Virus record (IMG/VR): IMGVR_UViG_3300031951_000036
DNA from: an uncultured virus (IMG/VR IMGVR_UViG_3300031951_000036)
Lineage: Duplodnaviria; Heunggongvirae; Uroviricota; Caudoviricetes
Direction: 5' to 3' (one strand)
Length of the DNA stretch: 64,000 nt
Made by a program: the position numbers and the translations under genes
In this document: piece by piece, positions 1 through 64,000 of the stretch
Numbering within the stretch: the stretch's first letter is position 1
Layout: each line of letters begins with the position of its first letter
The notes under the pieces: model-generated
What the model saw: the letters and a program-made list of their open reading frames with translations, nothing else
The model's database searches: none
Told to the model about the DNA's origin: nothing

Positions 1-65
1 GGTTATGCACACTATGTATACAATTTATTTTGTAGACTATATATGCAGGTCTACAGATTGCGATT

Positions 66-73
66 TATATTTG
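66..73 (+). promoter_or_regulatory. Bacteroidota-type primary sigma promoter -7 element (TAnnTTTG) upstream of nrdJ
   Basis: TATATTTG at 66-73, 43 nt upstream of the nrdJ ATG. Only a weak -33 element (TATG at 42-45). Confidence 0.6.
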
Positions 74-116
74 CAGCCCTCTATACGAAAACACACTAAC
101 TCTTAATCCCAACCTT

Positions 117-2036
117 ATGGCAGAAACACCCATCAGCCCTGGGGACTTGTCGTCTCCAATACCCTGGGGCCCAGTAGGTTACGTTACCTACAAGCGCACC
201 TATTCGCGCCCAACAAAGAATGGAAAAACAGAAGAATGGCAGGACACCATTGAGCGTGTCATTACCGCCTGCAGAGATCAACTAAATGTAGGTTTTACTT
301 CTGCTGAAGAAGACAGGGTTCGTCACATGATGATGAACCTCAAAGGAACTGTGGCAGGACGTTTCCTGTGGCAGTTAGGTACAAAAACGGTAGACACCCT
401 TGGTCTGCCTTCATTACAGAACTGTGCGTTTGTTGTCGTGGACGCGCCTATCAGACCCTTTACCTGGACGTTTGAGATGCTGATGCTGGGCTCAGGTGTT
501 GGATTCAACATCCAGCGCGAGCACGTATACCAGATTCCCAAGGTTGTTGGTAAGGTGACCATTGAGCGCAAGGATGTGAACGACGCTGACTTCATCGTCC
601 CAGATTCCCGTGAGGGTTGGGTAGAGCTACTGCGTCGCGTGCTAGAAGCATCGTTTGTAACCGGTAAAGGATTCAGCTTTGCCACCCACCTCATTCGCTC
701 CAAAGGTTCACCCATCAAAGGTTTTGGCGGGGTAGCTTCTGGACCGGAAGACCTGGTCCATGGCATGCAGCAGATTAACAAACTGTTGAACGCCCGTGCC
801 GGTCAGCGTGTACGTCCCATTGACTGCCTAGACATCATGAACATCATTGGCAGCATCGTTGTGGCCGGTAATGTTAGACGCTCTGCGCAGATTGCCCTGG
901 GGGATTATGATGACTTTGAGTTCCTGCGCGCCAAGCGTTGGGATCTGGGTGGCATTCCCAACTGGAGAGCGATGAGCAATAACTCCGTGATCTGTGACGA
1001 TGTGACCAAGTTGCCAGAAGAGTTCTGGGAAGGGTACAAGGGTAACGGTGAGCCCTATGGACTCATCAACCTGGAAGCTGCCCGTCGTATGGGTAGAACC
1101 GGGGAGACCCACTATCCAGACCCAGATGTCATGGGATTCAATCCCTGTGCAGAACAATCCCTGGCCAACTTTGAGACCTGCTGTCTGGCAGAGATTTACC
1201 TGCCTAATATCACCAGCCTGAGTGAATTGATCGATGTAGCTACATTGCTGTATCGCATCAACAAGCACTCTCTGGCCATCAAGTGTGTAGTCCAAGAGAC
1301 AGAAGACATCGTCCACCAGAACATGCGCATGGGTATTGGAGTGACCGGGTATCTGCAAGCTACTGAAGAACAGAAGTCTTGGTTATCCAGCTGCTACCAT
1401 TACCTAAGGGGTTATGACAAGGAGTACAGTCTTTACCACGAGTTTAACCCGTCTATCAAACTGACTACTGTCAAGCCTTCAGGTACCTTGAGTTTGCTGG
1501 CCGGAGTCACGTCTGGTGCTCACCCAGGATACTCCCAGTACTACATCCGTCGCATCCGCATGGCTTCTGACAGCCCGATTGTGGACACTTGTCGCAGCCA
1601 CGGTTATCACGTGGAGTACCAGCGCAAGTTTGACGGTACAGAAGATCATGGAACAGTGGTGGTGTCATTCCCTTGTAAGTTTCCTGAAGGAACCATGCTG
1701 GCAAATGACATGACCGCCATTGACCAACTTGAAGTCATCAAGCGTTTGCAGGCCGAGTGGTCTGACAACGCAGTATCTGTGACCATCTACTACCGCAAGC
1801 ATGAGCTGGATGATATCCGCAAATGGCTTGCTGACAACTATGTGAATGTAAAGAGTGTATCCTTCCTGTTGCACAACGAGCATGGGTTTGACCAGGCTCC
1901 GCTGGAGGAGATCACAAAAGAAAAGTACAACGAGCTTTCTGCAGGTGTAAAAACCATCTCCAGCTTTGATGAGACCATCAACCTGAATGATTTAGACATC
2001 TCAGATTGTGACAGCGGTGCTTGCCCAGTAAGATAA
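117..2036 (+). CDS. nrdJ: Class II (adenosylcobalamin-dependent) ribonucleotide reductase, monomeric RTPR type
   Basis: YKRTYSR, GRFLW, LQNC, LMLGSGVG, VVAGNVRRSA, active-site NPCAE, ETCCLAE, TTVKPSGT, and a C-terminal redox pair CDSGAC. Confidence 0.95.
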   Translation: MAETPISPGDLSSPIPWGPVGYVTYKRTYSRPTKNGKTEEWQDTIERVITACRDQLNVGFTSAEEDRVRHMMMNLKGTVAGRFLWQLGTKTVDTLGLPSLQNCAFVVVDAPIRPFTWTFEMLMLGSGVGFNIQREHVYQIPKVVGKVTIERKDVNDADFIVPDSREGWVELLRRVLEASFVTGKGFSFATHLIRSKGSPIKGFGGVASGPEDLVHGMQQINKLLNARAGQRVRPIDCLDIMNIIGSIVVAGNVRRSAQIALGDYDDFEFLRAKRWDLGGIPNWRAMSNNSVICDDVTKLPEEFWEGYKGNGEPYGLINLEAARRMGRTGETHYPDPDVMGFNPCAEQSLANFETCCLAEIYLPNITSLSELIDVATLLYRINKHSLAIKCVVQETEDIVHQNMRMGIGVTGYLQATEEQKSWLSSCYHYLRGYDKEYSLYHEFNPSIKLTTVKPSGTLSLLAGVTSGAHPGYSQYYIRRIRMASDSPIVDTCRSHGYHVEYQRKFDGTEDHGTVVVSFPCKFPEGTMLANDMTAIDQLEVIKRLQAEWSDNAVSVTIYYRKHELDDIRKWLADNYVNVKSVSFLLHNEHGFDQAPLEEITKEKYNELSAGVKTISSFDETINLNDLDISDCDSGACPVR

Positions 2037-2042
2037 CAATGT

Positions 2043-2086
2043 GTCATAAAAAGGGACAAGACGCACGGTTTTGTCCCTTTTATGAC
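2043..2086 (+). terminator. Long stem-loop after nrdJ (intrinsic terminator or processing site)
   Basis: GTCATAAAAAGGGACAAGAC-GCACG-GTTTTGTCCCTTTTATGAC: about 19-bp imperfect inverted repeat; core GGGACAA/TTGTCCC followed by TTTTAT. Confidence 0.7.
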
Positions 2087-2102
2087 CAGTTAAACCAACA
2101 TT

Positions 2103-2726
2103 ATGAAAGAACTGTATGATTACCTGGTACAGCAGAAGATCACCCCCAACGGGTTGTTTATCCTGCATGCCACATATCAAAACTATATGTACACCAACTA
2201 TGTGAACTTTAAGCACGAGCAGTATCGCCTGGCGCTGACCGGTCACCTGGTGGAAGACAAATCCGGGGGTCTCAACCCCGTGTACAAAATCACTGACAAA
2301 GGTTTACACGTTATCCGTGAAGCAGAGCAGTTGATGACAAAACTCAAGCGTGCAAAGCGCACCGAGCTACCCTTTGCTGAATGGGAGAAATACATTGTAG
2401 AATACAATGACATGTTTCCTAAAGGTAAGAAGCTGGGATCCAGCGTCACTTTCAGAACCAACCCCAAGGAATTGTTTGAAAGGTTCAAATGGTTTTTCAA
2501 AGAGTACCCTGAGTATACCTGGGAGGATGTCATTGCAGCTACTGCACAATACATCAAGGTTCATGAAGAAGCAAACGATTTCACGTACATGCAAACCAGT
2601 AAGTACTTTGTGAAAAAAGAAGACAAAAGCAAGACCACGACCTCGTCGCTGGCCAATATGATTTACAACATCAAGAGTGGTAACACCGATGATGTTGACT
2701 CAGGATTCCATTACTTTGGACCTTGA
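2103..2726 (+). CDS. Hypothetical phage protein, possible N-terminal winged-helix DNA-binding domain
   Basis: 207-aa ORF co-oriented with nrdJ. YKITDKG resembles the wing of a wHTH; function not established. Confidence 0.7.
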   Translation: MKELYDYLVQQKITPNGLFILHATYQNYMYTNYVNFKHEQYRLALTGHLVEDKSGGLNPVYKITDKGLHVIREAEQLMTKLKRAKRTELPFAEWEKYIVEYNDMFPKGKKLGSSVTFRTNPKELFERFKWFFKEYPEYTWEDVIAATAQYIKVHEEANDFTYMQTSKYFVKKEDKSKTTTSSLANMIYNIKSGNTDDVDSGFHYFGP

Positions 2727-2760
2727 GAAAGACACAGACAGCTCATGTCTGTTTTAGGTT

Positions 2761-2800
2761 AAAAGCAACGGGGAGGTGTGTGAGCCTCCCCTTGTTTTTT
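2761..2800. terminator. Bidirectional intrinsic terminator between the convergent genome arms
   Basis: AAAAGCAAC-GGGGAGG-TGTGTGAG-CCTCCCC-TTGTTTTTT, with an A-tract before and a T-tract after, between the last + gene and the last - gene. Confidence 0.85.
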
Positions 2801-3212
2801 ATAAACCCAGCAGCTTGAAGAAAACAGGGTAAAAACTTTCTGTCTCAACTGCACTGAAATCCTCAATATTAAATACAGGATGTTCAATTTCCTCTTCTAC
2901 TTTGAGGAGTTCATTTACTGCATTACGCAATGCAACATAATTCTCATTGACCTGACCGTCAATAGTATCAGGTACACTGATGGTACCTTTTTCATCTGCC
3001 ACACCCAGCTCTTTGATCTTTTCATTGCGCACAGATTCAAAATTGGTCTTGTGCTCACCTGTAATCTTAGCCAGTTTGGTCAGGTAGAACTTGGTTGTTA
3101 AAGAAAGTTTCTGAGAAAGCAGACCTGCTTGAGCGGGGAACTCAGAACCGGTCAGCTCACCATGCAAAGCCCATAGCTCTGCTACAGTTAGTTTGGTTTT
3201 GGTTGTTTCCAT
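2799..3212 (-). CDS. Hypothetical helical protein at the end of the tail-fibre operon (possible assembly chaperone)
   Basis: 137-aa ORF in operon context, start context CCTATG. Confidence 0.75.
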   Translation of the reverse strand: METTKTKLTVAELWALHGELTGSEFPAQAGLLSQKLSLTTKFYLTKLAKITGEHKTNFESVRNEKIKELGVADEKGTISVPDTIDGQVNENYVALRNAVNELLKVEEEIEHPVFNIEDFSAVETESFYPVFFKLLGL

Positions 3213-3217
3213 AGGTG

Positions 3218-3355
3218 TTATCCTTGTCCTTTATATAGCTTCTTGTAATTCTTGCTGGTCTTGATGACTGAAGTCTTACTTTTAGCATGCACGCCTGGAC
3301 GTTTACGACGTGGTTTGGGTGCAAAGGTATTAGAAGATTGTTTTGCTTTGGCCAT
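3218..3355 (-). CDS. Small very basic 45-aa protein, not in the ORF track: MAKAKQSSNTFAPKPRRKRPGVHAKSKTSVIKTSKNYKKLYKGQG
   Basis: Fills the gap between neighbours exactly. The ATG overlaps the upstream stop (TAATG at 3353-3357), and the TAA lies 5 nt before the next ATG. 14 K/R, no D/E. Confidence 0.8.
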   Translation of the reverse strand: MAKAKQSSNTFAPKPRRKRPGVHAKSKTSVIKTSKNYKKLYKGQG

Positions 3356-4668
3356 TAGTCAAAAGAAATATAGACGTTAGTATTGTTTTGGTTAAAAATA
3401 TCAGCTACTGGCAGCATGTCCTGTAAGTCTGCGGGCTCTGGATTAGTACTGTCATAAGTAAAGTTACCATAGTCAATGATGTTCTTGTCAGGGAATGACG
3501 ACCCAATAGGTACAAGCTTCAACTTGTACTTGACAGGAGAAGTTCCTGCAAACAATGGTGTCATGATACGGTTCAATGTTGTACTTCCTGCAAGAGTAAT
3601 GTGCGATGTTCTGGAGTTGGCATAAGTGGTCTGGCCTGCACGATTACCTGGGTCTTTTGAATAGCAGGAAATCAGTGAGTTGGACTCGCCTCCCGTGATC
3701 AGGTAGCTGGTACCTTTGAAGAAGTTGATGTTGTCAGAACCAATGTCATTGATTGCTACAGCACCCCCGGTACTTTGCAGGGTCAATCCCAAATTGTTAG
3801 GCAAGATGTTGCTGTTGATAGTAGAAGCCTCAGCACCACAAGATGTCAGATTGATTCCCCTTGAGCTTCTCAGCCAGTATCCGACTGAACAGTTGTCTGC
3901 TGCACAGGTTGTCAGTGCACTGTATGTAGCTCCTTCCAGGCAAAATCCCGCCAGGTCTGTAGACAAAGCATAGCAGGTGTCCAAGTGAACACTGGTTGAG
4001 CTACCTGTGATGTAGTAACCATGACCTGCCGTGTTTCTGACACGACACTGTACCAGCCTGGAAGTGATAGCTCCATAGATCATGATGCCATGATGCTTTG
4101 CTGAATCCACATGGACATTCTTGATGAGGATGTTTGAAATGTTAGAACCAGCTTGGTTTGGATTTCCTTCTGCTATTACTATACCGCCAGCACCTGAGTA
4201 TGTATAGTTCACTGTGCCGGATAAAGATGTGTAAGTAGACTTGACACCTTGAAAATCTATATTCTCAATAGTCAGTCCATTAGCTGAAGTCGTGACTGCA
4301 GATGTAGGATTAGCAGCATAAATGTGATAGCCTCTTCCTGCAGGCATCACAAATTTGGTTGCTGTTTCCCCACTGTTGGTAGTGTTGGAGCGGCTGACTC
4401 CAATGAACTTTACATTGGGAGCCTGTACATTGAACATGTTCAGGTTGCCAGAAGCAGTAAATGTGAGGGTGATGTTCCCCAGCAAAATGGTAACACTGCG
4501 GGTCACAGTGATGTTTTGAGTCATGGTTATAGAACCAGTGTAACCTGTGCAGTCTATCACCGTTCCATTGACAGCCGTTGCGACTGCATTTTTAAGCTTA
4601 GACACAAACGTGCTGTTGGATACCACAGCAGCCCCAGGTCCAAATGTTTCTAATCTAATTGTGGCCAT
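3355..4668 (-). CDS. Tail spike / right-handed parallel beta-helix (pectate-lyase-like) protein
   Basis: Repeating beta-helix strands (NGLTIENIDFQG, NILIKNVHVD..HGIMIYG, CRVRNTAGHGYYI, GFCLEG, GYWLRSS); lies in the fibre cluster. Confidence 0.75.
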   Translation of the reverse strand: MATIRLETFGPGAAVVSNSTFVSKLKNAVATAVNGTVIDCTGYTGSITMTQNITVTRSVTILLGNITLTFTASGNLNMFNVQAPNVKFIGVSRSNTTNSGETATKFVMPAGRGYHIYAANPTSAVTTSANGLTIENIDFQGVKSTYTSLSGTVNYTYSGAGGIVIAEGNPNQAGSNISNILIKNVHVDSAKHHGIMIYGAITSRLVQCRVRNTAGHGYYITGSSTSVHLDTCYALSTDLAGFCLEGATYSALTTCAADNCSVGYWLRSSRGINLTSCGAEASTINSNILPNNLGLTLQSTGGAVAINDIGSDNINFFKGTSYLITGGESNSLISCYSKDPGNRAGQTTYANSRTSHITLAGSTTLNRIMTPLFAGTSPVKYKLKLVPIGSSFPDKNIIDYGNFTYDSTNPEPADLQDMLPVADIFNQNNTNVYISFD

Positions 4669-4670
4669 AG

Positions 4671-4943
4671 TTATGTAAGAGTTAAGTTTAGTTGAGTGGC
4701 AGCCCAGGTAAAAGCCCCTGGGGTGGCATTGGCTGACGTATTCCAGGTAGTATATGCAGCACTAGTTAACACCAGATTTCCATTGGTAATCACTGCGTCG
4801 TTTGTGTCAAGCATTTCATAGTAGAATGTAGCCTGGCTGTACAGGTCATCTGCTATGACCCGTAGAAGTAGTTGTGTTGCTGTTTGATTTGTACCGTCTT
4901 TCCAAATTGTCACTGGAGAGATGCTGTTGATCATGTCATTCAT
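4671..4943 (-). CDS. Small tail-fibre-associated protein
   Basis: 90-aa ORF tightly packed between neighbours. The ISPVTIW...ATFYYE...GNL...Y..W pattern is typical of small proteins next to Bacteroidota phage fibres. Confidence 0.7.
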   Translation of the reverse strand: MNDMINSISPVTIWKDGTNQTATQLLLRVIADDLYSQATFYYEMLDTNDAVITNGNLVLTSAAYTTWNTSANATPGAFTWAATQLNLTLT

Positions 4944-5177
4944 TTAAGCTTGTAAAGAATATTGTTTAAACTTATAGTGCTCATGTGCGGGCAAGTCTAC
5001 CAAAGGCAGGTGCTTGACCCATAAAAACTCAAATGCATTGGTGTTTACCACGTCATCCTCAACTAAATAATACTCCATGCTTACGTCATCCTGAAAAGGG
5101 CAAAACAGTGAGTACTCAGTATTGTGCTGGTCCTTTACCAGGTTGTACTGGTCTTGACTGATGTATGCAATCCTCAT
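4944..5177 (-). CDS. Small hypothetical protein
   Basis: 77 aa. TAATG overlap with the upstream gene; stop directly abuts the next ATG. Confidence 0.7.
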   Translation of the reverse strand: MRIAYISQDQYNLVKDQHNTEYSLFCPFQDDVSMEYYLVEDDVVNTNAFEFLWVKHLPLVDLPAHEHYKFKQYSLQA

Positions 5178-6787
5178 TACTGTCTGTTTAGTATGGTTAC
5201 ATAGTTTACCACTATGGTATTCATCTCAGCAATTTGAGCAGCTGAAAAATTAGCATTATTCAAGTGATATACTATAGAGTGGGTTCTCTGTGATGAAGCA
5301 CTTATGTTTCCTCCAAATACACCTATTGTACCTGATGTGTTGGATGTACCATTGTTACCACTTAAAAGAAGTGAACCGTTTTTATAAAGCTGATGTGTTG
5401 TACCTGCCGTACCTCCAGTACTTGACAAAATGTAGGAACCAATTGCATTAGCATTGGTGGCAAGAGTTGGCCCTCCTGTTATGGCACCTATGTTGACACC
5501 TGCTTGGTTACTTGTATTCCTAACAAAAATTAAAAATCTATTTGCCCCTGTATGAGCTATCTCAACTCCACTTGATTGAATATCTTCTGATATGTAAAAA
5601 CCATAAGTAACCGCTGTATTCCAGCTAAAGTTATTTACCAATGTCATAAAGGAAGCTAAAGCAGTAGGATCCAAACCTGTAGTTGGTGTAAAGTTAAAAG
5701 TCCCTGAAGAGGTTGCAGTACTTGCACCTAATGATTTTAATTCTCGCAATCTGGCAGCAAGGGTGTTTCCAATCAAAGGGTAAATCCCTGTCAAATTCCC
5801 CCAAAGGCCTGTGGTGCTGTTTTGTAAAGCTGTAACTAAATAGTTAAGTGCATCTAGTTCAAGCGTTGTAAAAGTACCAATTGCTGGTACTTGGATGTTA
5901 GACACATACCTGTTGACAATCCTGTCATAAGCTGGATTGATGTAGTAGTTCGTACCTCTTGTGCTACTGAAAGATGTGTCCAAAGTATCATTGAACTTTT
6001 GAAATATAGCATTAAGAGTAACAAGCTCCGTTTCTGTCATAGCTTTGCCTACATACCATATAGAGTATGACATGGCATTAGCTACTGATGTATTTGACAA
6101 CTGACCACCTATTTGTGTTGCTCCTAAGTTTGAACCCTTACCAATAGTTGTGGTAACTGTAAATTGGTTGGCAAATGTAAAAGCTGTTGTAGTACTCTCG
6201 CTAGACACCGCCATAAATCTTGCATTGCTAGAATTACCTAATCCTACTGATGTCGTAGTACCTGCCAAACGCAGTGTAGAAGTTAAACCTCCATCAGCTC
6301 TAAATAGTAAATATGTACTAGGTGATGTAAAGTTATCTGTTGCAAACCCATAATTTCCCAATGCTCCTGTAGCACCTCCTGATGGAGCTCTTCCATATAA
6401 ACCAAACGAAAAATCATTTGGGTTACTTAACAACGACATGTTAAATGCTGTAAAAAAGTTTGCATTCTGACTTGATGTTCCAGTTACCCCGTTAGCATCA
6501 TGTATAACGCTTCCTGTAAAAGTCAAAGTATACTGCGTAGGGTCTTTAAGATTTAATACATGTGCAGCAGCAGTACCTCCCACAAATGGGTATAGAACGT
6601 CTATTTTACTCCATAGATTTTGATTAACAAGATCATTGTACAGGTCGTTTATTGCTTGAATATGAACCACATTTGTGATTCCTCCAAGTCCAATAAACGC
6701 GTCTACAGTAGGCGCAGCGTTGCCGGAAGTACCTCTTTGGTTATTGGTGACGGTAGCCTGTCTTCTATCTGGTGTTGAATGCATCAT
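5177..6787 (-). CDS. Tail fibre / receptor-binding protein with two tandem lectin-like (ConA/LamG-like) units
   Basis: Two related units begin AINDLYNDLVNQNLWSKIDVLYPFVGG and ALNYLVTALQNSTTGLWGNLTGIYPLIGN. Start moved to the ATG at 6787 (CCTATG, 4 nt after the upstream stop) instead of the track's 6820. Confidence 0.7.
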   Translation of the reverse strand: MMHSTPDRRQATVTNNQRGTSGNAAPTVDAFIGLGGITNVVHIQAINDLYNDLVNQNLWSKIDVLYPFVGGTAAAHVLNLKDPTQYTLTFTGSVIHDANGVTGTSSQNANFFTAFNMSLLSNPNDFSFGLYGRAPSGGATGALGNYGFATDNFTSPSTYLLFRADGGLTSTLRLAGTTTSVGLGNSSNARFMAVSSESTTTAFTFANQFTVTTTIGKGSNLGATQIGGQLSNTSVANAMSYSIWYVGKAMTETELVTLNAIFQKFNDTLDTSFSSTRGTNYYINPAYDRIVNRYVSNIQVPAIGTFTTLELDALNYLVTALQNSTTGLWGNLTGIYPLIGNTLAARLRELKSLGASTATSSGTFNFTPTTGLDPTALASFMTLVNNFSWNTAVTYGFYISEDIQSSGVEIAHTGANRFLIFVRNTSNQAGVNIGAITGGPTLATNANAIGSYILSSTGGTAGTTHQLYKNGSLLLSGNNGTSNTSGTIGVFGGNISASSQRTHSIVYHLNNANFSAAQIAEMNTIVVNYVTILNRQ

Positions 6788-6791
6788 AGGC

Positions 6792-7235
6792 TTATCCTGT
6801 AAAATCTCTTTTGAATACACCCACTGTTACTGAACCTCCTGACGAAGGAGTGGTGTTAAGCTTGAAATAAAGTTTGACACCTGAAGGAACAGGTAGATAA
6901 TAATTTTGATCCCTGTCCAGCAAACGCACAGTGATCTGGTTTCCGTCAGACGCCTGCATGAGTCGCAATGGGTTTGCCGTGCTAGTTCCCTGACCTATCA
7001 AAATAGCGTTACCTGGACTGATCAGTCTTTTCAAAGGAAGTTTTATACCTCCTGCACTTTCTAAATACAACTCTGCATCCAGCGCATTGGGTGCCGTACT
7101 GGTCACCACAATATCATACACCCAAGTGTCATCAGCATCGCCTGTCAGAAGCAAGACGGCTGTCTGGTTAGATATAGGATTTGAAAACACCCAACTCTGG
7201 GTGCTAAGAAAATAAGCTGCTTGGTTTTTTGCCAT
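6792..7235 (-). CDS. Hypothetical beta-rich virion protein
   Basis: 147-aa ORF in the fibre operon. Confidence 0.7.
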   Translation of the reverse strand: MAKNQAAYFLSTQSWVFSNPISNQTAVLLLTGDADDTWVYDIVVTSTAPNALDAELYLESAGGIKLPLKRLISPGNAILIGQGTSTANPLRLMQASDGNQITVRLLDRDQNYYLPVPSGVKLYFKLNTTPSSGGSVTVGVFKRDFTG

Positions 7236-7246
7236 AGTGTTTTATG

Positions 7247-9718
7247 TTAGCCTGCCATTGCGCCCATCAGCTGGTACGCTACAGGTATAGGTTGTGTAGT
7301 TAATTTTCCGGTTGTGTCAGCTACTACCATGCGACTAGATGCTCCAGCAAGATTGAGAACAGTCATTTCACCAGACTGTGCAAGTGCTAAAATATTTTGA
7401 CTTGATGAGTTCTTCCACAAAAATCCTTGAGTAGCTGCAGCATACGCATCAAACTGAAAAAACAATCCAAAGTGAATAGCCCCTTGCAGAACACTCTGTG
7501 CGTATCCTTGTATTACTGTAGTCCCTTGGTTGGAATCAATCTTGGTTATGTAAGAGTAGAAAGTTTTTTCTCCTGCAAATGTCTGCGTGCCTGTTGTCAC
7601 AACACCTCGCGCAGTTAATGATGCACTAGGAATGTTTAAAGTAAATGAGCCAGATGTTGTAATAGGTGAACCAGTGACACCGATGTCGTTACCTGCAGAT
7701 CCAGTAGTTAATCCTACTGATTCTACAGTACCTGTGTTGCCAGTAGGTATGTTCTGTGTACTGAGAAGACCGTTGGCATCTGCCACTACCATGCGGGTAC
7801 CTGAGCCAGAAAGATTTCCCAGTTGTACCTGACCCGCTTCAGCAAGGATAGCATAATGCTGTGTTCCTAATCCTGCATAATTCGTAGGGCTGTAGTAAAG
7901 TCCTATAAATTTTACACCGGCATCTGGTGTACTGTTGTAGTTAAACGTAGGTTTTATTGATACCCAGCCGTTGTTGACGTTTGTGTTACCTCCTGCCACA
8001 AACATGGTACCGCCCGCATAAATCCAGTCCAGTGTTAAAGGACCTCTGGAGTTTGCAGGTATAAAGTTGTATCCTCTGTTGGTGTAGAAATAGTAAGACT
8101 GGGCATAGTTGTCAAACATGTAAAATGTTCCGGCAGTGTACATTGCTCCATTCTTCACACCAAATACATTTGTATTGCTGTTGCCACCTGTAGTTGCCAG
8201 CAATGACCAGCTAGTGTTAACACCTGCATAATCAGAGAGCAGTGCGCCATCTATAACACGGGCTGTTCCGTTGACGTCTAGTTTATAACCAGCATCTGTT
8301 GTGGTGCCAACCAACAGGTTTCCACCTAGAGCATTCAGGAGATTATTGCCATAGTCTGTACGCAATGCTGTGTTTGTTGCCCCATACTGAGCGTTAAAAT
8401 ATCCTGCAATATTATTTGTAGCAGCGTTATTTTGCTGAGCTTGTGCTGTTATAGTATATGAGTCACCTGTAACTCCTGGATTCTGAACATACAAACCTAT
8501 ACCAGGCCCTGCATAAGATGGTCGAATGTCCACAAATGCAACGGGTGTATCAGTATGCCCAATGCGTACTGTATTTGTTGTACCTAATCCAGTTACCAGT
8601 AAAACATTACCATTGATTTCAACACCATTTTGCGTCTTATTACCTCTTGAAGTAACAGCATCTAAAGTATCTTCTTCAGAAAGTAAATATCCTGCCAACG
8701 CATGATTTCCCCAACCATAAGCCTCATTCCAATATGAAACGTCTGCACTTGTTATAGAAGCTGCAACGCTTGCTGCAAATACAGGATCAGTCTCTGTATA
8801 ACCTGTTATGTATCCAGCGTCATTGGTAAACTGACTGAGCAGCGTAGGTTTGTTCAGGATTTGTGCTTCTCCCGTAGTAGCATTCCAGTCTGATAGAATT
8901 TGACGTACGCGATAACCTAATCCTACATAGTTCCAATAAGAGTTATTTCCACCAACATTAGGCGTCACCCCATCGTTTGTTGCAACACATAAGTACACTC
9001 CGTTTTGGTAGTATATCAAGTCTCCTTGCTCATATTGTGTACCATAACCGCTGAAGTGGTATGAATCTAATTCTGTAGCTGATAGCGCAGAAGGACCTGC
9101 GTTTTCTAAAGAAGTCACCCGTGTATCTAAACTAAGAGTGTCACCTTCAACTTGTATAAGCCTTGTATCTAAGGCCATAATCTCACCTACCTGAGCATCA
9201 ATCTGATTCTGCAGACCAATGGTAGTTTGCTCTATAGATTGAACAAAAGGACCAAGTTCTGCAAGTTCATCTGTAATAAGGTCTATTGAAAGTGAGTGCC
9301 CCTGAACTGTAAGCTCTAAAGTATTGAGGTCATCTTGAATATCTATGATAACCTCACAGTTTAATAACTCAGTACAGTCAATACCTCCACCACCTGTCGT
9401 CTCAATGATTAGTTGACCATTGTCATACCCACCTATACCTGTTACATCACCCGTCAATCTAATGTTAGACAAGGTCTTTTGTATTTTCTCTATAGCACTA
9501 AGGACAGTATCTTGTGGGGTAACAGGTTCAGCAGTAATGCTTTGACTAAAGTTGTCCAGCGGACGTCTCAGCACTAAATCTGTTTGTGTGCCATTAGGCT
9601 GCATAGAAGTCAGCCATCCTTCTTTGATAAACAGCAATACATAACCTGCATCCGCTGTGCTGGACGGAGTTCCCTGAAAATCAGGCACTTCAAAGGGTAC
9701 AAGAAACTTAGATGGCAT
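7247..9718 (-). CDS. Tail fibre protein
   Basis: Coiled coil, a CBM-like YEQGDLIYYQNGVYLC, and Bacteroidota-phage fibre motifs: SDWNATTGEAQILNKP, YTETDPVF, YGWGNHALAGYL, NLLVGTTTDAGYKLDVNGT, and RMVVAD twice. Confidence 0.8.
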   Translation of the reverse strand: MPSKFLVPFEVPDFQGTPSSTADAGYVLLFIKEGWLTSMQPNGTQTDLVLRRPLDNFSQSITAEPVTPQDTVLSAIEKIQKTLSNIRLTGDVTGIGGYDNGQLIIETTGGGGIDCTELLNCEVIIDIQDDLNTLELTVQGHSLSIDLITDELAELGPFVQSIEQTTIGLQNQIDAQVGEIMALDTRLIQVEGDTLSLDTRVTSLENAGPSALSATELDSYHFSGYGTQYEQGDLIYYQNGVYLCVATNDGVTPNVGGNNSYWNYVGLGYRVRQILSDWNATTGEAQILNKPTLLSQFTNDAGYITGYTETDPVFAASVAASITSADVSYWNEAYGWGNHALAGYLLSEEDTLDAVTSRGNKTQNGVEINGNVLLVTGLGTTNTVRIGHTDTPVAFVDIRPSYAGPGIGLYVQNPGVTGDSYTITAQAQQNNAATNNIAGYFNAQYGATNTALRTDYGNNLLNALGGNLLVGTTTDAGYKLDVNGTARVIDGALLSDYAGVNTSWSLLATTGGNSNTNVFGVKNGAMYTAGTFYMFDNYAQSYYFYTNRGYNFIPANSRGPLTLDWIYAGGTMFVAGGNTNVNNGWVSIKPTFNYNSTPDAGVKFIGLYYSPTNYAGLGTQHYAILAEAGQVQLGNLSGSGTRMVVADANGLLSTQNIPTGNTGTVESVGLTTGSAGNDIGVTGSPITTSGSFTLNIPSASLTARGVVTTGTQTFAGEKTFYSYITKIDSNQGTTVIQGYAQSVLQGAIHFGLFFQFDAYAAATQGFLWKNSSSQNILALAQSGEMTVLNLAGASSRMVVADTTGKLTTQPIPVAYQLMGAMAG

Positions 9719-9729
9719 AGGGTAGCATA

Positions 9730-9754
9730 GGAAGGAGACAACGAGTCCCCCTCC
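9730..9754 (-). promoter_or_regulatory. Leader hairpin upstream of the tail-fibre gene
   Basis: Minus strand GGAGGGGGAC-TCGTT-GTCTCCTTCC: 10-bp stem with 2 G-U pairs and no U-tract, ending 11 nt before the ATG. Confidence 0.5.
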
Positions 9755-9773
9755 TATATAATATACTCAATTC

Positions 9774-12700
9774 TTACTGATTTCTCTTCATCTGCTGTAC
9801 TCTGTCTGCGGGGTCAAAAATGTCGCGGAAGTTGCGGATACCTGTCAGGTCTTCAATGTCTTTCACAATCTTAGCATCGCCCTCTTCATAGCGTCCAGAT
9901 TTACGGGTGTAGAACGCATCTTTCCAAGTTTGGTAGGCTGCATCCCCATCGATGTCTGGATCTGGTTCTTCTCCACCATTATACATCATGGCAAATACCA
10001 GGTTCCAAGTGTGGCTTCCCATACGCTTGACCGCATTAAGCTCGCGAGTAAATACCGTCAGTGAGGTAAAGTTGCGGATATACTCCTCTGATCCACCACC
10101 CAATGGGAACATGGATAACACCTCACCTTTAGTACCCCAGAACACGCGGATTGCGTTGCCTTCCAGCATGCCAATCTCCTCATCGTCCTCATCTTTGCGA
10201 CGGATGTAACTCATCAGCATCATACTCAGAATCGTCATCATGGCCATAACCATGGCATCACGACGGGCTTGTGCCATTTTGCGGGTGTACAAATCACCCT
10301 GGCGCTGCACAGTTCTGCCTGATTTGTCTGTGACACTGATCAGGTCTACAGTACTGCCAAGCTTCTTGGCCAGCTTTGTTCCTAAAACAAAATGCTTCAG
10401 TGTGTTGGAAGCACCATAGTATTTCCAGCTCATGGCCACCGCTCTCCAGTATCCCAGGGCAGCCTCACCGGCTTCCCAGTTGGGTCTGAGGTATCCAAAG
10501 CGGTTCAACAATTGTGGCACCAGGTACTTACGGTAGAAGAACACCAGCTTACCAATAACCGTCTCTTCAAACTTTGTCTGGTCAGATGACGCATAGTTAC
10601 CTTGCGCCCGACGAACCTCTGAGTAAATGATGTTTCTCAGACGGTTTTCATCCTCCTGGTCAAACAGAATATCATTTCTGCGTTCCATGATTCCTGATGC
10701 GTTGCGCACATAAGCTTCGTGAGCAGGAACCATAACGGTTTCTCCTTTCTCATCCACTTCTAGGATAGCTTCACCATTGCTGTCATATCCTTTAATTTTG
10801 GCAAATTTGTAGTGATTCAGTACAGAATACATAACGGTCAATGCCACTTCTGTGTCACCCTTGTCCTGGATCATGTAACCCATCTCCTGGACGCCCAGCA
10901 TGGTGGCTTTGGCACGACGACCGCGTCCACCTGATACTTCCTTCAAGTATTCACTAAAGTTCTTTTGCGCGGGATTGTACAAACGGTACAGCATAGTAGA
11001 GTCACTGATGTCAGAAACTTTACCCCAGTCTGCAAACCAGTTGTGCAAAAACCCATCGTATCCATAGATTTTACCTTTAGCCCAAAGCATGTCTTGACGA
11101 GAGTAGTGGTCTGAGGTATGATTCCCTGCAGCAATCCATGCCTGCACGTTACCAGAGATAAAGTTTTTTACCTGGTTAGCTGCATCAAATCCCATGCGGA
11201 TCATGCTGGTGTACTGGAAGATCAGGTTCATACGCTTGCGAATAGCACGGGTAGCCTGGTTCTCAGACTCTTCTTGTCCGTAAGCAAACTTCCTGCGCTC
11301 AAACTTCATCTGGTCAATGATGTCATCCAGCTCACGCTGACGACGGCTCATGTCTACCATCTTCTTTTCTCCGGTAGTAGCGTCCCTGGTAATGGTCTTA
11401 CCTGCCTGAATCGTTTTCTTCAGGTCTTCTGAGAGCAGCTCCAGGTATTCAATGAAGGCATCTGCCATTGGTGTAACCTGTTGCATGGCAATATTATACT
11501 CTGCCTCTAGGGTGTACTTCAGCAGCGCACCCACTGCATCCTGCGACTGGAGTTCTTCTGGTAACTGTTCTGTGTAGCGCATGCGAATACGTCCGCCCAA
11601 GTCACCAAAGGTGTTTTCCACACGGTCTTGGGCTCCACTGGTCTTAATCTGCTTGTCAACAAACAGGTTCCAGTTGCGCTCAAAGGACTTTAATAATCCA
11701 TCGCGAGCAATACTTTCAATGGTACTCATGGCATAGCCAGGTACCTGGTATCCAATGCGACGTCCCTCGATTTTTTTTTGTTGGTCAAAGAACGCGTCCA
11801 TCATCTTGTTATAGAACGCAAACACCTCAGCATCTGCCATGATGTTACGATACTTGCTGCTGATGTTAGGCGACGCCTCAAATCCTACCTGAACCTGGAA
11901 GTGTCCCTGGTTGTCTCTCACAATACCTTTAGGCATGGGTATTCCGTCAGCACTTTGTAAGAAATCAGGATTCTTAGCAGATTCTTTCAGACGCTTGATC
12001 TTATACTTAGGGTGAGGCTTGCCGTACTCCATGTACTTGTCTGCCACACCAGGGGATGGAACCAGCTCAAAGTTGAATACCTTAGGGGATACGTTACCAC
12101 GTACGTCGTATCCGTCACGTATACTCTTGTATTTGTTGTCATGGGTCATGTTGTACCACTGCTCAAACTCCTGTTCCACCACGTCAAATTGTGCGCGGAA
12201 GAACATTAAGTCTTTAGTGGCTTTTGTAATAGTCTTGGTATCTCCCTTACCTGTAGCGCTTGCCAGCTGGCTTTCTGCCTGGATCATGTTTTTATAAGCA
12301 CTCTCCAGTGTCTGCATCTTGCGGTTGAACAAGTCTGTATAGTTAGGGTTGATACGCTTTTGGCTCAGGTTTGCTATACGCTCCCGGATGTTGTTGGCAA
12401 TCTCACGCTCATCTTCATCTAGCTCTGGCATCTCTGAGTTCTCAAAGATGTCATTCATTTCAGCATTGATGGCATCCAGTTCATCTGCTTCCTCTTCTGT
12501 CAAGAACTGTGGGTTAAAACGTCCCGCGTCTTTATGCGGACGCATAATCTCACGCTTACGCTCCATCAGTTTTTCCACCTCAGGATTACGCCCGTAGATG
12601 TCAGCACGCATTCTGTATAGAATATTTAGCTCATCATACCAGTTTAATCCCTCCAGTTCAGACACCTGTGCAGTCTTGGTCTCACCAGTCTCCTCATCTA

Positions 12701-15700
12701 GCAATGTCACTACGTCGCCATTGACAGCATTGATCTCATAAGTAAATCCATTAAAGCTAACATAGTTACCCTCTTGGATGGGTTCTAGCGGCTGTCGCTT
12801 GGTGGGCGTGTCTACTGTATTGTTTTTCAGCCACTTCTGCCATAACTCAGGATGGTCAGCAAAACGCGTCTTGGCGTTATCACGCATCCTTTCAAAGAAG
12901 TTAATGTTGATGTCGTACTCATACAGGTTATTGAACTCGTCAATGTACTCAGCATACTTAGGGTCACGCTTCTTGGCTTCCTCGCGAAGCTTGCGGATCT
13001 CTGTATCCAGTTCTTTCAGACGGTCAAAGTCGTTTTCATCCAGCATGACCTCGTTACCTGCACCTTCCTGGTGGGTGATGACCTGCTTTTCCAGGTACTT
13101 CTTTTGTAAGGCATCGCGAATATCCTGCGGCAGCATACGCTGGTAGCGGTAGAACGCTTCTGAAAAAGGCAAGCTGGAGTTGGCCATCATCCAATCCATT
13201 TGTCTATCTGTCAGCTCATCGCGCTCACGCTTCTTATCCAACAAAGCTATCTCTGCCTCGTCTTTCAGACGCTCTTTTTCTTTAATTCTAGCCATAACCT
13301 CTGGACCAGTATTGGTCTTAAGTTCTTTAACGGCCTTGCGGTACTCACCAAACGCATGATTGTATGCGTTGTTAGCATCGCTAATTTCTTTCTTTACCTT
13401 GCGCAGGTCTTGCTGAAAACTCCGGTAGGTCTGCTCATACTCCTCACTGTAAGGTTTTACCATGAACAGTGTGCGACGCTCTACGGTTTCACCAGTCTTA
13501 GAGTCTACAGTTTTTACCGTGCGCCATTCAGAGATCAGGTCATTGAGTTGCTCTAAGCTCATACGCTTGAGCAATGCGTCACGCATCTTATCAAAGTTCA
13601 GCAATGCCAGGTTGTTTTGCAGGTTAAATTGCGCCTGTGCCTGGGCATTCTTATACAGCTGGGTAAACGCACTTACTGCCAGCTCACTGTCTGACACGGA
13701 AGCCATCAAGTTACCAGGGTTCAGGATCATCTGACCCAGGCCGGACAACAGCGTAGAGTTGTTGAACACATCATTGGCTCCAATGTAAATATCACTTTTG
13801 GGGTCGGTTACACCCTGAATGTATGTGGCAATCGCATCTTCTGTATAATCCAGTCCATGGACAATGAATGCCTCTAGCTTTTTAATCTGTCTTTCCAGAG
13901 CTTCTACCTCGCTCATAAGCTCAGGAGAATCCTTACCCATGCGCTTGGCAATACCCTCTTTGAAACGCTCACTGGCAAACGACAACATGCTGTTCTTCAG
14001 TTGTCTGAATATACCTTTGGCCTTGCCATTCTTGAGTGCTTCATACTCTTCTTTAAGGGCGGCCAGCTTAGGCAACGCTCCCTCCTCAATGTCTTTTTTG
14101 ACACCTTCAAATACTTTTCTACCAGGCGTTCTCAGAATCATAACGCCCATTGCCAGACCAATCTCACGGAAGTTACTCTCAATGCGGTCATTGAACGCAT
14201 TCAGGTTTTCCAGTTTGCGCACCACTTCAGAGTTTCGCAGGTCATTATCTGGTGTACGGGCCTCATCTACAATCTCCCGCAAAGCGTTTACAATATCATA
14301 CATCCCGCGCGTTTTGCGGAAAGCCGTCATAACCTGCACGACTTGTTCCATGCGCTCTTTCTGATTGGTACTATTGCGGTATGCCAATATTGCCTCGTCA
14401 CTGAGACGCTCCATATTCTTCAGGTCTGCCTCCACATAATCCATTACCAGGGAAAAATTGATACTATGTCCTTTAGTCGTATCATCTGTGCGCAGCAACA
14501 CCTGCTGGAAGTCCATAAGTGTTTTCTTGCGGTTGTACAGCAACTCACGTTGAGCGGTGTTCTTCTGTCCTTTCTGGTCCAGCTCACTGATTTGCTTAAT
14601 GACCTCATCTAGCTCAGCGTCCACCGATTCTTTCAAACGCTCCAACAACTCTTTGTTGTTCTCAGAGGTAGGTGTAAAATCCAAAATCTTCAGCTCCTTC
14701 TCCTTCATCTTCTTTTCTACATCCTTGCTGACCGGAATCTCCTGATCTACAATGTCACGGAGTTTGTTCATTTCCCTGGCTTGTGCATCAGGGTCTGTTT
14801 TCCACAGCCCGTTGTCTCCAGGTACATTGGTGTACCGGGCGTAAGTGTAGAAGTTAGGAATGTCAAACACTCCAAACATGGCATCCTGGAAACGCCCGCT
14901 ACCTGGGTCTACCTCATACATGAGTCCTAAGATGGTGCTGTTTCCTGTATCAATACCATGTTGCCCAAGGATGTTCTCATAGACTTTGGTCTGTAACATC
15001 CAGGTATCAAACGTACTGCGTTGCTTAGCCATGAACTCCACGGCTGTTCCTTCTTTGCGGTCGATGGGAAAGTTTTGTTTGGCCAAGTGAACCATCACCC
15101 GGTCTTCTACCATGTACACCTCACCCGTGTCATCATCTTCTCTTACCGTGTTTCTGACCTTCTTAGTCTTAAAGTCAAATACGTGTACCTTTCCTTCAGG
15201 GTCTATCATCATCAAGTCCAGACGACCAATAACCAAGCTGCCTTGCTTGTTAGCCCCGGCAATGGTTACCTCTGGCAGGATCAGGAAACGCGCATCGCTT
15301 TTAGTCTTGATGTGCATGGCCATGTTTACCGCCTGGTAGTACATGTTATCAACGGTCAGCTCTGGTATTTCAAACGGAGCTTTGGCCATGTACTCCTCAT
15401 GCACCTGTTCAAAGAACTCGCGTGTCAAAACACTGGTGATGGGAATGCCATACTCTAGTGCCTGCATCTGGGCTTTTTCCAGCACCTCGTGCATAAAGAT
15501 CCCAAACTGCTTGAATGCATCATAAGCCATGGGGTCTCCTTTGAAATCTGCAGACCCAATAAAGTTAGATACGCTGATGGTCTTTACCGTAGGCTGACCT
15601 GCTTCTGATAGCGCAATGTTACGCTTCAAGAACTGCATGTAACTATTGACCATAGCGATAACCTTGCCCAGGGTTTCTTTCTGGGCTGGATTGCTAATCC

Positions 15701-15971
15701 GGTCGCGCATGCTTGTCAAAGTAGTTAGCTGGTCTTTGGCGCGCTCTAACTTCAGCTTGTCAGAAGAACGAGCCACCTGTTCATCGCGCTCTAGGGGCTT
15801 GATGCCTTCCAGGAGTTTTAGTGCCGCGTCAAACGTAGGAATGTCATTCCCGTTCAATCTGAATACAGCATGTGCAGTAGCTTCTGCTACTTCAGGTTTA
15901 GATCCTCTGTTGGTAAAAGATTCCACCAGAGCTTTCCACTCTGGTGAATTAGTGTTAGGGCAGGCGCTCAT
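9774..15971 (-). CDS. Giant virion (ejected) protein with an N-terminal RecB-like PD-(D/E)XK nuclease domain
   Basis: GIFMHEVLE...PEVTI...GRLDLMMID...VFDFKTK...LQTKVY; long helical body; C-terminal hydrophobic helix AMVMAMMTILSMMLMSYI. Directly follows vRNAP, as in crAss-like phages. Confidence 0.8.
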   Translation of the reverse strand: MSACPNTNSPEWKALVESFTNRGSKPEVAEATAHAVFRLNGNDIPTFDAALKLLEGIKPLERDEQVARSSDKLKLERAKDQLTTLTSMRDRISNPAQKETLGKVIAMVNSYMQFLKRNIALSEAGQPTVKTISVSNFIGSADFKGDPMAYDAFKQFGIFMHEVLEKAQMQALEYGIPITSVLTREFFEQVHEEYMAKAPFEIPELTVDNMYYQAVNMAMHIKTKSDARFLILPEVTIAGANKQGSLVIGRLDLMMIDPEGKVHVFDFKTKKVRNTVREDDDTGEVYMVEDRVMVHLAKQNFPIDRKEGTAVEFMAKQRSTFDTWMLQTKVYENILGQHGIDTGNSTILGLMYEVDPGSGRFQDAMFGVFDIPNFYTYARYTNVPGDNGLWKTDPDAQAREMNKLRDIVDQEIPVSKDVEKKMKEKELKILDFTPTSENNKELLERLKESVDAELDEVIKQISELDQKGQKNTAQRELLYNRKKTLMDFQQVLLRTDDTTKGHSINFSLVMDYVEADLKNMERLSDEAILAYRNSTNQKERMEQVVQVMTAFRKTRGMYDIVNALREIVDEARTPDNDLRNSEVVRKLENLNAFNDRIESNFREIGLAMGVMILRTPGRKVFEGVKKDIEEGALPKLAALKEEYEALKNGKAKGIFRQLKNSMLSFASERFKEGIAKRMGKDSPELMSEVEALERQIKKLEAFIVHGLDYTEDAIATYIQGVTDPKSDIYIGANDVFNNSTLLSGLGQMILNPGNLMASVSDSELAVSAFTQLYKNAQAQAQFNLQNNLALLNFDKMRDALLKRMSLEQLNDLISEWRTVKTVDSKTGETVERRTLFMVKPYSEEYEQTYRSFQQDLRKVKKEISDANNAYNHAFGEYRKAVKELKTNTGPEVMARIKEKERLKDEAEIALLDKKRERDELTDRQMDWMMANSSLPFSEAFYRYQRMLPQDIRDALQKKYLEKQVITHQEGAGNEVMLDENDFDRLKELDTEIRKLREEAKKRDPKYAEYIDEFNNLYEYDININFFERMRDNAKTRFADHPELWQKWLKNNTVDTPTKRQPLEPIQEGNYVSFNGFTYEINAVNGDVVTLLDEETGETKTAQVSELEGLNWYDELNILYRMRADIYGRNPEVEKLMERKREIMRPHKDAGRFNPQFLTEEEADELDAINAEMNDIFENSEMPELDEDEREIANNIRERIANLSQKRINPNYTDLFNRKMQTLESAYKNMIQAESQLASATGKGDTKTITKATKDLMFFRAQFDVVEQEFEQWYNMTHDNKYKSIRDGYDVRGNVSPKVFNFELVPSPGVADKYMEYGKPHPKYKIKRLKESAKNPDFLQSADGIPMPKGIVRDNQGHFQVQVGFEASPNISSKYRNIMADAEVFAFYNKMMDAFFDQQKKIEGRRIGYQVPGYAMSTIESIARDGLLKSFERNWNLFVDKQIKTSGAQDRVENTFGDLGGRIRMRYTEQLPEELQSQDAVGALLKYTLEAEYNIAMQQVTPMADAFIEYLELLSEDLKKTIQAGKTITRDATTGEKKMVDMSRRQRELDDIIDQMKFERRKFAYGQEESENQATRAIRKRMNLIFQYTSMIRMGFDAANQVKNFISGNVQAWIAAGNHTSDHYSRQDMLWAKGKIYGYDGFLHNWFADWGKVSDISDSTMLYRLYNPAQKNFSEYLKEVSGGRGRRAKATMLGVQEMGYMIQDKGDTEVALTVMYSVLNHYKFAKIKGYDSNGEAILEVDEKGETVMVPAHEAYVRNASGIMERRNDILFDQEDENRLRNIIYSEVRRAQGNYASSDQTKFEETVIGKLVFFYRKYLVPQLLNRFGYLRPNWEAGEAALGYWRAVAMSWKYYGASNTLKHFVLGTKLAKKLGSTVDLISVTDKSGRTVQRQGDLYTRKMAQARRDAMVMAMMTILSMMLMSYIRRKDEDDEEIGMLEGNAIRVFWGTKGEVLSMFPLGGGSEEYIRNFTSLTVFTRELNAVKRMGSHTWNLVFAMMYNGGEEPDPDIDGDAAYQTWKDAFYTRKSGRYEEGDAKIVKDIEDLTGIRNFRDIFDPADRVQQMKRNQ

Positions 15972-15974
15972 AGG

Positions 15975-18900
15975 TTAAAAACACTCTAAATTCTTAATAA
16001 TTTCTTCGTTGCTTAGGTTAGCTTGTCCAATGCTGACAAATGTTTTTGCCTGATTAACAAACTGTTCAAATGGAGTTTTCTTTCCAGTGCGGTTGTAAAG
16101 GTACAACAACACCTGTGGGGTCAGGTTAAGATTCTTCAAATCTTCTTCCAACGTGGTGCTCACATTCAACTGTTTGTCACGCAGTTCCAGCACAGCTTTG
16201 CGGTCTCCGTTCTCAGCACCCCAATTCATGGCTTTGTTGGTAGTCAAAGAGATGATGGTATCTTTTGCGGTGACGATGTACTGCTTCTCACGGTACGTTA
16301 CAATGTGTCCTTTGGCATCCATAGGTGTTACATTGTTCTTAGACACACCACGCTTGGCTTTAGCACCTTCCTGGGTTGGGTCATAGATCTGTACCTTATC
16401 TCCTTCCAAAGGCTTGGTGATGATGTAAGTTCCACCGTTGTACTTCACGTAGCGTCCGGGCTCCAGGCTCAGCACTTTCTCAGCGCTGGCTGCTTGTACC
16501 TGTGCATCAGTGAACAAACCAATCTTGGTCAGCTTCTCACGGGTAGATACATCGTTGCGTGACCATAAGTCATTCAGGTAATTAACAACAGACTCCATTG
16601 CTTTTTGTGCTGTTGAATCCTCTACGGGTGTAGACACTTTCATACCAGTTGTAGCTTCTGACACTCTCCAATTATCTGTACCGTATGGATTGCCATCATC
16701 GTCAAGCAATACTTCTTTATGTACAAAAAGCTGTGCACCAGGATACTGCGCCAGGTTGATAGCATACCCTTCCACTTTCACAGGAATGGTTACTCCATTA
16801 GACATCATCTGTATAGTGAACGTACCTTTCTTAGTGCTGCGCTTGTAATCAGTAATCAGCTTAGGGTCAATGGTAATTTCACCAGGGCGAGTTTCTTCTT
16901 CCTCTTCAGTCTCTTCAGTCTCTTCTTCTGTTTCTTCCTGTGTGCCTGTTACTCCTGTCACAGCACGCATGCCTCCCAACATAGAGTTTACGTCAAACGT
17001 AGATACATCTGCATCCAGGTCATCATCAAAGTCATCAAAGTCATCAAAGTCATCAAAGTCATCCAAGTCATCATACGTCTCAGTGTATCCTTCTTCTTCC
17101 AACTCATCTTCACGCTCTTCCTGCTCCTCTAAATCCTGCTTCAATGCTTCTGCTGACTCCTGCTCTGCCCTCATACGCTCGATGGTCTCGTCATCTCTGA
17201 GGTCAAGCACCCCGTTTTTGCGGGTGATGCTGCTGTAGTAACCAATCTCTTCCAGCGGGAATCCAATTGGGCTAAGCTTTTCTCCCATCATCTTAGCGGG
17301 AATACGCTTGTAACGCGCTCTCATGCCTGTGGTAGAAAATCCTTTACCAGAAGAAACTCCTTCATACAGGTTCTTACCTAATGACGCATCTGATGAATCT
17401 TCATCCACACCTTGCAATACATAAGCCACACCGTCTGTACTCTTGAACACCATAGGGAAAGCAAACATTTCTGTTCCTTCTTCCACCTTGATACCAAAGC
17501 GTGCACCAATGGCAGTCATAGAAGCAAAGCTTGCATGTTCATCAGTTTCATTGACACTTAGGTCTATGATAAACTGGTCACCCAGCTCTTCAAACTTAGG
17601 ATTAAATCCACCTGCTTCTTTGATCTTAGAACTGTCACGACCAATCGCTTCAGCTAAAATCTCAGCGGCACGGTTACGTTTTTCATCTGGAGTCAGCTTG
17701 TCTGCATCTTTCAGGCCTTTGACAATACCGCTGACAAATGCACCTTCTGCAGATATGCTCAGGTTTTTGGCATAGCGAATCACAGAGTTTTGCTCTTTGC
17801 TGCCGGTAAATGCCATCACGCGGAAGAGGTCATTGAATATCTGGTGGATATACTCCATGTCATCTGTCTTGAAGTAATCCATCATGGCTTTGTCAAACGC
17901 AGTTTTATTACCAGAACCCTGCTTCAATGCTTTGACAAACTCACTGATATTCTTGCTCAGCTCCTTCTTAAATGCAGGAGGCATGAACATCATGAATGAA
18001 CCTTTGGCATAACCCATACCTGTACGAGCCAACTCATGGTAGTATAGTTTCTTTAAGAACAACTTAGCTTCCTGGTCTTTACTTAAACTGATAGCATCGT
18101 CTGCAATCTCATTAGCTGTCTTACCAGAAAAACTTACCGTGTTGATTAAGCGGATGTAGCGCATAGGTTGGTTCTTATACACTTTACCATCCTGGTCAAT
18201 AATGGTTGTCTTATCTGTCTCGCGTGTCTCTTCTTTCAGGATTTGCAAGAACTTGTTGTTAGGATACTTCTCCTGGAACTGCTTAAGCTCTTCACCTAGC
18301 GTGTTCATAAACCAATACTCTGCTGTGAAGGTATCCTGCAATGCCTCATCTTCCCTGTCAATGAGTGTCTGGAAGTATGGATTAGATGTTCTGCGGCTGC
18401 CAGGATAAGTGGTCAGCATCTTTTGGATTGCCACAAAACCGGTGATCACCTTGGCTACATTGGTTTTGTCGCGGAAGATATCATTAAACACACCTTTGAT
18501 TGGGCGGAAGAAATTGCTACGCTCTAAGAACATGTTAGCCAACTGCTGGTCTAAATCCCTGGTTAGCTCGTATATCACTGACCATACTTTCAGGTCTGAT
18601 CCACCCATGATACGTTTAATACTGTCATCTGTAAACACTGACTTTTCACTAAACAACAACTCCTCGATGTTCTCATACATCTTGTCAAAGGTGTTAGTGT
18701 CTGGATTCAGGCGCTTAAACATATCAATGATGCTACCGGCTCTGCCCAGGGCAAAGCTTTGTTGTGCTTGTTCTTCATACATACCCAGCAACACAAACTT
18801 TTGTGCAGCTACGCTTAGAACAACATCGCTATTCTTGGCACTGACTTTATAGCCAATATCCTCAGGAGTTAAAGTGTTGTCAGCTAAACGCTCTTTGTTC

Positions 18901-21900
18901 AGCTTCTGTGCGGCAAACCCTATCACCAGGTTCTTCTTATTGAATACAGGCTTGAACAAAGATGACTTCTTTGGATTCAATAATCCTGCGTTCATCAACT
19001 CATCGTACACATCAGGGTTTTTCTCCAACAATGCCAGACGCTCCTTACGCACCTCGCTTCCCAGAGACGCGTATTGCTTCTCTTCAGACTCCTGGATCGC
19101 GTTACGTGCAGCTTTCACAGCGGCAGACGCACGGTTGATTTCAGGAATAAAGTTGAAACCAATGGCAAACTCAGGGCTTAATCCAATACCTACCATGGCA
19201 AGTGTCAAACCCGTGTTGATCTCATTCATCTTCAGGTAAGAAGGAATAGGTGTCTTCATCGCATCAGCAAACATCCCCAGGACGTTTCCTATCAAAGCGA
19301 TTGCACGTATGTTTTCTTCATTGACAATACCAAACTTATTGTATGTAGTAACTTTCTTGGCATCCTTGCTTTTGTTAAAGCTCCAAATTGGTGAGCGTAA
19401 TTCTGCACTGTACCAGCTTGAGAACGCTACAAACTTGTTGGTCTTGGCTGTGATACCAATACCATCCTTGTACATACTTGAGTCAGTCTTTGCCTTGATA
19501 ATTGAGCCCATGGTATAATGGTTCATGCGCACATCATCGTCTGATGGAGTGGTACCAAACGCTTCCATGATTTGCTCCAGGCGGTCTACAGAAGCCGCTT
19601 CATTGATATACAGTGTGTCAAACACATCCTTGTTACCAATAATATTCATAGAGGCCTGCAGGTTCTGATTCTGGAACTTATCCACTACCACATCACTGAG
19701 CCATGGATACTCTTCAAAACCTTCAATGGTCATAGGTAGACCATACTCTTCAAATACCGTAAAGATGGATGCTGCGTTTACAGCGCCCATCATAAATTGC
19801 TTTTCTTTTCTAAGCTCTTGCTGATCCCTTACCGCGCTACGGAAATCTCTACCAATCTGGGTCATCTGCATGCTCTTCTCTTTGTGAAGTCTTTTCAGCT
19901 GACGCAGCTCCTTGTCTCCTTTAGCCTTAGAACCCAGCTCAGCAATTCCCAGGGCAATACGCTCACTCAAGTCATCTAGTTCCTCAGACAACATATCACC
20001 TTGCTCACGTAATGCAGCCAGTTGTTCTTTGATGTCTGCCGCTTCTTCACGGAGCAATTGCAGGGAGAAGGCCTCCATATAATCGTCTTCTGAGAAGCCC
20101 ATCATCTTCATGAAGTTGAATACTGGCCCATCTAATGGCACAGTCAATCCTTCTTCATTCAACAAATCTTCTTTTGCTTTGCGAATCAAGTCAGCAAACT
20201 CACTCTTCTTCATCATATAGTGTACCCACTCCACAAACTTTCCTTCACGTTCATTCATGTATCCATCATAGCGACCGAACACATTATACTGACCTGCTAA
20301 GTTTCTGTAAGTAGAGAACGTCTGACCATACAATGCATCAACGTCAAAGTCAGAACCTGCCAGGATATGTATGTAGTGTGGTAAGATGATACCGTTCAGA
20401 TTAGAACCATCCATGTAATCCACCACTTTTAGGATAACCATAGAACGCTTGTCCTCTGTAGGAATACGAGTGGCAAACATCTTGGTCAAATACTCCTCAT
20501 ACATTCTGAGGTATGCAGGGTCGTTCTTCAAAGGTTCTGGTACGATACACTCTGCATAGATAAGTTTGTTACCCGTAGGTTTACCGTCCATATCTAACTC
20601 ATCCTCTTCTGTGAAACTAAGCTTGCGGTTTCTCAAACGCACGCTGCCATCAGCATTCATGAACCTGCCAGGGTTTGCCAAGAAGTCTTTGGTGAATACG
20701 TCCTTGCCAGTGGTAGGATCATACATGATATTATCATATCCCACAGAAGAAATATGGATACTCTTGAAACCAGAACCCTTCTCATCTGTCACCGCTTTGG
20801 AATACTGAGCAAAGAAGTAATACTCCAGCATTTTGCGGATCTCTGGAAGGTTCGGGTCAAACTCAATCTGGTCACCAGGCTTAACCTCAAACAATGATAT
20901 GGTTGGCATGGGTGCACCCTGTGCAATCAGACTCTCACGGATGATGTTGTACACAGTGCCAATCTTAAAGTCTCCACCTTCACGCATGATCTTTTGCAGA
21001 TACAACAGACGCGCCTGGAAAGATTTAGCCAAGCTGTCATCGTAATCCCTTAGCAATCTTTTGCTTAGGTTATTCAGGTCAGTAGCTTCAGATGGAGTCA
21101 GCTCTCTTCCCAGACGGATGGCCATTAGGTCACTGAGTTTATCTAGGTCAGCAGGTAACAACATCTTACGCTGTACAGATACCTTAGCCAGGTCTGCCAC
21201 ACCGGATGTTTCTACCTGCAAGAATTTGTACTTATTGTCAATCTCTAATGCGCTTATGTTCAATGGGATGTAACCACCTCTGCGGGGTTGGGCAAAGATG
21301 TCCACTGGCAAACGCGTTGCATTCTTTGAACCCTCCGTGTCCATCAAGTGGTCGATCTGGTGGTACTCCATAGAATTAAGCAGGTCGTGCAACAACTCAC
21401 GGTTTGGAGCAGGCATATAATATTTGTGGATACCGCGCACAATACGCTGGATCTCAGCAAATGTCGCTGCAGAATCTCCGCCTTCCTGTAACTGACGCTG
21501 GTATTGTTTGCGCAGCTCATATACGCGAGACCACTTGGTATGTAAATCACGCTCAATGGCTTCTTTACCTAATCGCTGCATTAAGGCAGGCTTGATATAG
21601 CTCACATCAGTGCGTGCAAACATGTTCTCTGACATCTTCAGGTAAGTACCGCGCCCTACTGTAATAGTCTTTTGTGGGTTGTTTACAATCTTAAGTGACT
21701 GCAACTTGCGCACTTCCCCTTCTGTCAGCTTTCGGTAATGACTTGCCAGCAATATATCATGTGCCTCTGCTGTCAGACGTCCGTTGTTTTCATGCAGGTC
21801 CATACGGTGCATAAGTAACGATACTGCCTGACCGTCAAAGGTCTTGTGCATCATGTGCTTATACCCTTTTACTCCAGCTTTAGCGTTTTGGAATGCCTTG

Positions 21901-24900
21901 ATAAAATCAGGCTTAAGTTCTAGTGGGATATTGGGTGAGTCTTGGATCTCTTGTTCTGTGTAGAAAGTACCATACTGCCTGTGCTGGTCATGAACAAATC
22001 CATAGATAGTATTCATCACTGAGTAACGGTGCTTGTGTTGTTTACCGTTAGATCCGGTAGCCAGCCACTTCTTGTTACGCTTAACCATGTCCTGAGCGTT
22101 CTTCACGTTCATGGCTGCATCACCGTCAAACAGATCATTGAAATGCAAAGCATTCATCCAGTTGTTAAACAGGTAATCCGCAATCATGTTACGGTAGTTC
22201 ACAGGCTGCTCAAAGTAAGACTCTACTAAACCGGTTACCTGTCCATACGCGTTACGTATAGACTCTGGCTCCTGTAACCCTACCTTGAAAGAAGACGGCA
22301 TCATGTTGGTGCTTAGGTATTGACCCACCACCTCTCCATCATCATTGAACGCATCGGTCATCACAAACAGTTTACTGTCAACCAGTTGCTGCACATACAT
22401 GTCCACCTGGTTTTCTGCGTATGCGTCCAACAACTCAGGAAGTTCTCCCAAATCTTCAATGCTGTCAAACGCTACATCTTGCGCAGCCAACTCTACCAGA
22501 CTTTGTTCCAACTCTGGATTAGCCTTGAAGAAATCTGACAGCTTATTGAAAGTATAGGCACGCAATGGCTGCCCTTTGGCATCAGTAAAGTTTACTGTAA
22601 CTCCGTCTGCAGCCAATGTTCCGTTATAGTCTTTTACAAAGTAGCTTTCTCTACCTGCTTCAAAGTCTGCCTTCATCGCATCGCGACGCTTCAGCTCTTT
22701 GCGGATACGCTCATACTCCTGGCGGATTACCCCTATCAGGTCTTTGGTAATCTTCAGGTTCTCACCATCTTTTACAGAACCTTTCTTGTCAGCATACTGC
22801 TGGTACATGGCACTGATCAGGAAGTTGGTTTGTGAAGATTCCAACTGATGGTAGGTACGCATGTAAGTTTGGATTGTAGTGGCAATACCGTCCTTGCTGT
22901 ATCCGGTTTCTTCCTTGCGGTTTAAGAAACTAAGCATATTCAGCATGTGTAAAGCCATGTCATCTAGACCCTTGAAGGTCTTTCCATCCATGAACACATC
23001 TCCAATCTTTTGCTTGACCCCACCAAACATGGCAACGCGCATGTTCTTAAGCAATACATCTGAACGACGTGCACTCTCAGAGTCTACGCCTTTCATCAAA
23101 TCGCCCAGCATCATGTTGTTGCCCATGAAGTCTTTCAAAAACTCCTGGTAATACGGGTCTTCTTCCATAGTTGCAGCCAGTCCTTTTCTGCGGAAGTCCT
23201 GCGCCATTATCATCAGCGGTGTATACTTTACATAGCGGAAGATGGGTTTACCTTCTGCGTTGTAAATGGTAGCTGGAATACTGGTTGGGTCATACTTGAC
23301 AACATACTTAGACGCACGACGCAAGATCACGTTGAATGTCTTTACATTTGCATCTTCTGAGTTCTCATTATCCAACGCATCCTCAAAACTTACCAGGTCG
23401 CCTTCCTCACCCTGTGCAGCTTTGGTAATAGCAGCCAGGTTATTGAAAAACATTTTAGTGAGATAGTCGCCTTCTTTAACAAAGCTCTCATTGGTTTCAT
23501 AGTGTTTCAGATTGCGGTCACTGAGTTTAGTTACCACCACCTTTTCGTTTTCTAACTGGTCAATGGCAATCAATGACATGCGGATCAGGGACTTAGGAAT
23601 GTTTAATCCAATGCCTATCATAGCCTGGTGCATTTCATCAGCCAGTTCATTGAGACGCTGGTTTGGATTAACACCACTGACAATCTGCTCCGCCTTTACA
23701 ATTTCTGTAGCAAGGCGTGCCACATCTTTCAGCGCTTTCTTATACGCAGGGTCATCTTTCTTTGCCTTCTGTGTAGTAATCATGCGCTCTACCAGCTTGC
23801 GCTTTTTATTCACCACATCCTGGTATTGAACCTGGTCTTTCATGGTGAACTTAGTATCCTGGCTGATACCCTCCAGGATTGCGTCCATCTCCTCGTCTAT
23901 GTCCAGCTTTTTAGGCGTATAGACATTAAACATCATATAATCAATCTCTGAACCGTGCAACACGTCCAGGATCATCATGTACATCTGCGGGTTGGCTGTA
24001 GGCGCACCATCACGGTTCAGCTTGGTCAGCTTATCTACCGCGTAGTAAATACTCATTAGGTCTTCCCCTGCATTGATGAAGCCATCTTCAATCATGTCTT
24101 CCGCCACCATCTTGATGTGGTTCATGATTTCAAAGGCAGGAACATCAGCGGTAATCTGCATCAGTGTAGGTAAGATGCTCTGTGCATCCACCATCATAGG
24201 TACATACACACGGTGTTCTTTACCAGCCTCGTCTGTGAAACTCAAGTCAGCAATGTACTTGTCACGACGAATAGTGCTGATAAACTTCTTAAACTCAGCG
24301 GGCATAGAATCCAAACGGTTCATCTCATTGAACCCTTGGTCAAAGTTTGCAGAGCCTACTTCTTCCTCTCTAGTTTCAAAGTTCTCGTCAGTTGCAGTGG
24401 GCTTACCCTCAATGGCCTGTGCCATCTCTTCTTTACCTAAACCTGCACTTCCTACAACGGTTGGAGTGTTTATCTCCTCTAGACGTTGTTTTACCAGCTT
24501 CTTTAAGGTTTCCACCGCAGCACTTCCATCGTTCACCTGCTCCACACCATTCACCCGGTTAGGTAGCATAACGCCATCATACGCGGCATCACCTGTCTGG
24601 TTAATATCAAATATGTTCAGCCCGTTCTTGCGTGCTCCCAAAGCAAAACGCATCTGGGCATACTGTTCACCAAACATCTGCTTGGCTTTTTCACGAAGGT
24701 CAGGGCGACTTTCAGGAATCTGGCGCAACACCAAATCAAGGTTGAACATTGTATGTGTAAGTTGATGGGCTGCCTGATTAAATTTCTCTTCAAAGGTTGT
24801 GCCTTCCGTTTTATTGTTGATGATCTCACGCACCATCATACCAACCAGTTGTGTCTGGGTGGATTGGTCCAACGTGGTTTCTTCTACTATTACGCCACCC

Positions 24901-27900
24901 AGTGGGTCACGCACAAACTTTCTCACACCCTCGATCACCTCAAAGGCCATCTTGCCGTCAAACATACCTGTCTGAATTGCAGACTTCTTGTAATGCCCTT
25001 TGGCAATATCACTGTACGTCTGCTCAATCAAATCACCGTTTCTTCTAAACAGGCTGATTAGCTTCTTCAACAAATCAAACAACGCAGCAATAATTCCCTT
25101 CTTAGGACCTTTGCCCTGGTTCTCCATGTAGTTCATGAAACCATCAGCCAGAATCTCTTCTGCCACCAGGTCACGCATTTCCTGTTCTTCGTACATGTAG
25201 TTACGCACGCGGGCAAACTCTTTCAACGCGCTTTTGGTAAAACGGCTGGCGTAACGCTTGTCACCCTGTACTTTGTCCAATAGCTCCCTGCGCTTGGATT
25301 CAGTCATCAGGTAGCGGAACACCCCGTGGAATGCCTCGTGATACACAATACCCTTGGTCAACATGCTGTTGTTCAGGTAGATCACGCGGTCTTTGAACAT
25401 ACCAAGCACGGCACCGTCAATCTTGGTTAAGTCAATAACCTCCTGAAGGTCCTCGCGGTTTATGTCAAACTGAGGTAATACTTCGCGCAGCCAGTTCACG
25501 GCACGCTGAATATCATCTTCAGATGCTGCCTCATACTCATCGCTAATGCGGAAAGGTGCATCGGTAGCATCAAAGTAATTCGCTGCAGGTTTACTTACAG
25601 GAGCTACGCCTGTAGCAGGCGCAGTAGTTTCTGCAGTACCGCCAGGCAATACCGCTTCAATTGCTGGAACAACCAGCGGCCCAGATTCTGTAGGAGCTGT
25701 AGAGTCCACAATAACTTCTGTCTGAGAATCCAGACGCATTGCCGCTTGTGGAACAATGGTCATGGTTGCAACGTCACCGCGCTGTCCAGCATAACGTGCC
25801 AGGTTCGCACTATATCCACGTCCTTTGGACATAGGATTAGTACCATTCATGCGCACGTGTGGGAAACGCTTTCCTCCTTCTTCATTTACAATAAAGTACT
25901 GAGGTTGATATTCACCCTGAAAAGTGAACATGCTTTTAAACTGTGCCTCAAATGCAGGAAACTGTGCAAACACTTTTTCTAAGTGGTCCATCACCATATC
26001 TTCCAGCATGTTTGTCACATCCTCACTTGCTTTCTCCATAGCTGCTACCAGCTTCAAACCTTTAGGTCCCAGCTGATAACTGTCTGCCAGTACTGCCACT
26101 GCTGTGTAGAACTCATACAGTCCGTCTGGATCAGACAAGTCGTATGCTTTTAGAGAAGGATTTTCATCCAGCACATCGTCTATGATAGGGCTTCCTCCAC
26201 TAATGCGGTCTGCTACATCCTGGATGCGCTGTATTAAGCGACTGCTAAAAGGAATGTTAAACGCCTCCCTGTTCTGCATGATCAGATATAGCGGATTGTC
26301 TTTTTCCTTTTTGTCAGCAGGACGCAGCTCTAACTGGAACTTACCATTTAGGTAACCCATGTCTAAATACAGCTTACCGCGTCCTCCACTAAACGTGTAC
26401 AGGGTCTTATTAAATTCACTTACCTTCTTGCGAACTGTAGTACTGTCACCTTTAGCAGAAAACAGTTTGGACAACTGCGTCATGAAATCTGCAAAGCCAT
26501 TTAGCTGTGCCAAAGGTTTAGTATCTAATATAGGCATATAACTGGTGGGTTTACCATCAGTAAAGCGTAATGCCAAGCGGGTTTCTTGCTGACTCTTCGC
26601 GTTCTTGTTAATAATGTTTTCCTTTACAAATGTATCCAGGTCACGTACACCATACACATCGCGTAGCACGTCAGACATTTGCACCAGCTCGTCACCTATT
26701 TTAATCCGCTCATTGCCTGACAGCATGTTTACCAAAAAGAATACGCTGCTGTCTTTGTTGTTAGCACGTGTTATGACAAATGGCAGCTTGCGCATTTCAG
26801 ACTTTAGTATGGTAGTCTGGTCTTTGTCTACTGTTACCACCTCAAACTCTTGTGAGATAGATGGATCAGCTTCTATAAGTTTGGCCAGCGATGGATTTTC
26901 TTTTACACGGTCCATCTGCATACCATACGCTGCAAAAAAATCTTCACTGATGTCTACAGAACCTTTACCGGCAGCAAACATTTCCTCCAATGCAGGTAAG
27001 ATATTAGCTTTGAACTGCTGATAAGCATTGTAGCTGGAAGTTAAGTTAGCCATGTCAGACTCCTTAATGCTCTCCAGTCCAACAAAAGAACTTTTCACTG
27101 CCATTCTGCGGAACTTCTCTACATGACCAGGCTTGGAGAAATCTACTTTTTGTGTGGTGTTGTCTGACCCTACAAATACAAAGTTGTCCAAACCATACAT
27201 GTTGAACAGGATAGTCTCCCCATCTTCCAGGGTCAGCTCTCCTACCAATGCAAAGCCCTGCTCTTTTCCAGGACGTGCCACGCTCAAAACTTCACCACCA
27301 GGAGTAGACTCCAGGTAGCGAATCTGCGCTTCATTCTCATACGTTTCATGGTTACGGTTGGCCAGAGCTGCATAGGCAGGATCTGTTTTAGCCAACTCTT
27401 TCATGCGCTCAACACGCTGGTCAGCCACGTTCAAACGCAGCGCGCGGATCTTGATCCGGCTCATGGGATTCTCCAGCTTGTTCAGCTCTTCTCTCAGACG
27501 CTTTGCATCTTCACTGAAGGCCGCCTTGATCATAAAAGAACTAATCAGATAATCACGATTGAGCCAAAGCTCCTTAGCGTTACTGTCTGTAGGCTCAGGG
27601 CGTGCATCTTTATAGTTGATATATTGGTCTGGCGACAAAGGCTCAGCAGTCCCGTCTGCATTATACATATAGACAACCCCGTCTGATAGAAACCCTTCTA
27701 CCACTTCCAGGTTGTTTAATGAAATCAAAATGTTGTTTAAGTCCAGCTGCTCAGCCACATTGCGTAAGTCTACGTAAGGCGTGGATGCACCTGCGCCATC
27801 TAAAGAGCGCATCAGGTCTGTGATCAGGGCTTTGTTGTATAATGGATTGCCCTCAAAAGAATTGATAGCATCTATTACAGAAGTGGTAAACGCTTTGGTA

Positions 27901-28364
27901 AGCTCCTCAATCTGCTTAGGGTCTGTCACACCGTTAGAACGCATGAACTGCTTAAACAAAGTAACCACCCCCTTAGAACCAAACAGGTCAATGTTTTGAA
28001 TGACCGGCTTGTCATACAATGCGTCAATAGCTTTTTCTACTGTTGCTGAGGTTATTTCAGAAGGAACCTTGACACCGGTAATCATACCTACAGTGTCAAT
28101 GTACTTTTTGGTATCACCAATCAAATGAACAGACGCCATTACATCCTTGGCCTTGCCCGCCTCATAGAAGGCTTTGTCTAGGTTGTACAGTCCATCATAG
28201 ATGAACGCCAGGTTATGCAGCGTTAGCTTCTTCTGCTCCGGTGTAATCGGACTCTGCAGAACAAAACGCGCAGCGTTGTTAAAGTTTTTGTAGACCTTAG
28301 GGTCAAATTGGATTAGCTTTAGTACGAAGTCAACGTACTTGTCTGTCTGGATTTCACAGGCCAT
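15975..28364 (-). CDS. Virion-packaged single-chain two-barrel DNA-dependent RNA polymerase (crAss-like vRNAP) with a zincin domain
   Basis: Catalytic GSDFDVD (DFDVD at 20337-20351) preceded by TRIPTEDKRSM; DGQ and KxxT motifs; HEAFH zincin at 25326-25340 with downstream EEILAD; 4129 aa. Confidence 0.9.
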   Translation of the reverse strand: MACEIQTDKYVDFVLKLIQFDPKVYKNFNNAARFVLQSPITPEQKKLTLHNLAFIYDGLYNLDKAFYEAGKAKDVMASVHLIGDTKKYIDTVGMITGVKVPSEITSATVEKAIDALYDKPVIQNIDLFGSKGVVTLFKQFMRSNGVTDPKQIEELTKAFTTSVIDAINSFEGNPLYNKALITDLMRSLDGAGASTPYVDLRNVAEQLDLNNILISLNNLEVVEGFLSDGVVYMYNADGTAEPLSPDQYINYKDARPEPTDSNAKELWLNRDYLISSFMIKAAFSEDAKRLREELNKLENPMSRIKIRALRLNVADQRVERMKELAKTDPAYAALANRNHETYENEAQIRYLESTPGGEVLSVARPGKEQGFALVGELTLEDGETILFNMYGLDNFVFVGSDNTTQKVDFSKPGHVEKFRRMAVKSSFVGLESIKESDMANLTSSYNAYQQFKANILPALEEMFAAGKGSVDISEDFFAAYGMQMDRVKENPSLAKLIEADPSISQEFEVVTVDKDQTTILKSEMRKLPFVITRANNKDSSVFFLVNMLSGNERIKIGDELVQMSDVLRDVYGVRDLDTFVKENIINKNAKSQQETRLALRFTDGKPTSYMPILDTKPLAQLNGFADFMTQLSKLFSAKGDSTTVRKKVSEFNKTLYTFSGGRGKLYLDMGYLNGKFQLELRPADKKEKDNPLYLIMQNREAFNIPFSSRLIQRIQDVADRISGGSPIIDDVLDENPSLKAYDLSDPDGLYEFYTAVAVLADSYQLGPKGLKLVAAMEKASEDVTNMLEDMVMDHLEKVFAQFPAFEAQFKSMFTFQGEYQPQYFIVNEEGGKRFPHVRMNGTNPMSKGRGYSANLARYAGQRGDVATMTIVPQAAMRLDSQTEVIVDSTAPTESGPLVVPAIEAVLPGGTAETTAPATGVAPVSKPAANYFDATDAPFRISDEYEAASEDDIQRAVNWLREVLPQFDINREDLQEVIDLTKIDGAVLGMFKDRVIYLNNSMLTKGIVYHEAFHGVFRYLMTESKRRELLDKVQGDKRYASRFTKSALKEFARVRNYMYEEQEMRDLVAEEILADGFMNYMENQGKGPKKGIIAALFDLLKKLISLFRRNGDLIEQTYSDIAKGHYKKSAIQTGMFDGKMAFEVIEGVRKFVRDPLGGVIVEETTLDQSTQTQLVGMMVREIINNKTEGTTFEEKFNQAAHQLTHTMFNLDLVLRQIPESRPDLREKAKQMFGEQYAQMRFALGARKNGLNIFDINQTGDAAYDGVMLPNRVNGVEQVNDGSAAVETLKKLVKQRLEEINTPTVVGSAGLGKEEMAQAIEGKPTATDENFETREEEVGSANFDQGFNEMNRLDSMPAEFKKFISTIRRDKYIADLSFTDEAGKEHRVYVPMMVDAQSILPTLMQITADVPAFEIMNHIKMVAEDMIEDGFINAGEDLMSIYYAVDKLTKLNRDGAPTANPQMYMMILDVLHGSEIDYMMFNVYTPKKLDIDEEMDAILEGISQDTKFTMKDQVQYQDVVNKKRKLVERMITTQKAKKDDPAYKKALKDVARLATEIVKAEQIVSGVNPNQRLNELADEMHQAMIGIGLNIPKSLIRMSLIAIDQLENEKVVVTKLSDRNLKHYETNESFVKEGDYLTKMFFNNLAAITKAAQGEEGDLVSFEDALDNENSEDANVKTFNVILRRASKYVVKYDPTSIPATIYNAEGKPIFRYVKYTPLMIMAQDFRRKGLAATMEEDPYYQEFLKDFMGNNMMLGDLMKGVDSESARRSDVLLKNMRVAMFGGVKQKIGDVFMDGKTFKGLDDMALHMLNMLSFLNRKEETGYSKDGIATTIQTYMRTYHQLESSQTNFLISAMYQQYADKKGSVKDGENLKITKDLIGVIRQEYERIRKELKRRDAMKADFEAGRESYFVKDYNGTLAADGVTVNFTDAKGQPLRAYTFNKLSDFFKANPELEQSLVELAAQDVAFDSIEDLGELPELLDAYAENQVDMYVQQLVDSKLFVMTDAFNDDGEVVGQYLSTNMMPSSFKVGLQEPESIRNAYGQVTGLVESYFEQPVNYRNMIADYLFNNWMNALHFNDLFDGDAAMNVKNAQDMVKRNKKWLATGSNGKQHKHRYSVMNTIYGFVHDQHRQYGTFYTEQEIQDSPNIPLELKPDFIKAFQNAKAGVKGYKHMMHKTFDGQAVSLLMHRMDLHENNGRLTAEAHDILLASHYRKLTEGEVRKLQSLKIVNNPQKTITVGRGTYLKMSENMFARTDVSYIKPALMQRLGKEAIERDLHTKWSRVYELRKQYQRQLQEGGDSAATFAEIQRIVRGIHKYYMPAPNRELLHDLLNSMEYHQIDHLMDTEGSKNATRLPVDIFAQPRRGGYIPLNISALEIDNKYKFLQVETSGVADLAKVSVQRKMLLPADLDKLSDLMAIRLGRELTPSEATDLNNLSKRLLRDYDDSLAKSFQARLLYLQKIMREGGDFKIGTVYNIIRESLIAQGAPMPTISLFEVKPGDQIEFDPNLPEIRKMLEYYFFAQYSKAVTDEKGSGFKSIHISSVGYDNIMYDPTTGKDVFTKDFLANPGRFMNADGSVRLRNRKLSFTEEDELDMDGKPTGNKLIYAECIVPEPLKNDPAYLRMYEEYLTKMFATRIPTEDKRSMVILKVVDYMDGSNLNGIILPHYIHILAGSDFDVDALYGQTFSTYRNLAGQYNVFGRYDGYMNEREGKFVEWVHYMMKKSEFADLIRKAKEDLLNEEGLTVPLDGPVFNFMKMMGFSEDDYMEAFSLQLLREEAADIKEQLAALREQGDMLSEELDDLSERIALGIAELGSKAKGDKELRQLKRLHKEKSMQMTQIGRDFRSAVRDQQELRKEKQFMMGAVNAASIFTVFEEYGLPMTIEGFEEYPWLSDVVVDKFQNQNLQASMNIIGNKDVFDTLYINEAASVDRLEQIMEAFGTTPSDDDVRMNHYTMGSIIKAKTDSSMYKDGIGITAKTNKFVAFSSWYSAELRSPIWSFNKSKDAKKVTTYNKFGIVNEENIRAIALIGNVLGMFADAMKTPIPSYLKMNEINTGLTLAMVGIGLSPEFAIGFNFIPEINRASAAVKAARNAIQESEEKQYASLGSEVRKERLALLEKNPDVYDELMNAGLLNPKKSSLFKPVFNKKNLVIGFAAQKLNKERLADNTLTPEDIGYKVSAKNSDVVLSVAAQKFVLLGMYEEQAQQSFALGRAGSIIDMFKRLNPDTNTFDKMYENIEELLFSEKSVFTDDSIKRIMGGSDLKVWSVIYELTRDLDQQLANMFLERSNFFRPIKGVFNDIFRDKTNVAKVITGFVAIQKMLTTYPGSRRTSNPYFQTLIDREDEALQDTFTAEYWFMNTLGEELKQFQEKYPNNKFLQILKEETRETDKTTIIDQDGKVYKNQPMRYIRLINTVSFSGKTANEIADDAISLSKDQEAKLFLKKLYYHELARTGMGYAKGSFMMFMPPAFKKELSKNISEFVKALKQGSGNKTAFDKAMMDYFKTDDMEYIHQIFNDLFRVMAFTGSKEQNSVIRYAKNLSISAEGAFVSGIVKGLKDADKLTPDEKRNRAAEILAEAIGRDSSKIKEAGGFNPKFEELGDQFIIDLSVNETDEHASFASMTAIGARFGIKVEEGTEMFAFPMVFKSTDGVAYVLQGVDEDSSDASLGKNLYEGVSSGKGFSTTGMRARYKRIPAKMMGEKLSPIGFPLEEIGYYSSITRKNGVLDLRDDETIERMRAEQESAEALKQDLEEQEEREDELEEEGYTETYDDLDDFDDFDDFDDFDDDLDADVSTFDVNSMLGGMRAVTGVTGTQEETEEETEETEEEEETRPGEITIDPKLITDYKRSTKKGTFTIQMMSNGVTIPVKVEGYAINLAQYPGAQLFVHKEVLLDDDGNPYGTDNWRVSEATTGMKVSTPVEDSTAQKAMESVVNYLNDLWSRNDVSTREKLTKIGLFTDAQVQAASAEKVLSLEPGRYVKYNGGTYIITKPLEGDKVQIYDPTQEGAKAKRGVSKNNVTPMDAKGHIVTYREKQYIVTAKDTIISLTTNKAMNWGAENGDRKAVLELRDKQLNVSTTLEEDLKNLNLTPQVLLYLYNRTGKKTPFEQFVNQAKTFVSIGQANLSNEEIIKNLECF
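17023..17067 (-). repeat. 9-bp tandem repeat (plus strand TCATCAAAG x4 plus one variant) encoding LDDFDDFDDFDDFDD in vRNAP
   Basis: Visible directly in the sequence. Confidence 0.9.
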
Positions 28365-28391
28365 GGTCAGTTTAGCTTAGGGTGCACTGGA

Positions 28392-31300
28392 TTAGGAGCA
28401 TGCATGTATATCGTTGAGGATATCAACCAACTCCTGCATGGTCACACCAGGTGCAGAAATTTTTGTAGAAGTATCCTCCTCTACAAATTTACTAATTTCT
28501 GGCGCACCTTCACTAACTTTAGCTTTAAATTCTTGCACTTTACTGTCCAGCTGTTTTAAACTTTCTAGAGTTAAAACTGTGGCAGTCCCTGTTGACGGGG
28601 TATTAAACTGATCTACCACCTCTGTTTTCTCTGAACTAACCACGATAGGTTTTTCACCAGGAGCGTCTGTTGCCTGGATTTTTCTCACATTGGTTGCGAC
28701 GGTTCTGAGAGCAGACCTACCACGGGATGTTGCGGCATAGTCCTGGAGGTTCTTATGTGTCGTGCCATGTTTTGCGTTGGCTTTTTCCATGCTCAAACGA
28801 CCACGTCTTACAAACTCTGCATCTTGCCCTGCGCTGGAATCTACACCTAAGAAATCTCTGGCCACCTCTATATCACTGCGAGTATTAACCAGTGAGTCTT
28901 TTAGCTCAGTGGCTTCTTCCTCTGTGGCAATGGGGTCTCCGTTAACTGCATCTCCATTAGTGTCCACTACATTGAATCCTTCATCAGTGTCCTCCACTTC
29001 AAAAGGTTCTTCTTCAGTTTCTTCTTCTGCAGGTTTACCACCCATGCGCTTCATAATCTCGTCAATGCTGCGGCCACCTTCTGCGTCGTCGTCATCCTCT
29101 TCTTCCTCTGCAGGTTTTGGGTCTGAGCTGCTCATACCTGCTCCGGCAGTATTTGTGGTAGCGCCTGCAGGCTGTGGTTTTACCGTGCTGTTCTTGAGGA
29201 TGTCATTAGCTTCTTCAGGTTTCATGGCATCTACATCGCTGCGTGAATAACCCAGGTCATACAACTGCTGTCTCATGTCCTTGGTAATCATGAGGGGTAC
29301 GCTAGCTGTTGATGCCGCGCCTCCGCTGGCAGGTGGTGTCCCACCGTTCAGCTCAGCTACCTTAGCTTCTGCTTCTGCCTTATCTTCTGCCCATAAAGCC
29401 ATACCAGTCTCAGGGTCATACCAGTAATCACCAGTCTCTGTATCAAGTATACCAAACCATTTTAACGCTGGGTCTTCTACCATCTTGTAACGACCACCAT
29501 CAAGGGTGTCTGTGTTACTGTTAGCATTGATGATTTCTTCAGCATCATCAACCTCCTCATCATCTTCTTCCTCATCATCGTCTGCATTCTTAGCAGCTCT
29601 TGGAGTAGCAGTAGTGGTTGATTTTTCTTCTGTTGCAGCTTCTGCCTTTTTAGGGGCACCTGCTTCCATATACTCCTGTACAACAGGATCTACCAGTTTC
29701 TTGTATTTGGTATATACCTCTGTTTCGCGCTCTGACAAAGTTTTGAAGGTTGTAGCCTTAGCCTGGTCTTCCTCACTCAGTGTCTGTAGCTCTTCATAAA
29801 TCTTGCGGGCAATTCCTACCAGGTTAATCCAGGGCAGCTCTCCAGTTTGTTTGAATGTCAAATAGTCATCATCTGAAATATCACCATAGTTTTGCTTATT
29901 CAGATACTGGTCATAGTACTCTGTCATCTTTTTGGCAATAGCTTCTGCTAACGCCATCTCTTGCTTACGCGCATACTCCTGGCTTTTTACACCAATGTTA
30001 GGGTCTAACGCCAGTGTCTCCAGGTTCTTAAACGCTTCATGGCTCATAATGAACTGCGCCATTTCTATGATAATACTGGCTTGTGTGCCTTCATTATCTT
30101 CTCCCACACGTATGATCAAGTTTCCAGCATGTGCTTTAACCAGCTCTAGGATGTTGTCTACATAATTAATCAACATGTATTTAAACTGGCCATCGGTCAT
30201 GTTACGCAACAGGTTTCCAAAACGATTGCGGTTGAAGAGTACATCCACGCTGTTTAAAAATGCTTTAGAGTCTGCGTCTAATTGTATATAGTCAACCAGC
30301 TTGTCAAAAGTTTCTTGCGCTACTGTTTCGCTCATTTCTGCATTTAGCCCAGCTTCTTGATTCATGAGCTTCATGACTTCCTTAAACGCTTCAAACACCT
30401 GCGGATCTTTCATGTCATACTCTACCGACTCCACGGTAGTACCGTCACCAGATGCATGCTGGTCTTTAGCCTTGCCTTTTTCCTGGCCACGGAACTGCAT
30501 TCTGGTAGTTCCGTCAGCTTGTTTTTCAGCTACCCAATATCTCATCCAGCGCTCCAGGTAATCTCTGCGCTTTTTCTTGCTTTCCATTTGTTTGACCAGG
30601 TCAGCCTTCATGTCTGGTGTAAGGCCTTCTGCACGAATCTGGTCTTCCATGAGTTTGATTTCGCTCATGATGTTACCAATCTCAGCCACCAGTACATCTG
30701 AATCAGTCATGACACGCACCGCATAATCCGCTGAACCTGCTAAACCTGGGGTGGAACGCATCTCCTGTGCAAGTTTTTGAGCACGGTCAATGGTCATATC
30801 TGCCTTGATCATATTCAGCGCCAGGGTATGAATAGCCTCCTCTTCAGCTTTTCGCTGCATAGCAGCCATGTACTGACCGCTAGTTCCGCTTTCAAAACGC
30901 ATAGGGTCTGATAATACTCCTACCTTACGCTTGATCCCATCAATCATTTTTGCATACCTGCCAATGTCATCTGCTATTTTATTAGAAAACTCCTCTGGTG
31001 TGGCATACTTAGTTTCTGACAACTTAATCCCATAGGCTTTCTCAAACTCCTCAGCGGTCATCTCCATGCCGGAGTTACGTACAGCTTGCTGAAACGCCTT
31101 GATACTATTGGTACGCTGAGCAGCTAATACAGCTGACAGCAATGCATTATCTTTTCCGTTCTCAAACTCATAGCGCTTACCCTGTGCAGCAGCAGCCGCC
31201 ATTTCCTGGGAAGCTTCCATCTGGTTGACAAAGTTGTACAGCTTCTGTTCAAACTGTCCTTTGCTCATCTGGCTATACATGCTCTTAAGCGTATTGAAGT

Positions 31301-33221
31301 CTTCTTCAAACTGCTTCTTAGCGTTGGCTATGGGGTTTTCTGCCGGGTTGTTCTTATATGTAGAATTGACGGCTGCATCATTCATGGCATCCAATCCTTT
31401 GGTAGCCAAAGCTGTAGGGATACGGATTACCGATCCAGTCAGCGCACCCATCAAGAATGTTTTCAAACCTTGCTTGGAAAACTGGTCTGCAAACCCTTCT
31501 CCAAATGCATCTACTAATGAAGACTCTACTCCTTTGGCGCGGGCTACATAGTAGTCACGCCAAGCAGACGCAGATGCTTCCTGTAAGTTTTCCTGGATAC
31601 CTTCTGTAACTTCAAAGCGTGCAAAGTCTTTGACAAATGCTTTACCAAACTGGTACGCTGCTTCGCGCTTTCCAAAGTCTTTTACTACTTCACCGACTGC
31701 CCCGTATGCACCAAAAAAACCTTTCTTATACACTTCCGTTCTCAGCTTGCCGGTAACAATATCGCGTGCTTCCACTGTTAACATTTTCTCTGCGCTTTCT
31801 TCCAGCGCATCGCGCATGAACTTGTTAGCGGGAGTGAACCTGTTAAACAGATTACCAAACTGCAATTTGTTGGTAACCATCAGAATTGCCAGGTTGGTAT
31901 TGTAGTTTCCACCGGCAGCTTCACCCGCCAGTTTTTGCATATTGGCAAACTCCGCAGCAGATGGTGCTTGACCATTATGTTCTGCTTTGTATTGCTGTAC
32001 CATTTTATCCAGGGAGTCACCATAGGTACTCACGGCTTCAAACGACGCCTCTGTAGCACTCATGTTCATCTCTTGCGCCAGACGTCTGACACCTTGGAGT
32101 GTCATTCCGGTTAGCTCAAACGCATTGCGTCCTGCCTGCACCCCGGCTGCAATCTTTTCTCCATAGCGGATACCTGTACCTAACAGAGGCGTACCCTTTA
32201 GTACATTACCTGCCAGCTCACCAATACCCTTGCTCTTCCACATATTGTTGACGTTACCGCTCCAGATGGTGAATGTTTCTCCCATAGCGTCCGCCATGCG
32301 AGAACTAAACCCACGGCTAGCAGCAGCAAGGTCTCCTGCAGCTTCCATCTCTTTGGTAATCTTAGCTGACGCTCTAATCGCATCTGCAGTCTGATTAGCT
32401 TCCGTTGCTCCCTTAAGAATGTCAGTAAACGCATTACTCATAGAGAACCCTTTGGTTGCCATTTGCTCTGCTGTTTCTTCAACTGCTTCTTTGGCAACTT
32501 TCTTAGCCGCACCTTTTATACCCAGCCTGCCTAATGTAGCAGCAAAACTTCCTACACCTAAACCCCCTGATAAATAAGTAATTGCAGCATCTGCCGCCAG
32601 TTCAAGACCCAATGCGCTAAATGTGCCCAAAGCAAAACCAGAGTTGGCAATCATATCAGAAGCCATCTTCTTGGAGAAAATAGCTTCTTCATCTTCTTTA
32701 GACACAAACACAAAGTTCTTGTTCATGTCTATCTGGTCCTGGTAGTACTGGTCGATCATGGTAGACTCGTCTGGGCGCATCTTGCTCCAGTCTGCTGAGA
32801 ACAAGGCATCTGCCATACGTCCATAATCTTTCCACCAGTCAGTAAAGGTGTTACCAAAACGGTAACCAGCAGAATCAAATCCTTTAGACAGCGCTGACCC
32901 CCAGGTCTCTTGGTCTATCTTACGCTGATAATTGTATGAGTCATTGGGTGAAAAACCTGCTCCAGTAAAATCTTCCTGTTGTATATACTTGTCTACATCA
33001 TTGGCATCCCAGTATTGAGTACCCGGTGACTGGGCGTTAGTATACCGCTGAAACAGCGTCTGAGAAGGAGGTGTGTAGTTTTGCTTTACTGAAGATTGTA
33101 ACGCACTACTCATTGCAGCGCTAAATGGGTCAGTACCCGCTGCTGGTGGTGTTCCACTAATCTGTGAGTCCGCAAATTGCCCCAGCGATGGGAGCTCGTT
33201 TTGTTCCATTTCCTCCGCCAT
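28392..33221 (-). CDS. Giant virion (ejected) protein with N-terminal hydrophobic segments and an acidic C-terminal region
   Basis: 1609 aa, directly upstream of vRNAP. GFALGTFSALGLELAADAAITYLSGGLGVGSFAATLG, EGIQENLQ motif, FLMGALTG. Confidence 0.8.
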   Translation of the reverse strand: MAEEMEQNELPSLGQFADSQISGTPPAAGTDPFSAAMSSALQSSVKQNYTPPSQTLFQRYTNAQSPGTQYWDANDVDKYIQQEDFTGAGFSPNDSYNYQRKIDQETWGSALSKGFDSAGYRFGNTFTDWWKDYGRMADALFSADWSKMRPDESTMIDQYYQDQIDMNKNFVFVSKEDEEAIFSKKMASDMIANSGFALGTFSALGLELAADAAITYLSGGLGVGSFAATLGRLGIKGAAKKVAKEAVEETAEQMATKGFSMSNAFTDILKGATEANQTADAIRASAKITKEMEAAGDLAAASRGFSSRMADAMGETFTIWSGNVNNMWKSKGIGELAGNVLKGTPLLGTGIRYGEKIAAGVQAGRNAFELTGMTLQGVRRLAQEMNMSATEASFEAVSTYGDSLDKMVQQYKAEHNGQAPSAAEFANMQKLAGEAAGGNYNTNLAILMVTNKLQFGNLFNRFTPANKFMRDALEESAEKMLTVEARDIVTGKLRTEVYKKGFFGAYGAVGEVVKDFGKREAAYQFGKAFVKDFARFEVTEGIQENLQEASASAWRDYYVARAKGVESSLVDAFGEGFADQFSKQGLKTFLMGALTGSVIRIPTALATKGLDAMNDAAVNSTYKNNPAENPIANAKKQFEEDFNTLKSMYSQMSKGQFEQKLYNFVNQMEASQEMAAAAAQGKRYEFENGKDNALLSAVLAAQRTNSIKAFQQAVRNSGMEMTAEEFEKAYGIKLSETKYATPEEFSNKIADDIGRYAKMIDGIKRKVGVLSDPMRFESGTSGQYMAAMQRKAEEEAIHTLALNMIKADMTIDRAQKLAQEMRSTPGLAGSADYAVRVMTDSDVLVAEIGNIMSEIKLMEDQIRAEGLTPDMKADLVKQMESKKKRRDYLERWMRYWVAEKQADGTTRMQFRGQEKGKAKDQHASGDGTTVESVEYDMKDPQVFEAFKEVMKLMNQEAGLNAEMSETVAQETFDKLVDYIQLDADSKAFLNSVDVLFNRNRFGNLLRNMTDGQFKYMLINYVDNILELVKAHAGNLIIRVGEDNEGTQASIIIEMAQFIMSHEAFKNLETLALDPNIGVKSQEYARKQEMALAEAIAKKMTEYYDQYLNKQNYGDISDDDYLTFKQTGELPWINLVGIARKIYEELQTLSEEDQAKATTFKTLSERETEVYTKYKKLVDPVVQEYMEAGAPKKAEAATEEKSTTTATPRAAKNADDDEEEDDEEVDDAEEIINANSNTDTLDGGRYKMVEDPALKWFGILDTETGDYWYDPETGMALWAEDKAEAEAKVAELNGGTPPASGGAASTASVPLMITKDMRQQLYDLGYSRSDVDAMKPEEANDILKNSTVKPQPAGATTNTAGAGMSSSDPKPAEEEEDDDDAEGGRSIDEIMKRMGGKPAEEETEEEPFEVEDTDEGFNVVDTNGDAVNGDPIATEEEATELKDSLVNTRSDIEVARDFLGVDSSAGQDAEFVRRGRLSMEKANAKHGTTHKNLQDYAATSRGRSALRTVATNVRKIQATDAPGEKPIVVSSEKTEVVDQFNTPSTGTATVLTLESLKQLDSKVQEFKAKVSEGAPEISKFVEEDTSTKISAPGVTMQELVDILNDIHACS

Positions 33222-33223
33222 GG

Positions 33224-35896
33224 TTAGTCTTTATAAGGTACAACAGGTTCTGTAGCCGTGTTGTCATCATGTTTTGCTTTGTTAGACATGTATTTTTCAT
33301 ACATATCAGAAATCACGCGCTGTGCGCTAACGTAACTTTCAGGATTGCCTGGGTTGTCAATCTTTTGAAACACATACTGTGTCTCGTCCTTCTTAGTAGA
33401 AGGGTTAAAATACTTAAAGGTCATTCCCAATCCATACGCACCTGTATTGTCTTCTACACCTGTAATAGCATAATCAAATCCTGCACGCTCCATATAAGAA
33501 GGAGCTTCTATGTAGGCGTTGCGATTGGTCATGAATGCACTAAGAGAACCCAGTGATGTTGGATTAACAGAGTTCTTGTTCATGTACTTGGCAATATCAC
33601 CCAATGCAGCTGAATTAGCTTGCACATAAGAATATGGCAATTCCACGGTCACTGCATCTCCGCTGGTTATCTTTAACTTGCCAGCAGTAGTAGAACCTGG
33701 ATCTACTTTCATAACAATGCGAACCTTCTCAGACTGTGGCATGAATGTCACCTGAGCACTGCCTCCAAACAAATCCTTAATGGCGCTAGGTGCCATCTTA
33801 GCCAAATCTTCCGGTGCAATCTTAGTTCCATCTGAGGTGGTTACAGATGCTGCAGAGTTCACCGCAGCGTCAGCAATACTATACATCATACCTGCTGGAA
33901 TACCATTGTACTGAAGTACATCTCCAGAGGTGCGGGCACGCTTTGTAAACTCATCATCAATGACATTCTTCAGGTAATCCTTCTTGCTTACATCTAGTCC
34001 GCTAATATCATACATAGGTGTGCCATCTGGTAAATAACCTATCTGACGTACTGCTTCAAAACCAGGACGAATGCGTCCATACTCATCCGCCACAACACCC
34101 TGAATCTTTTTCATGTTGGCGTTCAATTGCTCACGCTGTGTCATCAGAGTGGTCATACCGCTAAGAGCTGTATCAAATGACGGCATCATAGCAGCAATCT
34201 CCTTGGTCTTACCCTGCTTTGAATAATAGCTGACGTAATCACGGGCTGTCTCATACGTACCAGCCGCCAGATTATCCAGCAAAGATTTAGCATACCCTGC
34301 ATTGTTGCTTACGTCATACACTTCTGTACCTGTTTTATTACCCAGGTCTATCAAGATTTCTCTGTCTTGATCAGACAATTGACCTTGACCAGTTTGAGCA
34401 ATGGTCTGCACTTTCTTCAAAACGGCATAATACTTACCATGGTTTGCAGACCCAACAATCATATTCACCAACCCATTATTTGCACCAAACGCACTGTTGA
34501 ATAATTCATTAGAGTTTTGCGCCATGCTTTGCTGCAATACGTCTGCACCAGTCTTGTCAGTAGTTTCTGTAAACTGCCCCAAGTATTGCTGAGTGGGTAT
34601 CTTCCCGTCTGCTGCCAGCTTTAGCATATCCATCTCTCGTCTTCCTGCCTCAAAGCGTTCATCTTGCTCGTACTTCATCTTAAACTTCTTCCACTCCATA
34701 GCACGGTTGGCAGCAGCAATGTTTTCCTGGCTTTGAATGCGCCATTTACTCAGCACCGTTTCATCGCTCTTCATCTCAAACTTCATCTTGGCATTGCTAT
34801 ATCCAACTGCCCAGTCTCTTGTCACTGCATCCTTGGCGTTTTGCGCAAACAGTGTATGTATATTTCCAGCAACCCAGTCAGCACCATTTTGTTGTAAACT
34901 AGATATGCCAGTGGTTAAATTGGCAACTTCATTTTTATGAGCATCCCTGTCTGCTACAAGTTTTTCATAGTCTTGCACTTTAGACTGAGGAATACCCTTA
35001 GGATAGTTTTTCTTAAACAATGCCAACTCATCCTCTAAACTCTTCAGGTCTTTGTTGACGGCATTGAGTTGTGACGTTTGCGTATTCAATAGCTGTTCCG
35101 CCATTTGAGATGACACCTGTTTTAACGCCTGGTCGCGTCCGACACCCTGACTGCTCATAGTGCTTCTGACAGCTGTCTCTGCATCTACCCAACCAGCCTG
35201 GTTAATCTGACGATCAAAACGATTGCCCATGGTGTTCTTAGCCCACTGGTTAAATGCTGCATGAGACATCTTTCCATTGGTCTGGGTGATGATATACCCA
35301 CGGCCATCTGCCTGGGAAACTGTCACTTCAATGCCCTGGTCTTTAGCTGCCTTGTTCAAGTATGCGGCAATATCTTCCTGAGGTACAAAATCTATAGGTT
35401 GTATTTTGGTAATTGAACCGTCACCGCGTAATCCTTTGCGCAGATCATCTTTGACAAACTGAATACCACGCACACTTTTTTCATTATAACGTGCACGTTG
35501 TTCTGGATCCTGGCTGTTCTTGTATTGCTCAGCCAACTGCTCTTGCTGCTTTAAATAATTAGTAACACCCATGTCATACGCAAGCTCGCGGTCTTTGCTG
35601 ATGGGGTCCATCAGTTCCATAGCGCGCATAACATTGGTAGGATTAGACAGATCTATACCTGCCGTGCTTTTCATAGCACCCTGCAACTTCTTTAGTACTT
35701 CCTGGCGGTAAAGTTCATTAGACTCACTGCTCAGCGGAGCATTGAGCATAGAGTTATATAAGCTCTTGACCATGTTAAAGCCACGGTCATACTCTGCCTG
35801 CTTAGTTCCATACACTTGTGTAAGAAATGCGTAGTCAGGTTTATAAACCTGTACAGGGGTGATTTCATCGGTTACGCCTTGTAGGAAAGTAGCCAT
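33224..35896 (-). CDS. Virion cargo / internal protein
   Basis: 890 aa, helical, no Cys seen; coupled to neighbours (TAATG at 35896). Confidence 0.75.
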   Translation of the reverse strand: MATFLQGVTDEITPVQVYKPDYAFLTQVYGTKQAEYDRGFNMVKSLYNSMLNAPLSSESNELYRQEVLKKLQGAMKSTAGIDLSNPTNVMRAMELMDPISKDRELAYDMGVTNYLKQQEQLAEQYKNSQDPEQRARYNEKSVRGIQFVKDDLRKGLRGDGSITKIQPIDFVPQEDIAAYLNKAAKDQGIEVTVSQADGRGYIITQTNGKMSHAAFNQWAKNTMGNRFDRQINQAGWVDAETAVRSTMSSQGVGRDQALKQVSSQMAEQLLNTQTSQLNAVNKDLKSLEDELALFKKNYPKGIPQSKVQDYEKLVADRDAHKNEVANLTTGISSLQQNGADWVAGNIHTLFAQNAKDAVTRDWAVGYSNAKMKFEMKSDETVLSKWRIQSQENIAAANRAMEWKKFKMKYEQDERFEAGRREMDMLKLAADGKIPTQQYLGQFTETTDKTGADVLQQSMAQNSNELFNSAFGANNGLVNMIVGSANHGKYYAVLKKVQTIAQTGQGQLSDQDREILIDLGNKTGTEVYDVSNNAGYAKSLLDNLAAGTYETARDYVSYYSKQGKTKEIAAMMPSFDTALSGMTTLMTQREQLNANMKKIQGVVADEYGRIRPGFEAVRQIGYLPDGTPMYDISGLDVSKKDYLKNVIDDEFTKRARTSGDVLQYNGIPAGMMYSIADAAVNSAASVTTSDGTKIAPEDLAKMAPSAIKDLFGGSAQVTFMPQSEKVRIVMKVDPGSTTAGKLKITSGDAVTVELPYSYVQANSAALGDIAKYMNKNSVNPTSLGSLSAFMTNRNAYIEAPSYMERAGFDYAITGVEDNTGAYGLGMTFKYFNPSTKKDETQYVFQKIDNPGNPESYVSAQRVISDMYEKYMSNKAKHDDNTATEPVVPYKD

Positions 35897-38800
35897 TATT
35901 TTTTCTTAGCGTTATTTAACATGTAAAACAAGTCTTCTATGGTAATCGCCCCACCTGTAGCATATTGTGGTGTGAAACCTCCTGGATAGCCCATGCTGGC
36001 AGAAGGGTCTATGTACTGCATTGCGTTGGGGTTACTGCGCACCAATTGATTGTACTGTGACATCTTTTGTAATGCCAGCTTTTCTGCCTGCTCTTTACCA
36101 TACTTGGGTAACAGTTCATTGTAGTACTTATCGTACAACTGAATATCTGCATCACTCATAGCAGCGGCTGCTGTCATTTGTGGTGAACCAGCGCGACCGC
36201 GTCCGGCTGCTCCCATACCTCCCATGTAGGGATTTTGGTATAAGTCAGGCATGCTCCAGTCACGACCTACACCACTATACTCTGCGTCAAAACTGATAGG
36301 GTCAATATATACCTGCGGTGTTATTACCTGCTGCAACTTCTTACGCTGCCAGTTGGTCATCCCTGCTTTCAATGCCTCTAGACGATTGGTCTGTAATCTA
36401 TTTTGAGAGTTGTCAAACTGTTGATTGCCAATAGCACTTTCTCTGACGTACTTATCACGTAAACCTGCATTGATCTGGCGCTCCTGGTTCTCAATGCCCG
36501 TATTCTCTCTGCTGTTTTGTGTTGCCATCATTGAGTTTTGATTCTCAATCTGGCTGATCACATTAGCAGCGTTCTGAAACGAGTCACCGCTGGCACCCAA
36601 AGCTGAGGCCATAGCCACATTACCATCAGCTGAGTTAGCCGCCAAGTTCATGAACTGGTTCTGCATCTGCTGAATGTTGGCCACCTGTGCGTCTTTTTTC
36701 AAAGGCGTGTACTCGCTGGTCATTAAATCCAGCTGCTGCATCATAGGCTCATACTTGTTCACCCCACGCGTCATCGCGTCAGTAAACGTAAGAATGTCCT
36801 GTGCCCACCATGGTCCTCCGCGCTTGACAGGAGCCTGCTCAAAGTTTTGAGGTGTAGCTACACACCCGGCATCTGCTTCAGCACGTGAGTTATACTGAGT
36901 AACAGTCTTACCAGAAGGTGCAGTAGGTGCACCTGCTTCTGGATACTCTACCTCTTGTACACTGCGCGTTCCGTTTTCAGACTCTACACAGTAATAAGCC
37001 TTTTTCATCCCAGGCTTGGGTGTTTCATCTTTAGGGGGAGGCGGTGTGCTTTTAGTAGTTTTAAAAAAGCGAGGTACAGAATACGTCACCTGCCCAAACT
37101 TACTATCGCGGCTATATGGGTTATTTGCATCAGGAGTCTTTGCAAAATAACTTTTGCCAAATTCAGACTCTGTGAACTCATTAATTCTGTCTTGAAACCA
37201 TCCCGCAGCTGCGTCACCAGATTGAGGTGAAGACATTAAGTCTTTTTTAAACGCCTCAAATCCCTTACCGCTTGCGCTCTCATAAGACTGGTCAATCCAG
37301 TCACCATGACGATTATAAAAGTCTTTCCACTCCTCTTCACTTAATCCTCCTTCTGTGCGATTTTTAGCATTGTTGCTAGATAAGTAAATACCTGTATTAC
37401 CTGAACGACCTTGCGTACCAAAAGTTCCAAACTGCGTGTTGGTGTAAATGGTGTTAGGTTGACTTTTTACAATCTCTTCAATACTTTGACTACCATACTG
37501 ACTAAAGTTTTTACCATCAATATCTGTACGCTTGGAACTGGCTACCACTTCACCTTTCTCATTCTTGGCAATTTTCATATCACCTTTGTAGTAAATGGTT
37601 AGCTTTGTGCCATCTTCTAGTACTGTTTCTCCCACCTTCTGCTCTACATTGGGATCAGGCTTATCTGTTTTACCTTCTTGGTATTTAGGCAGATAACCGC
37701 CATAGGCAAAATCTTTTAGTGCGTCCTGTGCTGTCTTTGGTTTACCTGCTGCTTTTTGCTTTTGGGGCTGCGCTTGTGATTGAGATTGAGATTGTGTTTT
37801 TTGTGCTCCTGCATTAGGATTCAAAGACCTAGCACCAGCAGGTACCCCTGACTGTAAAGAAGAATTATTATTTTGTGTAGCTTGTTGTTGTACAGGAATC
37901 TGAGATGATTGCTGCTGCATGGAGTTACCCATCATTGCATTATACTCTGACAACGGAATCAATGTCTGTCCAAACTTAGTGTCAAAATAAGAACCTATAT
38001 TTTGATCAGGGTCCGTAAGCTGCTGAACACGCACAGCTCTTCTATCGCTATTGTCATCAGTTCCATAAGGACTGTATACATTGCCATCAAGTACTCTGTA
38101 TTTCTTATTACCCTGCATAAATTCAAAGCCAGCTTGTAAATGTGCAGGAGTCTGCTGTTGTTGTTGCGTCGGCTGCCAAGAAAAGTTTAAAGTATTAATT
38201 TTAACACCTCTTCCTACTTCAGTAGGCTGTCGGTCTTGATTCCACCACCCAAGATTTTCTAATGCTGTATAATGACTAGGTGCAATAGCGTTATCTTCAT
38301 AAGCCATGTCTAGTTTACCGTTCATCACCAATTTGTAAAAGTCATCCATGGTCATTTCAGTCATGGCCTCCCTGTTACCATAGTGGTCAGTCATAATAAT
38401 TGGTTTAGCAAACTTTACCCACTCATCCCCAAAAAATCCTTGATAACGGCTAGTAACACCATTTTCAATACCGTTAATGTAAAACTTGCTACCTACCTTA
38501 CCTGCATCCTGATACTTTTTTAACCCACCATATTGCATCATTTGTGTCATGCTTTCCTGTGCGGAAGTGCCTTGATTAGACATCTGCTGTTGCTGAGCAG
38601 CAGGGTCAAACATAGCAGGGTCCATACCCAGGCCTATTGCTGCAGATTCTGCAATAGCAGGAATGCCATCAGGAAATCCTTTCATAGACTCTTGGATTAA
38701 TGCCAATACGCCCAGCTTGTCCAGGTTGTTCTTTAGCATCTCAGAAGCACTACGCTTTTGAATGCTATCCGCCCTGTCGTCTTTTAACGTGGCAACATGC

Positions 38801-39207
38801 TCGTTGATTTGGTAGCGCTTGGCTATTTCTGCAGGTGTGTATCCGCCTTTCTTCTCAGTAAGACCAAACACTTTAGTCACTACGTCTTTGTCTTTAATGC
38901 GCAGCTTGCGGGTGTTGGAATAGATAAAAGAACCGGCAGGAACATCCACTGGTGTTCCACCTTGTGAGTGAGGCTTACCTCCAAAAGTAAACAACTCAAG
39001 GAATCCGTCCTGGTTGGTATCACCTACCACCACTTCTCCACGCTCTACTTCTATAGACGCCTCTTCGCGAGGCACGGGTCCCATGGTGGTTTTCACTTCA
39101 TCTTCAGTGTTACCTGCCATACCTGTGTTACGATAGCGGCTGTCGTAGAAACTATAGTCTACTTGATCACCCAACTTAGGGGCTGTCTTGATACGGATTC
39201 TTTGCAT
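35896..39207 (-). CDS. crAss-like cargo protein with GG-motif-separated modules
   Basis: N-terminal IEVERGEVV...GGKPHSQGGTPV...FIYS motif typical of crAss-like cargo proteins; Q-rich linkers; MQYGGLKKY, FAYGGYLPKY, YATGG. Confidence 0.75.
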   Translation of the reverse strand: MQRIRIKTAPKLGDQVDYSFYDSRYRNTGMAGNTEDEVKTTMGPVPREEASIEVERGEVVVGDTNQDGFLELFTFGGKPHSQGGTPVDVPAGSFIYSNTRKLRIKDKDVVTKVFGLTEKKGGYTPAEIAKRYQINEHVATLKDDRADSIQKRSASEMLKNNLDKLGVLALIQESMKGFPDGIPAIAESAAIGLGMDPAMFDPAAQQQQMSNQGTSAQESMTQMMQYGGLKKYQDAGKVGSKFYINGIENGVTSRYQGFFGDEWVKFAKPIIMTDHYGNREAMTEMTMDDFYKLVMNGKLDMAYEDNAIAPSHYTALENLGWWNQDRQPTEVGRGVKINTLNFSWQPTQQQQQTPAHLQAGFEFMQGNKKYRVLDGNVYSPYGTDDNSDRRAVRVQQLTDPDQNIGSYFDTKFGQTLIPLSEYNAMMGNSMQQQSSQIPVQQQATQNNNSSLQSGVPAGARSLNPNAGAQKTQSQSQSQAQPQKQKAAGKPKTAQDALKDFAYGGYLPKYQEGKTDKPDPNVEQKVGETVLEDGTKLTIYYKGDMKIAKNEKGEVVASSKRTDIDGKNFSQYGSQSIEEIVKSQPNTIYTNTQFGTFGTQGRSGNTGIYLSSNNAKNRTEGGLSEEEWKDFYNRHGDWIDQSYESASGKGFEAFKKDLMSSPQSGDAAAGWFQDRINEFTESEFGKSYFAKTPDANNPYSRDSKFGQVTYSVPRFFKTTKSTPPPPKDETPKPGMKKAYYCVESENGTRSVQEVEYPEAGAPTAPSGKTVTQYNSRAEADAGCVATPQNFEQAPVKRGGPWWAQDILTFTDAMTRGVNKYEPMMQQLDLMTSEYTPLKKDAQVANIQQMQNQFMNLAANSADGNVAMASALGASGDSFQNAANVISQIENQNSMMATQNSRENTGIENQERQINAGLRDKYVRESAIGNQQFDNSQNRLQTNRLEALKAGMTNWQRKKLQQVITPQVYIDPISFDAEYSGVGRDWSMPDLYQNPYMGGMGAAGRGRAGSPQMTAAAAMSDADIQLYDKYYNELLPKYGKEQAEKLALQKMSQYNQLVRSNPNAMQYIDPSASMGYPGGFTPQYATGGAITIEDLFYMLNNAKKK

Positions 39208-39246
39208 AAACTTTAGAAGTTTAAATAGGTAGGCGTGGTAAACATC

Positions 39247-39266
39247 TTACATTTAGAATTTACAAA
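39247..39266 (-). promoter_or_regulatory. Putative phage promoter, copy 3 (TTTGTAAATTCTAAATGTAA)
   Basis: 17/20 identical to each of the copies at 55744 and 63248; intergenic; same orientation. Confidence 0.65.
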
Positions 39267-39311
39267 TTTAATCGCAAACTTCCTACGCCCAACATGTTTT
39301 TGTAGAGGTTG

Positions 39312-42257
39312 TTATAAAAATTCAACATCACCACCATTGGCAAGGATCTCCATCAACTCGCGATCAGTTACCATATAGCTTCCTCCTTGCCTGTACTTTT
39401 TGATGCCACCTATGCGGGCCATGTTTGCATCTGCAAAATCTTGCACAGGTGTTTGTCTTACTAAGGCAAAGTTTGGTCCAATGCCTACGTTTGTGGTGTA
39501 ATTACCATACGGATTGCTTGGGTTTACCGCGTTATACATAGCATCTGTGTTACCCAGCCTGACCATGTTTTTGTTGTAGTCTTTTGCATTTTGCTTTTCT
39601 CCAAGTACTTGGTTCAGCATACCTAAACCAATCAATGCGTTGTTTGCAGCTACAAATCCTGCGCTGTCACCATAAGATTTGTTTTGATAAGTTTGCTGCC
39701 ATTGAGCCTGGTTTGTACCCGTACCTTGCTTGTTGAAAGCAGCATACGATCCTTCTTCAGCTTCATCCTGTACACCAACACCGGTTTGACCAGACTGTTG
39801 TCTAAGCATCTGCTCAATGGGATTACCTCCAATAACAAACTTCATCAGTCCTCCATTTCTTTTCTGCTCCATTGTTTCTATTGCACCCATACCTGAACCA
39901 CCAGTGGCAGTCATGTTAGATTTTACAGGCATGTTTCCAATTTGTTGGAAAAACTGAGGAGTCAGTCCAAATACTCCAACACCAACAGTGTTTTCAGAAG
40001 GAAAGCAATTACCACCAGGGCAGCCGCTCTTTTGAACTTCCATGCGGGCAGCATCAATCTTCTGCTGGTTATCCCTCATGACATCCTCGCGCGTGCGCAC
40101 GGTGGGTTTATTATCATTGTTGCTGAACAAATAACTATCAGTTTTGTCTTTAGCAAACAGCTTCTCATATCCCAGGATAGGGCCAGATAAGCCTGCGGCA
40201 AGACCTGCAATAGCTTTTAACCCAGAGCCAAAACCTTTGTTTGGTAAATAATGAATAGGACTAAGAGGGTCTACCAGGCTGTTTGCCGTCATCAGGCCAC
40301 GGTTCCACTTGTTGTTTTCCAGGTTGCTGAGCTGTTTACTACGGGTGACATCCAAAGTAGTGTCACCTACTTTAGCAACACTATCAAAAGGACCGCCATC
40401 ATCATACATGCTTAACTCACCACCTTCTTCCCATGTACCAAAACGCTTGTGCCAGTATAATGGTGAGAATGGGTCATTAGCCTTGGCAGAGTCTTTACCA
40501 CCCATACGGTCCCAGAAACGATCTCTGCGTTTCTCAGACCCGTGCTGTGTATAATCTTTCATACCATCATACCCTCCATGTACCACTTTGTACTGGTCAC
40601 CTTTCTTTGCTAGTACCATCCACTTCTTACCAGGACGCGTGGATTCTTTTTTTACACCCACTTTGGTGAAGCCCATGTTCTTGTAACGCTCAGGGATTCC
40701 TCCGCCTTGTGCCATTTCCATCATTTCTTCAGGCTGGCCCTCTTCTCCATACTGCATGTAATCGTTTATTGCTGTGGCAGAATGGTTCATCACAGAAAGC
40801 TTGTCGCTGATCCAAGGATCTAGGTCTGTGTCCTGGCTAATAAATTTTCTCAGGTTGCTCAACCTATCCATCATAGCATTGATCTGGGTCAGCGCCATAA
40901 CTCCATCAGCTTCTCCGCCATCCGCAAAAATGTAACCACCTTGCTCTTTGGCAAAGTTCTTAGCAAAGTTGGCTTTCTTCACCATGGTTGGAGAATACTC
41001 TTCTTTGTTAGCTAGGATGTGTGAAGCGGCCTCCTGCACACTCATATTCATGCGTGTTGCTTGTGCTTTGAATGTTCCTTTTTTTGCAGGATCTAAATGT
41101 ATGCCTCCATCTTTTTTAACAACAGTAGGAGTTGTTAGCTCATCAACAAAGTGATACTTAGATGTATCAACCTTGCCAGAAAACGGTCCCTGGTAACCAG
41201 GTGTGCCAGGCACGCCACGCTCATAGTACACTGTAGTGGTGCCGTCCTCATTGGTTTTCTTCCAGCCGTAAGGTACGCGGTTGCGAATACCTACGTTGCC
41301 TCTTGTACCAGCGCGTAAATTTTCTGGAACCTTGGCATAGTCAGCATCTGTGAGTTCCATGTATAAACGCTCCATGCCGTCAAAAGGTGAAGGTTCAGGC
41401 ATAGGCACAGGTGTAGGCACAGGTATAGGCTGCGGTGGGGTTATTTCAGTCCAGCACTCATCTCCAGGTTTGCATTCACGCTTTTGCTTAATCATCCTCC
41501 GGGCAATGCTTTCACCAACACCAGGCTGAAGTAAATAATTTTGATATTGGGTAAAGTAACTACTTTCTGGCACAGGAGGCGTGCTTAAATCTGTTACACA
41601 ATTTCCTTTTCCATCTGGCACCATTCCTGGAGGGCAAGGTGATTCGCCACCCTCAGCATACATACCACCGCATTCATAGCAAGGCATACCGCCCATTCCA
41701 AATACAGGAGGCGCGTATGCACCATAGTGAACACCTCCCATTGCCTTTATTGAAGAACTCATATTTGCTTTAGGCTTGGAGTTATACACAGGAGGTGGTA
41801 AATTCAAAGCTTTTAATCCGTTAAGAAAAGCCTCTTCATTATAGTGAGTTCCTATACTATACCCTTCCTCAATCAGCCTATGAGCGTCCATGATGTCATC
41901 TGGATTAGACCAGTCCACCTTGATGCAATCTAAACAAAGATTGAAATTACCATCAGGGGTATGCATTTCTGGATCTTCTTTCCACATGTCAGGATTCTCC
42001 ATAAAAAACTTATACTCCTCCATGGCATTATCATACATGCGCTTCTTGGTAGTACCAGCCTCTTGGTATTTTTCTAAACCGCCATAGTCTCCTACCTCCA
42101 TGCCGTACTCTGCAGCTTTGCTCCAAGTACCGCCTTTGGATTTGTACCACTTGGCAGCCCAGCCATTGGCGTAAGCTGAAGGATATACGTCGAACTTTTG
42201 TTTAGCCAGTGATTTTGCTTTTGACCAAAGGCTTGGGTTATTAGGTTTGTTTGCCAT
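39312..42257 (-). CDS. Modular cargo protein made of small domains separated by xxxGG motifs
   Basis: 981 aa with more than a dozen xxxGG motifs. Modules include YPSAYANG, IHLDPAKKGTF...KKANFAKN, GVMALTQ...DPWISDK, and STRPGKKWMV...SPLYW. Confidence 0.8.
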   Translation of the reverse strand: MANKPNNPSLWSKAKSLAKQKFDVYPSAYANGWAAKWYKSKGGTWSKAAEYGMEVGDYGGLEKYQEAGTTKKRMYDNAMEEYKFFMENPDMWKEDPEMHTPDGNFNLCLDCIKVDWSNPDDIMDAHRLIEEGYSIGTHYNEEAFLNGLKALNLPPPVYNSKPKANMSSSIKAMGGVHYGAYAPPVFGMGGMPCYECGGMYAEGGESPCPPGMVPDGKGNCVTDLSTPPVPESSYFTQYQNYLLQPGVGESIARRMIKQKRECKPGDECWTEITPPQPIPVPTPVPMPEPSPFDGMERLYMELTDADYAKVPENLRAGTRGNVGIRNRVPYGWKKTNEDGTTTVYYERGVPGTPGYQGPFSGKVDTSKYHFVDELTTPTVVKKDGGIHLDPAKKGTFKAQATRMNMSVQEAASHILANKEEYSPTMVKKANFAKNFAKEQGGYIFADGGEADGVMALTQINAMMDRLSNLRKFISQDTDLDPWISDKLSVMNHSATAINDYMQYGEEGQPEEMMEMAQGGGIPERYKNMGFTKVGVKKESTRPGKKWMVLAKKGDQYKVVHGGYDGMKDYTQHGSEKRRDRFWDRMGGKDSAKANDPFSPLYWHKRFGTWEEGGELSMYDDGGPFDSVAKVGDTTLDVTRSKQLSNLENNKWNRGLMTANSLVDPLSPIHYLPNKGFGSGLKAIAGLAAGLSGPILGYEKLFAKDKTDSYLFSNNDNKPTVRTREDVMRDNQQKIDAARMEVQKSGCPGGNCFPSENTVGVGVFGLTPQFFQQIGNMPVKSNMTATGGSGMGAIETMEQKRNGGLMKFVIGGNPIEQMLRQQSGQTGVGVQDEAEEGSYAAFNKQGTGTNQAQWQQTYQNKSYGDSAGFVAANNALIGLGMLNQVLGEKQNAKDYNKNMVRLGNTDAMYNAVNPSNPYGNYTTNVGIGPNFALVRQTPVQDFADANMARIGGIKKYRQGGSYMVTDRELMEILANGGDVEFL

Positions 42258-42265
42258 AGGTATGG

Positions 42266-45200
42266 TTAGTCTCTTTTGTGATTATAGGGTATGCGCTTGC
42301 TGCTTGTCTTGGTCCTTTTAAATTTAGCCTTCTCAGAAGGACTCATCTCTGAAGAAGTCTTGGGTGTATCTTCAGACACACGCTTGGAAGGTCTGCATGC
42401 CGGGTAACTTCTATTATCCCCTTCCTGTCTGCCGCATGGTTTACCTGTTTTTACATCCACCCACTTTTCTGCAAACCAACGGTCAAGTCCACCGTGTTCT
42501 CCTCCCCCTACAAATTTACTCAATGCACCGCCAAAAGCAAAACCTTCAGGTGTAGATTCATCATTCATCATCATGCCTGCACCAATAGCTGGTACTGCAG
42601 CAGGTAGCATGCGGATGAGTTTACGCTTAGTATCAGCATCTGTTGATCCTTTAAAGAATCTGTTCAGACCTTGGTCAGTGATCATGTAATCAATTACGTC
42701 ATCGCCTGGGTTTTGCATATACTGAATGGCAGATTCCATGTCAGGAAACTGACCGCTATCCACATAGCGTTTTGCGGTATTCATGCGCGCAACCATGAGT
42801 TCAGAGTGAAGTTCTTTTGGTGATGCTTCCCAAGTACTAACTTTTCTTCTGTTCTCTTTCTTGTACGCAGGTATCTCTATGTCTTCCACCCTTTTAATCT
42901 TGTCGTCAAATTCATTGACAATCTGCTGAGCAAAATCATAGTGGTCATTAGATGACACTTTTCCTGAAGCAACATCATCGTTTAATTGCTTCAGCTTGGC
43001 AAGCTTCTCATCTCCCAAATCAATTATCTGATTTCTTAGTATTTGATGGCCTAAATCATCGGCCCATAGATTAGGTTCAACCATAGCATCTCCAAACATC
43101 TTACCTGAAGGAGTGGCATGATTGGCAAAATAGTATGGTGTTACTTGGTAATCAAATTTTGCAACAGCGTTAGACCAAGGCATTATATCATCTCCAAACT
43201 TTTGGAACGTATGCCCTGTTTCATGAGCCGATGTGTTAGCTATACCTCTTGGGTCTATTTGATAAAATCCTTGATTTCTGAGCGTGATGTTATAGTTAGG
43301 GTTATTCACTCCTAATATCTTCCCTCTGTTTTCAGCAATATACTGTCTAGCAGCATCTGGTATAGAGGCATCTTTCATCAGTTGATTTGTTCTGCTGCTT
43401 ACCAGCTTTGAAGGGTTGGTATTTAATATGTTTTCTGCCGCTTCACGTGTGCTGTTCTTGTCAAACATTAATCTAAACCTGTTGACGGTGCCAGGGTCTA
43501 ATGCTACTGCGCGGTCAACAACTTCCGACCTAATCTCACCATCAGGTCCATAAATCCAGTCTTTCACAAAATCTTCGCCTTCCTTTACAGCAGCATCCTG
43601 CTTTGCCCAGATACGCTCTCGTTGCGCCTTGGTCACTGGAAATATTTCAGAGAAAGGTCGCTCACCCTCTACCATATCAGCCAAACCATGCCCAAGACCA
43701 TACAGATGCTCATTGATACTTCCTGACTTGTTATCTTTAATAAACTTGGCCAAGGCAGATTTACCTTTTGGTTCCCATACGCTGGCTTTGTATCCATATC
43801 TGCGCAGCTTATTTGCTAAATTTGCTTTGGTAGATGCAGAAATAAGAGATGCATCTGATGCATCGTCACCAGCATTAACCACTTGTCCAACTTTACCTGC
43901 CCTACCGGTATCATCCAGCAGACCAATACCCACAATATTCTGCGGGTCCATACCTGCCAGTGCCAGCTCTTCTAAAGCTGCTGTACTTTCAGGTTGTACG
44001 TATGATTCCATGGTGCCGTATGTCATGGGCTTGGCACTCTTACCTTGTACAGCTGTACCAAGGTCTCCGCTAATTGCGCCTCTGACAAGATTGCTGGTAT
44101 AACCAAGAGGAGCAAGCGCACCCAAACGTGATGCTTGTTTTGCTTCAGCGGGTGTCAAATCCTCGTCATTGTAATCCATGCCAAACAAGTTAGCCATACC
44201 CTGGCGGAACTGCGTACCCATGTCAGGGTTTAGGTTATATCCTGCCTGTGAGTTTTGAATAATGTCCAGTTGCTCAGGTGAAAAAGACTTCATCCACTCC
44301 ACACGATTTCTGTCACCCTGTGGGTTACTTGCCAGGATTTGTTCAGCTACTTTGGTACGTGCATAATCATACGCGCGATTCTTGGATCGCTTGTCAGTAT
44401 TAGCGTTAAAGCCTAAAGCTTTTGCAAAACCAGTATTCTCTTTGCTCATCCACTCTTTTGCAAATCTGTCTAGCTCAGGAGCATACTCACCGCGATCTGC
44501 GGTAATGTTCAAAGGCTTTCTGAGATTATATACAGGTGCGTTATCTTTTGGGCTCCATGTTGTGTAGCCCTCATCAAACAAAAAGTCAAAACGTCTGTCA
44601 GAAGCGCGATCATATTTAAACTTGCGCTGACCTTCTCCAGGTTTTACAAACTTCTCAATGAACTTTTCTTTCTCATCAGCTGTAAGCTCACGGCCCTTCC
44701 TTTCCTCTTCTTTGTTAAGCATGTCAATCCACTGTTGCGCACCTTGTGAATATGCTTTCCAACCCGCTTCATATTCTGACCGCTGATCCGCATTATTCAT
44801 GCTCTGGTAATTGGCTTCAGGTGCATCAACGCTTTTGCGTTTGGGCCCACCCTTAACAAACTTCATCAAAGCAGGATTACCATAGTGCATACCTCCCTCT
44901 GCTTTAATTTCTAAAGTACTTGTAGTAGGTGAATGTTGAAACAAATTTGCATAAGCACGAACATTCTGCAAGTACTCATTATTTGCGTAAGGGCTATTAG
45001 GGTTTCTGACAACCATTTCTTCAGGACTCTCTCCTTCTTTAATTGCCTGCTCTATGGTTTTCTTATCTCCGCGTCTTAGTCGCCCTGGCATGTTATACAT
45101 GTATGGTAAGAAATCCAGGTAGTTACTACCATCCAATGCTGATGTCTCACCTTTCTCCGCAAGCCTTCTCAACTGTGGTAAATTTTGAGCATTGACTATC

Positions 45201-47344
45201 ATAGCTGCCAAAAATGCTTTCTCAGGATCGTTGTCCAATGCTTCAGGCGTAATCCCGTATTTCTCACGGTCTTCTTTGCTAAGGTTGTTGAGCTTAACCT
45301 GTGTAAGCCCGCGACTATAGTCTTCCTTTACATTCTTTTTATAAGACCCTTTTCCTTTAAAACGTGATGCTATATCCTCAGCAACAGAGTCTATTTTTCT
45401 TACAGCATCTGTTTCATCAAGTCCACCTGGCTTAGTTCCAAATCCACTCTCCTGACCATAGATACCAAAGGTGTTGGATACAATGGCGTTATACTCACGG
45501 TTACTGATGTTGTAACGCTTCATGAAGTCCAGTTTAAACTGCTCATCATTGACACGGTTCAAGATTTGGTTGAAACCTGCCGTCTTAGACAAGGCACTGT
45601 AGTCCATGTCATTATTGATTGTGTTTCCTAACAACAATCTTCCAGCAGCCTGCACATCAGGATTGCTGTTTTGCATCATGGTGGATGAGCTGTACCCTAA
45701 CGGTTCACCATCCATGGTCACAAAAGTTCTACCTTTCTCATTGAACATGCCAGGTGAATATGTCTCCCAACGACGCACCTGCCCTTTTTTGAAAAACTGA
45801 GGATCCGCCTCTTCAATCTTACCTTTTAACCAATCGCGAATACCTACGCTTTCAGAAATTAAATCAGTAGGAGCTTTGGTAATAATCTGAATACGGTCAC
45901 CGCTATACTGCTCTCTGTCTGTTTTAGTATTTACAATATATTGTTTCCTGTACATTTGGCCTCTACCAGTATTGGTAAAAGCTTCAAATGAAACCATGTT
46001 GTCACCTAGATCTTTTTGGGTATTGGGTATGACAGCTACTGCGTGATGAGGGCGTCCTTTGCCTTCCAAAAATTGAACTACTTTTACAGCGTCAGGATTT
46101 TTTATTAACGCCTTTGTGTCAAACTCAAGAGACCACCCTGGAACTTTACCATCTTTTACATCATCTTGAAATAATGAGTTTGAAAAGTATTTAACAGGCT
46201 TTCCAGAAGCATCTGTCAAGAGGGGGTTTTTATCATCTATGTTTAGTGTTCTGCACACACCAGAAATACAGCCCCATACTTTTTCTCCTTCACGTTCTGC
46301 AGCATCAAAAACACTTTGTGGAATGTAGCCGCTTTCTAATATGTCAGGATTATCTGAAGTTTCAACATAGTCAATGTTTTTTTCAAATGCACTAGCGTCA
46401 CGCTTTCCTGCTTTCAGACCATACGCATTATTGTTAATTTGGCTCTGCGTATATTGTAATCGGTTTACTAACTCAGGATCCACATACGCCCCACCTTTAG
46501 GAATAGCGTTGATACCATAACGTGACGCATCTGCAGGAATACCAGTTTCTAAACCTACTTGCGCCTTAGGTAAAAACTTTGCAAGACCCCCATAGTTTTT
46601 TACTGGCAGCTTGCTCATGTCAGGCATGTTATCATTTTCCACATCATCTACCGTGTCAAAGAAGTTGATGATTTGCTGCCAGGGTATATACTTGTAGGCC
46701 TGCTTGATTGCATCTGGATCCAGGTATTTGATCTTTCCAAACTTGCCCAATGCAGGAACAGCACTAAACATGTCCAATGCTTGTTTTACAGTTGGATATT
46801 GTTGTCCAGACATTCGCCACTCAGTATATGCTTGCTTAGCATCATCCCATGATGTGACGCCCGTTGGGTCAAAAAACTCAAGAGTATTCTCCGCAAAGTT
46901 GTCTCTATCATCTGGTGTAACAGTACGCATTGCGTATTTGTGTGGCTGCTGAAACTCCTCTGGTAATGGTTTAGTTACATCAGGAATATTGATTTTTGGT
47001 GTACTGCTTTGAGGTAAGTTGGATATCCTAGGTCCTAACTGCCTTCCGTCTTGTGCAGTAGGTAAAAACTTCTGTAGCCCACCATAACGCATTTCATACT
47101 CATCTACATACTGAGCGCCTGGAAATTGTACACGTGTTTCATCATAAGGTTCCAGCACTGTTTCAATACCGTTGTCACTCACAGCTTTGATGCGATGTGG
47201 AGTAGGATTGTAAAGCGTGTCAGAAGGAATGCGGTAATTCATGCCCGCAGGGGGTGCTCCATTTAAGAACCCTTCATTGCTGACCATCGGCTGCGTTTGC
47301 TGCTGAGAGGCAATGAACTTCATCAATACATCTTTGTTAAACAT
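42266..47344 (-). CDS. Polyvalent virion protein: putative Cys/His peptidase, lytic transglycosylase and zincin domains
   Basis: GCISGVC...HHAVAV (CHAP/NlpC-like); GIYGQESGFG...SRGLTQVK...MYN (SLT/lysozyme-like); AHETGH...ELHSE (zincin); C-terminal GLDRWFAEKW module. Confidence 0.75.
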   Translation of the reverse strand: MFNKDVLMKFIASQQQTQPMVSNEGFLNGAPPAGMNYRIPSDTLYNPTPHRIKAVSDNGIETVLEPYDETRVQFPGAQYVDEYEMRYGGLQKFLPTAQDGRQLGPRISNLPQSSTPKINIPDVTKPLPEEFQQPHKYAMRTVTPDDRDNFAENTLEFFDPTGVTSWDDAKQAYTEWRMSGQQYPTVKQALDMFSAVPALGKFGKIKYLDPDAIKQAYKYIPWQQIINFFDTVDDVENDNMPDMSKLPVKNYGGLAKFLPKAQVGLETGIPADASRYGINAIPKGGAYVDPELVNRLQYTQSQINNNAYGLKAGKRDASAFEKNIDYVETSDNPDILESGYIPQSVFDAAEREGEKVWGCISGVCRTLNIDDKNPLLTDASGKPVKYFSNSLFQDDVKDGKVPGWSLEFDTKALIKNPDAVKVVQFLEGKGRPHHAVAVIPNTQKDLGDNMVSFEAFTNTGRGQMYRKQYIVNTKTDREQYSGDRIQIITKAPTDLISESVGIRDWLKGKIEEADPQFFKKGQVRRWETYSPGMFNEKGRTFVTMDGEPLGYSSSTMMQNSNPDVQAAGRLLLGNTINNDMDYSALSKTAGFNQILNRVNDEQFKLDFMKRYNISNREYNAIVSNTFGIYGQESGFGTKPGGLDETDAVRKIDSVAEDIASRFKGKGSYKKNVKEDYSRGLTQVKLNNLSKEDREKYGITPEALDNDPEKAFLAAMIVNAQNLPQLRRLAEKGETSALDGSNYLDFLPYMYNMPGRLRRGDKKTIEQAIKEGESPEEMVVRNPNSPYANNEYLQNVRAYANLFQHSPTTSTLEIKAEGGMHYGNPALMKFVKGGPKRKSVDAPEANYQSMNNADQRSEYEAGWKAYSQGAQQWIDMLNKEEERKGRELTADEKEKFIEKFVKPGEGQRKFKYDRASDRRFDFLFDEGYTTWSPKDNAPVYNLRKPLNITADRGEYAPELDRFAKEWMSKENTGFAKALGFNANTDKRSKNRAYDYARTKVAEQILASNPQGDRNRVEWMKSFSPEQLDIIQNSQAGYNLNPDMGTQFRQGMANLFGMDYNDEDLTPAEAKQASRLGALAPLGYTSNLVRGAISGDLGTAVQGKSAKPMTYGTMESYVQPESTAALEELALAGMDPQNIVGIGLLDDTGRAGKVGQVVNAGDDASDASLISASTKANLANKLRRYGYKASVWEPKGKSALAKFIKDNKSGSINEHLYGLGHGLADMVEGERPFSEIFPVTKAQRERIWAKQDAAVKEGEDFVKDWIYGPDGEIRSEVVDRAVALDPGTVNRFRLMFDKNSTREAAENILNTNPSKLVSSRTNQLMKDASIPDAARQYIAENRGKILGVNNPNYNITLRNQGFYQIDPRGIANTSAHETGHTFQKFGDDIMPWSNAVAKFDYQVTPYYFANHATPSGKMFGDAMVEPNLWADDLGHQILRNQIIDLGDEKLAKLKQLNDDVASGKVSSNDHYDFAQQIVNEFDDKIKRVEDIEIPAYKKENRRKVSTWEASPKELHSELMVARMNTAKRYVDSGQFPDMESAIQYMQNPGDDVIDYMITDQGLNRFFKGSTDADTKRKLIRMLPAAVPAIGAGMMMNDESTPEGFAFGGALSKFVGGGEHGGLDRWFAEKWVDVKTGKPCGRQEGDNRSYPACRPSKRVSEDTPKTSSEMSPSEKAKFKRTKTSSKRIPYNHKRD

Positions 47345-50300
47345 TAGCGCGGGCTGTTTAAAGTTTTGGTCAAACCGACTTTCAACACCATCTTCTTATC
47401 CGTTGATGTTGTCTTACGCAGGATGACCCTGTTTCCATAGTGGCGGAACTTCTTGCGCTGTAAAGGAGGCTTGTCATAATTAATATACTCAGGATTTACT
47501 GATTTCTGGTAACCATTGCACCCTGTAATCCACATTGGTGTCTGGTCAAAACTGAACTCACCTCTGTCATCTGTGTTGTCCCAGAACTGGTTAAAGCGGT
47601 ACTTGTTTTCCTCTTTTGCCACCAGGATTTGCATGTTGTATGCGGTACTCAAGGGTTGTGCAATGAGTGCCAATGGATCATTCTTTGGTTTGATGTTCAG
47701 TTTCAGGATACCAGAGTTCTGCTCAGAATTATAGATGACAGCGGTGTCAAAGTTCTCATCCAATACATGGTTAAAATCTTTACCATTGTTATAGTACTTG
47801 TACGCCTCCATCCAGTATTCCACACTGCTCAAGGTTGTTACACCTGATGGTGTCACTACTGGAAACTCCACTTCCCAGGGACGGCTTTCACCGTAGTACT
47901 CAGTAAACAGATCCCACTTGGCATTGTGTTTCCAGATGCCACCGCCCTTTGTGGTAAAGAAGTGGGTGTAAGACGGCATGGTCAGGTCTGGTGCCCAGTC
48001 ATGAAAGCTTACCCAAGTCTTGCTCTTGGGGTCATACGACACGGTCCAGTTACAAGGCTCAAAACAGTTGGGGTCGCTGAACTCACAAGGACATTTTTTA
48101 GTAATTACAGGTCTGGCCTCAACATTGATAGATACACTACAAGTTGAAGTTCCACCATTGTCATCAGAAGCTACCAGCTCATAAACTGTAACTGCATCAA
48201 GCGGTAATACCACCGCGTTTCCATTCACAGGAACACTTAGTCCATTAAGGGTTGCGCTTGTAGCAGACAATGTTGACCAGATCAATAGCACTTGTTGACC
48301 CTCTGTCACAGAAAGCGTATTAGCTTGTAAACTACACTGTACTCCAGGTATGCACGTGTTAGATGCAATTGCCGTAGCTACCTGGTCAATAGATGCAGAA
48401 GAGGAAGCATTGATACCATAGTTATATCCAGCAGGGTCATTAATGTCCCCGTCTGTAGAACTGATATTTTTTAAGTTTTGAGGGTCAGCCGGTACATCAG
48501 AAGTTCCACCGCAGAATATTGCAAACACAAACTGATTAAACGGACCTGACGGTGCACCAGAGGTGTTGGCTGGTATTGTAGAAGACTGGTATATATCACC
48601 TGTACCAGGGTCTACAACTCCCGTAGTATCTGTGACAAGCATGATAAACTGCTTAAAATTAGGATTGGCAGTGCGATTACCTAGTTGAGAACCTGCTTTG
48701 TCATTCAACACTCCTTCACCGTGAGATAAACCTAATTCTACATTTGTTCCCCCACCCAACCATGTATTATCATACCAAGTCTCTACATCAGTTGGAGAAA
48801 TAGTATTGCTCATACTAAATCCATCAGGCTGCATAGAAGAAGCTGATGTAGCACTAGACCACTGCGTAAAACCTATTTGAATATTACCTGCAGCCATACC
48901 AGCAACTATTGCAGGATTTTCCAAGAATCCTTTCACAAAAGCAATTTCTGCTTCCTTTATGCCGTAGTTAAGTGTACTACCAGATACGTCCAGGGCAAAG
49001 ACAATGTCCATTAAACAAGGTGTTGGAGGTTGTTCTACTGACGCAGCCTCTGTAACAACAGGGTCAACTGGTGTAATGGGTGGTGGCAAAATGTCACCAC
49101 AGATATAATAAGGCACTCCGCTAGGATCATCAAAGAACAAGTCTGAACGCTTAGGAGTATAATCCTTCTTGGAGAAATACAACAGTTCATACTGTTGGTC
49201 ATAAATAGCCTGGCATCCTACTCCTGCCACCGGGTTGTCATACAGTGGGTAGTTAGGATAAGCCTGCAGCATCTTGGATGGCAGGTTCTCATTGAACCAG
49301 AACTTCAACCCATTGCGGCTGATTTCATCAAGCTGGCCTCCTGCAAAATGCAGCACCTTACCTGTCTTCTGAGACATGTAGAACATACCATAGGGTGTGT
49401 TCACCGCAGAACGTGAAGCTCGTGTGCTACCATACTCCAAAGAGTCATCTGCATTTACTAGTGCCTGCATGTTTTGCTGGAACAAGCCCCCGTCACCAAT
49501 AGTAACTTTAACGCCACCCTTGGTCTGTAACTGGTCAACCCCAACAAACTGCACTGGTTCATCATCTTCAAAAAGAATCACAGATCCTTGTGCATTGAGC
49601 GATTTAATCGTGGAAATCCTACCGCTAAAATCCTTGTAGTTCAAAGGCAGGTAGTTTCTCCAGTTGTCACGTCTCATGCCGGACTGCTGAGGTAAGCTAT
49701 AAACTGCTCGTTTAGGGTAGTACTCAAAACATGTGGTATACAAAGTGGGGTCATAGTCCCGTGGAAGGATTGATCCCCAGGTAGCAAAGTTATTGAAGAG
49801 TTGGGAGTGACTGAGAGAGTTGTCATACTTGTAGTATACAGGAGTTTTTATTAGGTCAGACCGGAACATGGTGCTCAGATCATTGAATGAGTTACCATAG
49901 ACATCATAGAATTTCTTGGTGTCATCATCACCATAATCACGATAGGCCATGTTCAACTCGCTTTCTGTAAAGAAGTCGCGCACCCCGTTGCAGAATAAAT
50001 AAAACCATGCATTACGCAGAGAGAATGCTCCCAGACTGGTTCCTCTATCCAGGCGATGTAAATCAGAAGGTGTATAAGGATCTATGGATGGCCAAGGGTC
50101 TAACTCAAAGTTAAGAGAAAAATCCGTTAAGTCATACTTTTCAAAGTCTACCCAATAACGAGGCGCAGGACCATTGACATAGTTGACATAATTGAACTCC
50201 TGACCATCAGGTTCACCCATCAGCCAGGTGTTAAAGAAATAGTAAGGATTCTTTTCTGTAAAACGATTGATGTATACATCACCGCCAAACACCGCCCCAG

Positions 50301-53007
50301 ATGTAAACAGTCTGTCTGCATTTGGTTCTGTAGTGTACACACATGAGTCCGTAGGAATCTGAATAACGCTTTGCAACTGACCATATTGATTCTGGTAGTC
50401 CACTTTAATAGCGCCATAATAAGCAACAGTGTTGGTGTTAAATGACTTGAACACCTCTGGCTTTGTATGCGTAATTATGTCGCGTACGCGCTGGCGTGTT
50501 TCATCGGTCGCTGATGTGGGATTTGGTACGTTAATATCCAGCTTTAGTGCCAAAAACTTATTACGGTTCAGGTTGTTGATCCTGTAAGTGGCATCCATGT
50601 CATGCAGTGCAGAACCAATGTATTTTGCCCCGTCATCTGCAATCTTTCTTCTGATAGACTTGGCCACATCCGTTGGTGCACCTGTGTTTGTTACATTGGA
50701 ATAACTGTGGTAAAACCCATGGGAGTTATACTGTAATGCGTAGTCCCTGAACTTGATCATCTTATATAACACATCAAGCACCTGGTTCATACCCATACCC
50801 ATGTAATAAACAGACTGAGCGGCCATAATGGCAATTGCAGCAATAGCAGAAGCTGTTGAAGCTGCACCACCTCCAGAGGCAATTTGTTGCCCTTGGTCAA
50901 CAATCAAATCCCCAAATATAGAAGCTGTGCCGGCTTGGCGGTTACTTGAAAAGAATGGAGCACCTGATCCTCCAGCTAGTACATAGTTACCGCCTGTTTG
51001 TGTGGTCGTACCTATTGAGGAAAGTACTGCAATACCTGCACCAACAATTACCGCTAACCCAAATGACGTATCCCTAAGCAATTTTTGTTTAGGTTGTTTA
51101 TAGGGAACTTCATAGTTGCCAGTGACTGTACCCCGCTCCTCAGTATACATTTTTATGTATCCATCCCCCAGGTAAGGTTTGATAAAACTGGTCTCAGGTG
51201 AGTGAAATGAAAAGTAGTTTCTTTTATATGTGGTAAGTGCGGGTGCATTTTCAATGGTATTGGTGCTACCTGTACCATTTGTCAGCGTATCAAAATCTGT
51301 TGTCAAAAACTTATTAGGTCGCAGGTCATTGTAAGGAAAGTTCTGAAACATTCCTCTTTTGCCAGTATCATCCTGTGGTTCATACTCCCACATGTTGTTG
51401 AATAATCCTTTGGCTACAATAGAGCGGTTGCCCTCGCGTGAGCCTCTCAGGATTTCATAGCCAACAATGTCAGCAATAAGATCACCGTTTTCATCAACAG
51501 GGTGAGCAATGCTTGAGAACTTGACACCAAGTACATAGATCTTATTACCTCCCTGATTGTGAATGTGCATCGTTTCATTGGACGGCATTTTATGATGACG
51601 AATGGGTTTGCCACAAAGCTCACCCCATATCTCAGGTTTATCATCTGGGTAGGTTTCAGTACTTTCCCAATACCCCATTTCGCCTGCATAAAGAACAGGC
51701 GCCCCATCAAAAGTCTCATCGTTTGCAGGTGTTTTGCTTGACGTGTCGTAAACCTGCCAGCGTTCTGTCTCTGATGGATAAAGAACGTCATTGGTGCTTA
51801 CAGAAGCGCGGTCTATGGAGTTTGCAGCACGTCCAGGAATATGAAAAGAAGCACTGCGCGCACCGGTTTTGTACACCCAACGAATGAAAAATGCATACAC
51901 CTCATCGCGCATATAGCCTGTACTGTTTCCTCCCTGGTAATAGTAATCTGCACTTCTTTCAGCAGCAACCCAACGGGTAGTAATGTTATTGGCTAAAGGT
52001 TGATAGTTGAAATATGGCTGTGTAGTTACACCCGTACGAATCAGGTAATCCCCTACTTTGTGCAACTTGTCGCTCTTCTCATAGACAATATTGCGCAAAG
52101 GGATATATGCTAAAGGGACAGTTTCCAGGGATTGATTAACCTGGTCAAGTGTCACTTTAGACTGGCGTATGGGATAGTTACCCACTTTCTTAGCCAGTGT
52201 TTGCTGGTTTACTACTGCAATCAACACCAGCTCATATTCTTCAAAGCTCTGGTCCAGGTTTTGAATGGTAATGTCCAGTGAGCCACCAATTCCTTCATGG
52301 CTCCAGAGGGCTTGAGGTTGAGAAGGCGTGCAATAGTCTGTCAGGCGAACACCATTCTCTGAATACGCAACCGTAACCATGTAGCTACCATTGATCAGCT
52401 GGCCGGACCCTGCTGCACGATTCACCCGTACGCAAGGTTGTTCAACCAATGGGTGCAGGCGTATGGCATTGCAGTCCAAATTGGTGGTATATTCTGGTAT
52501 AAAACAATCGCTGTCTTCAGATAAATTATTGCCAGTGGTCAGGTAAGGTATGCGGTCCAGATTAAGCACCCGGTCAGGGTTAAGGCCATCAGAAAAATAA
52601 ACGCTGTCTGTGCAGTCATAATTACCCTTACATACCGCAGTGATCAGATTTGTTTTTTTGAAGTTCAGACAATCTGCGTTGATTACTGCCTGATACGTTT
52701 CTGTGACTTCATCAAAAATTCCAATTTCAGAAGAGATGTTATTAGTAGAGAATACCACCCACTGCCCTTCGCTTTTATGGGCATAGCCTATAATGGTATA
52801 GGGAGCAGATGCTGCCAAATAGTTAGCAGGCTCATTGCTCAATGTACCTGTTTCTCCCTGGTGTGAGTTATTGATGGCATTAATGGCGTTGGTCCAAATC
52901 GTTTCAGGCATGAAGATATCTGTCACGTCTTTATTCAGACCTTTGACAAAACTGTTTGCTTTGATGTCACGGCCACCGCCTTCTGATCCTGTAGTATTCT
53001 TAGCCAT
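47344..53007 (-). CDS. Tail stabilisation / muzzle protein (P22 gp10-like beta-propeller) with a vWA and Ig-like insertion
   Basis: FVKGLNKD start, VYFSDGLNPDR, GYMRDEVYAF, FGGDVYI, WTVSY...WVSFHDW; follows the ring proteins. Start moved to the ATG at 53007 (TAATG overlap) instead of the track's 53079. Confidence 0.8.
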   Translation of the reverse strand: MAKNTTGSEGGGRDIKANSFVKGLNKDVTDIFMPETIWTNAINAINNSHQGETGTLSNEPANYLAASAPYTIIGYAHKSEGQWVVFSTNNISSEIGIFDEVTETYQAVINADCLNFKKTNLITAVCKGNYDCTDSVYFSDGLNPDRVLNLDRIPYLTTGNNLSEDSDCFIPEYTTNLDCNAIRLHPLVEQPCVRVNRAAGSGQLINGSYMVTVAYSENGVRLTDYCTPSQPQALWSHEGIGGSLDITIQNLDQSFEEYELVLIAVVNQQTLAKKVGNYPIRQSKVTLDQVNQSLETVPLAYIPLRNIVYEKSDKLHKVGDYLIRTGVTTQPYFNYQPLANNITTRWVAAERSADYYYQGGNSTGYMRDEVYAFFIRWVYKTGARSASFHIPGRAANSIDRASVSTNDVLYPSETERWQVYDTSSKTPANDETFDGAPVLYAGEMGYWESTETYPDDKPEIWGELCGKPIRHHKMPSNETMHIHNQGGNKIYVLGVKFSSIAHPVDENGDLIADIVGYEILRGSREGNRSIVAKGLFNNMWEYEPQDDTGKRGMFQNFPYNDLRPNKFLTTDFDTLTNGTGSTNTIENAPALTTYKRNYFSFHSPETSFIKPYLGDGYIKMYTEERGTVTGNYEVPYKQPKQKLLRDTSFGLAVIVGAGIAVLSSIGTTTQTGGNYVLAGGSGAPFFSSNRQAGTASIFGDLIVDQGQQIASGGGAASTASAIAAIAIMAAQSVYYMGMGMNQVLDVLYKMIKFRDYALQYNSHGFYHSYSNVTNTGAPTDVAKSIRRKIADDGAKYIGSALHDMDATYRINNLNRNKFLALKLDINVPNPTSATDETRQRVRDIITHTKPEVFKSFNTNTVAYYGAIKVDYQNQYGQLQSVIQIPTDSCVYTTEPNADRLFTSGAVFGGDVYINRFTEKNPYYFFNTWLMGEPDGQEFNYVNYVNGPAPRYWVDFEKYDLTDFSLNFELDPWPSIDPYTPSDLHRLDRGTSLGAFSLRNAWFYLFCNGVRDFFTESELNMAYRDYGDDDTKKFYDVYGNSFNDLSTMFRSDLIKTPVYYKYDNSLSHSQLFNNFATWGSILPRDYDPTLYTTCFEYYPKRAVYSLPQQSGMRRDNWRNYLPLNYKDFSGRISTIKSLNAQGSVILFEDDEPVQFVGVDQLQTKGGVKVTIGDGGLFQQNMQALVNADDSLEYGSTRASRSAVNTPYGMFYMSQKTGKVLHFAGGQLDEISRNGLKFWFNENLPSKMLQAYPNYPLYDNPVAGVGCQAIYDQQYELLYFSKKDYTPKRSDLFFDDPSGVPYYICGDILPPPITPVDPVVTEAASVEQPPTPCLMDIVFALDVSGSTLNYGIKEAEIAFVKGFLENPAIVAGMAAGNIQIGFTQWSSATSASSMQPDGFSMSNTISPTDVETWYDNTWLGGGTNVELGLSHGEGVLNDKAGSQLGNRTANPNFKQFIMLVTDTTGVVDPGTGDIYQSSTIPANTSGAPSGPFNQFVFAIFCGGTSDVPADPQNLKNISSTDGDINDPAGYNYGINASSSASIDQVATAIASNTCIPGVQCSLQANTLSVTEGQQVLLIWSTLSATSATLNGLSVPVNGNAVVLPLDAVTVYELVASDDNGGTSTCSVSINVEARPVITKKCPCEFSDPNCFEPCNWTVSYDPKSKTWVSFHDWAPDLTMPSYTHFFTTKGGGIWKHNAKWDLFTEYYGESRPWEVEFPVVTPSGVTTLSSVEYWMEAYKYYNNGKDFNHVLDENFDTAVIYNSEQNSGILKLNIKPKNDPLALIAQPLSTAYNMQILVAKEENKYRFNQFWDNTDDRGEFSFDQTPMWITGCNGYQKSVNPEYINYDKPPLQRKKFRHYGNRVILRKTTSTDKKMVLKVGLTKTLNSPR

Positions 53008-53360
53008 TATCCTTTGATCACAAATTTTTTCTTGTTCAGTATTTTGTACGCGTGCTCTGTCAGATGCCCTACCAGCCAAGCCTGGGACTCTTCATCATCA
53101 ATAGCTATGTCTGTAGTAATAGCCACTGTCAGATGAAACAGTTCATGAGCCAGTAAATTATGACTCAAGCTATCTTCTTTCAGTGCAATCACATACTCCG
53201 CATTACCCCAGTTAAACACCACGCCATGTGTGTCCAACACGTCCACGCTTACCTTCTTTTTCTTGAACACATATTGCTGCAACTCTTCCATGGTGGAGGT
53301 TACAATCAGGACCACCTTGCATTCATACAAGGGGATCTTGATGGTGGACTTAGACATCAT
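53007..53360 (-). CDS. Small zincin-like metallopeptidase
   Basis: LAHELFHL (HExxH) followed by DEESQAW (third ligand Glu); 117 aa. Confidence 0.7.
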   Translation of the reverse strand: MMSKSTIKIPLYECKVVLIVTSTMEELQQYVFKKKKVSVDVLDTHGVVFNWGNAEYVIALKEDSLSHNLLAHELFHLTVAITTDIAIDDEESQAWLVGHLTEHAYKILNKKKFVIKG

Positions 53361-54471
53361 GACTCTTGAACATATTGTAGTACTTGTGGTACATGGCCTT
53401 GCGGTTCATTTCCCAAGTACGCTGCATTTCACGGTAACCAGGTGTGTTAACAAACGAGAGTGCGTTATTGCGCGCAGCACGCAGCCGTTGTTCTACCAAC
53501 TGCAGGTAGTTTACCACATTCTCTCCAGCCATCATAAGGTTTTCATAAATGCGCTGTTTTAACGCATACTCATAAAACTCATCAGCCAAAGGGTGACTCA
53601 TGACTAGCAGGTTTCCTTCATCATCCTCCATTAAACTTTGGTAGTTGATATAGATCACACCTTCATTGAAGTTAGTGACCAAAAAACCATTCTTTAAATA
53701 GGCAGCAAGAGCTGAGCGACTTTGCAGATTCATGCACTCAGAACTGACGCTTTTGCTTTTATCAATGCGCATTTGCACCAGCTTCTTAGATTCATACCTA
53801 CGGCCTTGTGTATTGTAGGTTACCTTAGGAATGTGATAGAACGGGTCGTTCACCATTTCTGCAGGGCATCCTCCAGACTGTATCTGAGTGACTGTGGTAG
53901 TAGGTGTATCAGGTACGCCAATGATCACAAAACGCACGTTTTCTTGCAAGGGCGCCTGGGATACAATGTTTACCTGGTCTGGATTAGGTCTTTGAACTTC
54001 AAAGCTTAACAGTGTGCCATCTGTTGCATACGCTTCAATCACCAGGTTAGTGGTATTCAGACTATGGGTAATAGTAGTAACACCGGTAGGTACATCCAGC
54101 ACAGTGGTAAAATTTCCCAGACTATTGTTCAGGTAATATTGCTGAGCCAGGTAAATTCCTTCCAGCACCCCTTCTGTCTTTCCCTCTGTATAAGTCTTAT
54201 CGTCCTCTGTAGAAGATTCATAATGGTCTTCACAAACCAAAGCAAAATTCAATACATAAAAATCAGGTGGTAACTTGGCTTTACCATTTACCACCTGCAA
54301 CACTTTAGAACGCGAGGGGTTTACCTTCAGACCCAATTCATAGTTGACACGAATGGCCACCTTGATCAATTGCTGTGGGTCAATCATTCCCTCCAGGTCA
54401 TGGGTCTTCAGGTCCAGCTTCACACTGTCCATCAGTTCGTCAAAGGTTCTGTATTGGGTTTCAGTTAGCAT
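53350..54471 (-). CDS. Tail ring / tubular protein with an inserted small beta domain
   Basis: Gene order matches crAss-like ring proteins. GKAKLPPDF and NGFLVTNFNEGVIYINY...DDEGN motifs; inserted TTITHSLNT module. Confidence 0.7.
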   Translation of the reverse strand: MLTETQYRTFDELMDSVKLDLKTHDLEGMIDPQQLIKVAIRVNYELGLKVNPSRSKVLQVVNGKAKLPPDFYVLNFALVCEDHYESSTEDDKTYTEGKTEGVLEGIYLAQQYYLNNSLGNFTTVLDVPTGVTTITHSLNTTNLVIEAYATDGTLLSFEVQRPNPDQVNIVSQAPLQENVRFVIIGVPDTPTTTVTQIQSGGCPAEMVNDPFYHIPKVTYNTQGRRYESKKLVQMRIDKSKSVSSECMNLQSRSALAAYLKNGFLVTNFNEGVIYINYQSLMEDDEGNLLVMSHPLADEFYEYALKQRIYENLMMAGENVVNYLQLVEQRLRAARNNALSFVNTPGYREMQRTWEMNRKAMYHKYYNMFKSHDV

Positions 54472-54482
54472 AGGGTCACGGA

Positions 54483-55157
54483 TTAGGCACGTTCAATGTG
54501 TTTGTTGTCAGAACCTGGGTCCTGAGGAATTTGGAGAAATAACCCCATATCTTTAGAAAGCAGTGATTCAATCTCTGCAAACATGTATTCAGGAATGTGC
54601 ATAGCCTTATCCTGAACATACTGGCAGTCATCTGACGGGTCACAGTTATAGTTTGACACATCACCCTCAAAAACACCTTCCAAACGCACCGCATCCCAAT
54701 CCATATTGGGAAAGTATAAGTACCCGTTCAGGTACCAGTAGTATTTTTTCTTGTTGTACTTGAAGGTCTTTTGACGGCTCATCTGCTCAAAGCTCTGTGG
54801 ATAAGTAGGCGTTACCTCTTCTGAGAGGTCGATTGAGCTGACACTGCGTAGCAGCGGTCCCCAGTATCCTTCCATCATGGCAGGAACTTTATCCTTGGTG
54901 CGCTTAAAGTAACACCCGGTGTGCACCCCATGACACTCGGCCTGGGCACGATCCACATCAATCAGCTCTACGTAATCCAGCGTCTGAAACACACTGTTGA
55001 ACTTCATGAGTTTGTTCAGGTTGTCCTGGCGACGCATCAGCAGCTTGGCATGCTTCATCACCATGGAATAGATGAAACGATCAGTCATAAAGGCATCCTG
55101 TTTGGTAGCCTTATACTGATTGCGCACCCTTGCTATTACTTCACCAATAGTTACCAT
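54483..55157 (-). CDS. Tail ring / adaptor protein
   Basis: Between the IHF-like and tubular genes; YYWYLNGYLYFPN and EGVFE motifs. Confidence 0.65.
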   Translation of the reverse strand: MVTIGEVIARVRNQYKATKQDAFMTDRFIYSMVMKHAKLLMRRQDNLNKLMKFNSVFQTLDYVELIDVDRAQAECHGVHTGCYFKRTKDKVPAMMEGYWGPLLRSVSSIDLSEEVTPTYPQSFEQMSRQKTFKYNKKKYYWYLNGYLYFPNMDWDAVRLEGVFEGDVSNYNCDPSDDCQYVQDKAMHIPEYMFAEIESLLSKDMGLFLQIPQDPGSDNKHIERA

Positions 55158-55738
55158 TATAAGTCAAATTCGTTATACGTTTCAAGTGACAGCTGCGTCT
55201 GCTCAGCTTTGTACATCTGCGCTGCACTGGCTTTGTATATGTAGCTGATCTTCTTAGAAGGATCCACCATCACATACTGCTTCCACTTCTGAGGATAGGT
55301 TTTGCCCACCTCGCGTTTGAAAGCCCTGGTAGGATTGAAAGCCCATAACTCGTGGTGCTTGAAACGGTACTTGCTGCCAAACGTGGTGTAAAAGATCTTT
55401 GCCAGGTAGTTATCACTTTCCCAGTTACGATGTTGTATCACCTTCAGGTAATCAGCGCTCAGCTTGAAGTCTACATTTTTAGACTTCTTGGGTGGACATG
55501 TTCCTATGAATATGTGACCCAACTGGTTGGGAAGCTCCACCCCATCACGCACCTCTATGGCAGTTTGCCACAGGATACCGTTAAAGGTCTGGATGACTTC
55601 CTTGATTTCCTTGTCATTCAGCACGTTGCAGCCAGGTACTTTTTCCCGTAGCTGCTTGATAAATGCCGCATTCATAATGCCCGTTGCAGTTTTCCTAAAC
55701 CTAGGAGCGTGCAAATCTGGCTTTTTAGCTGCTTTCAT
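55157..55738 (-). CDS. IHF/HU-like DNA-binding protein of the crAss-like structural module
   Basis: Basic 193-aa protein; helix followed by GVELPNQLGHIFI; typical crAss-like position upstream of the ring proteins. Confidence 0.65.
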   Translation of the reverse strand: MKAAKKPDLHAPRFRKTATGIMNAAFIKQLREKVPGCNVLNDKEIKEVIQTFNGILWQTAIEVRDGVELPNQLGHIFIGTCPPKKSKNVDFKLSADYLKVIQHRNWESDNYLAKIFYTTFGSKYRFKHHELWAFNPTRAFKREVGKTYPQKWKQYVMVDPSKKISYIYKASAAQMYKAEQTQLSLETYNEFDL

Positions 55739-55743
55739 ATTCC

Positions 55744-55763
55744 CTACACTAAGAATTTACAAA
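55744..55763 (-). promoter_or_regulatory. Putative phage promoter, copy 2 (TTTGTAAATTCTTAGTGTAG)
   Basis: 19/20 identical to the copy at 63248; ends 5 nt before the ATG. Confidence 0.7.
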
Positions 55764-55800
55764 AAAATGAGTAGATATTATAGAACTGAGGTCTATAAAA

Positions 55801-57114
55801 TCATAACGTGTACACAAACTCACTGATCAAACCTTTACTTCCATCATGCAAATGCAGGATGGCAGAGCGCTTGTTACCCACATACTTGTTATGGTAGTGG
55901 TAATAGTCAGAGCTGGTCAGTGCCGGAATGATCCTGGTGACAAAACCATGCTCCTCGTTCTCAGTGACAAACTCCTTGGTCTTGCGCCCATGGTAATGAC
56001 CGGTGTACAGCATGCGGTGCTGGGACATTCCCCACTGCTCCGGAAACTCCACGGCAAACACCAGCGGGTTGTTCTTGGCGGACACATCCCCGTGTTCAAA
56101 GCACAGCATGTTCTCTCCATACTTCAGCACTTTGCGCTCTGCATATTCAATGTTGAATGTCACTGTAGACCATTCCCTGTATACTTGCTTTACGGCATGC
56201 AACAGATGAAATGAACTCAGGCGGTCGTGGTTACCTGGTACGAATACCACTTCCACGTTTTGTGAGAAGTGTGACAAGGTTGTCACGGCTTGACAGATTG
56301 CGTCAAAAGCCTTCAGGTAGGCATCGGTAGCGCTCTCAGAATTTTCTACGGGCGTACCCTTGGTGGTGGTTCCCCCAAAGGTATCCATATTCAGCGTATC
56401 TGGACCAATGACCAGTACTACTTTTTCCAGGAAATAGTTCTTGTGTGCCTTGTCTATGAGGTACTTGACAGCGCTGTTCATGATCTCACCCATGTCCTCA
56501 TTGCCGGTCTTACCAAAGTGCAGGTCCTGCAATGAAAAAACCCCGCAAACCTTTTCCTGTGCTGTAGCATTAAGGAAGTAAGATTCCGGGGCTGGCATGG
56601 CTGGCAGGTCATAGTTCTCCAGCAGTTCCAGGAAAGAATGTTGCAACTGCTCTGCCTCTGGCTTTTTGCTAACCAGGGCAGAGACTTCCCAGCGGTCGCT
56701 TTTTTCTTTGTTCCAGTATTGTGAGAGTTTCCACTTACTGGTGTCAATGCCCAGTATGGCAATGATCTCTTCTGCGGTTCTGGGTTCTACTGACGCAATG
56801 CCGGTGATCTTACTGGTACCAGCTTCCAGGTCTTCGTGTATGCTGACACGCTTGCCCAGGTCTTCTGGTGTCTCCGTTGCATCCAACGCAGATAAGATTT
56901 CTTCATCAGTTTTGTGGTAACCTTTTTTACTCAGTTCTTTTTCAACCAGGTCAATGACAACACTGTCAATCTTGTCACCCAGGCGGGCAACCACTTCCAT
57001 GACTTTGTCTTTGATTTTGAGGTAATGAGCAGTGGGGATACCGAGTCTGGCAGCTTCAGCTTCCGCTGATTTCTTGCGCTTCAGACTGTGGTAAACAGCT
57101 GAAATAATGGTCAT
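55801..57114 (-). CDS. Calcineurin-like metallophosphoesterase with an N-terminal extension (possible HTH)
   Basis: All five motifs present: DLHFG, GPD, GNHD, EHGD, GHYH. Confidence 0.9.
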   Translation of the reverse strand: MTIISAVYHSLKRKKSAEAEAARLGIPTAHYLKIKDKVMEVVARLGDKIDSVVIDLVEKELSKKGYHKTDEEILSALDATETPEDLGKRVSIHEDLEAGTSKITGIASVEPRTAEEIIAILGIDTSKWKLSQYWNKEKSDRWEVSALVSKKPEAEQLQHSFLELLENYDLPAMPAPESYFLNATAQEKVCGVFSLQDLHFGKTGNEDMGEIMNSAVKYLIDKAHKNYFLEKVVLVIGPDTLNMDTFGGTTTKGTPVENSESATDAYLKAFDAICQAVTTLSHFSQNVEVVFVPGNHDRLSSFHLLHAVKQVYREWSTVTFNIEYAERKVLKYGENMLCFEHGDVSAKNNPLVFAVEFPEQWGMSQHRMLYTGHYHGRKTKEFVTENEEHGFVTRIIPALTSSDYYHYHNKYVGNKRSAILHLHDGSKGLISEFVYTL

Positions 57115-57144
57115 AGGGCCTTTCAGGATATTGGACTTATGTTA

Positions 57145-57177
57145 CAAAGGTAAATATAAAACTACTTGGTTTACAAC
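57145..57177 (-). promoter_or_regulatory. Bacteroidota-type primary sigma promoter upstream of the metallophosphoesterase
   Basis: Minus strand GTTG-N21-TACCTTTG, matching -33 TTG and -7 TAnnTTTG. Confidence 0.65.
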
Positions 57178-57186
57178 ATTTTGTGC

Positions 57187-57220
57187 AAAAAGAAACCCCC
57201 AGTGACCCAGGGGCTCTCTC
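57187..57220 (-). terminator. Intrinsic terminator after the 609-aa gene
   Basis: Minus strand GAGAGCCCCTGG-GTCA-CTGGGGGTTTC followed by TTTTT. Confidence 0.7.
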
Positions 57221-57255
57221 CATTAGTCAGGAAAACCAACAAACCTGATTCATGT

Positions 57256-59085
57256 TTATTTCATCTTGTTGTACTGGCAATTAAAAAATGAAGCACCAAA
57301 GTTTGTAAGGTCATCGGGTAGTTCATGAACCCCCTTATCTCTTGCAGAAAAGTTGAAATTGGTAATATCAGGTCCATAACCTTTAACGCTTACCAGCTCC
57401 ATTAACAAATTAGGATTGGTTTTATCATTGCTGTCAACCGCAGCCATGTGTAAAAATTTTCCATGGTGTGGCCATTTTGCGTTTAATCCACCGCCTACTG
57501 TTATATATGCTGGATTTTGGTCTGCTATGGTAGCAGCAGGATTTAATCCAAAACCTTTACCATCTGCTCTAAACAATAAACCGCTATTTTCAGGCTTAAT
57601 CTTTCTTGTTCCTGTGGTAACACTTGTGTTCACACTATTTGCAGTTGACGAAGTTGGAACATCCCAACCTGTGAGTATGACACCGCCTTGTCGCACTGAA
57701 ACAGGCGTACCGCCAAACTTATTTGGTGTAAGAGTCATTCCATTAGGTAAGGTAACCCTGCGTCCAAGAGAACTGTCAACCAATATGTTATTTGCAAGGT
57801 TTGCAAAGCCCATGTCAAGCACAGACATTGTCATGGTGACAGGATCTATAACCAAAACATCTTGAGCCCTGTTATTAAGTATTACTGGTCCTTGAAGTTG
57901 ATTAGTAGGGTGTCCAATAGCAGGTACAATGTATATTTTTAATGTCTCTAGTGCATGGCTAGCCCCGCGAGGTTTCTCAAGAAATGCATACAGCCCCTCT
58001 AAAGTTTTATAACCATATCCTGAAATGGCATTAGTTGTCAAACCAGGGGCAGAAGACATTTCTCTTAGTGAAAGACCAAACTGGCTCTGGTCAATGTAAA
58101 ATATCCTACCTCTTCCTCTGCCAGGAATAATAAAAATCTTACCGCTGGGGTGTGTAATCATGTCACGAACCTGAATATCAAAATCCTGATAATTACCTCC
58201 AGGTACTGCATAAGGGTGTGTTACACCATCTAAATTTGCAGTATCATAGGAAATATTACCTGATGCGTCAACCCATGACCCCGATTGATCTGTTCCACCT
58301 GACATCCCTCCTGTTGAAGGATTAAAATTTGGCTGAAACATAAAAGATACATTTGCCTTAGTAAAAAAGCTATTCTGTACAACATCCGAATTTGCAAAAG
58401 GTGATGTCACAATTCTGAAAGACCTGGTGTTTGAAGCATTAGCGGGATTTCCACTTTTGTAGTTACCAATCACATAAATGTGATTATCAGTGCCAAGTGC
58501 TAGTCCTGCAATATGTCCAATAGTAAGGCTGGTGTCTGTAGTGGCTTTCAGCGAACTATCAAGTTTCCAGGTGTCTGTTGCAGGATCAAATATCACCCAA
58601 TAGGCAGGAAGTCCTCCTATGAATGGTGCAAAATAAATCAACCCATTACTGGCAAGAATGCCAGGGTGAAACCTCATTGCACTTGCTGTGTTATTTGGTG
58701 ACCATGATTGACGAGCAAAACGATTGGCATCTTCTGGCATAGAGTTATCTGCAACAATGTATGACCTGGTTGCTTTTTGCCAATTACTTGTTTGAAGATT
58801 GTTGTTGTTATCCCTCCACCTGGCATTTGTTGTACCGGGTGTAACCTTACGAATAACAAACTCACGGACAACCCCATCTATGGTAAGCGATCCTCCTGTA
58901 AGAATGCTGTACATGGCACCATTGGGTGCAAGAGTAGGCTTTGTGAATAATCCCAAATTACCATAACTTGAATTTACATCAGTAATTAGCGCCTGCCCCG
59001 TTTGGGTGCCATCCTTTGTATCTTTATAGTGCTCTACAAGATTATATCCCCAGGTAGATGCGCTGTGTGTACCTATACTAAGCAT
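57256..59085 (-). CDS. Beta-propeller-like virion protein (possible fibre tip / adhesin)
   Basis: Blade-like repeats LAPNGAMY, LASNGLIYFAP, LGTDNHIYVI, THPSGKIFIIP, TLPNGMT. Confidence 0.65.
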   Translation of the reverse strand: MLSIGTHSASTWGYNLVEHYKDTKDGTQTGQALITDVNSSYGNLGLFTKPTLAPNGAMYSILTGGSLTIDGVVREFVIRKVTPGTTNARWRDNNNNLQTSNWQKATRSYIVADNSMPEDANRFARQSWSPNNTASAMRFHPGILASNGLIYFAPFIGGLPAYWVIFDPATDTWKLDSSLKATTDTSLTIGHIAGLALGTDNHIYVIGNYKSGNPANASNTRSFRIVTSPFANSDVVQNSFFTKANVSFMFQPNFNPSTGGMSGGTDQSGSWVDASGNISYDTANLDGVTHPYAVPGGNYQDFDIQVRDMITHPSGKIFIIPGRGRGRIFYIDQSQFGLSLREMSSAPGLTTNAISGYGYKTLEGLYAFLEKPRGASHALETLKIYIVPAIGHPTNQLQGPVILNNRAQDVLVIDPVTMTMSVLDMGFANLANNILVDSSLGRRVTLPNGMTLTPNKFGGTPVSVRQGGVILTGWDVPTSSTANSVNTSVTTGTRKIKPENSGLLFRADGKGFGLNPAATIADQNPAYITVGGGLNAKWPHHGKFLHMAAVDSNDKTNPNLLMELVSVKGYGPDITNFNFSARDKGVHELPDDLTNFGASFFNCQYNKMK

Positions 59086-59095
59086 AATCCTCAGT

Positions 59096-60676
59096 TTATA
59101 TAACCACGTTTGTCAAATCGCCAAATAAGAACCACTCGTTTTGACCAACTCTAAGCAAGGTGCATGCACTATACTGAGTCCTAAGGTGTTTCATATTGTT
59201 AGCGCTCAAAATACTGACTGTATTACCTCCGCTTGTTCCAGCCTCAATCCTTACTTGCGAATTACCTTTTTGAAAAATACTTACCTGAAAGTTGACAGGA
59301 AAATAAGTAAGGCTTAAATCCCATGGCACAGTTACCTTTCTCGCTGTGGTGTCGTCGTTCATTACAATGAATACACCTTGGTCAGTAGAACTAGAAACAG
59401 TGGCTCCTCCTACAACCGTACCATTTGCTAAAAGTGTCCAGTCAGTTGAATTAACATTTCTTACAGCATTCACACCTGTTGCACCGCTTGTTCCATTTTG
59501 TCCTGGAGGACCCGCAGGACCCGCAGGACCTGCCGCCCCGTCTGCACCATTTGCACCATTTGCACCTTTTAACAAAAGACCAGTAGTTGGCCATCCAGCT
59601 GCAGTCTTTGGTCCAAACAAAACACCTGTTGCAGTGTTTAGATAATAGTCGCCAACCACACCTCCGGTAGCAGCGCCTGTACCACTAAGTATCTTTGAAC
59701 CATCTGTTCCATTATTACCCTGAGGAATTTGAAAATCATATATGCGATTTTGAGCAGTAGACCCCGCAGCTTCTGTAATCAAAGGATCTGTGTTAGGCAA
59801 ACCTGCAGTAACTGAACCTACAGTAATCGTTGCAGCAGTTCCAGCCGGACCGGCAGTTCCAGCAGGGCCTGGTGAGCCTGCAGGTCCTATTAAATTTACA
59901 CCAGCAGTAGGCCATGCACTACCAACCTTGGGTCCAAACAACTTATACGTTGTAGTGTTTAAGTAAAAATCACCATTGTTCCCATCTGCTGCATTAGGAT
60001 CTGAACCTCCATACAATATGGACTTTCCAGCAGGTCCCTGAGGTCCAGCAGGACCATTTGTACCAGGAGGGCCAGCTAATTGACCTATGTCAACCCATCC
60101 ACATGCATCTGCACTTGAACTAGTGGGATTATAAATATATATTTTACCATTTACACCTGTAGCTTCATCTATTAGCATAATGGCTGTGTTCAAAGCAGGT
60201 GTAACCCCGTTGCCAGCAGCACATGTTCCTCCATATTGAGCAATCATGTCATTATATACAGGAACAAAACCTTCTGGGTTTACAGACTGTCCAGGAGGGC
60301 CTGTTTCTCCCTGAGGACCTACCGCTCCCGAAGCGCTAATAATAATCTCTTGCCCTGGTTGATACACCGTTACAGGTGTACTAGAACCATTAATTGAAAT
60401 TGTACCATCATCCGCAGGTTTCAAAATGAAGTAACCTCCACCTCCACCACCGCCTGTGCCACCACCGCCTGCAGAAATAGATTGCAATATTTCAGTGAGA
60501 TCATCACCAACTGCAGCCATTCCTGGGAGAGCTGGTCCATCGTATCTTACACAAGAAGTGTTTATAATTTCAGCACAAGGTTCTCCCTCCGTGCATGCAG
60601 GAGGAGCAGGAGGTGTTACAGGATTTGTTGTTGGCTCCTGAGAACATCCACAATTTGAAGGGTCTTCTGGGTACAT
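59096..60676 (-). CDS. Collagen-like fibre protein
   Basis: Several Gly-X-Y runs; two GDF/YYLNT.T..LFGPK repeats; C-terminal fibre domain ending LRTQYSACTL...EWFLFGDL. Confidence 0.85.
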   Translation of the reverse strand: MYPEDPSNCGCSQEPTTNPVTPPAPPACTEGEPCAEIINTSCVRYDGPALPGMAAVGDDLTEILQSISAGGGGTGGGGGGGYFILKPADDGTISINGSSTPVTVYQPGQEIIISASGAVGPQGETGPPGQSVNPEGFVPVYNDMIAQYGGTCAAGNGVTPALNTAIMLIDEATGVNGKIYIYNPTSSSADACGWVDIGQLAGPPGTNGPAGPQGPAGKSILYGGSDPNAADGNNGDFYLNTTTYKLFGPKVGSAWPTAGVNLIGPAGSPGPAGTAGPAGTAATITVGSVTAGLPNTDPLITEAAGSTAQNRIYDFQIPQGNNGTDGSKILSGTGAATGGVVGDYYLNTATGVLFGPKTAAGWPTTGLLLKGANGANGADGAAGPAGPAGPPGQNGTSGATGVNAVRNVNSTDWTLLANGTVVGGATVSSSTDQGVFIVMNDDTTARKVTVPWDLSLTYFPVNFQVSIFQKGNSQVRIEAGTSGGNTVSILSANNMKHLRTQYSACTLLRVGQNEWFLFGDLTNVVI

Positions 60677-60699
60677 ATCTTAAGTAATATTTTTAATGG

Positions 60700-62256
60700 T
60701 TAGGTTGATGGACACATTGCTACAACACTGTTTACGCATAATTGGACAGTGCTACCTCCAATGCTCTGTACGCATTTGATAATTCTACTGGTGTTACCGC
60801 AGCTGCTTGTCTGAGCACATTCTGCCTTACCAATGTGCGCATAGGTAACAGTGCCTTGAGACTGACCATTGAGTATGGTGATTACAGAAGTACCAACACT
60901 TGCAACACCGCACTCATTCGTTTCATCATAATCAACGGTTATGCTAATAGCACTACCTGTATTAACTATTGGAGTTCCGCTGGTATTCTGCAGGCGCGCA
61001 ACAGTACGCTTGTTTTGCACAGGATAAGTTACACTGCGGCATGTTGCAATAGAACCTGTTGCGTTCTCTTCAAACAGATAAATACAAAGTGATGTAGCAG
61101 CTACACGAAGTTCACTTATGGTTTGGGCAACTGCGGATTCTCCGCAAGAATAAAGAGCGGTGATCTGAACAACATAAGGTTTGCCTTCTTCCAAAGCCGC
61201 TGTATTCAGATTAATAACATTTGTGGGATGATTAACATATTGAGTGAGTACAGCGCTGCCAGAAGGTAAACCACCAGATGCCATAAACGCTTGAATCATA
61301 TACTCAACAGGAGTTTCGCTGGTTCCAGTCAAAGGTAGAGACCAGCTAACTGTCGCTGTGGTATTGGTCAATCCACTAACAGCAACATTAGTCGGAGGAA
61401 GTAGTACACAAGATGCAACAGGCGTACCACAGCACTCTGTAATCTTTGAGCGCATATCGCAAATAGTCAGCCACATGTTGTTAAGATTCTCCATGAGCGT
61501 TACAGGGCTTATTACCCAACCAGGAAGCTCTTGCATCAACACATCGCTGTCCATTAAAGTAGACTGTGTATCTAGGCCTGTACACTCTGTTGCAATAACA
61601 GCATTGATCTGAGCTACTGTACCTAGTACCTGGGAAAGCGCACAAAACTTATTTTCTAAGTTATAAAAGGCCTGTTGTACAGGAAGAGACGCACCTGGTG
61701 TAGGTCCGCTGGCACACTGTACCGTTACATTTATAAGCGGGTTAACGCTTCCCCCTGAACTGTTGCTTTCCAGCAAAGTCACACGGTTTTCCAGTGACTT
61801 GATGTTGGTATCCAAGTCACCAATTACCAAGTAAATGTCACAAATTGCCTGAGCAATATGCTCTACGTACTCTGTGAGAGGCAGGGTGGTAATGGTGTTC
61901 CCATCGCTATCTGTATACTGCAAACACTCTGGCAAATCATATACTTCAGTTTCAGGAGTAACTATTCCATTGGCTGATAATGCCAGGCAAAGTTTAGTAA
62001 CTACTAACTGGTAAAACTCATCACGGGTGGTAGGTGCAACATCCCCCTCTGTCAAAAGACAGGTCAGGTCAATGTCAAATGCGCTATCTGCTATTTCGCA
62101 GAAAAGCGTACCCAGTTTGTAAACTACCTCGGTAACAGAGTCACCAGAGCAAAGGCTAAGACAAGGAATGTCTGGACCCTGCCAGATCACGCAATTGGAT
62201 GACACCGGAGTGCATGCCTCTGACGTTTGAGTTATGTTGGATTTTACTGGCTTCAT
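60700..62256 (-). CDS. Cys-rich virion protein with a fibronectin type III-like domain
   Basis: SSNCVIWQGPDIPCL; PPTNVAVSGLTNTTATVSW...Y..QITA.YSCGES (FN3 pattern). Confidence 0.75.
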   Translation of the reverse strand: MKPVKSNITQTSEACTPVSSNCVIWQGPDIPCLSLCSGDSVTEVVYKLGTLFCEIADSAFDIDLTCLLTEGDVAPTTRDEFYQLVVTKLCLALSANGIVTPETEVYDLPECLQYTDSDGNTITTLPLTEYVEHIAQAICDIYLVIGDLDTNIKSLENRVTLLESNSSGGSVNPLINVTVQCASGPTPGASLPVQQAFYNLENKFCALSQVLGTVAQINAVIATECTGLDTQSTLMDSDVLMQELPGWVISPVTLMENLNNMWLTICDMRSKITECCGTPVASCVLLPPTNVAVSGLTNTTATVSWSLPLTGTSETPVEYMIQAFMASGGLPSGSAVLTQYVNHPTNVINLNTAALEEGKPYVVQITALYSCGESAVAQTISELRVAATSLCIYLFEENATGSIATCRSVTYPVQNKRTVARLQNTSGTPIVNTGSAISITVDYDETNECGVASVGTSVITILNGQSQGTVTYAHIGKAECAQTSSCGNTSRIIKCVQSIGGSTVQLCVNSVVAMCPST

Positions 62257-62480
62257 AGGGTATTGATTCTTTCTTCAACAGCTGTATGTGAACAACCTTG
62301 ATATTCCACTGAGCATCCGCAGCCCTTGCGCTCCAGGTTACGCATGTAGATGGTGCGTAGGTCATCTGCCAATACCGCATCCACCTTGGCGCGGCAAGAC
62401 TTCAGACCAAAGCGCTTCTTCTGCATTTCCTGAAAAACTGCATCTGCAAAAAGCTCATTGATGTGCTCTAAGGTATTCAC
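62253..62480 (-). CDS. Small hypothetical protein
   Basis: 75 aa. GTG start overlaps the upstream TGA (GTGA); stop overlaps the downstream ATG (ATGA). Confidence 0.7.
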   Translation of the reverse strand: MNTLEHINELFADAVFQEMQKKRFGLKSCRAKVDAVLADDLRTIYMRNLERKGCGCSVEYQGCSHTAVEERINTL

Positions 62481-62641
62481 CTGTTATAGTTGTTGAGATT
62501 GATGTTTTGAATATTCTGGGTCAGCTTTAGCATGTTTTCATACTGCGTAATACAGTTGGAACATACAGAACGTCCGTCTGAAGCTGTGCGTACCTGGCAG
62601 CTACAGCCTAGGTTTGCACTACAGTTGTTACATTTTGCCAT
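62477..62641 (-). CDS. Small Cys-rich 54-aa protein, not in the ORF track: MAKCNNCSANLGCSCQVRTASDGRSVCSNCITQYENMLKLTQNIQNINLNNYNR
   Basis: Fills the gap between 62480 and 62657; CxxC-x5-CxC-x11-CxxC; stop overlaps the next start. Confidence 0.8.
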   Translation of the reverse strand: MAKCNNCSANLGCSCQVRTASDGRSVCSNCITQYENMLKLTQNIQNINLNNYNR

Positions 62642-62656
62642 ATACTTGTTGGTTGG

Positions 62657-63223
62657 TTAGCAATTGCATGTAGAGCAACATCCGCTCTGGTACTTCTTTA
62701 AAAGTTTTTGGGCATAAGTCAGCATGTTAGAGGCATCCTTTGGGGAATGGCAGTATTCAGCCTTTGCCTTAGCCGCATCCAAAAACATCTTGATATACCT
62801 GAGGTCATGCATTTTTTCATGTTGCTCAGGTGTGGGTTCACAAGTTGTCAGCTGTACTTTACACAGCTCTTTATAGTAAGTGTTTAATGTTGCCGTAGTT
62901 CTAAGGTGATAGTACTCTACATACACCTTGTCATTAGGGGACACAGAAAACTTGATGGTATATAAACCGTCTGGCAGCTCTGTGATTGCAGGATTATTTA
63001 CAGGCATTAGACCTAGGTCGGTTGCAGAAAGATTCTTGCAAAATGCAGGCTCAAGACCTTCACTGATATAAACAGGTACGGTATACCCTGGTAGATATAT
63101 GTCTAAACGCTGACAATCTACGGCAAGGCCTTGCGCGTAGACAGATGCGTCACAGATGCGCAAGATGTTCTCACACGCTGTGTCTGGAACATCAAGGGAT
63201 AGGTTGTGTCTGAGTGTTGCCAT
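62657..63223 (-). CDS. Conserved structural-module hypothetical protein
   Basis: 188 aa; LPDGLYTIKFSVSPN motif; C-terminal CCSTCNC; preceded by the shared promoter motif. Confidence 0.75.
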   Translation of the reverse strand: MATLRHNLSLDVPDTACENILRICDASVYAQGLAVDCQRLDIYLPGYTVPVYISEGLEPAFCKNLSATDLGLMPVNNPAITELPDGLYTIKFSVSPNDKVYVEYYHLRTTATLNTYYKELCKVQLTTCEPTPEQHEKMHDLRYIKMFLDAAKAKAEYCHSPKDASNMLTYAQKLLKKYQSGCCSTCNC

Positions 63224-63247
63224 AGGATATAAAATGCAGAGTAATCT

Positions 63248-63267
63248 CTACAATAAGAATTTACAAA
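63248..63267 (-). promoter_or_regulatory. Putative phage promoter, copy 1 (TTTGTAAATTCTTATTGTAG)
   Basis: Directly downstream of a terminator and upstream of the 188-aa gene. Confidence 0.7.
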
Positions 63268-63284
63268 AAAAACAGCTAGAAAAC

Positions 63285-63321
63285 AAAAAAGGAGACCAAG
63301 TTTCCATGATCTCCTTTTTTT
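63285..63321 (-). terminator. Intrinsic terminator
   Basis: AAAAAAGGAGA-N14-TCTCCTTTTTTT inverted repeat just after the stop at 63338. Confidence 0.8.
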
Positions 63322-63337
63322 ATCAGTCAGGTGCTGC

Positions 63338-64000
63338 TTACACAGCTACACCAAATTCATCAACACACTTCACAGGGTTTCCGGCAGCTGCAAAATAGTC
63401 ATTCAAGAAATCAATGAAACCGCTTATAGAAGAGTCAGCGCTGTCAGAAGCAGGGAACACAATTTTGATCAAATATTGATCGCTGTCCATAGTTCCGCTT
63501 GGGTTGCTGCTACGAGGTACATTGTGTAAAATGTGCAATGCCCAGTACTTAGCAGATCTGCTAATATCACCCAAGGTAGTATTACCAAGAATCTCACGCA
63601 TGCGTGGATCTTGTTTCCATGGCTCTTGTCTGTATTCTTTATCCAAGATATACTCACGAACTACAGTTTCTCCAAAACCTTTACCTTGTTTAGCTTGTTG
63701 CAATACATATGCACCACCAGCAGTAATTATAGAAGTTGTAGGATTAGTGATTACACCACCTTTTCCAAAACATGCAGTATCACAAGGAACATTAGTTTGT
63801 TCTACAACTGAAGCATAAATCTCAATTGGTTGATACTCAACATGATCTTTTGGAGAGAATGAACAATCACCAAAAGTAGTATCCATATAAGATGCAGTCA
63901 ATACCAAGAAACAATCATTACTATCTGCATCACCTGCTGTTTCAGGAGCATAATCAGCAAATGCTGTAGTTACTGGAGAATAAAACTTCAAATCGTTTTT
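63338..64000 (-). CDS. C-terminal part of a capsid-region structural protein (5' end outside the window)
   Basis: Frame is open to the window edge; followed by a strong terminator. Cannot tell whether it is an auxiliary capsid protein or another structural protein. Confidence 0.6.
   Translation of the reverse strand, partial: KNDLKFYSPVTTAFADYAPETAGDADSNDCFLVLTASYMDTTFGDCSFSPKDHVEYQPIEIYASVVEQTNVPCDTACFGKGGVITNPTTSIITAGGAYVLQQAKQGKGFGETVVREYILDKEYRQEPWKQDPRMREILGNTTLGDISRSAKYWALHILHNVPRSSNPSGTMDSDQYLIKIVFPASDSADSSISGFIDFLNDYFAAAGNPVKCVDEFGVAV

Follow-up and report, generated by a model that had tools for sequence, protein, structure and literature searches.

Crassviruses are the most abundant human gut phages. 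How some 0.6-0.9 MDa of separate proteins, including an RNA polymerase, pass in order through a narrow tail is an open question (PMC10172136; PMC13434306). The cultured crassviruses phi14:2 and crAss001 carry gp67-gp66-gp65 (gp66 is PDB 6VR4) and gp47/gp50/gp49, respectively, all detected by mass spectrometry of virions (for phi14:2, record notes; for crAss001, PMC10172136). Virions of crAss001 contain disulfides in the tail and at the portal vertex, and these inter-protein bonds indicate that crassvirus particles hold oxidised cysteines tying different proteins together (PMC10172136). However, the proteins so joined are Cys-rich structural proteins of the tail, ring and hub and not end-to-end linked cargo; gp47, gp49 and gp50 are not resolved in the crAss001 atlas (PMC10172136). 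Virions of crAss001 were also analysed there by LC-MS/MS with and without reduction. The available text of the published phi14:2 and crAss001 work makes no mention of cargo cysteines (PMC10172136; 10.1101/2020.03.07.982082).

One link of the end-to-end kind is known from the cyanopodophage A4 (Anabaena phage A-4L). A disulfide between gp27 Cys1715 and gp26 Cys5 is seen in its cryo-EM map, with the C-terminal helix of gp27 inserted in gp26 (PMC12002296). These are the only cysteines of the two proteins, which have 1,717 aa (gp27) and 1,114 aa (gp26). In the available text of the phage A4 paper the bond is treated as a local stabiliser, and neither as a conserved rule nor as a chain (PMC12002296). 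An earlier note on the DNA analysed here had supposed that head-to-tail disulfides between ejected proteins were undescribed; that supposition gives way to the phage A4 link (PMC12002296) but stands for Crassvirales, for a vRNAP and for a multi-link chain, none of which was so described in the available text found by our literature search. Coliphage N4 resembles the present locus in ejecting a giant virion RNA polymerase (vRNAP) with helpers and in avoiding cysteine (0 in 4,294 residues); its vRNAP gp50 (3,500 aa) is Cys-free, as the earlier note stated, and so are gp51 and gp52. It differs in having no terminal cysteines, so that no such chain is possible there, and in using a polymerase of a different fold family. 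The words 'disulfide' and 'cysteine' are absent from the available text of the 2026 N4 paper (PMC13434306).

The window is a 64,000-nucleotide stretch of DNA from an uncultured virus (IMG/VR record IMGVR_UViG_3300031951_000036), with a crAss-type tail block (Pfam CrAss_Ring_1 and CrAss_Ring_2) at 53350-55157. Three giant proteins, here called A, B and C, are encoded one after another on its minus strand, and the features discussed below are the following.

28392..33221, minus strand: protein A, 1609 aa, first link of the proposed chain; single cysteine at residue 1608, N-terminus Cys-free
28398..28400, minus strand: codon of protein A Cys1608 (...DIHACS, stop)
15975..28364, minus strand: protein B, 4129 aa, virion RNA polymerase by homology; cysteines at residues 3, 2606 and 4128
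28356..28358, minus strand: codon of protein B Cys3 (MAC...), which faces A Cys1608 over a 27-nt gap
15981..15983, minus strand: codon of protein B Cys4128 (...NLECF, stop)
15978..16187, minus strand: C-terminal tail module of protein B, about 70 aa (LNLT...YLY...EIIKNLECF)
20337..20351, minus strand: DFDVD catalytic-type motif of the vRNAP, residues 2672-2676
9774..15971, minus strand: protein C, 2065 aa, gp49/gp65-like, last link of the proposed chain; single cysteine at residue 4, C-terminus Cys-free
15960..15962, minus strand: codon of protein C Cys4 (MSACPNTNSPEWK), in a gene that begins 3 nt after the B stop codon
14862..15524, minus strand: putative PD-(D/E)XK nuclease-like domain of protein C, residues ~150-370
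33224..35896, minus strand: 890-aa cargo-like neighbour, 0 cysteines, outside the proposed chain

A script run on the window reproduced all the cysteine counts that the earlier note had taken from a manual scan (1, 3 and 1 in the 1609-, 4129- and 2065-aa proteins). It also placed the one internal cysteine of the 4129-aa protein at Cys2606 in YAECIVP, and agreed with the note that the outer ends (MAEEMEQ... and ...QMKRNQ, stop) and the 890-aa cargo protein are Cys-free. Counterparts of the latter in the loci listed (866-963 aa, MATF...) likewise have 0 cysteines. Together A, B and C contain 5 cysteines in 7,803 residues (0.064%) against 126 in 12,799 (0.98%) for the 21 other window ORFs listed, a 15-fold depletion, and four of the five are at most 4 residues away from one of the two facing junctions. 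If five cysteines were placed at random, at least four would fall in four 5-residue stretches facing the junctions with a probability of about 2e-10; because these stretches were picked after the data had been seen, the comparative test outweighs this estimate.

The window and phage A4 share a giant Cys-poor ejection protein whose near-C-terminal cysteine faces a cysteine close to the start of the next protein, at residue 5 in phage A4. The same lone-cysteine signature is found twice in the window, with Cys1608 of 1609 facing Cys3 of B and Cys4128 of 4129 facing Cys4 of C. Phage A4 differs in having one link, no RNA polymerase and a 42-kb genome, and in belonging to the Saffermanviridae. Profile A1, built on the protein C family, found no homology to phage A4 gp26 or gp27 in a set of 16 sequences (E 0.16 and 0.27), and no phage A4 chain was among the fold matches. 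By analogy, a window pair may work like the phage A4 pair, a likeness that we draw for mechanism without claiming a common family.

Protein B is identified as the vRNAP by homology to phi14:2 gp66, with a two-barrel RNAP core that bears the DFDxD motif. The motif GSDFDxD is invariant at B residues 2670-2676 in alignment A2 of the B family, with D2672, F2673, D2674 and D2676 as invariant columns; the motif name DFDxD follows 10.1101/2020.03.07.982082. Within the 16-sequence set, the A2 profile matched phi14:2 g066 (E 7e-17), crAss001 gp50 (E 6e-20) and also gp47, and crAss001 gp50 itself matched PDB 6VR4 (E 6e-32). The A2 profile matches require hmmsearch with --max, since local runs with default filters gave none, and hhalign of A2 with phi14:2 g066 returned a one-column alignment only. 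In protein B a gp47-like part, with residues 872-1034 matching gp47, and a gp50/gp66-like part are fused; protein C matches gp49 and g065. Packing in the particle and injection are known for the phi14:2 and crAss001 proteins, and by the same homology the window proteins are probably packed and injected too. No relevant match came from PDB sequence searches that used A, B and C or the profiles A1 and A2. Against GenBank phages, megablast of protein B found nothing and tblastn of protein C found Lbo-JY46 only; single-protein scans of IMG/VR returned 0 loci for the B N-terminus and 1 locus for the C N-terminus. PHROGs and Pfam gave no family for A, B or C, apart from a sub-threshold PD-(D/E)XK match of protein C (PF12705, 19.6 bits, cut-off 22). 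Residues D252, D266 and K268 of that protein are invariant in alignment A1, and the Foldseek matches of the domain include the nuclease domains of AdnAB/AddAB, Cas4 SSO0001 and Exo5 (E 2e-4 to 1e-3, but a low TM of 0.16-0.32).

The phi14:2 and crAss001 proteins are homologous to the window proteins and show the same terminal-cysteine pattern. In phi14:2 the single cysteine of g067 (1797 residues) is its last residue, g066 (2180 residues) carries one at position 3 and another at 2179, and the only one of g065 (1421 residues) is at position 3; the summed mass of the three proteins is roughly 600 kDa. In crAss001 the cysteines are Cys2339 of gp47, Cys5 and Cys2404 of gp50, and Cys5 of gp49. FpV4 gp32 (4,287 aa) has a single cysteine, the penultimate residue, and the next protein, gp33, begins MAC. 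The terminal-cysteine rule is obeyed by the cultured phages phi14:2, crAss001, DAC17 and FpV4. The window differs from phi14:2 and crAss001 in that the gp47-like and gp50-like parts are fused in the 4129-aa protein and a separate 1609-aa protein comes first.

The earlier note had proposed that terminal cysteines are conserved in relatives and co-occur on facing ends, and the IMG/VR loci bear this out. Among the unique same-strand junctions between homologous proteins, 84 of 85 have, on both facing sides, a cysteine no more than 10 residues from the end. Both facing cysteines were present at all 42 readable B|C junctions and at every one of the 19 unique A|B junctions listed, and on the N-terminal side the cysteine is at positions 3-6 in 83 of the 85. 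Cysteines were absent from the outer ends (0/18 A-like N-ends, 0/4 gp47-like N-ends and 0/48 C-like C-ends); control ORFs had a terminal cysteine at 20/324 N-ends (6%) and 49/324 C-ends (15%). By family, a cysteine occurs in the last 2 residues of 10/10 homologues of A, in the last 3 residues of 15/16 members of the B family and at 28/28 C-ends of the protein A and gp47-like type. In the C family it occurs at position 2-13 in 77 of 78 homologues and is the sole cysteine in 46 of them; Cys4 is an invariant column of alignment A1 (44 sequences, down to 26% identity). In alignment A3, made from 41 tails of protein B, the cysteine is the only invariant column. At the level of sequence, the Cys-tipped ends, their conservation and their absence from the outer ends are established.

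Structure prediction bore on the helix-Cys-X-stop reading that the earlier note had given for the 4129|2065 junction. The AF2 model of the last 130 residues of protein B (pLDDT 80.5) has a terminal helix at residues 120-129 with the cysteine at 129, as proposed. In the model of the C head (pLDDT 86.9), Cys4 lies in an N-terminal coil ahead of a helix at residues 10-21. Complex prediction for the B tail (alignment A3, 130 aa) and the C head (alignment A4, 420 aa) gave scores of 0.17 and 0.23 (mark 0.32), in runs without controls.

The cysteine pairs also follow gene splits and fusions, as the earlier note had suggested: they are present where the polymerase is split and absent where genes are fused. 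In relatives with a split B, the upstream piece has a C-terminal cysteine, and the only two cysteines of an additional small protein (149-744 aa) are at residue 3-5 and at the penultimate residue. The B tail module sits on this separate small protein, the last ~56 aa of the small ORFs mapping there by BLAST. Pairwise BLAST was used to compare split with fused tails, as the joint MAFFT alignment was distorted by the terminal cysteines. Unsplit B proteins have no cysteine 11-500 residues from the C-end in 27 of 28 cases, and 3 changes of the split state fall on the tree, at least 2 of them forced. The A+B fusions P0085-88 have no N-terminal cysteine and no pair within the fusion interval, and the 4129-aa window protein spans the crAss001 gp47|gp50 junction without a pair.

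The pattern might be a by-product of nucleotide constraints at coupled stop/start junctions, or chance in Cys-poor proteins. Most junctions are indeed tight (gaps of 0-3 nt), but the full range runs from -4 to 32 nt with ~500 nt in four cases, both relative frames occur, and the cysteine offset spans 0-9 residues. In crAss001 and DAC17 the gp47-like gene, which lies on the other strand and a long way from where gp50 begins, keeps its C-terminal cysteine. The pattern is therefore a protein-level feature, independent of gene adjacency, and the varied gaps, both frames and the opposite-strand genes exclude a cause at the level of translation or of nucleotides; with the ~2e-10 estimate and the low control frequencies also speaking against chance, we give this explanation a negligible probability. 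Two further candidates were rejected: stop readthrough at B|C, since the B and C genes of relatives are in different frames, and an intein or split-intein origin, since there is no intein domain and just 0-32 nt separate the genes. It is very unlikely that the paired cysteines serve a chemistry beyond the disulfide, such as thioester-type ligation or processing of the ends, or a cleavage signal left from polyprotein ancestors. Cysteine is a common nucleophile, and fused polyprotein forms exist for which cleavage has been proposed (10.1101/2020.03.07.982082), but these forms lack a cysteine at the equivalent site, no intein, protease or ligase motif lies beside the ends, and the N-side cysteine is mostly at positions 3-6 and not at residue 1 or 2 after Met removal.

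The facing thiolates, perhaps with water or side chains, might hold a shared metal ion (Zn, Fe or Cu), which would make the link metal-dependent instead of redox-dependent. Such a bridge would equally call for paired, conserved terminal cysteines, a thiolate ligand and a half-cystine are indistinguishable by sequence, and one tail type has a His two residues before the cysteine (DIHAC). We consider a metal bridge quite improbable, as each side has one invariant cysteine with no conserved His, Cys or Asp ligand column in tails or heads, tail contexts are diverse (KIKCL, DENNC, ICGAPTLYSL, TKC), and in phage A4 the map shows the same signature to be a disulfide (PMC12002296). The terminal cysteines could also function without pairing between neighbours, by joining copies of the same protein, by binding capsid, portal or tail partners, or in non-covalent docking or packaging. 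Sequence data assign no partner directly, crAss001 tail proteins use inter-protein disulfides (PMC10172136), and single terminal cysteines without an obvious mate are found in p-crAssphage gp47, crAss002 gp30 and FpV4 gp30. Against such partners, the number of C-terminal cysteines equals that of N-terminal ones in every architecture seen (1+1, 2+2, 3+3), new C-end and N-end cysteines appear together at a split, the outer ends are Cys-free in all three groups counted above, and the phage A4 structure joins neighbour to neighbour (PMC12002296); on balance we hold non-neighbour partners to be unlikely.

The conserved facing ends and the phage A4 analogue argue, with fair probability, for head-to-tail disulfide links that join A, B and C into one linear cargo chain. 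For the crassvirus bond, its timing, ordered ejection and reductive release, we infer the following course. The C-terminal helix of each cargo protein would dock on the N-terminal part of the next, and the lone terminal cysteines would form an inter-protein disulfide once the particle meets an oxidising milieu. The product would be a linear head-to-tail polymer, A-S-S-B-S-S-C, of ~7,800 residues, unbranched because each of the two cysteines is only a few residues away from a chain end. It could thread the narrow tail in gene order like a single polypeptide, and the reducing host cytoplasm would then cut the links and release the polymerase and its partners. Other cargo cysteines would be counter-selected, because wrong pairs give loops or branches. 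More tentatively, the injected polymerase set of Crassvirales and some cyanophages might in general be a covalent linear 'train' of two to four cars and 5,000-8,000 residues that is uncoupled by reductant, so that host redox would gate vRNAP activation and the start of infection, with the ban on cysteine as its price; we regard this wider reading as possible but rather doubtful.

Several points count against the chain. The cytoplasm in which particles assemble is reducing, and gut phages live in the absence of oxygen. Disulfides seen by cryo-EM could stem from aerobic handling. Three relatives are Cys-free, namely P0091 (B family, 5,537 aa), P0161 (C-like, 2,437 aa), which was not found in viral or metagenome contigs, and P0205 (1,274 aa), and the junction of two short fragments at locus L116 has no cysteine. 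In gp50-like proteins the C-terminal cysteine is 5-9 residues from the end and not penultimate. Recombinant phi14:2 gp66 was purified and assayed alone in DTT, so the link is dispensable for catalysis (10.1101/2020.03.07.982082).

If true, a covalent head-to-tail chain would offer a simple physical answer to ordered ejection and would account for the extreme cysteine depletion of the cargo. The terminal-cysteine rule predicts chain order despite gene rearrangement (gp47 to gp50 to gp49 in crAss001) and marks ejected cargo in uncultured phages. It also amends start codons: in the p-crAssphage-like loci L087-L103 and in crAss002 gp33 the N-terminal cysteine falls at 17-35, a point against the rule except where a later in-frame ATG (MDC, MSC) is the true start.

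The three giant minus-strand proteins of the window, A, B and C in gene order, together hold 5 cysteines in 7,803 residues (0.064%), and the other 21 ORFs hold 126 in 12,799 residues (0.98%). A script run on the window placed the five as follows.

Cysteines of A, B and C
28392-33221, minus strand: A, 1609 aa; single cysteine at residue 1608 (...DIHACS*)
15975-28364, minus strand: B, 4129 aa; cysteines at residues 3 (MAC), 2606 and 4128 (...NLECF*)
9774-15971, minus strand: C, 2065 aa; single cysteine at residue 4 (MSAC)

The same script found no cysteine in the N-end of A, the C-end of C or the 890-aa ORF upstream of A, and it reproduced every position listed in the earlier note, which had proposed that facing terminal cysteines join the three proteins head to tail. 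The genes are separated by 27 nt (A-B) and by 3 nt in the same frame (B-C). Random placement would put at least 4 of the 5 cysteines inside four 5-residue facing stretches with a probability of ~2e-10; because this figure is post hoc, the comparative data weigh more. Elsewhere in the window, a 981-aa ORF (39312-42257, minus strand) with a DUF5754 match has CxxC pairs at 108/111 and 193/196, and a 609-aa ORF (57256-59085, minus strand) has a lone cysteine 6 residues from its C-end, the next gene having no facing N-terminal cysteine.

Pfam matches to CrAss_Ring_2 (E 1e-18) and CrAss_Ring_1 (E 4e-9) at 53350-55157 stand upstream of the run of giant minus-strand genes, and by its sequence the window is a crAss-like phage. 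Neither PHROGs nor Pfam gave a family name for A, B or C, and PDB sequence searches run directly with them returned no match. B 2584-2679 matched crAss001 gp50 (BLAST E 4e-10) and B 872-1034 matched crAss001 gp47 (BLAST E 2e-9); gp50 in turn matched PDB 6VR4, the phi14:2 gp66 RNA polymerase (E 6e-32). The B-family alignment, in which GSDFDxD is invariant at residues 2670-2676 across nine proteins, was used as a profile with filters off and E-values computed for a 16-sequence set; it matched p-crAssphage gp44 (3e-22), crAss001 gp50 (6e-20), phi14:2 g066 (7e-17) and crAss001 gp47 (1e-13). Both crAss001 gp49 and phi14:2 g065 matched C. Because of these matches we assign B as the virion RNA polymerase (vRNAP), fused here to a gp47-like part, and C as its gp49/gp65-like partner. 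C also carries one domain, which by fold comparison matched nuclease domains of AddAB/AdnAB as well as Cas4.

14862-15524, minus strand: PD-(D/E)XK nuclease-like domain, N-terminal in C; invariant D252, D266 and K268

In crAss001 the profile region of this domain matched gp47 (1732-1851) and not gp49; the domain would therefore have moved between chain members.

Cysteine positions in proteins of named phages
phi14:2 g067, 1,797 aa: one, the last residue
phi14:2 g066, 2,180 aa, the polymerase with a crystal structure: two, at residues 3 and 2179
phi14:2 g065, 1,421 aa: one, residue 3
crAss001 gp47, 2,341 aa: one, residue 2339
crAss001 gp50: residues 5, 1334 and 2404
crAss001 gp49: one, residue 5
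crAss001 gp46: none
FpV4 gp32, 4,287 aa: one, penultimate; followed by gp33, which starts MAC
p-crAssphage gp45: ends ...SFSCM*; gp44 starts MSC

The phi14:2 record notes that g067, g066 and g065 were all detected in particles by MS/MS. In crAss001, gp50 and gp49 share one strand and gp47 is encoded on the other, and for this reason the cysteine pattern is independent of gene adjacency; the opposite-strand arrangement with the pattern also occurred in DAC17 and in gut loci L094-L128. For crAss002 gp33 (locus L132, 15088-27825) and the second large ORF of loci L087-L103, the cysteine lies at 17-35 from the called start, and an in-frame ATG just before it, 14-32 codons downstream of the annotated or first-ATG start, gives MSC or MDC. 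This suggests that these starts were called too far upstream, and the cases double as a caveat to the terminal-cysteine rule. The ejected N4 proteins gp50, gp51 and gp52 have no cysteine, which bears out the earlier statement that the N4 vRNAP (gp50) is cysteine-free.

Among 78 C homologues, with identity down to 19%, a cysteine stood at position 2-13 in 77 (at 2-6 in 76), the remaining one being shorter at its N-terminus; it was the only cysteine in 46/78. The C4 column is invariant in the 44-sequence alignment of the C family. Cysteine was among the last three residues in 15/16 B-family proteins, an M-x(1-3)-C start was found in 10/16, and in all ten A-family proteins cysteine is the last or the penultimate residue. 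A profile of the C head (its N-end) searched against 1.84 billion representatives gave 137 matches, 128 of them new, and 114 of the new ones have a cysteine within the first 12 residues. Eleven of the other 14 are fragments or matches starting within the profile. P0180, which matched through low-complexity sequence, P0182, where the motif lies within a different protein, and P0161 make up the rest; neither P0161 nor P0205, one of the eleven, has a cysteine anywhere in the protein. P0182 (282 aa, hydrophobic N-terminus) holds the C N-terminal motif CPNxxxPEWKxLV...IP...A..LL twice internally, once with the cysteine and once without it, and judged from this protein the motif seems to be a small helical module in its own right.

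We fetched 46 IMG/VR loci with the C alignment and 79 with the B alignment. At the B|C junction all 42 readable loci had an upstream end ...KIKC[LFI]* or a variant followed by an M-x(1-4)-C start, a count that leaves out two edge-cut loci and two with the C-terminal part only. Taking as module ORFs those with BLAST E < 1e-5 to A, B, C or crAss001 gp47/49/50, we obtained 140 same-strand adjacent module junctions, which collapsed to 85 unique ones. The co-occurrence of facing terminal cysteines, proposed earlier as a check in relatives, held in 84/85, each with a cysteine 10 residues or fewer from both facing ends; the lone exception (L116) lies between a 212-aa and a 140-aa fragment. The C-side cysteine was 0-2 residues from the end in 61/85 junctions and the N-side cysteine at position 3-5 in 81/85. 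No outer end had a cysteine (A-like N-ends 0/18, gp47-like N-ends 0/4, C-like C-ends 0/48); A/gp47-like C-ends had one in 28/28 and C-like N-ends in 54/55, the exception being cut by the locus edge. In unrelated complete ORFs of the same loci, used as controls, a cysteine was present at the N-end in 20/324 and at the C-end in 49/324. Cysteine frequency was 0.087% in module ORFs versus 0.77% in controls, and terminal cysteines accounted for 282/490 of all module-ORF cysteines.

Nine loci (L014, L016, L020, L021, L026, L028, L042, L044 and L047) have a further split in the polymerase gene, with a small ORF of 149-744 aa between B and C. This ORF has exactly two cysteines, one at residue 3-5 and one next to last, and the upstream piece of B has a cysteine as its last residue, or penultimate in L028 (...DENNC*, ...DPLDC*, ...DENCK*). 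By pairwise BLAST the split point corresponds to about residues 4061-4074 of window B, which has no cysteine there; 27 of 28 unique unsplit B proteins have none 11-500 residues from the C-end, L041 having one. On a C-protein tree (n=41; N-terminal 10 residues, duplicates and loci with a cut-short upstream ORF left out) 12 proteins belong to split loci and 29 to unsplit ones, and this distribution required 3 changes of state, of which well-supported branches force no fewer than 2. The homologues P0085-P0088 (4,431-5,387 aa) are A+B fusions that keep the C-terminal cysteine and lack the N-terminal one; their fusion interval has no cysteine pair, with a single cysteine there in P0088. Window B covers the crAss001 gp47|gp50 junction point, also without a pair. 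Architectures of two, three and four proteins were all found, each with exactly one cysteine pair per junction, and the idea that terminal cysteines follow gene splits and fusions was confirmed, pairs being present at splits and absent at fusions. P0085, P0086 and P0088 have a conserved internal cysteine pair exactly 104 residues apart (e.g. 2909/3013) in the polymerase part.

In the AF2 model of the head of C (pLDDT 86.9 over residues 1-420), Cys4 lies in a short N-terminal coil, after which come helices and an alpha/beta core of nuclease-like type; the fold matches of this model were PD-(D/E)XK nucleases, and gp26 of cyanopodophage A4 was not among them. For B, the AF2 model of the 130 C-terminal residues (pLDDT 80.5) has its final helix at 120-129, with the cysteine at 129. 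Cysteine is the sole invariant column of the 41-sequence alignment of this tail, and C4, G139 and E234 are the invariant columns of the head alignment. The facing cysteines might instead share a metal; no conserved metal-ligand set is visible in the tail or head alignments, and at the junctions we rate a metal bridge as much less likely than a disulfide. Stop-codon readthrough at B|C was rejected as the cause of the pattern, because the gaps place the genes both in and out of frame.

One such link has already been published: the cryo-EM structure of A4 (Anabaena phage A-4L) shows gp27 joined to gp26 by a disulfide (PMC12002296). In the A-4L record the only cysteine of gp27 (1,717 aa) is residue 1715 and that of gp26 (1,114 aa) is residue 5. 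These positions match the window signature exactly. In the Leptolyngbya phage Lbo-JY46, a 125-kb cyanophage, the A homologue (1,552 aa, E 1e-13) has its only cysteine as the last residue, and the gene directly after it encodes a protein of 2,748 aa that matches C in its C-part (E 1e-11) and has residue 4 as its only cysteine; the two adjoin with this terminal pair (L129, 3396-16302), and no vRNAP-like protein was seen between them. According to the covered portion of the crAss001 atlas (PMC10172136), disulfides tie together different proteins of the tail and the portal vertex, and gp45, gp46, gp47, gp49 and gp50 are cargo, which the atlas did not resolve; it describes virion MS under reduced and non-reduced conditions and carries no statement on cargo cysteines. 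The words 'cysteine' and 'disulfide' are absent from the covered text of the phi14:2 preprint (10.1101/2020.03.07.982082) and of the 2026 N4 paper (PMC13434306). A full-text search for crAss-like or Crassvirales with disulfide returned only the crAss001 atlas, phi14:2 and N4 papers and unrelated ones. The earlier note's belief that such linkage was undescribed is thus overtaken by A4 for a single link and stands, in the literature searched, for a multi-link vRNAP chain. As far as these searches reach, that chain, its conservation across the order and the way it follows fission and fusion have not been published.

We think it fairly probable that the lone terminal cysteine of each protein bonds to that of the next, A, B and C forming one linear chain. 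We favour this linear chain because the facing cysteines are paired and conserved while the outer ends have none, because cysteines are gained jointly at fissions and absent at fusions, because the pattern is independent of gene position and cysteine is generally avoided, and because the A4 structure offers a precedent. Such a chain would serve ordered threading through the tail and would be opened by reduction in the cytoplasm. This is consistent with the cargo's need for partial unfolding, as given in the covered portion of the atlas (PMC10172136), and with recombinant gp66 having been handled and assayed alone in DTT, as given in the covered preprint text (10.1101/2020.03.07.982082).

Lone near-terminal cysteines were also present in other cargo-type proteins: p-crAssphage gp47 (L131; ...QSCR*), crAss002 gp30 (L132; ...FRCGGKKKIA*), FpV4 gp30 (L134; MKKKC) and an ORF at 2151-4307 of locus L086 (MKKRC). 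No obvious partner was found for these four, and they may take part in additional terminal links, with tail or muzzle proteins for instance. In p-crAssphage an annotated thioredoxin and a truncated thioredoxin (L131, 30978-32245; gp39, gp37) lie near the polymerase block, and these might be relevant to how the proposed links would be reduced.
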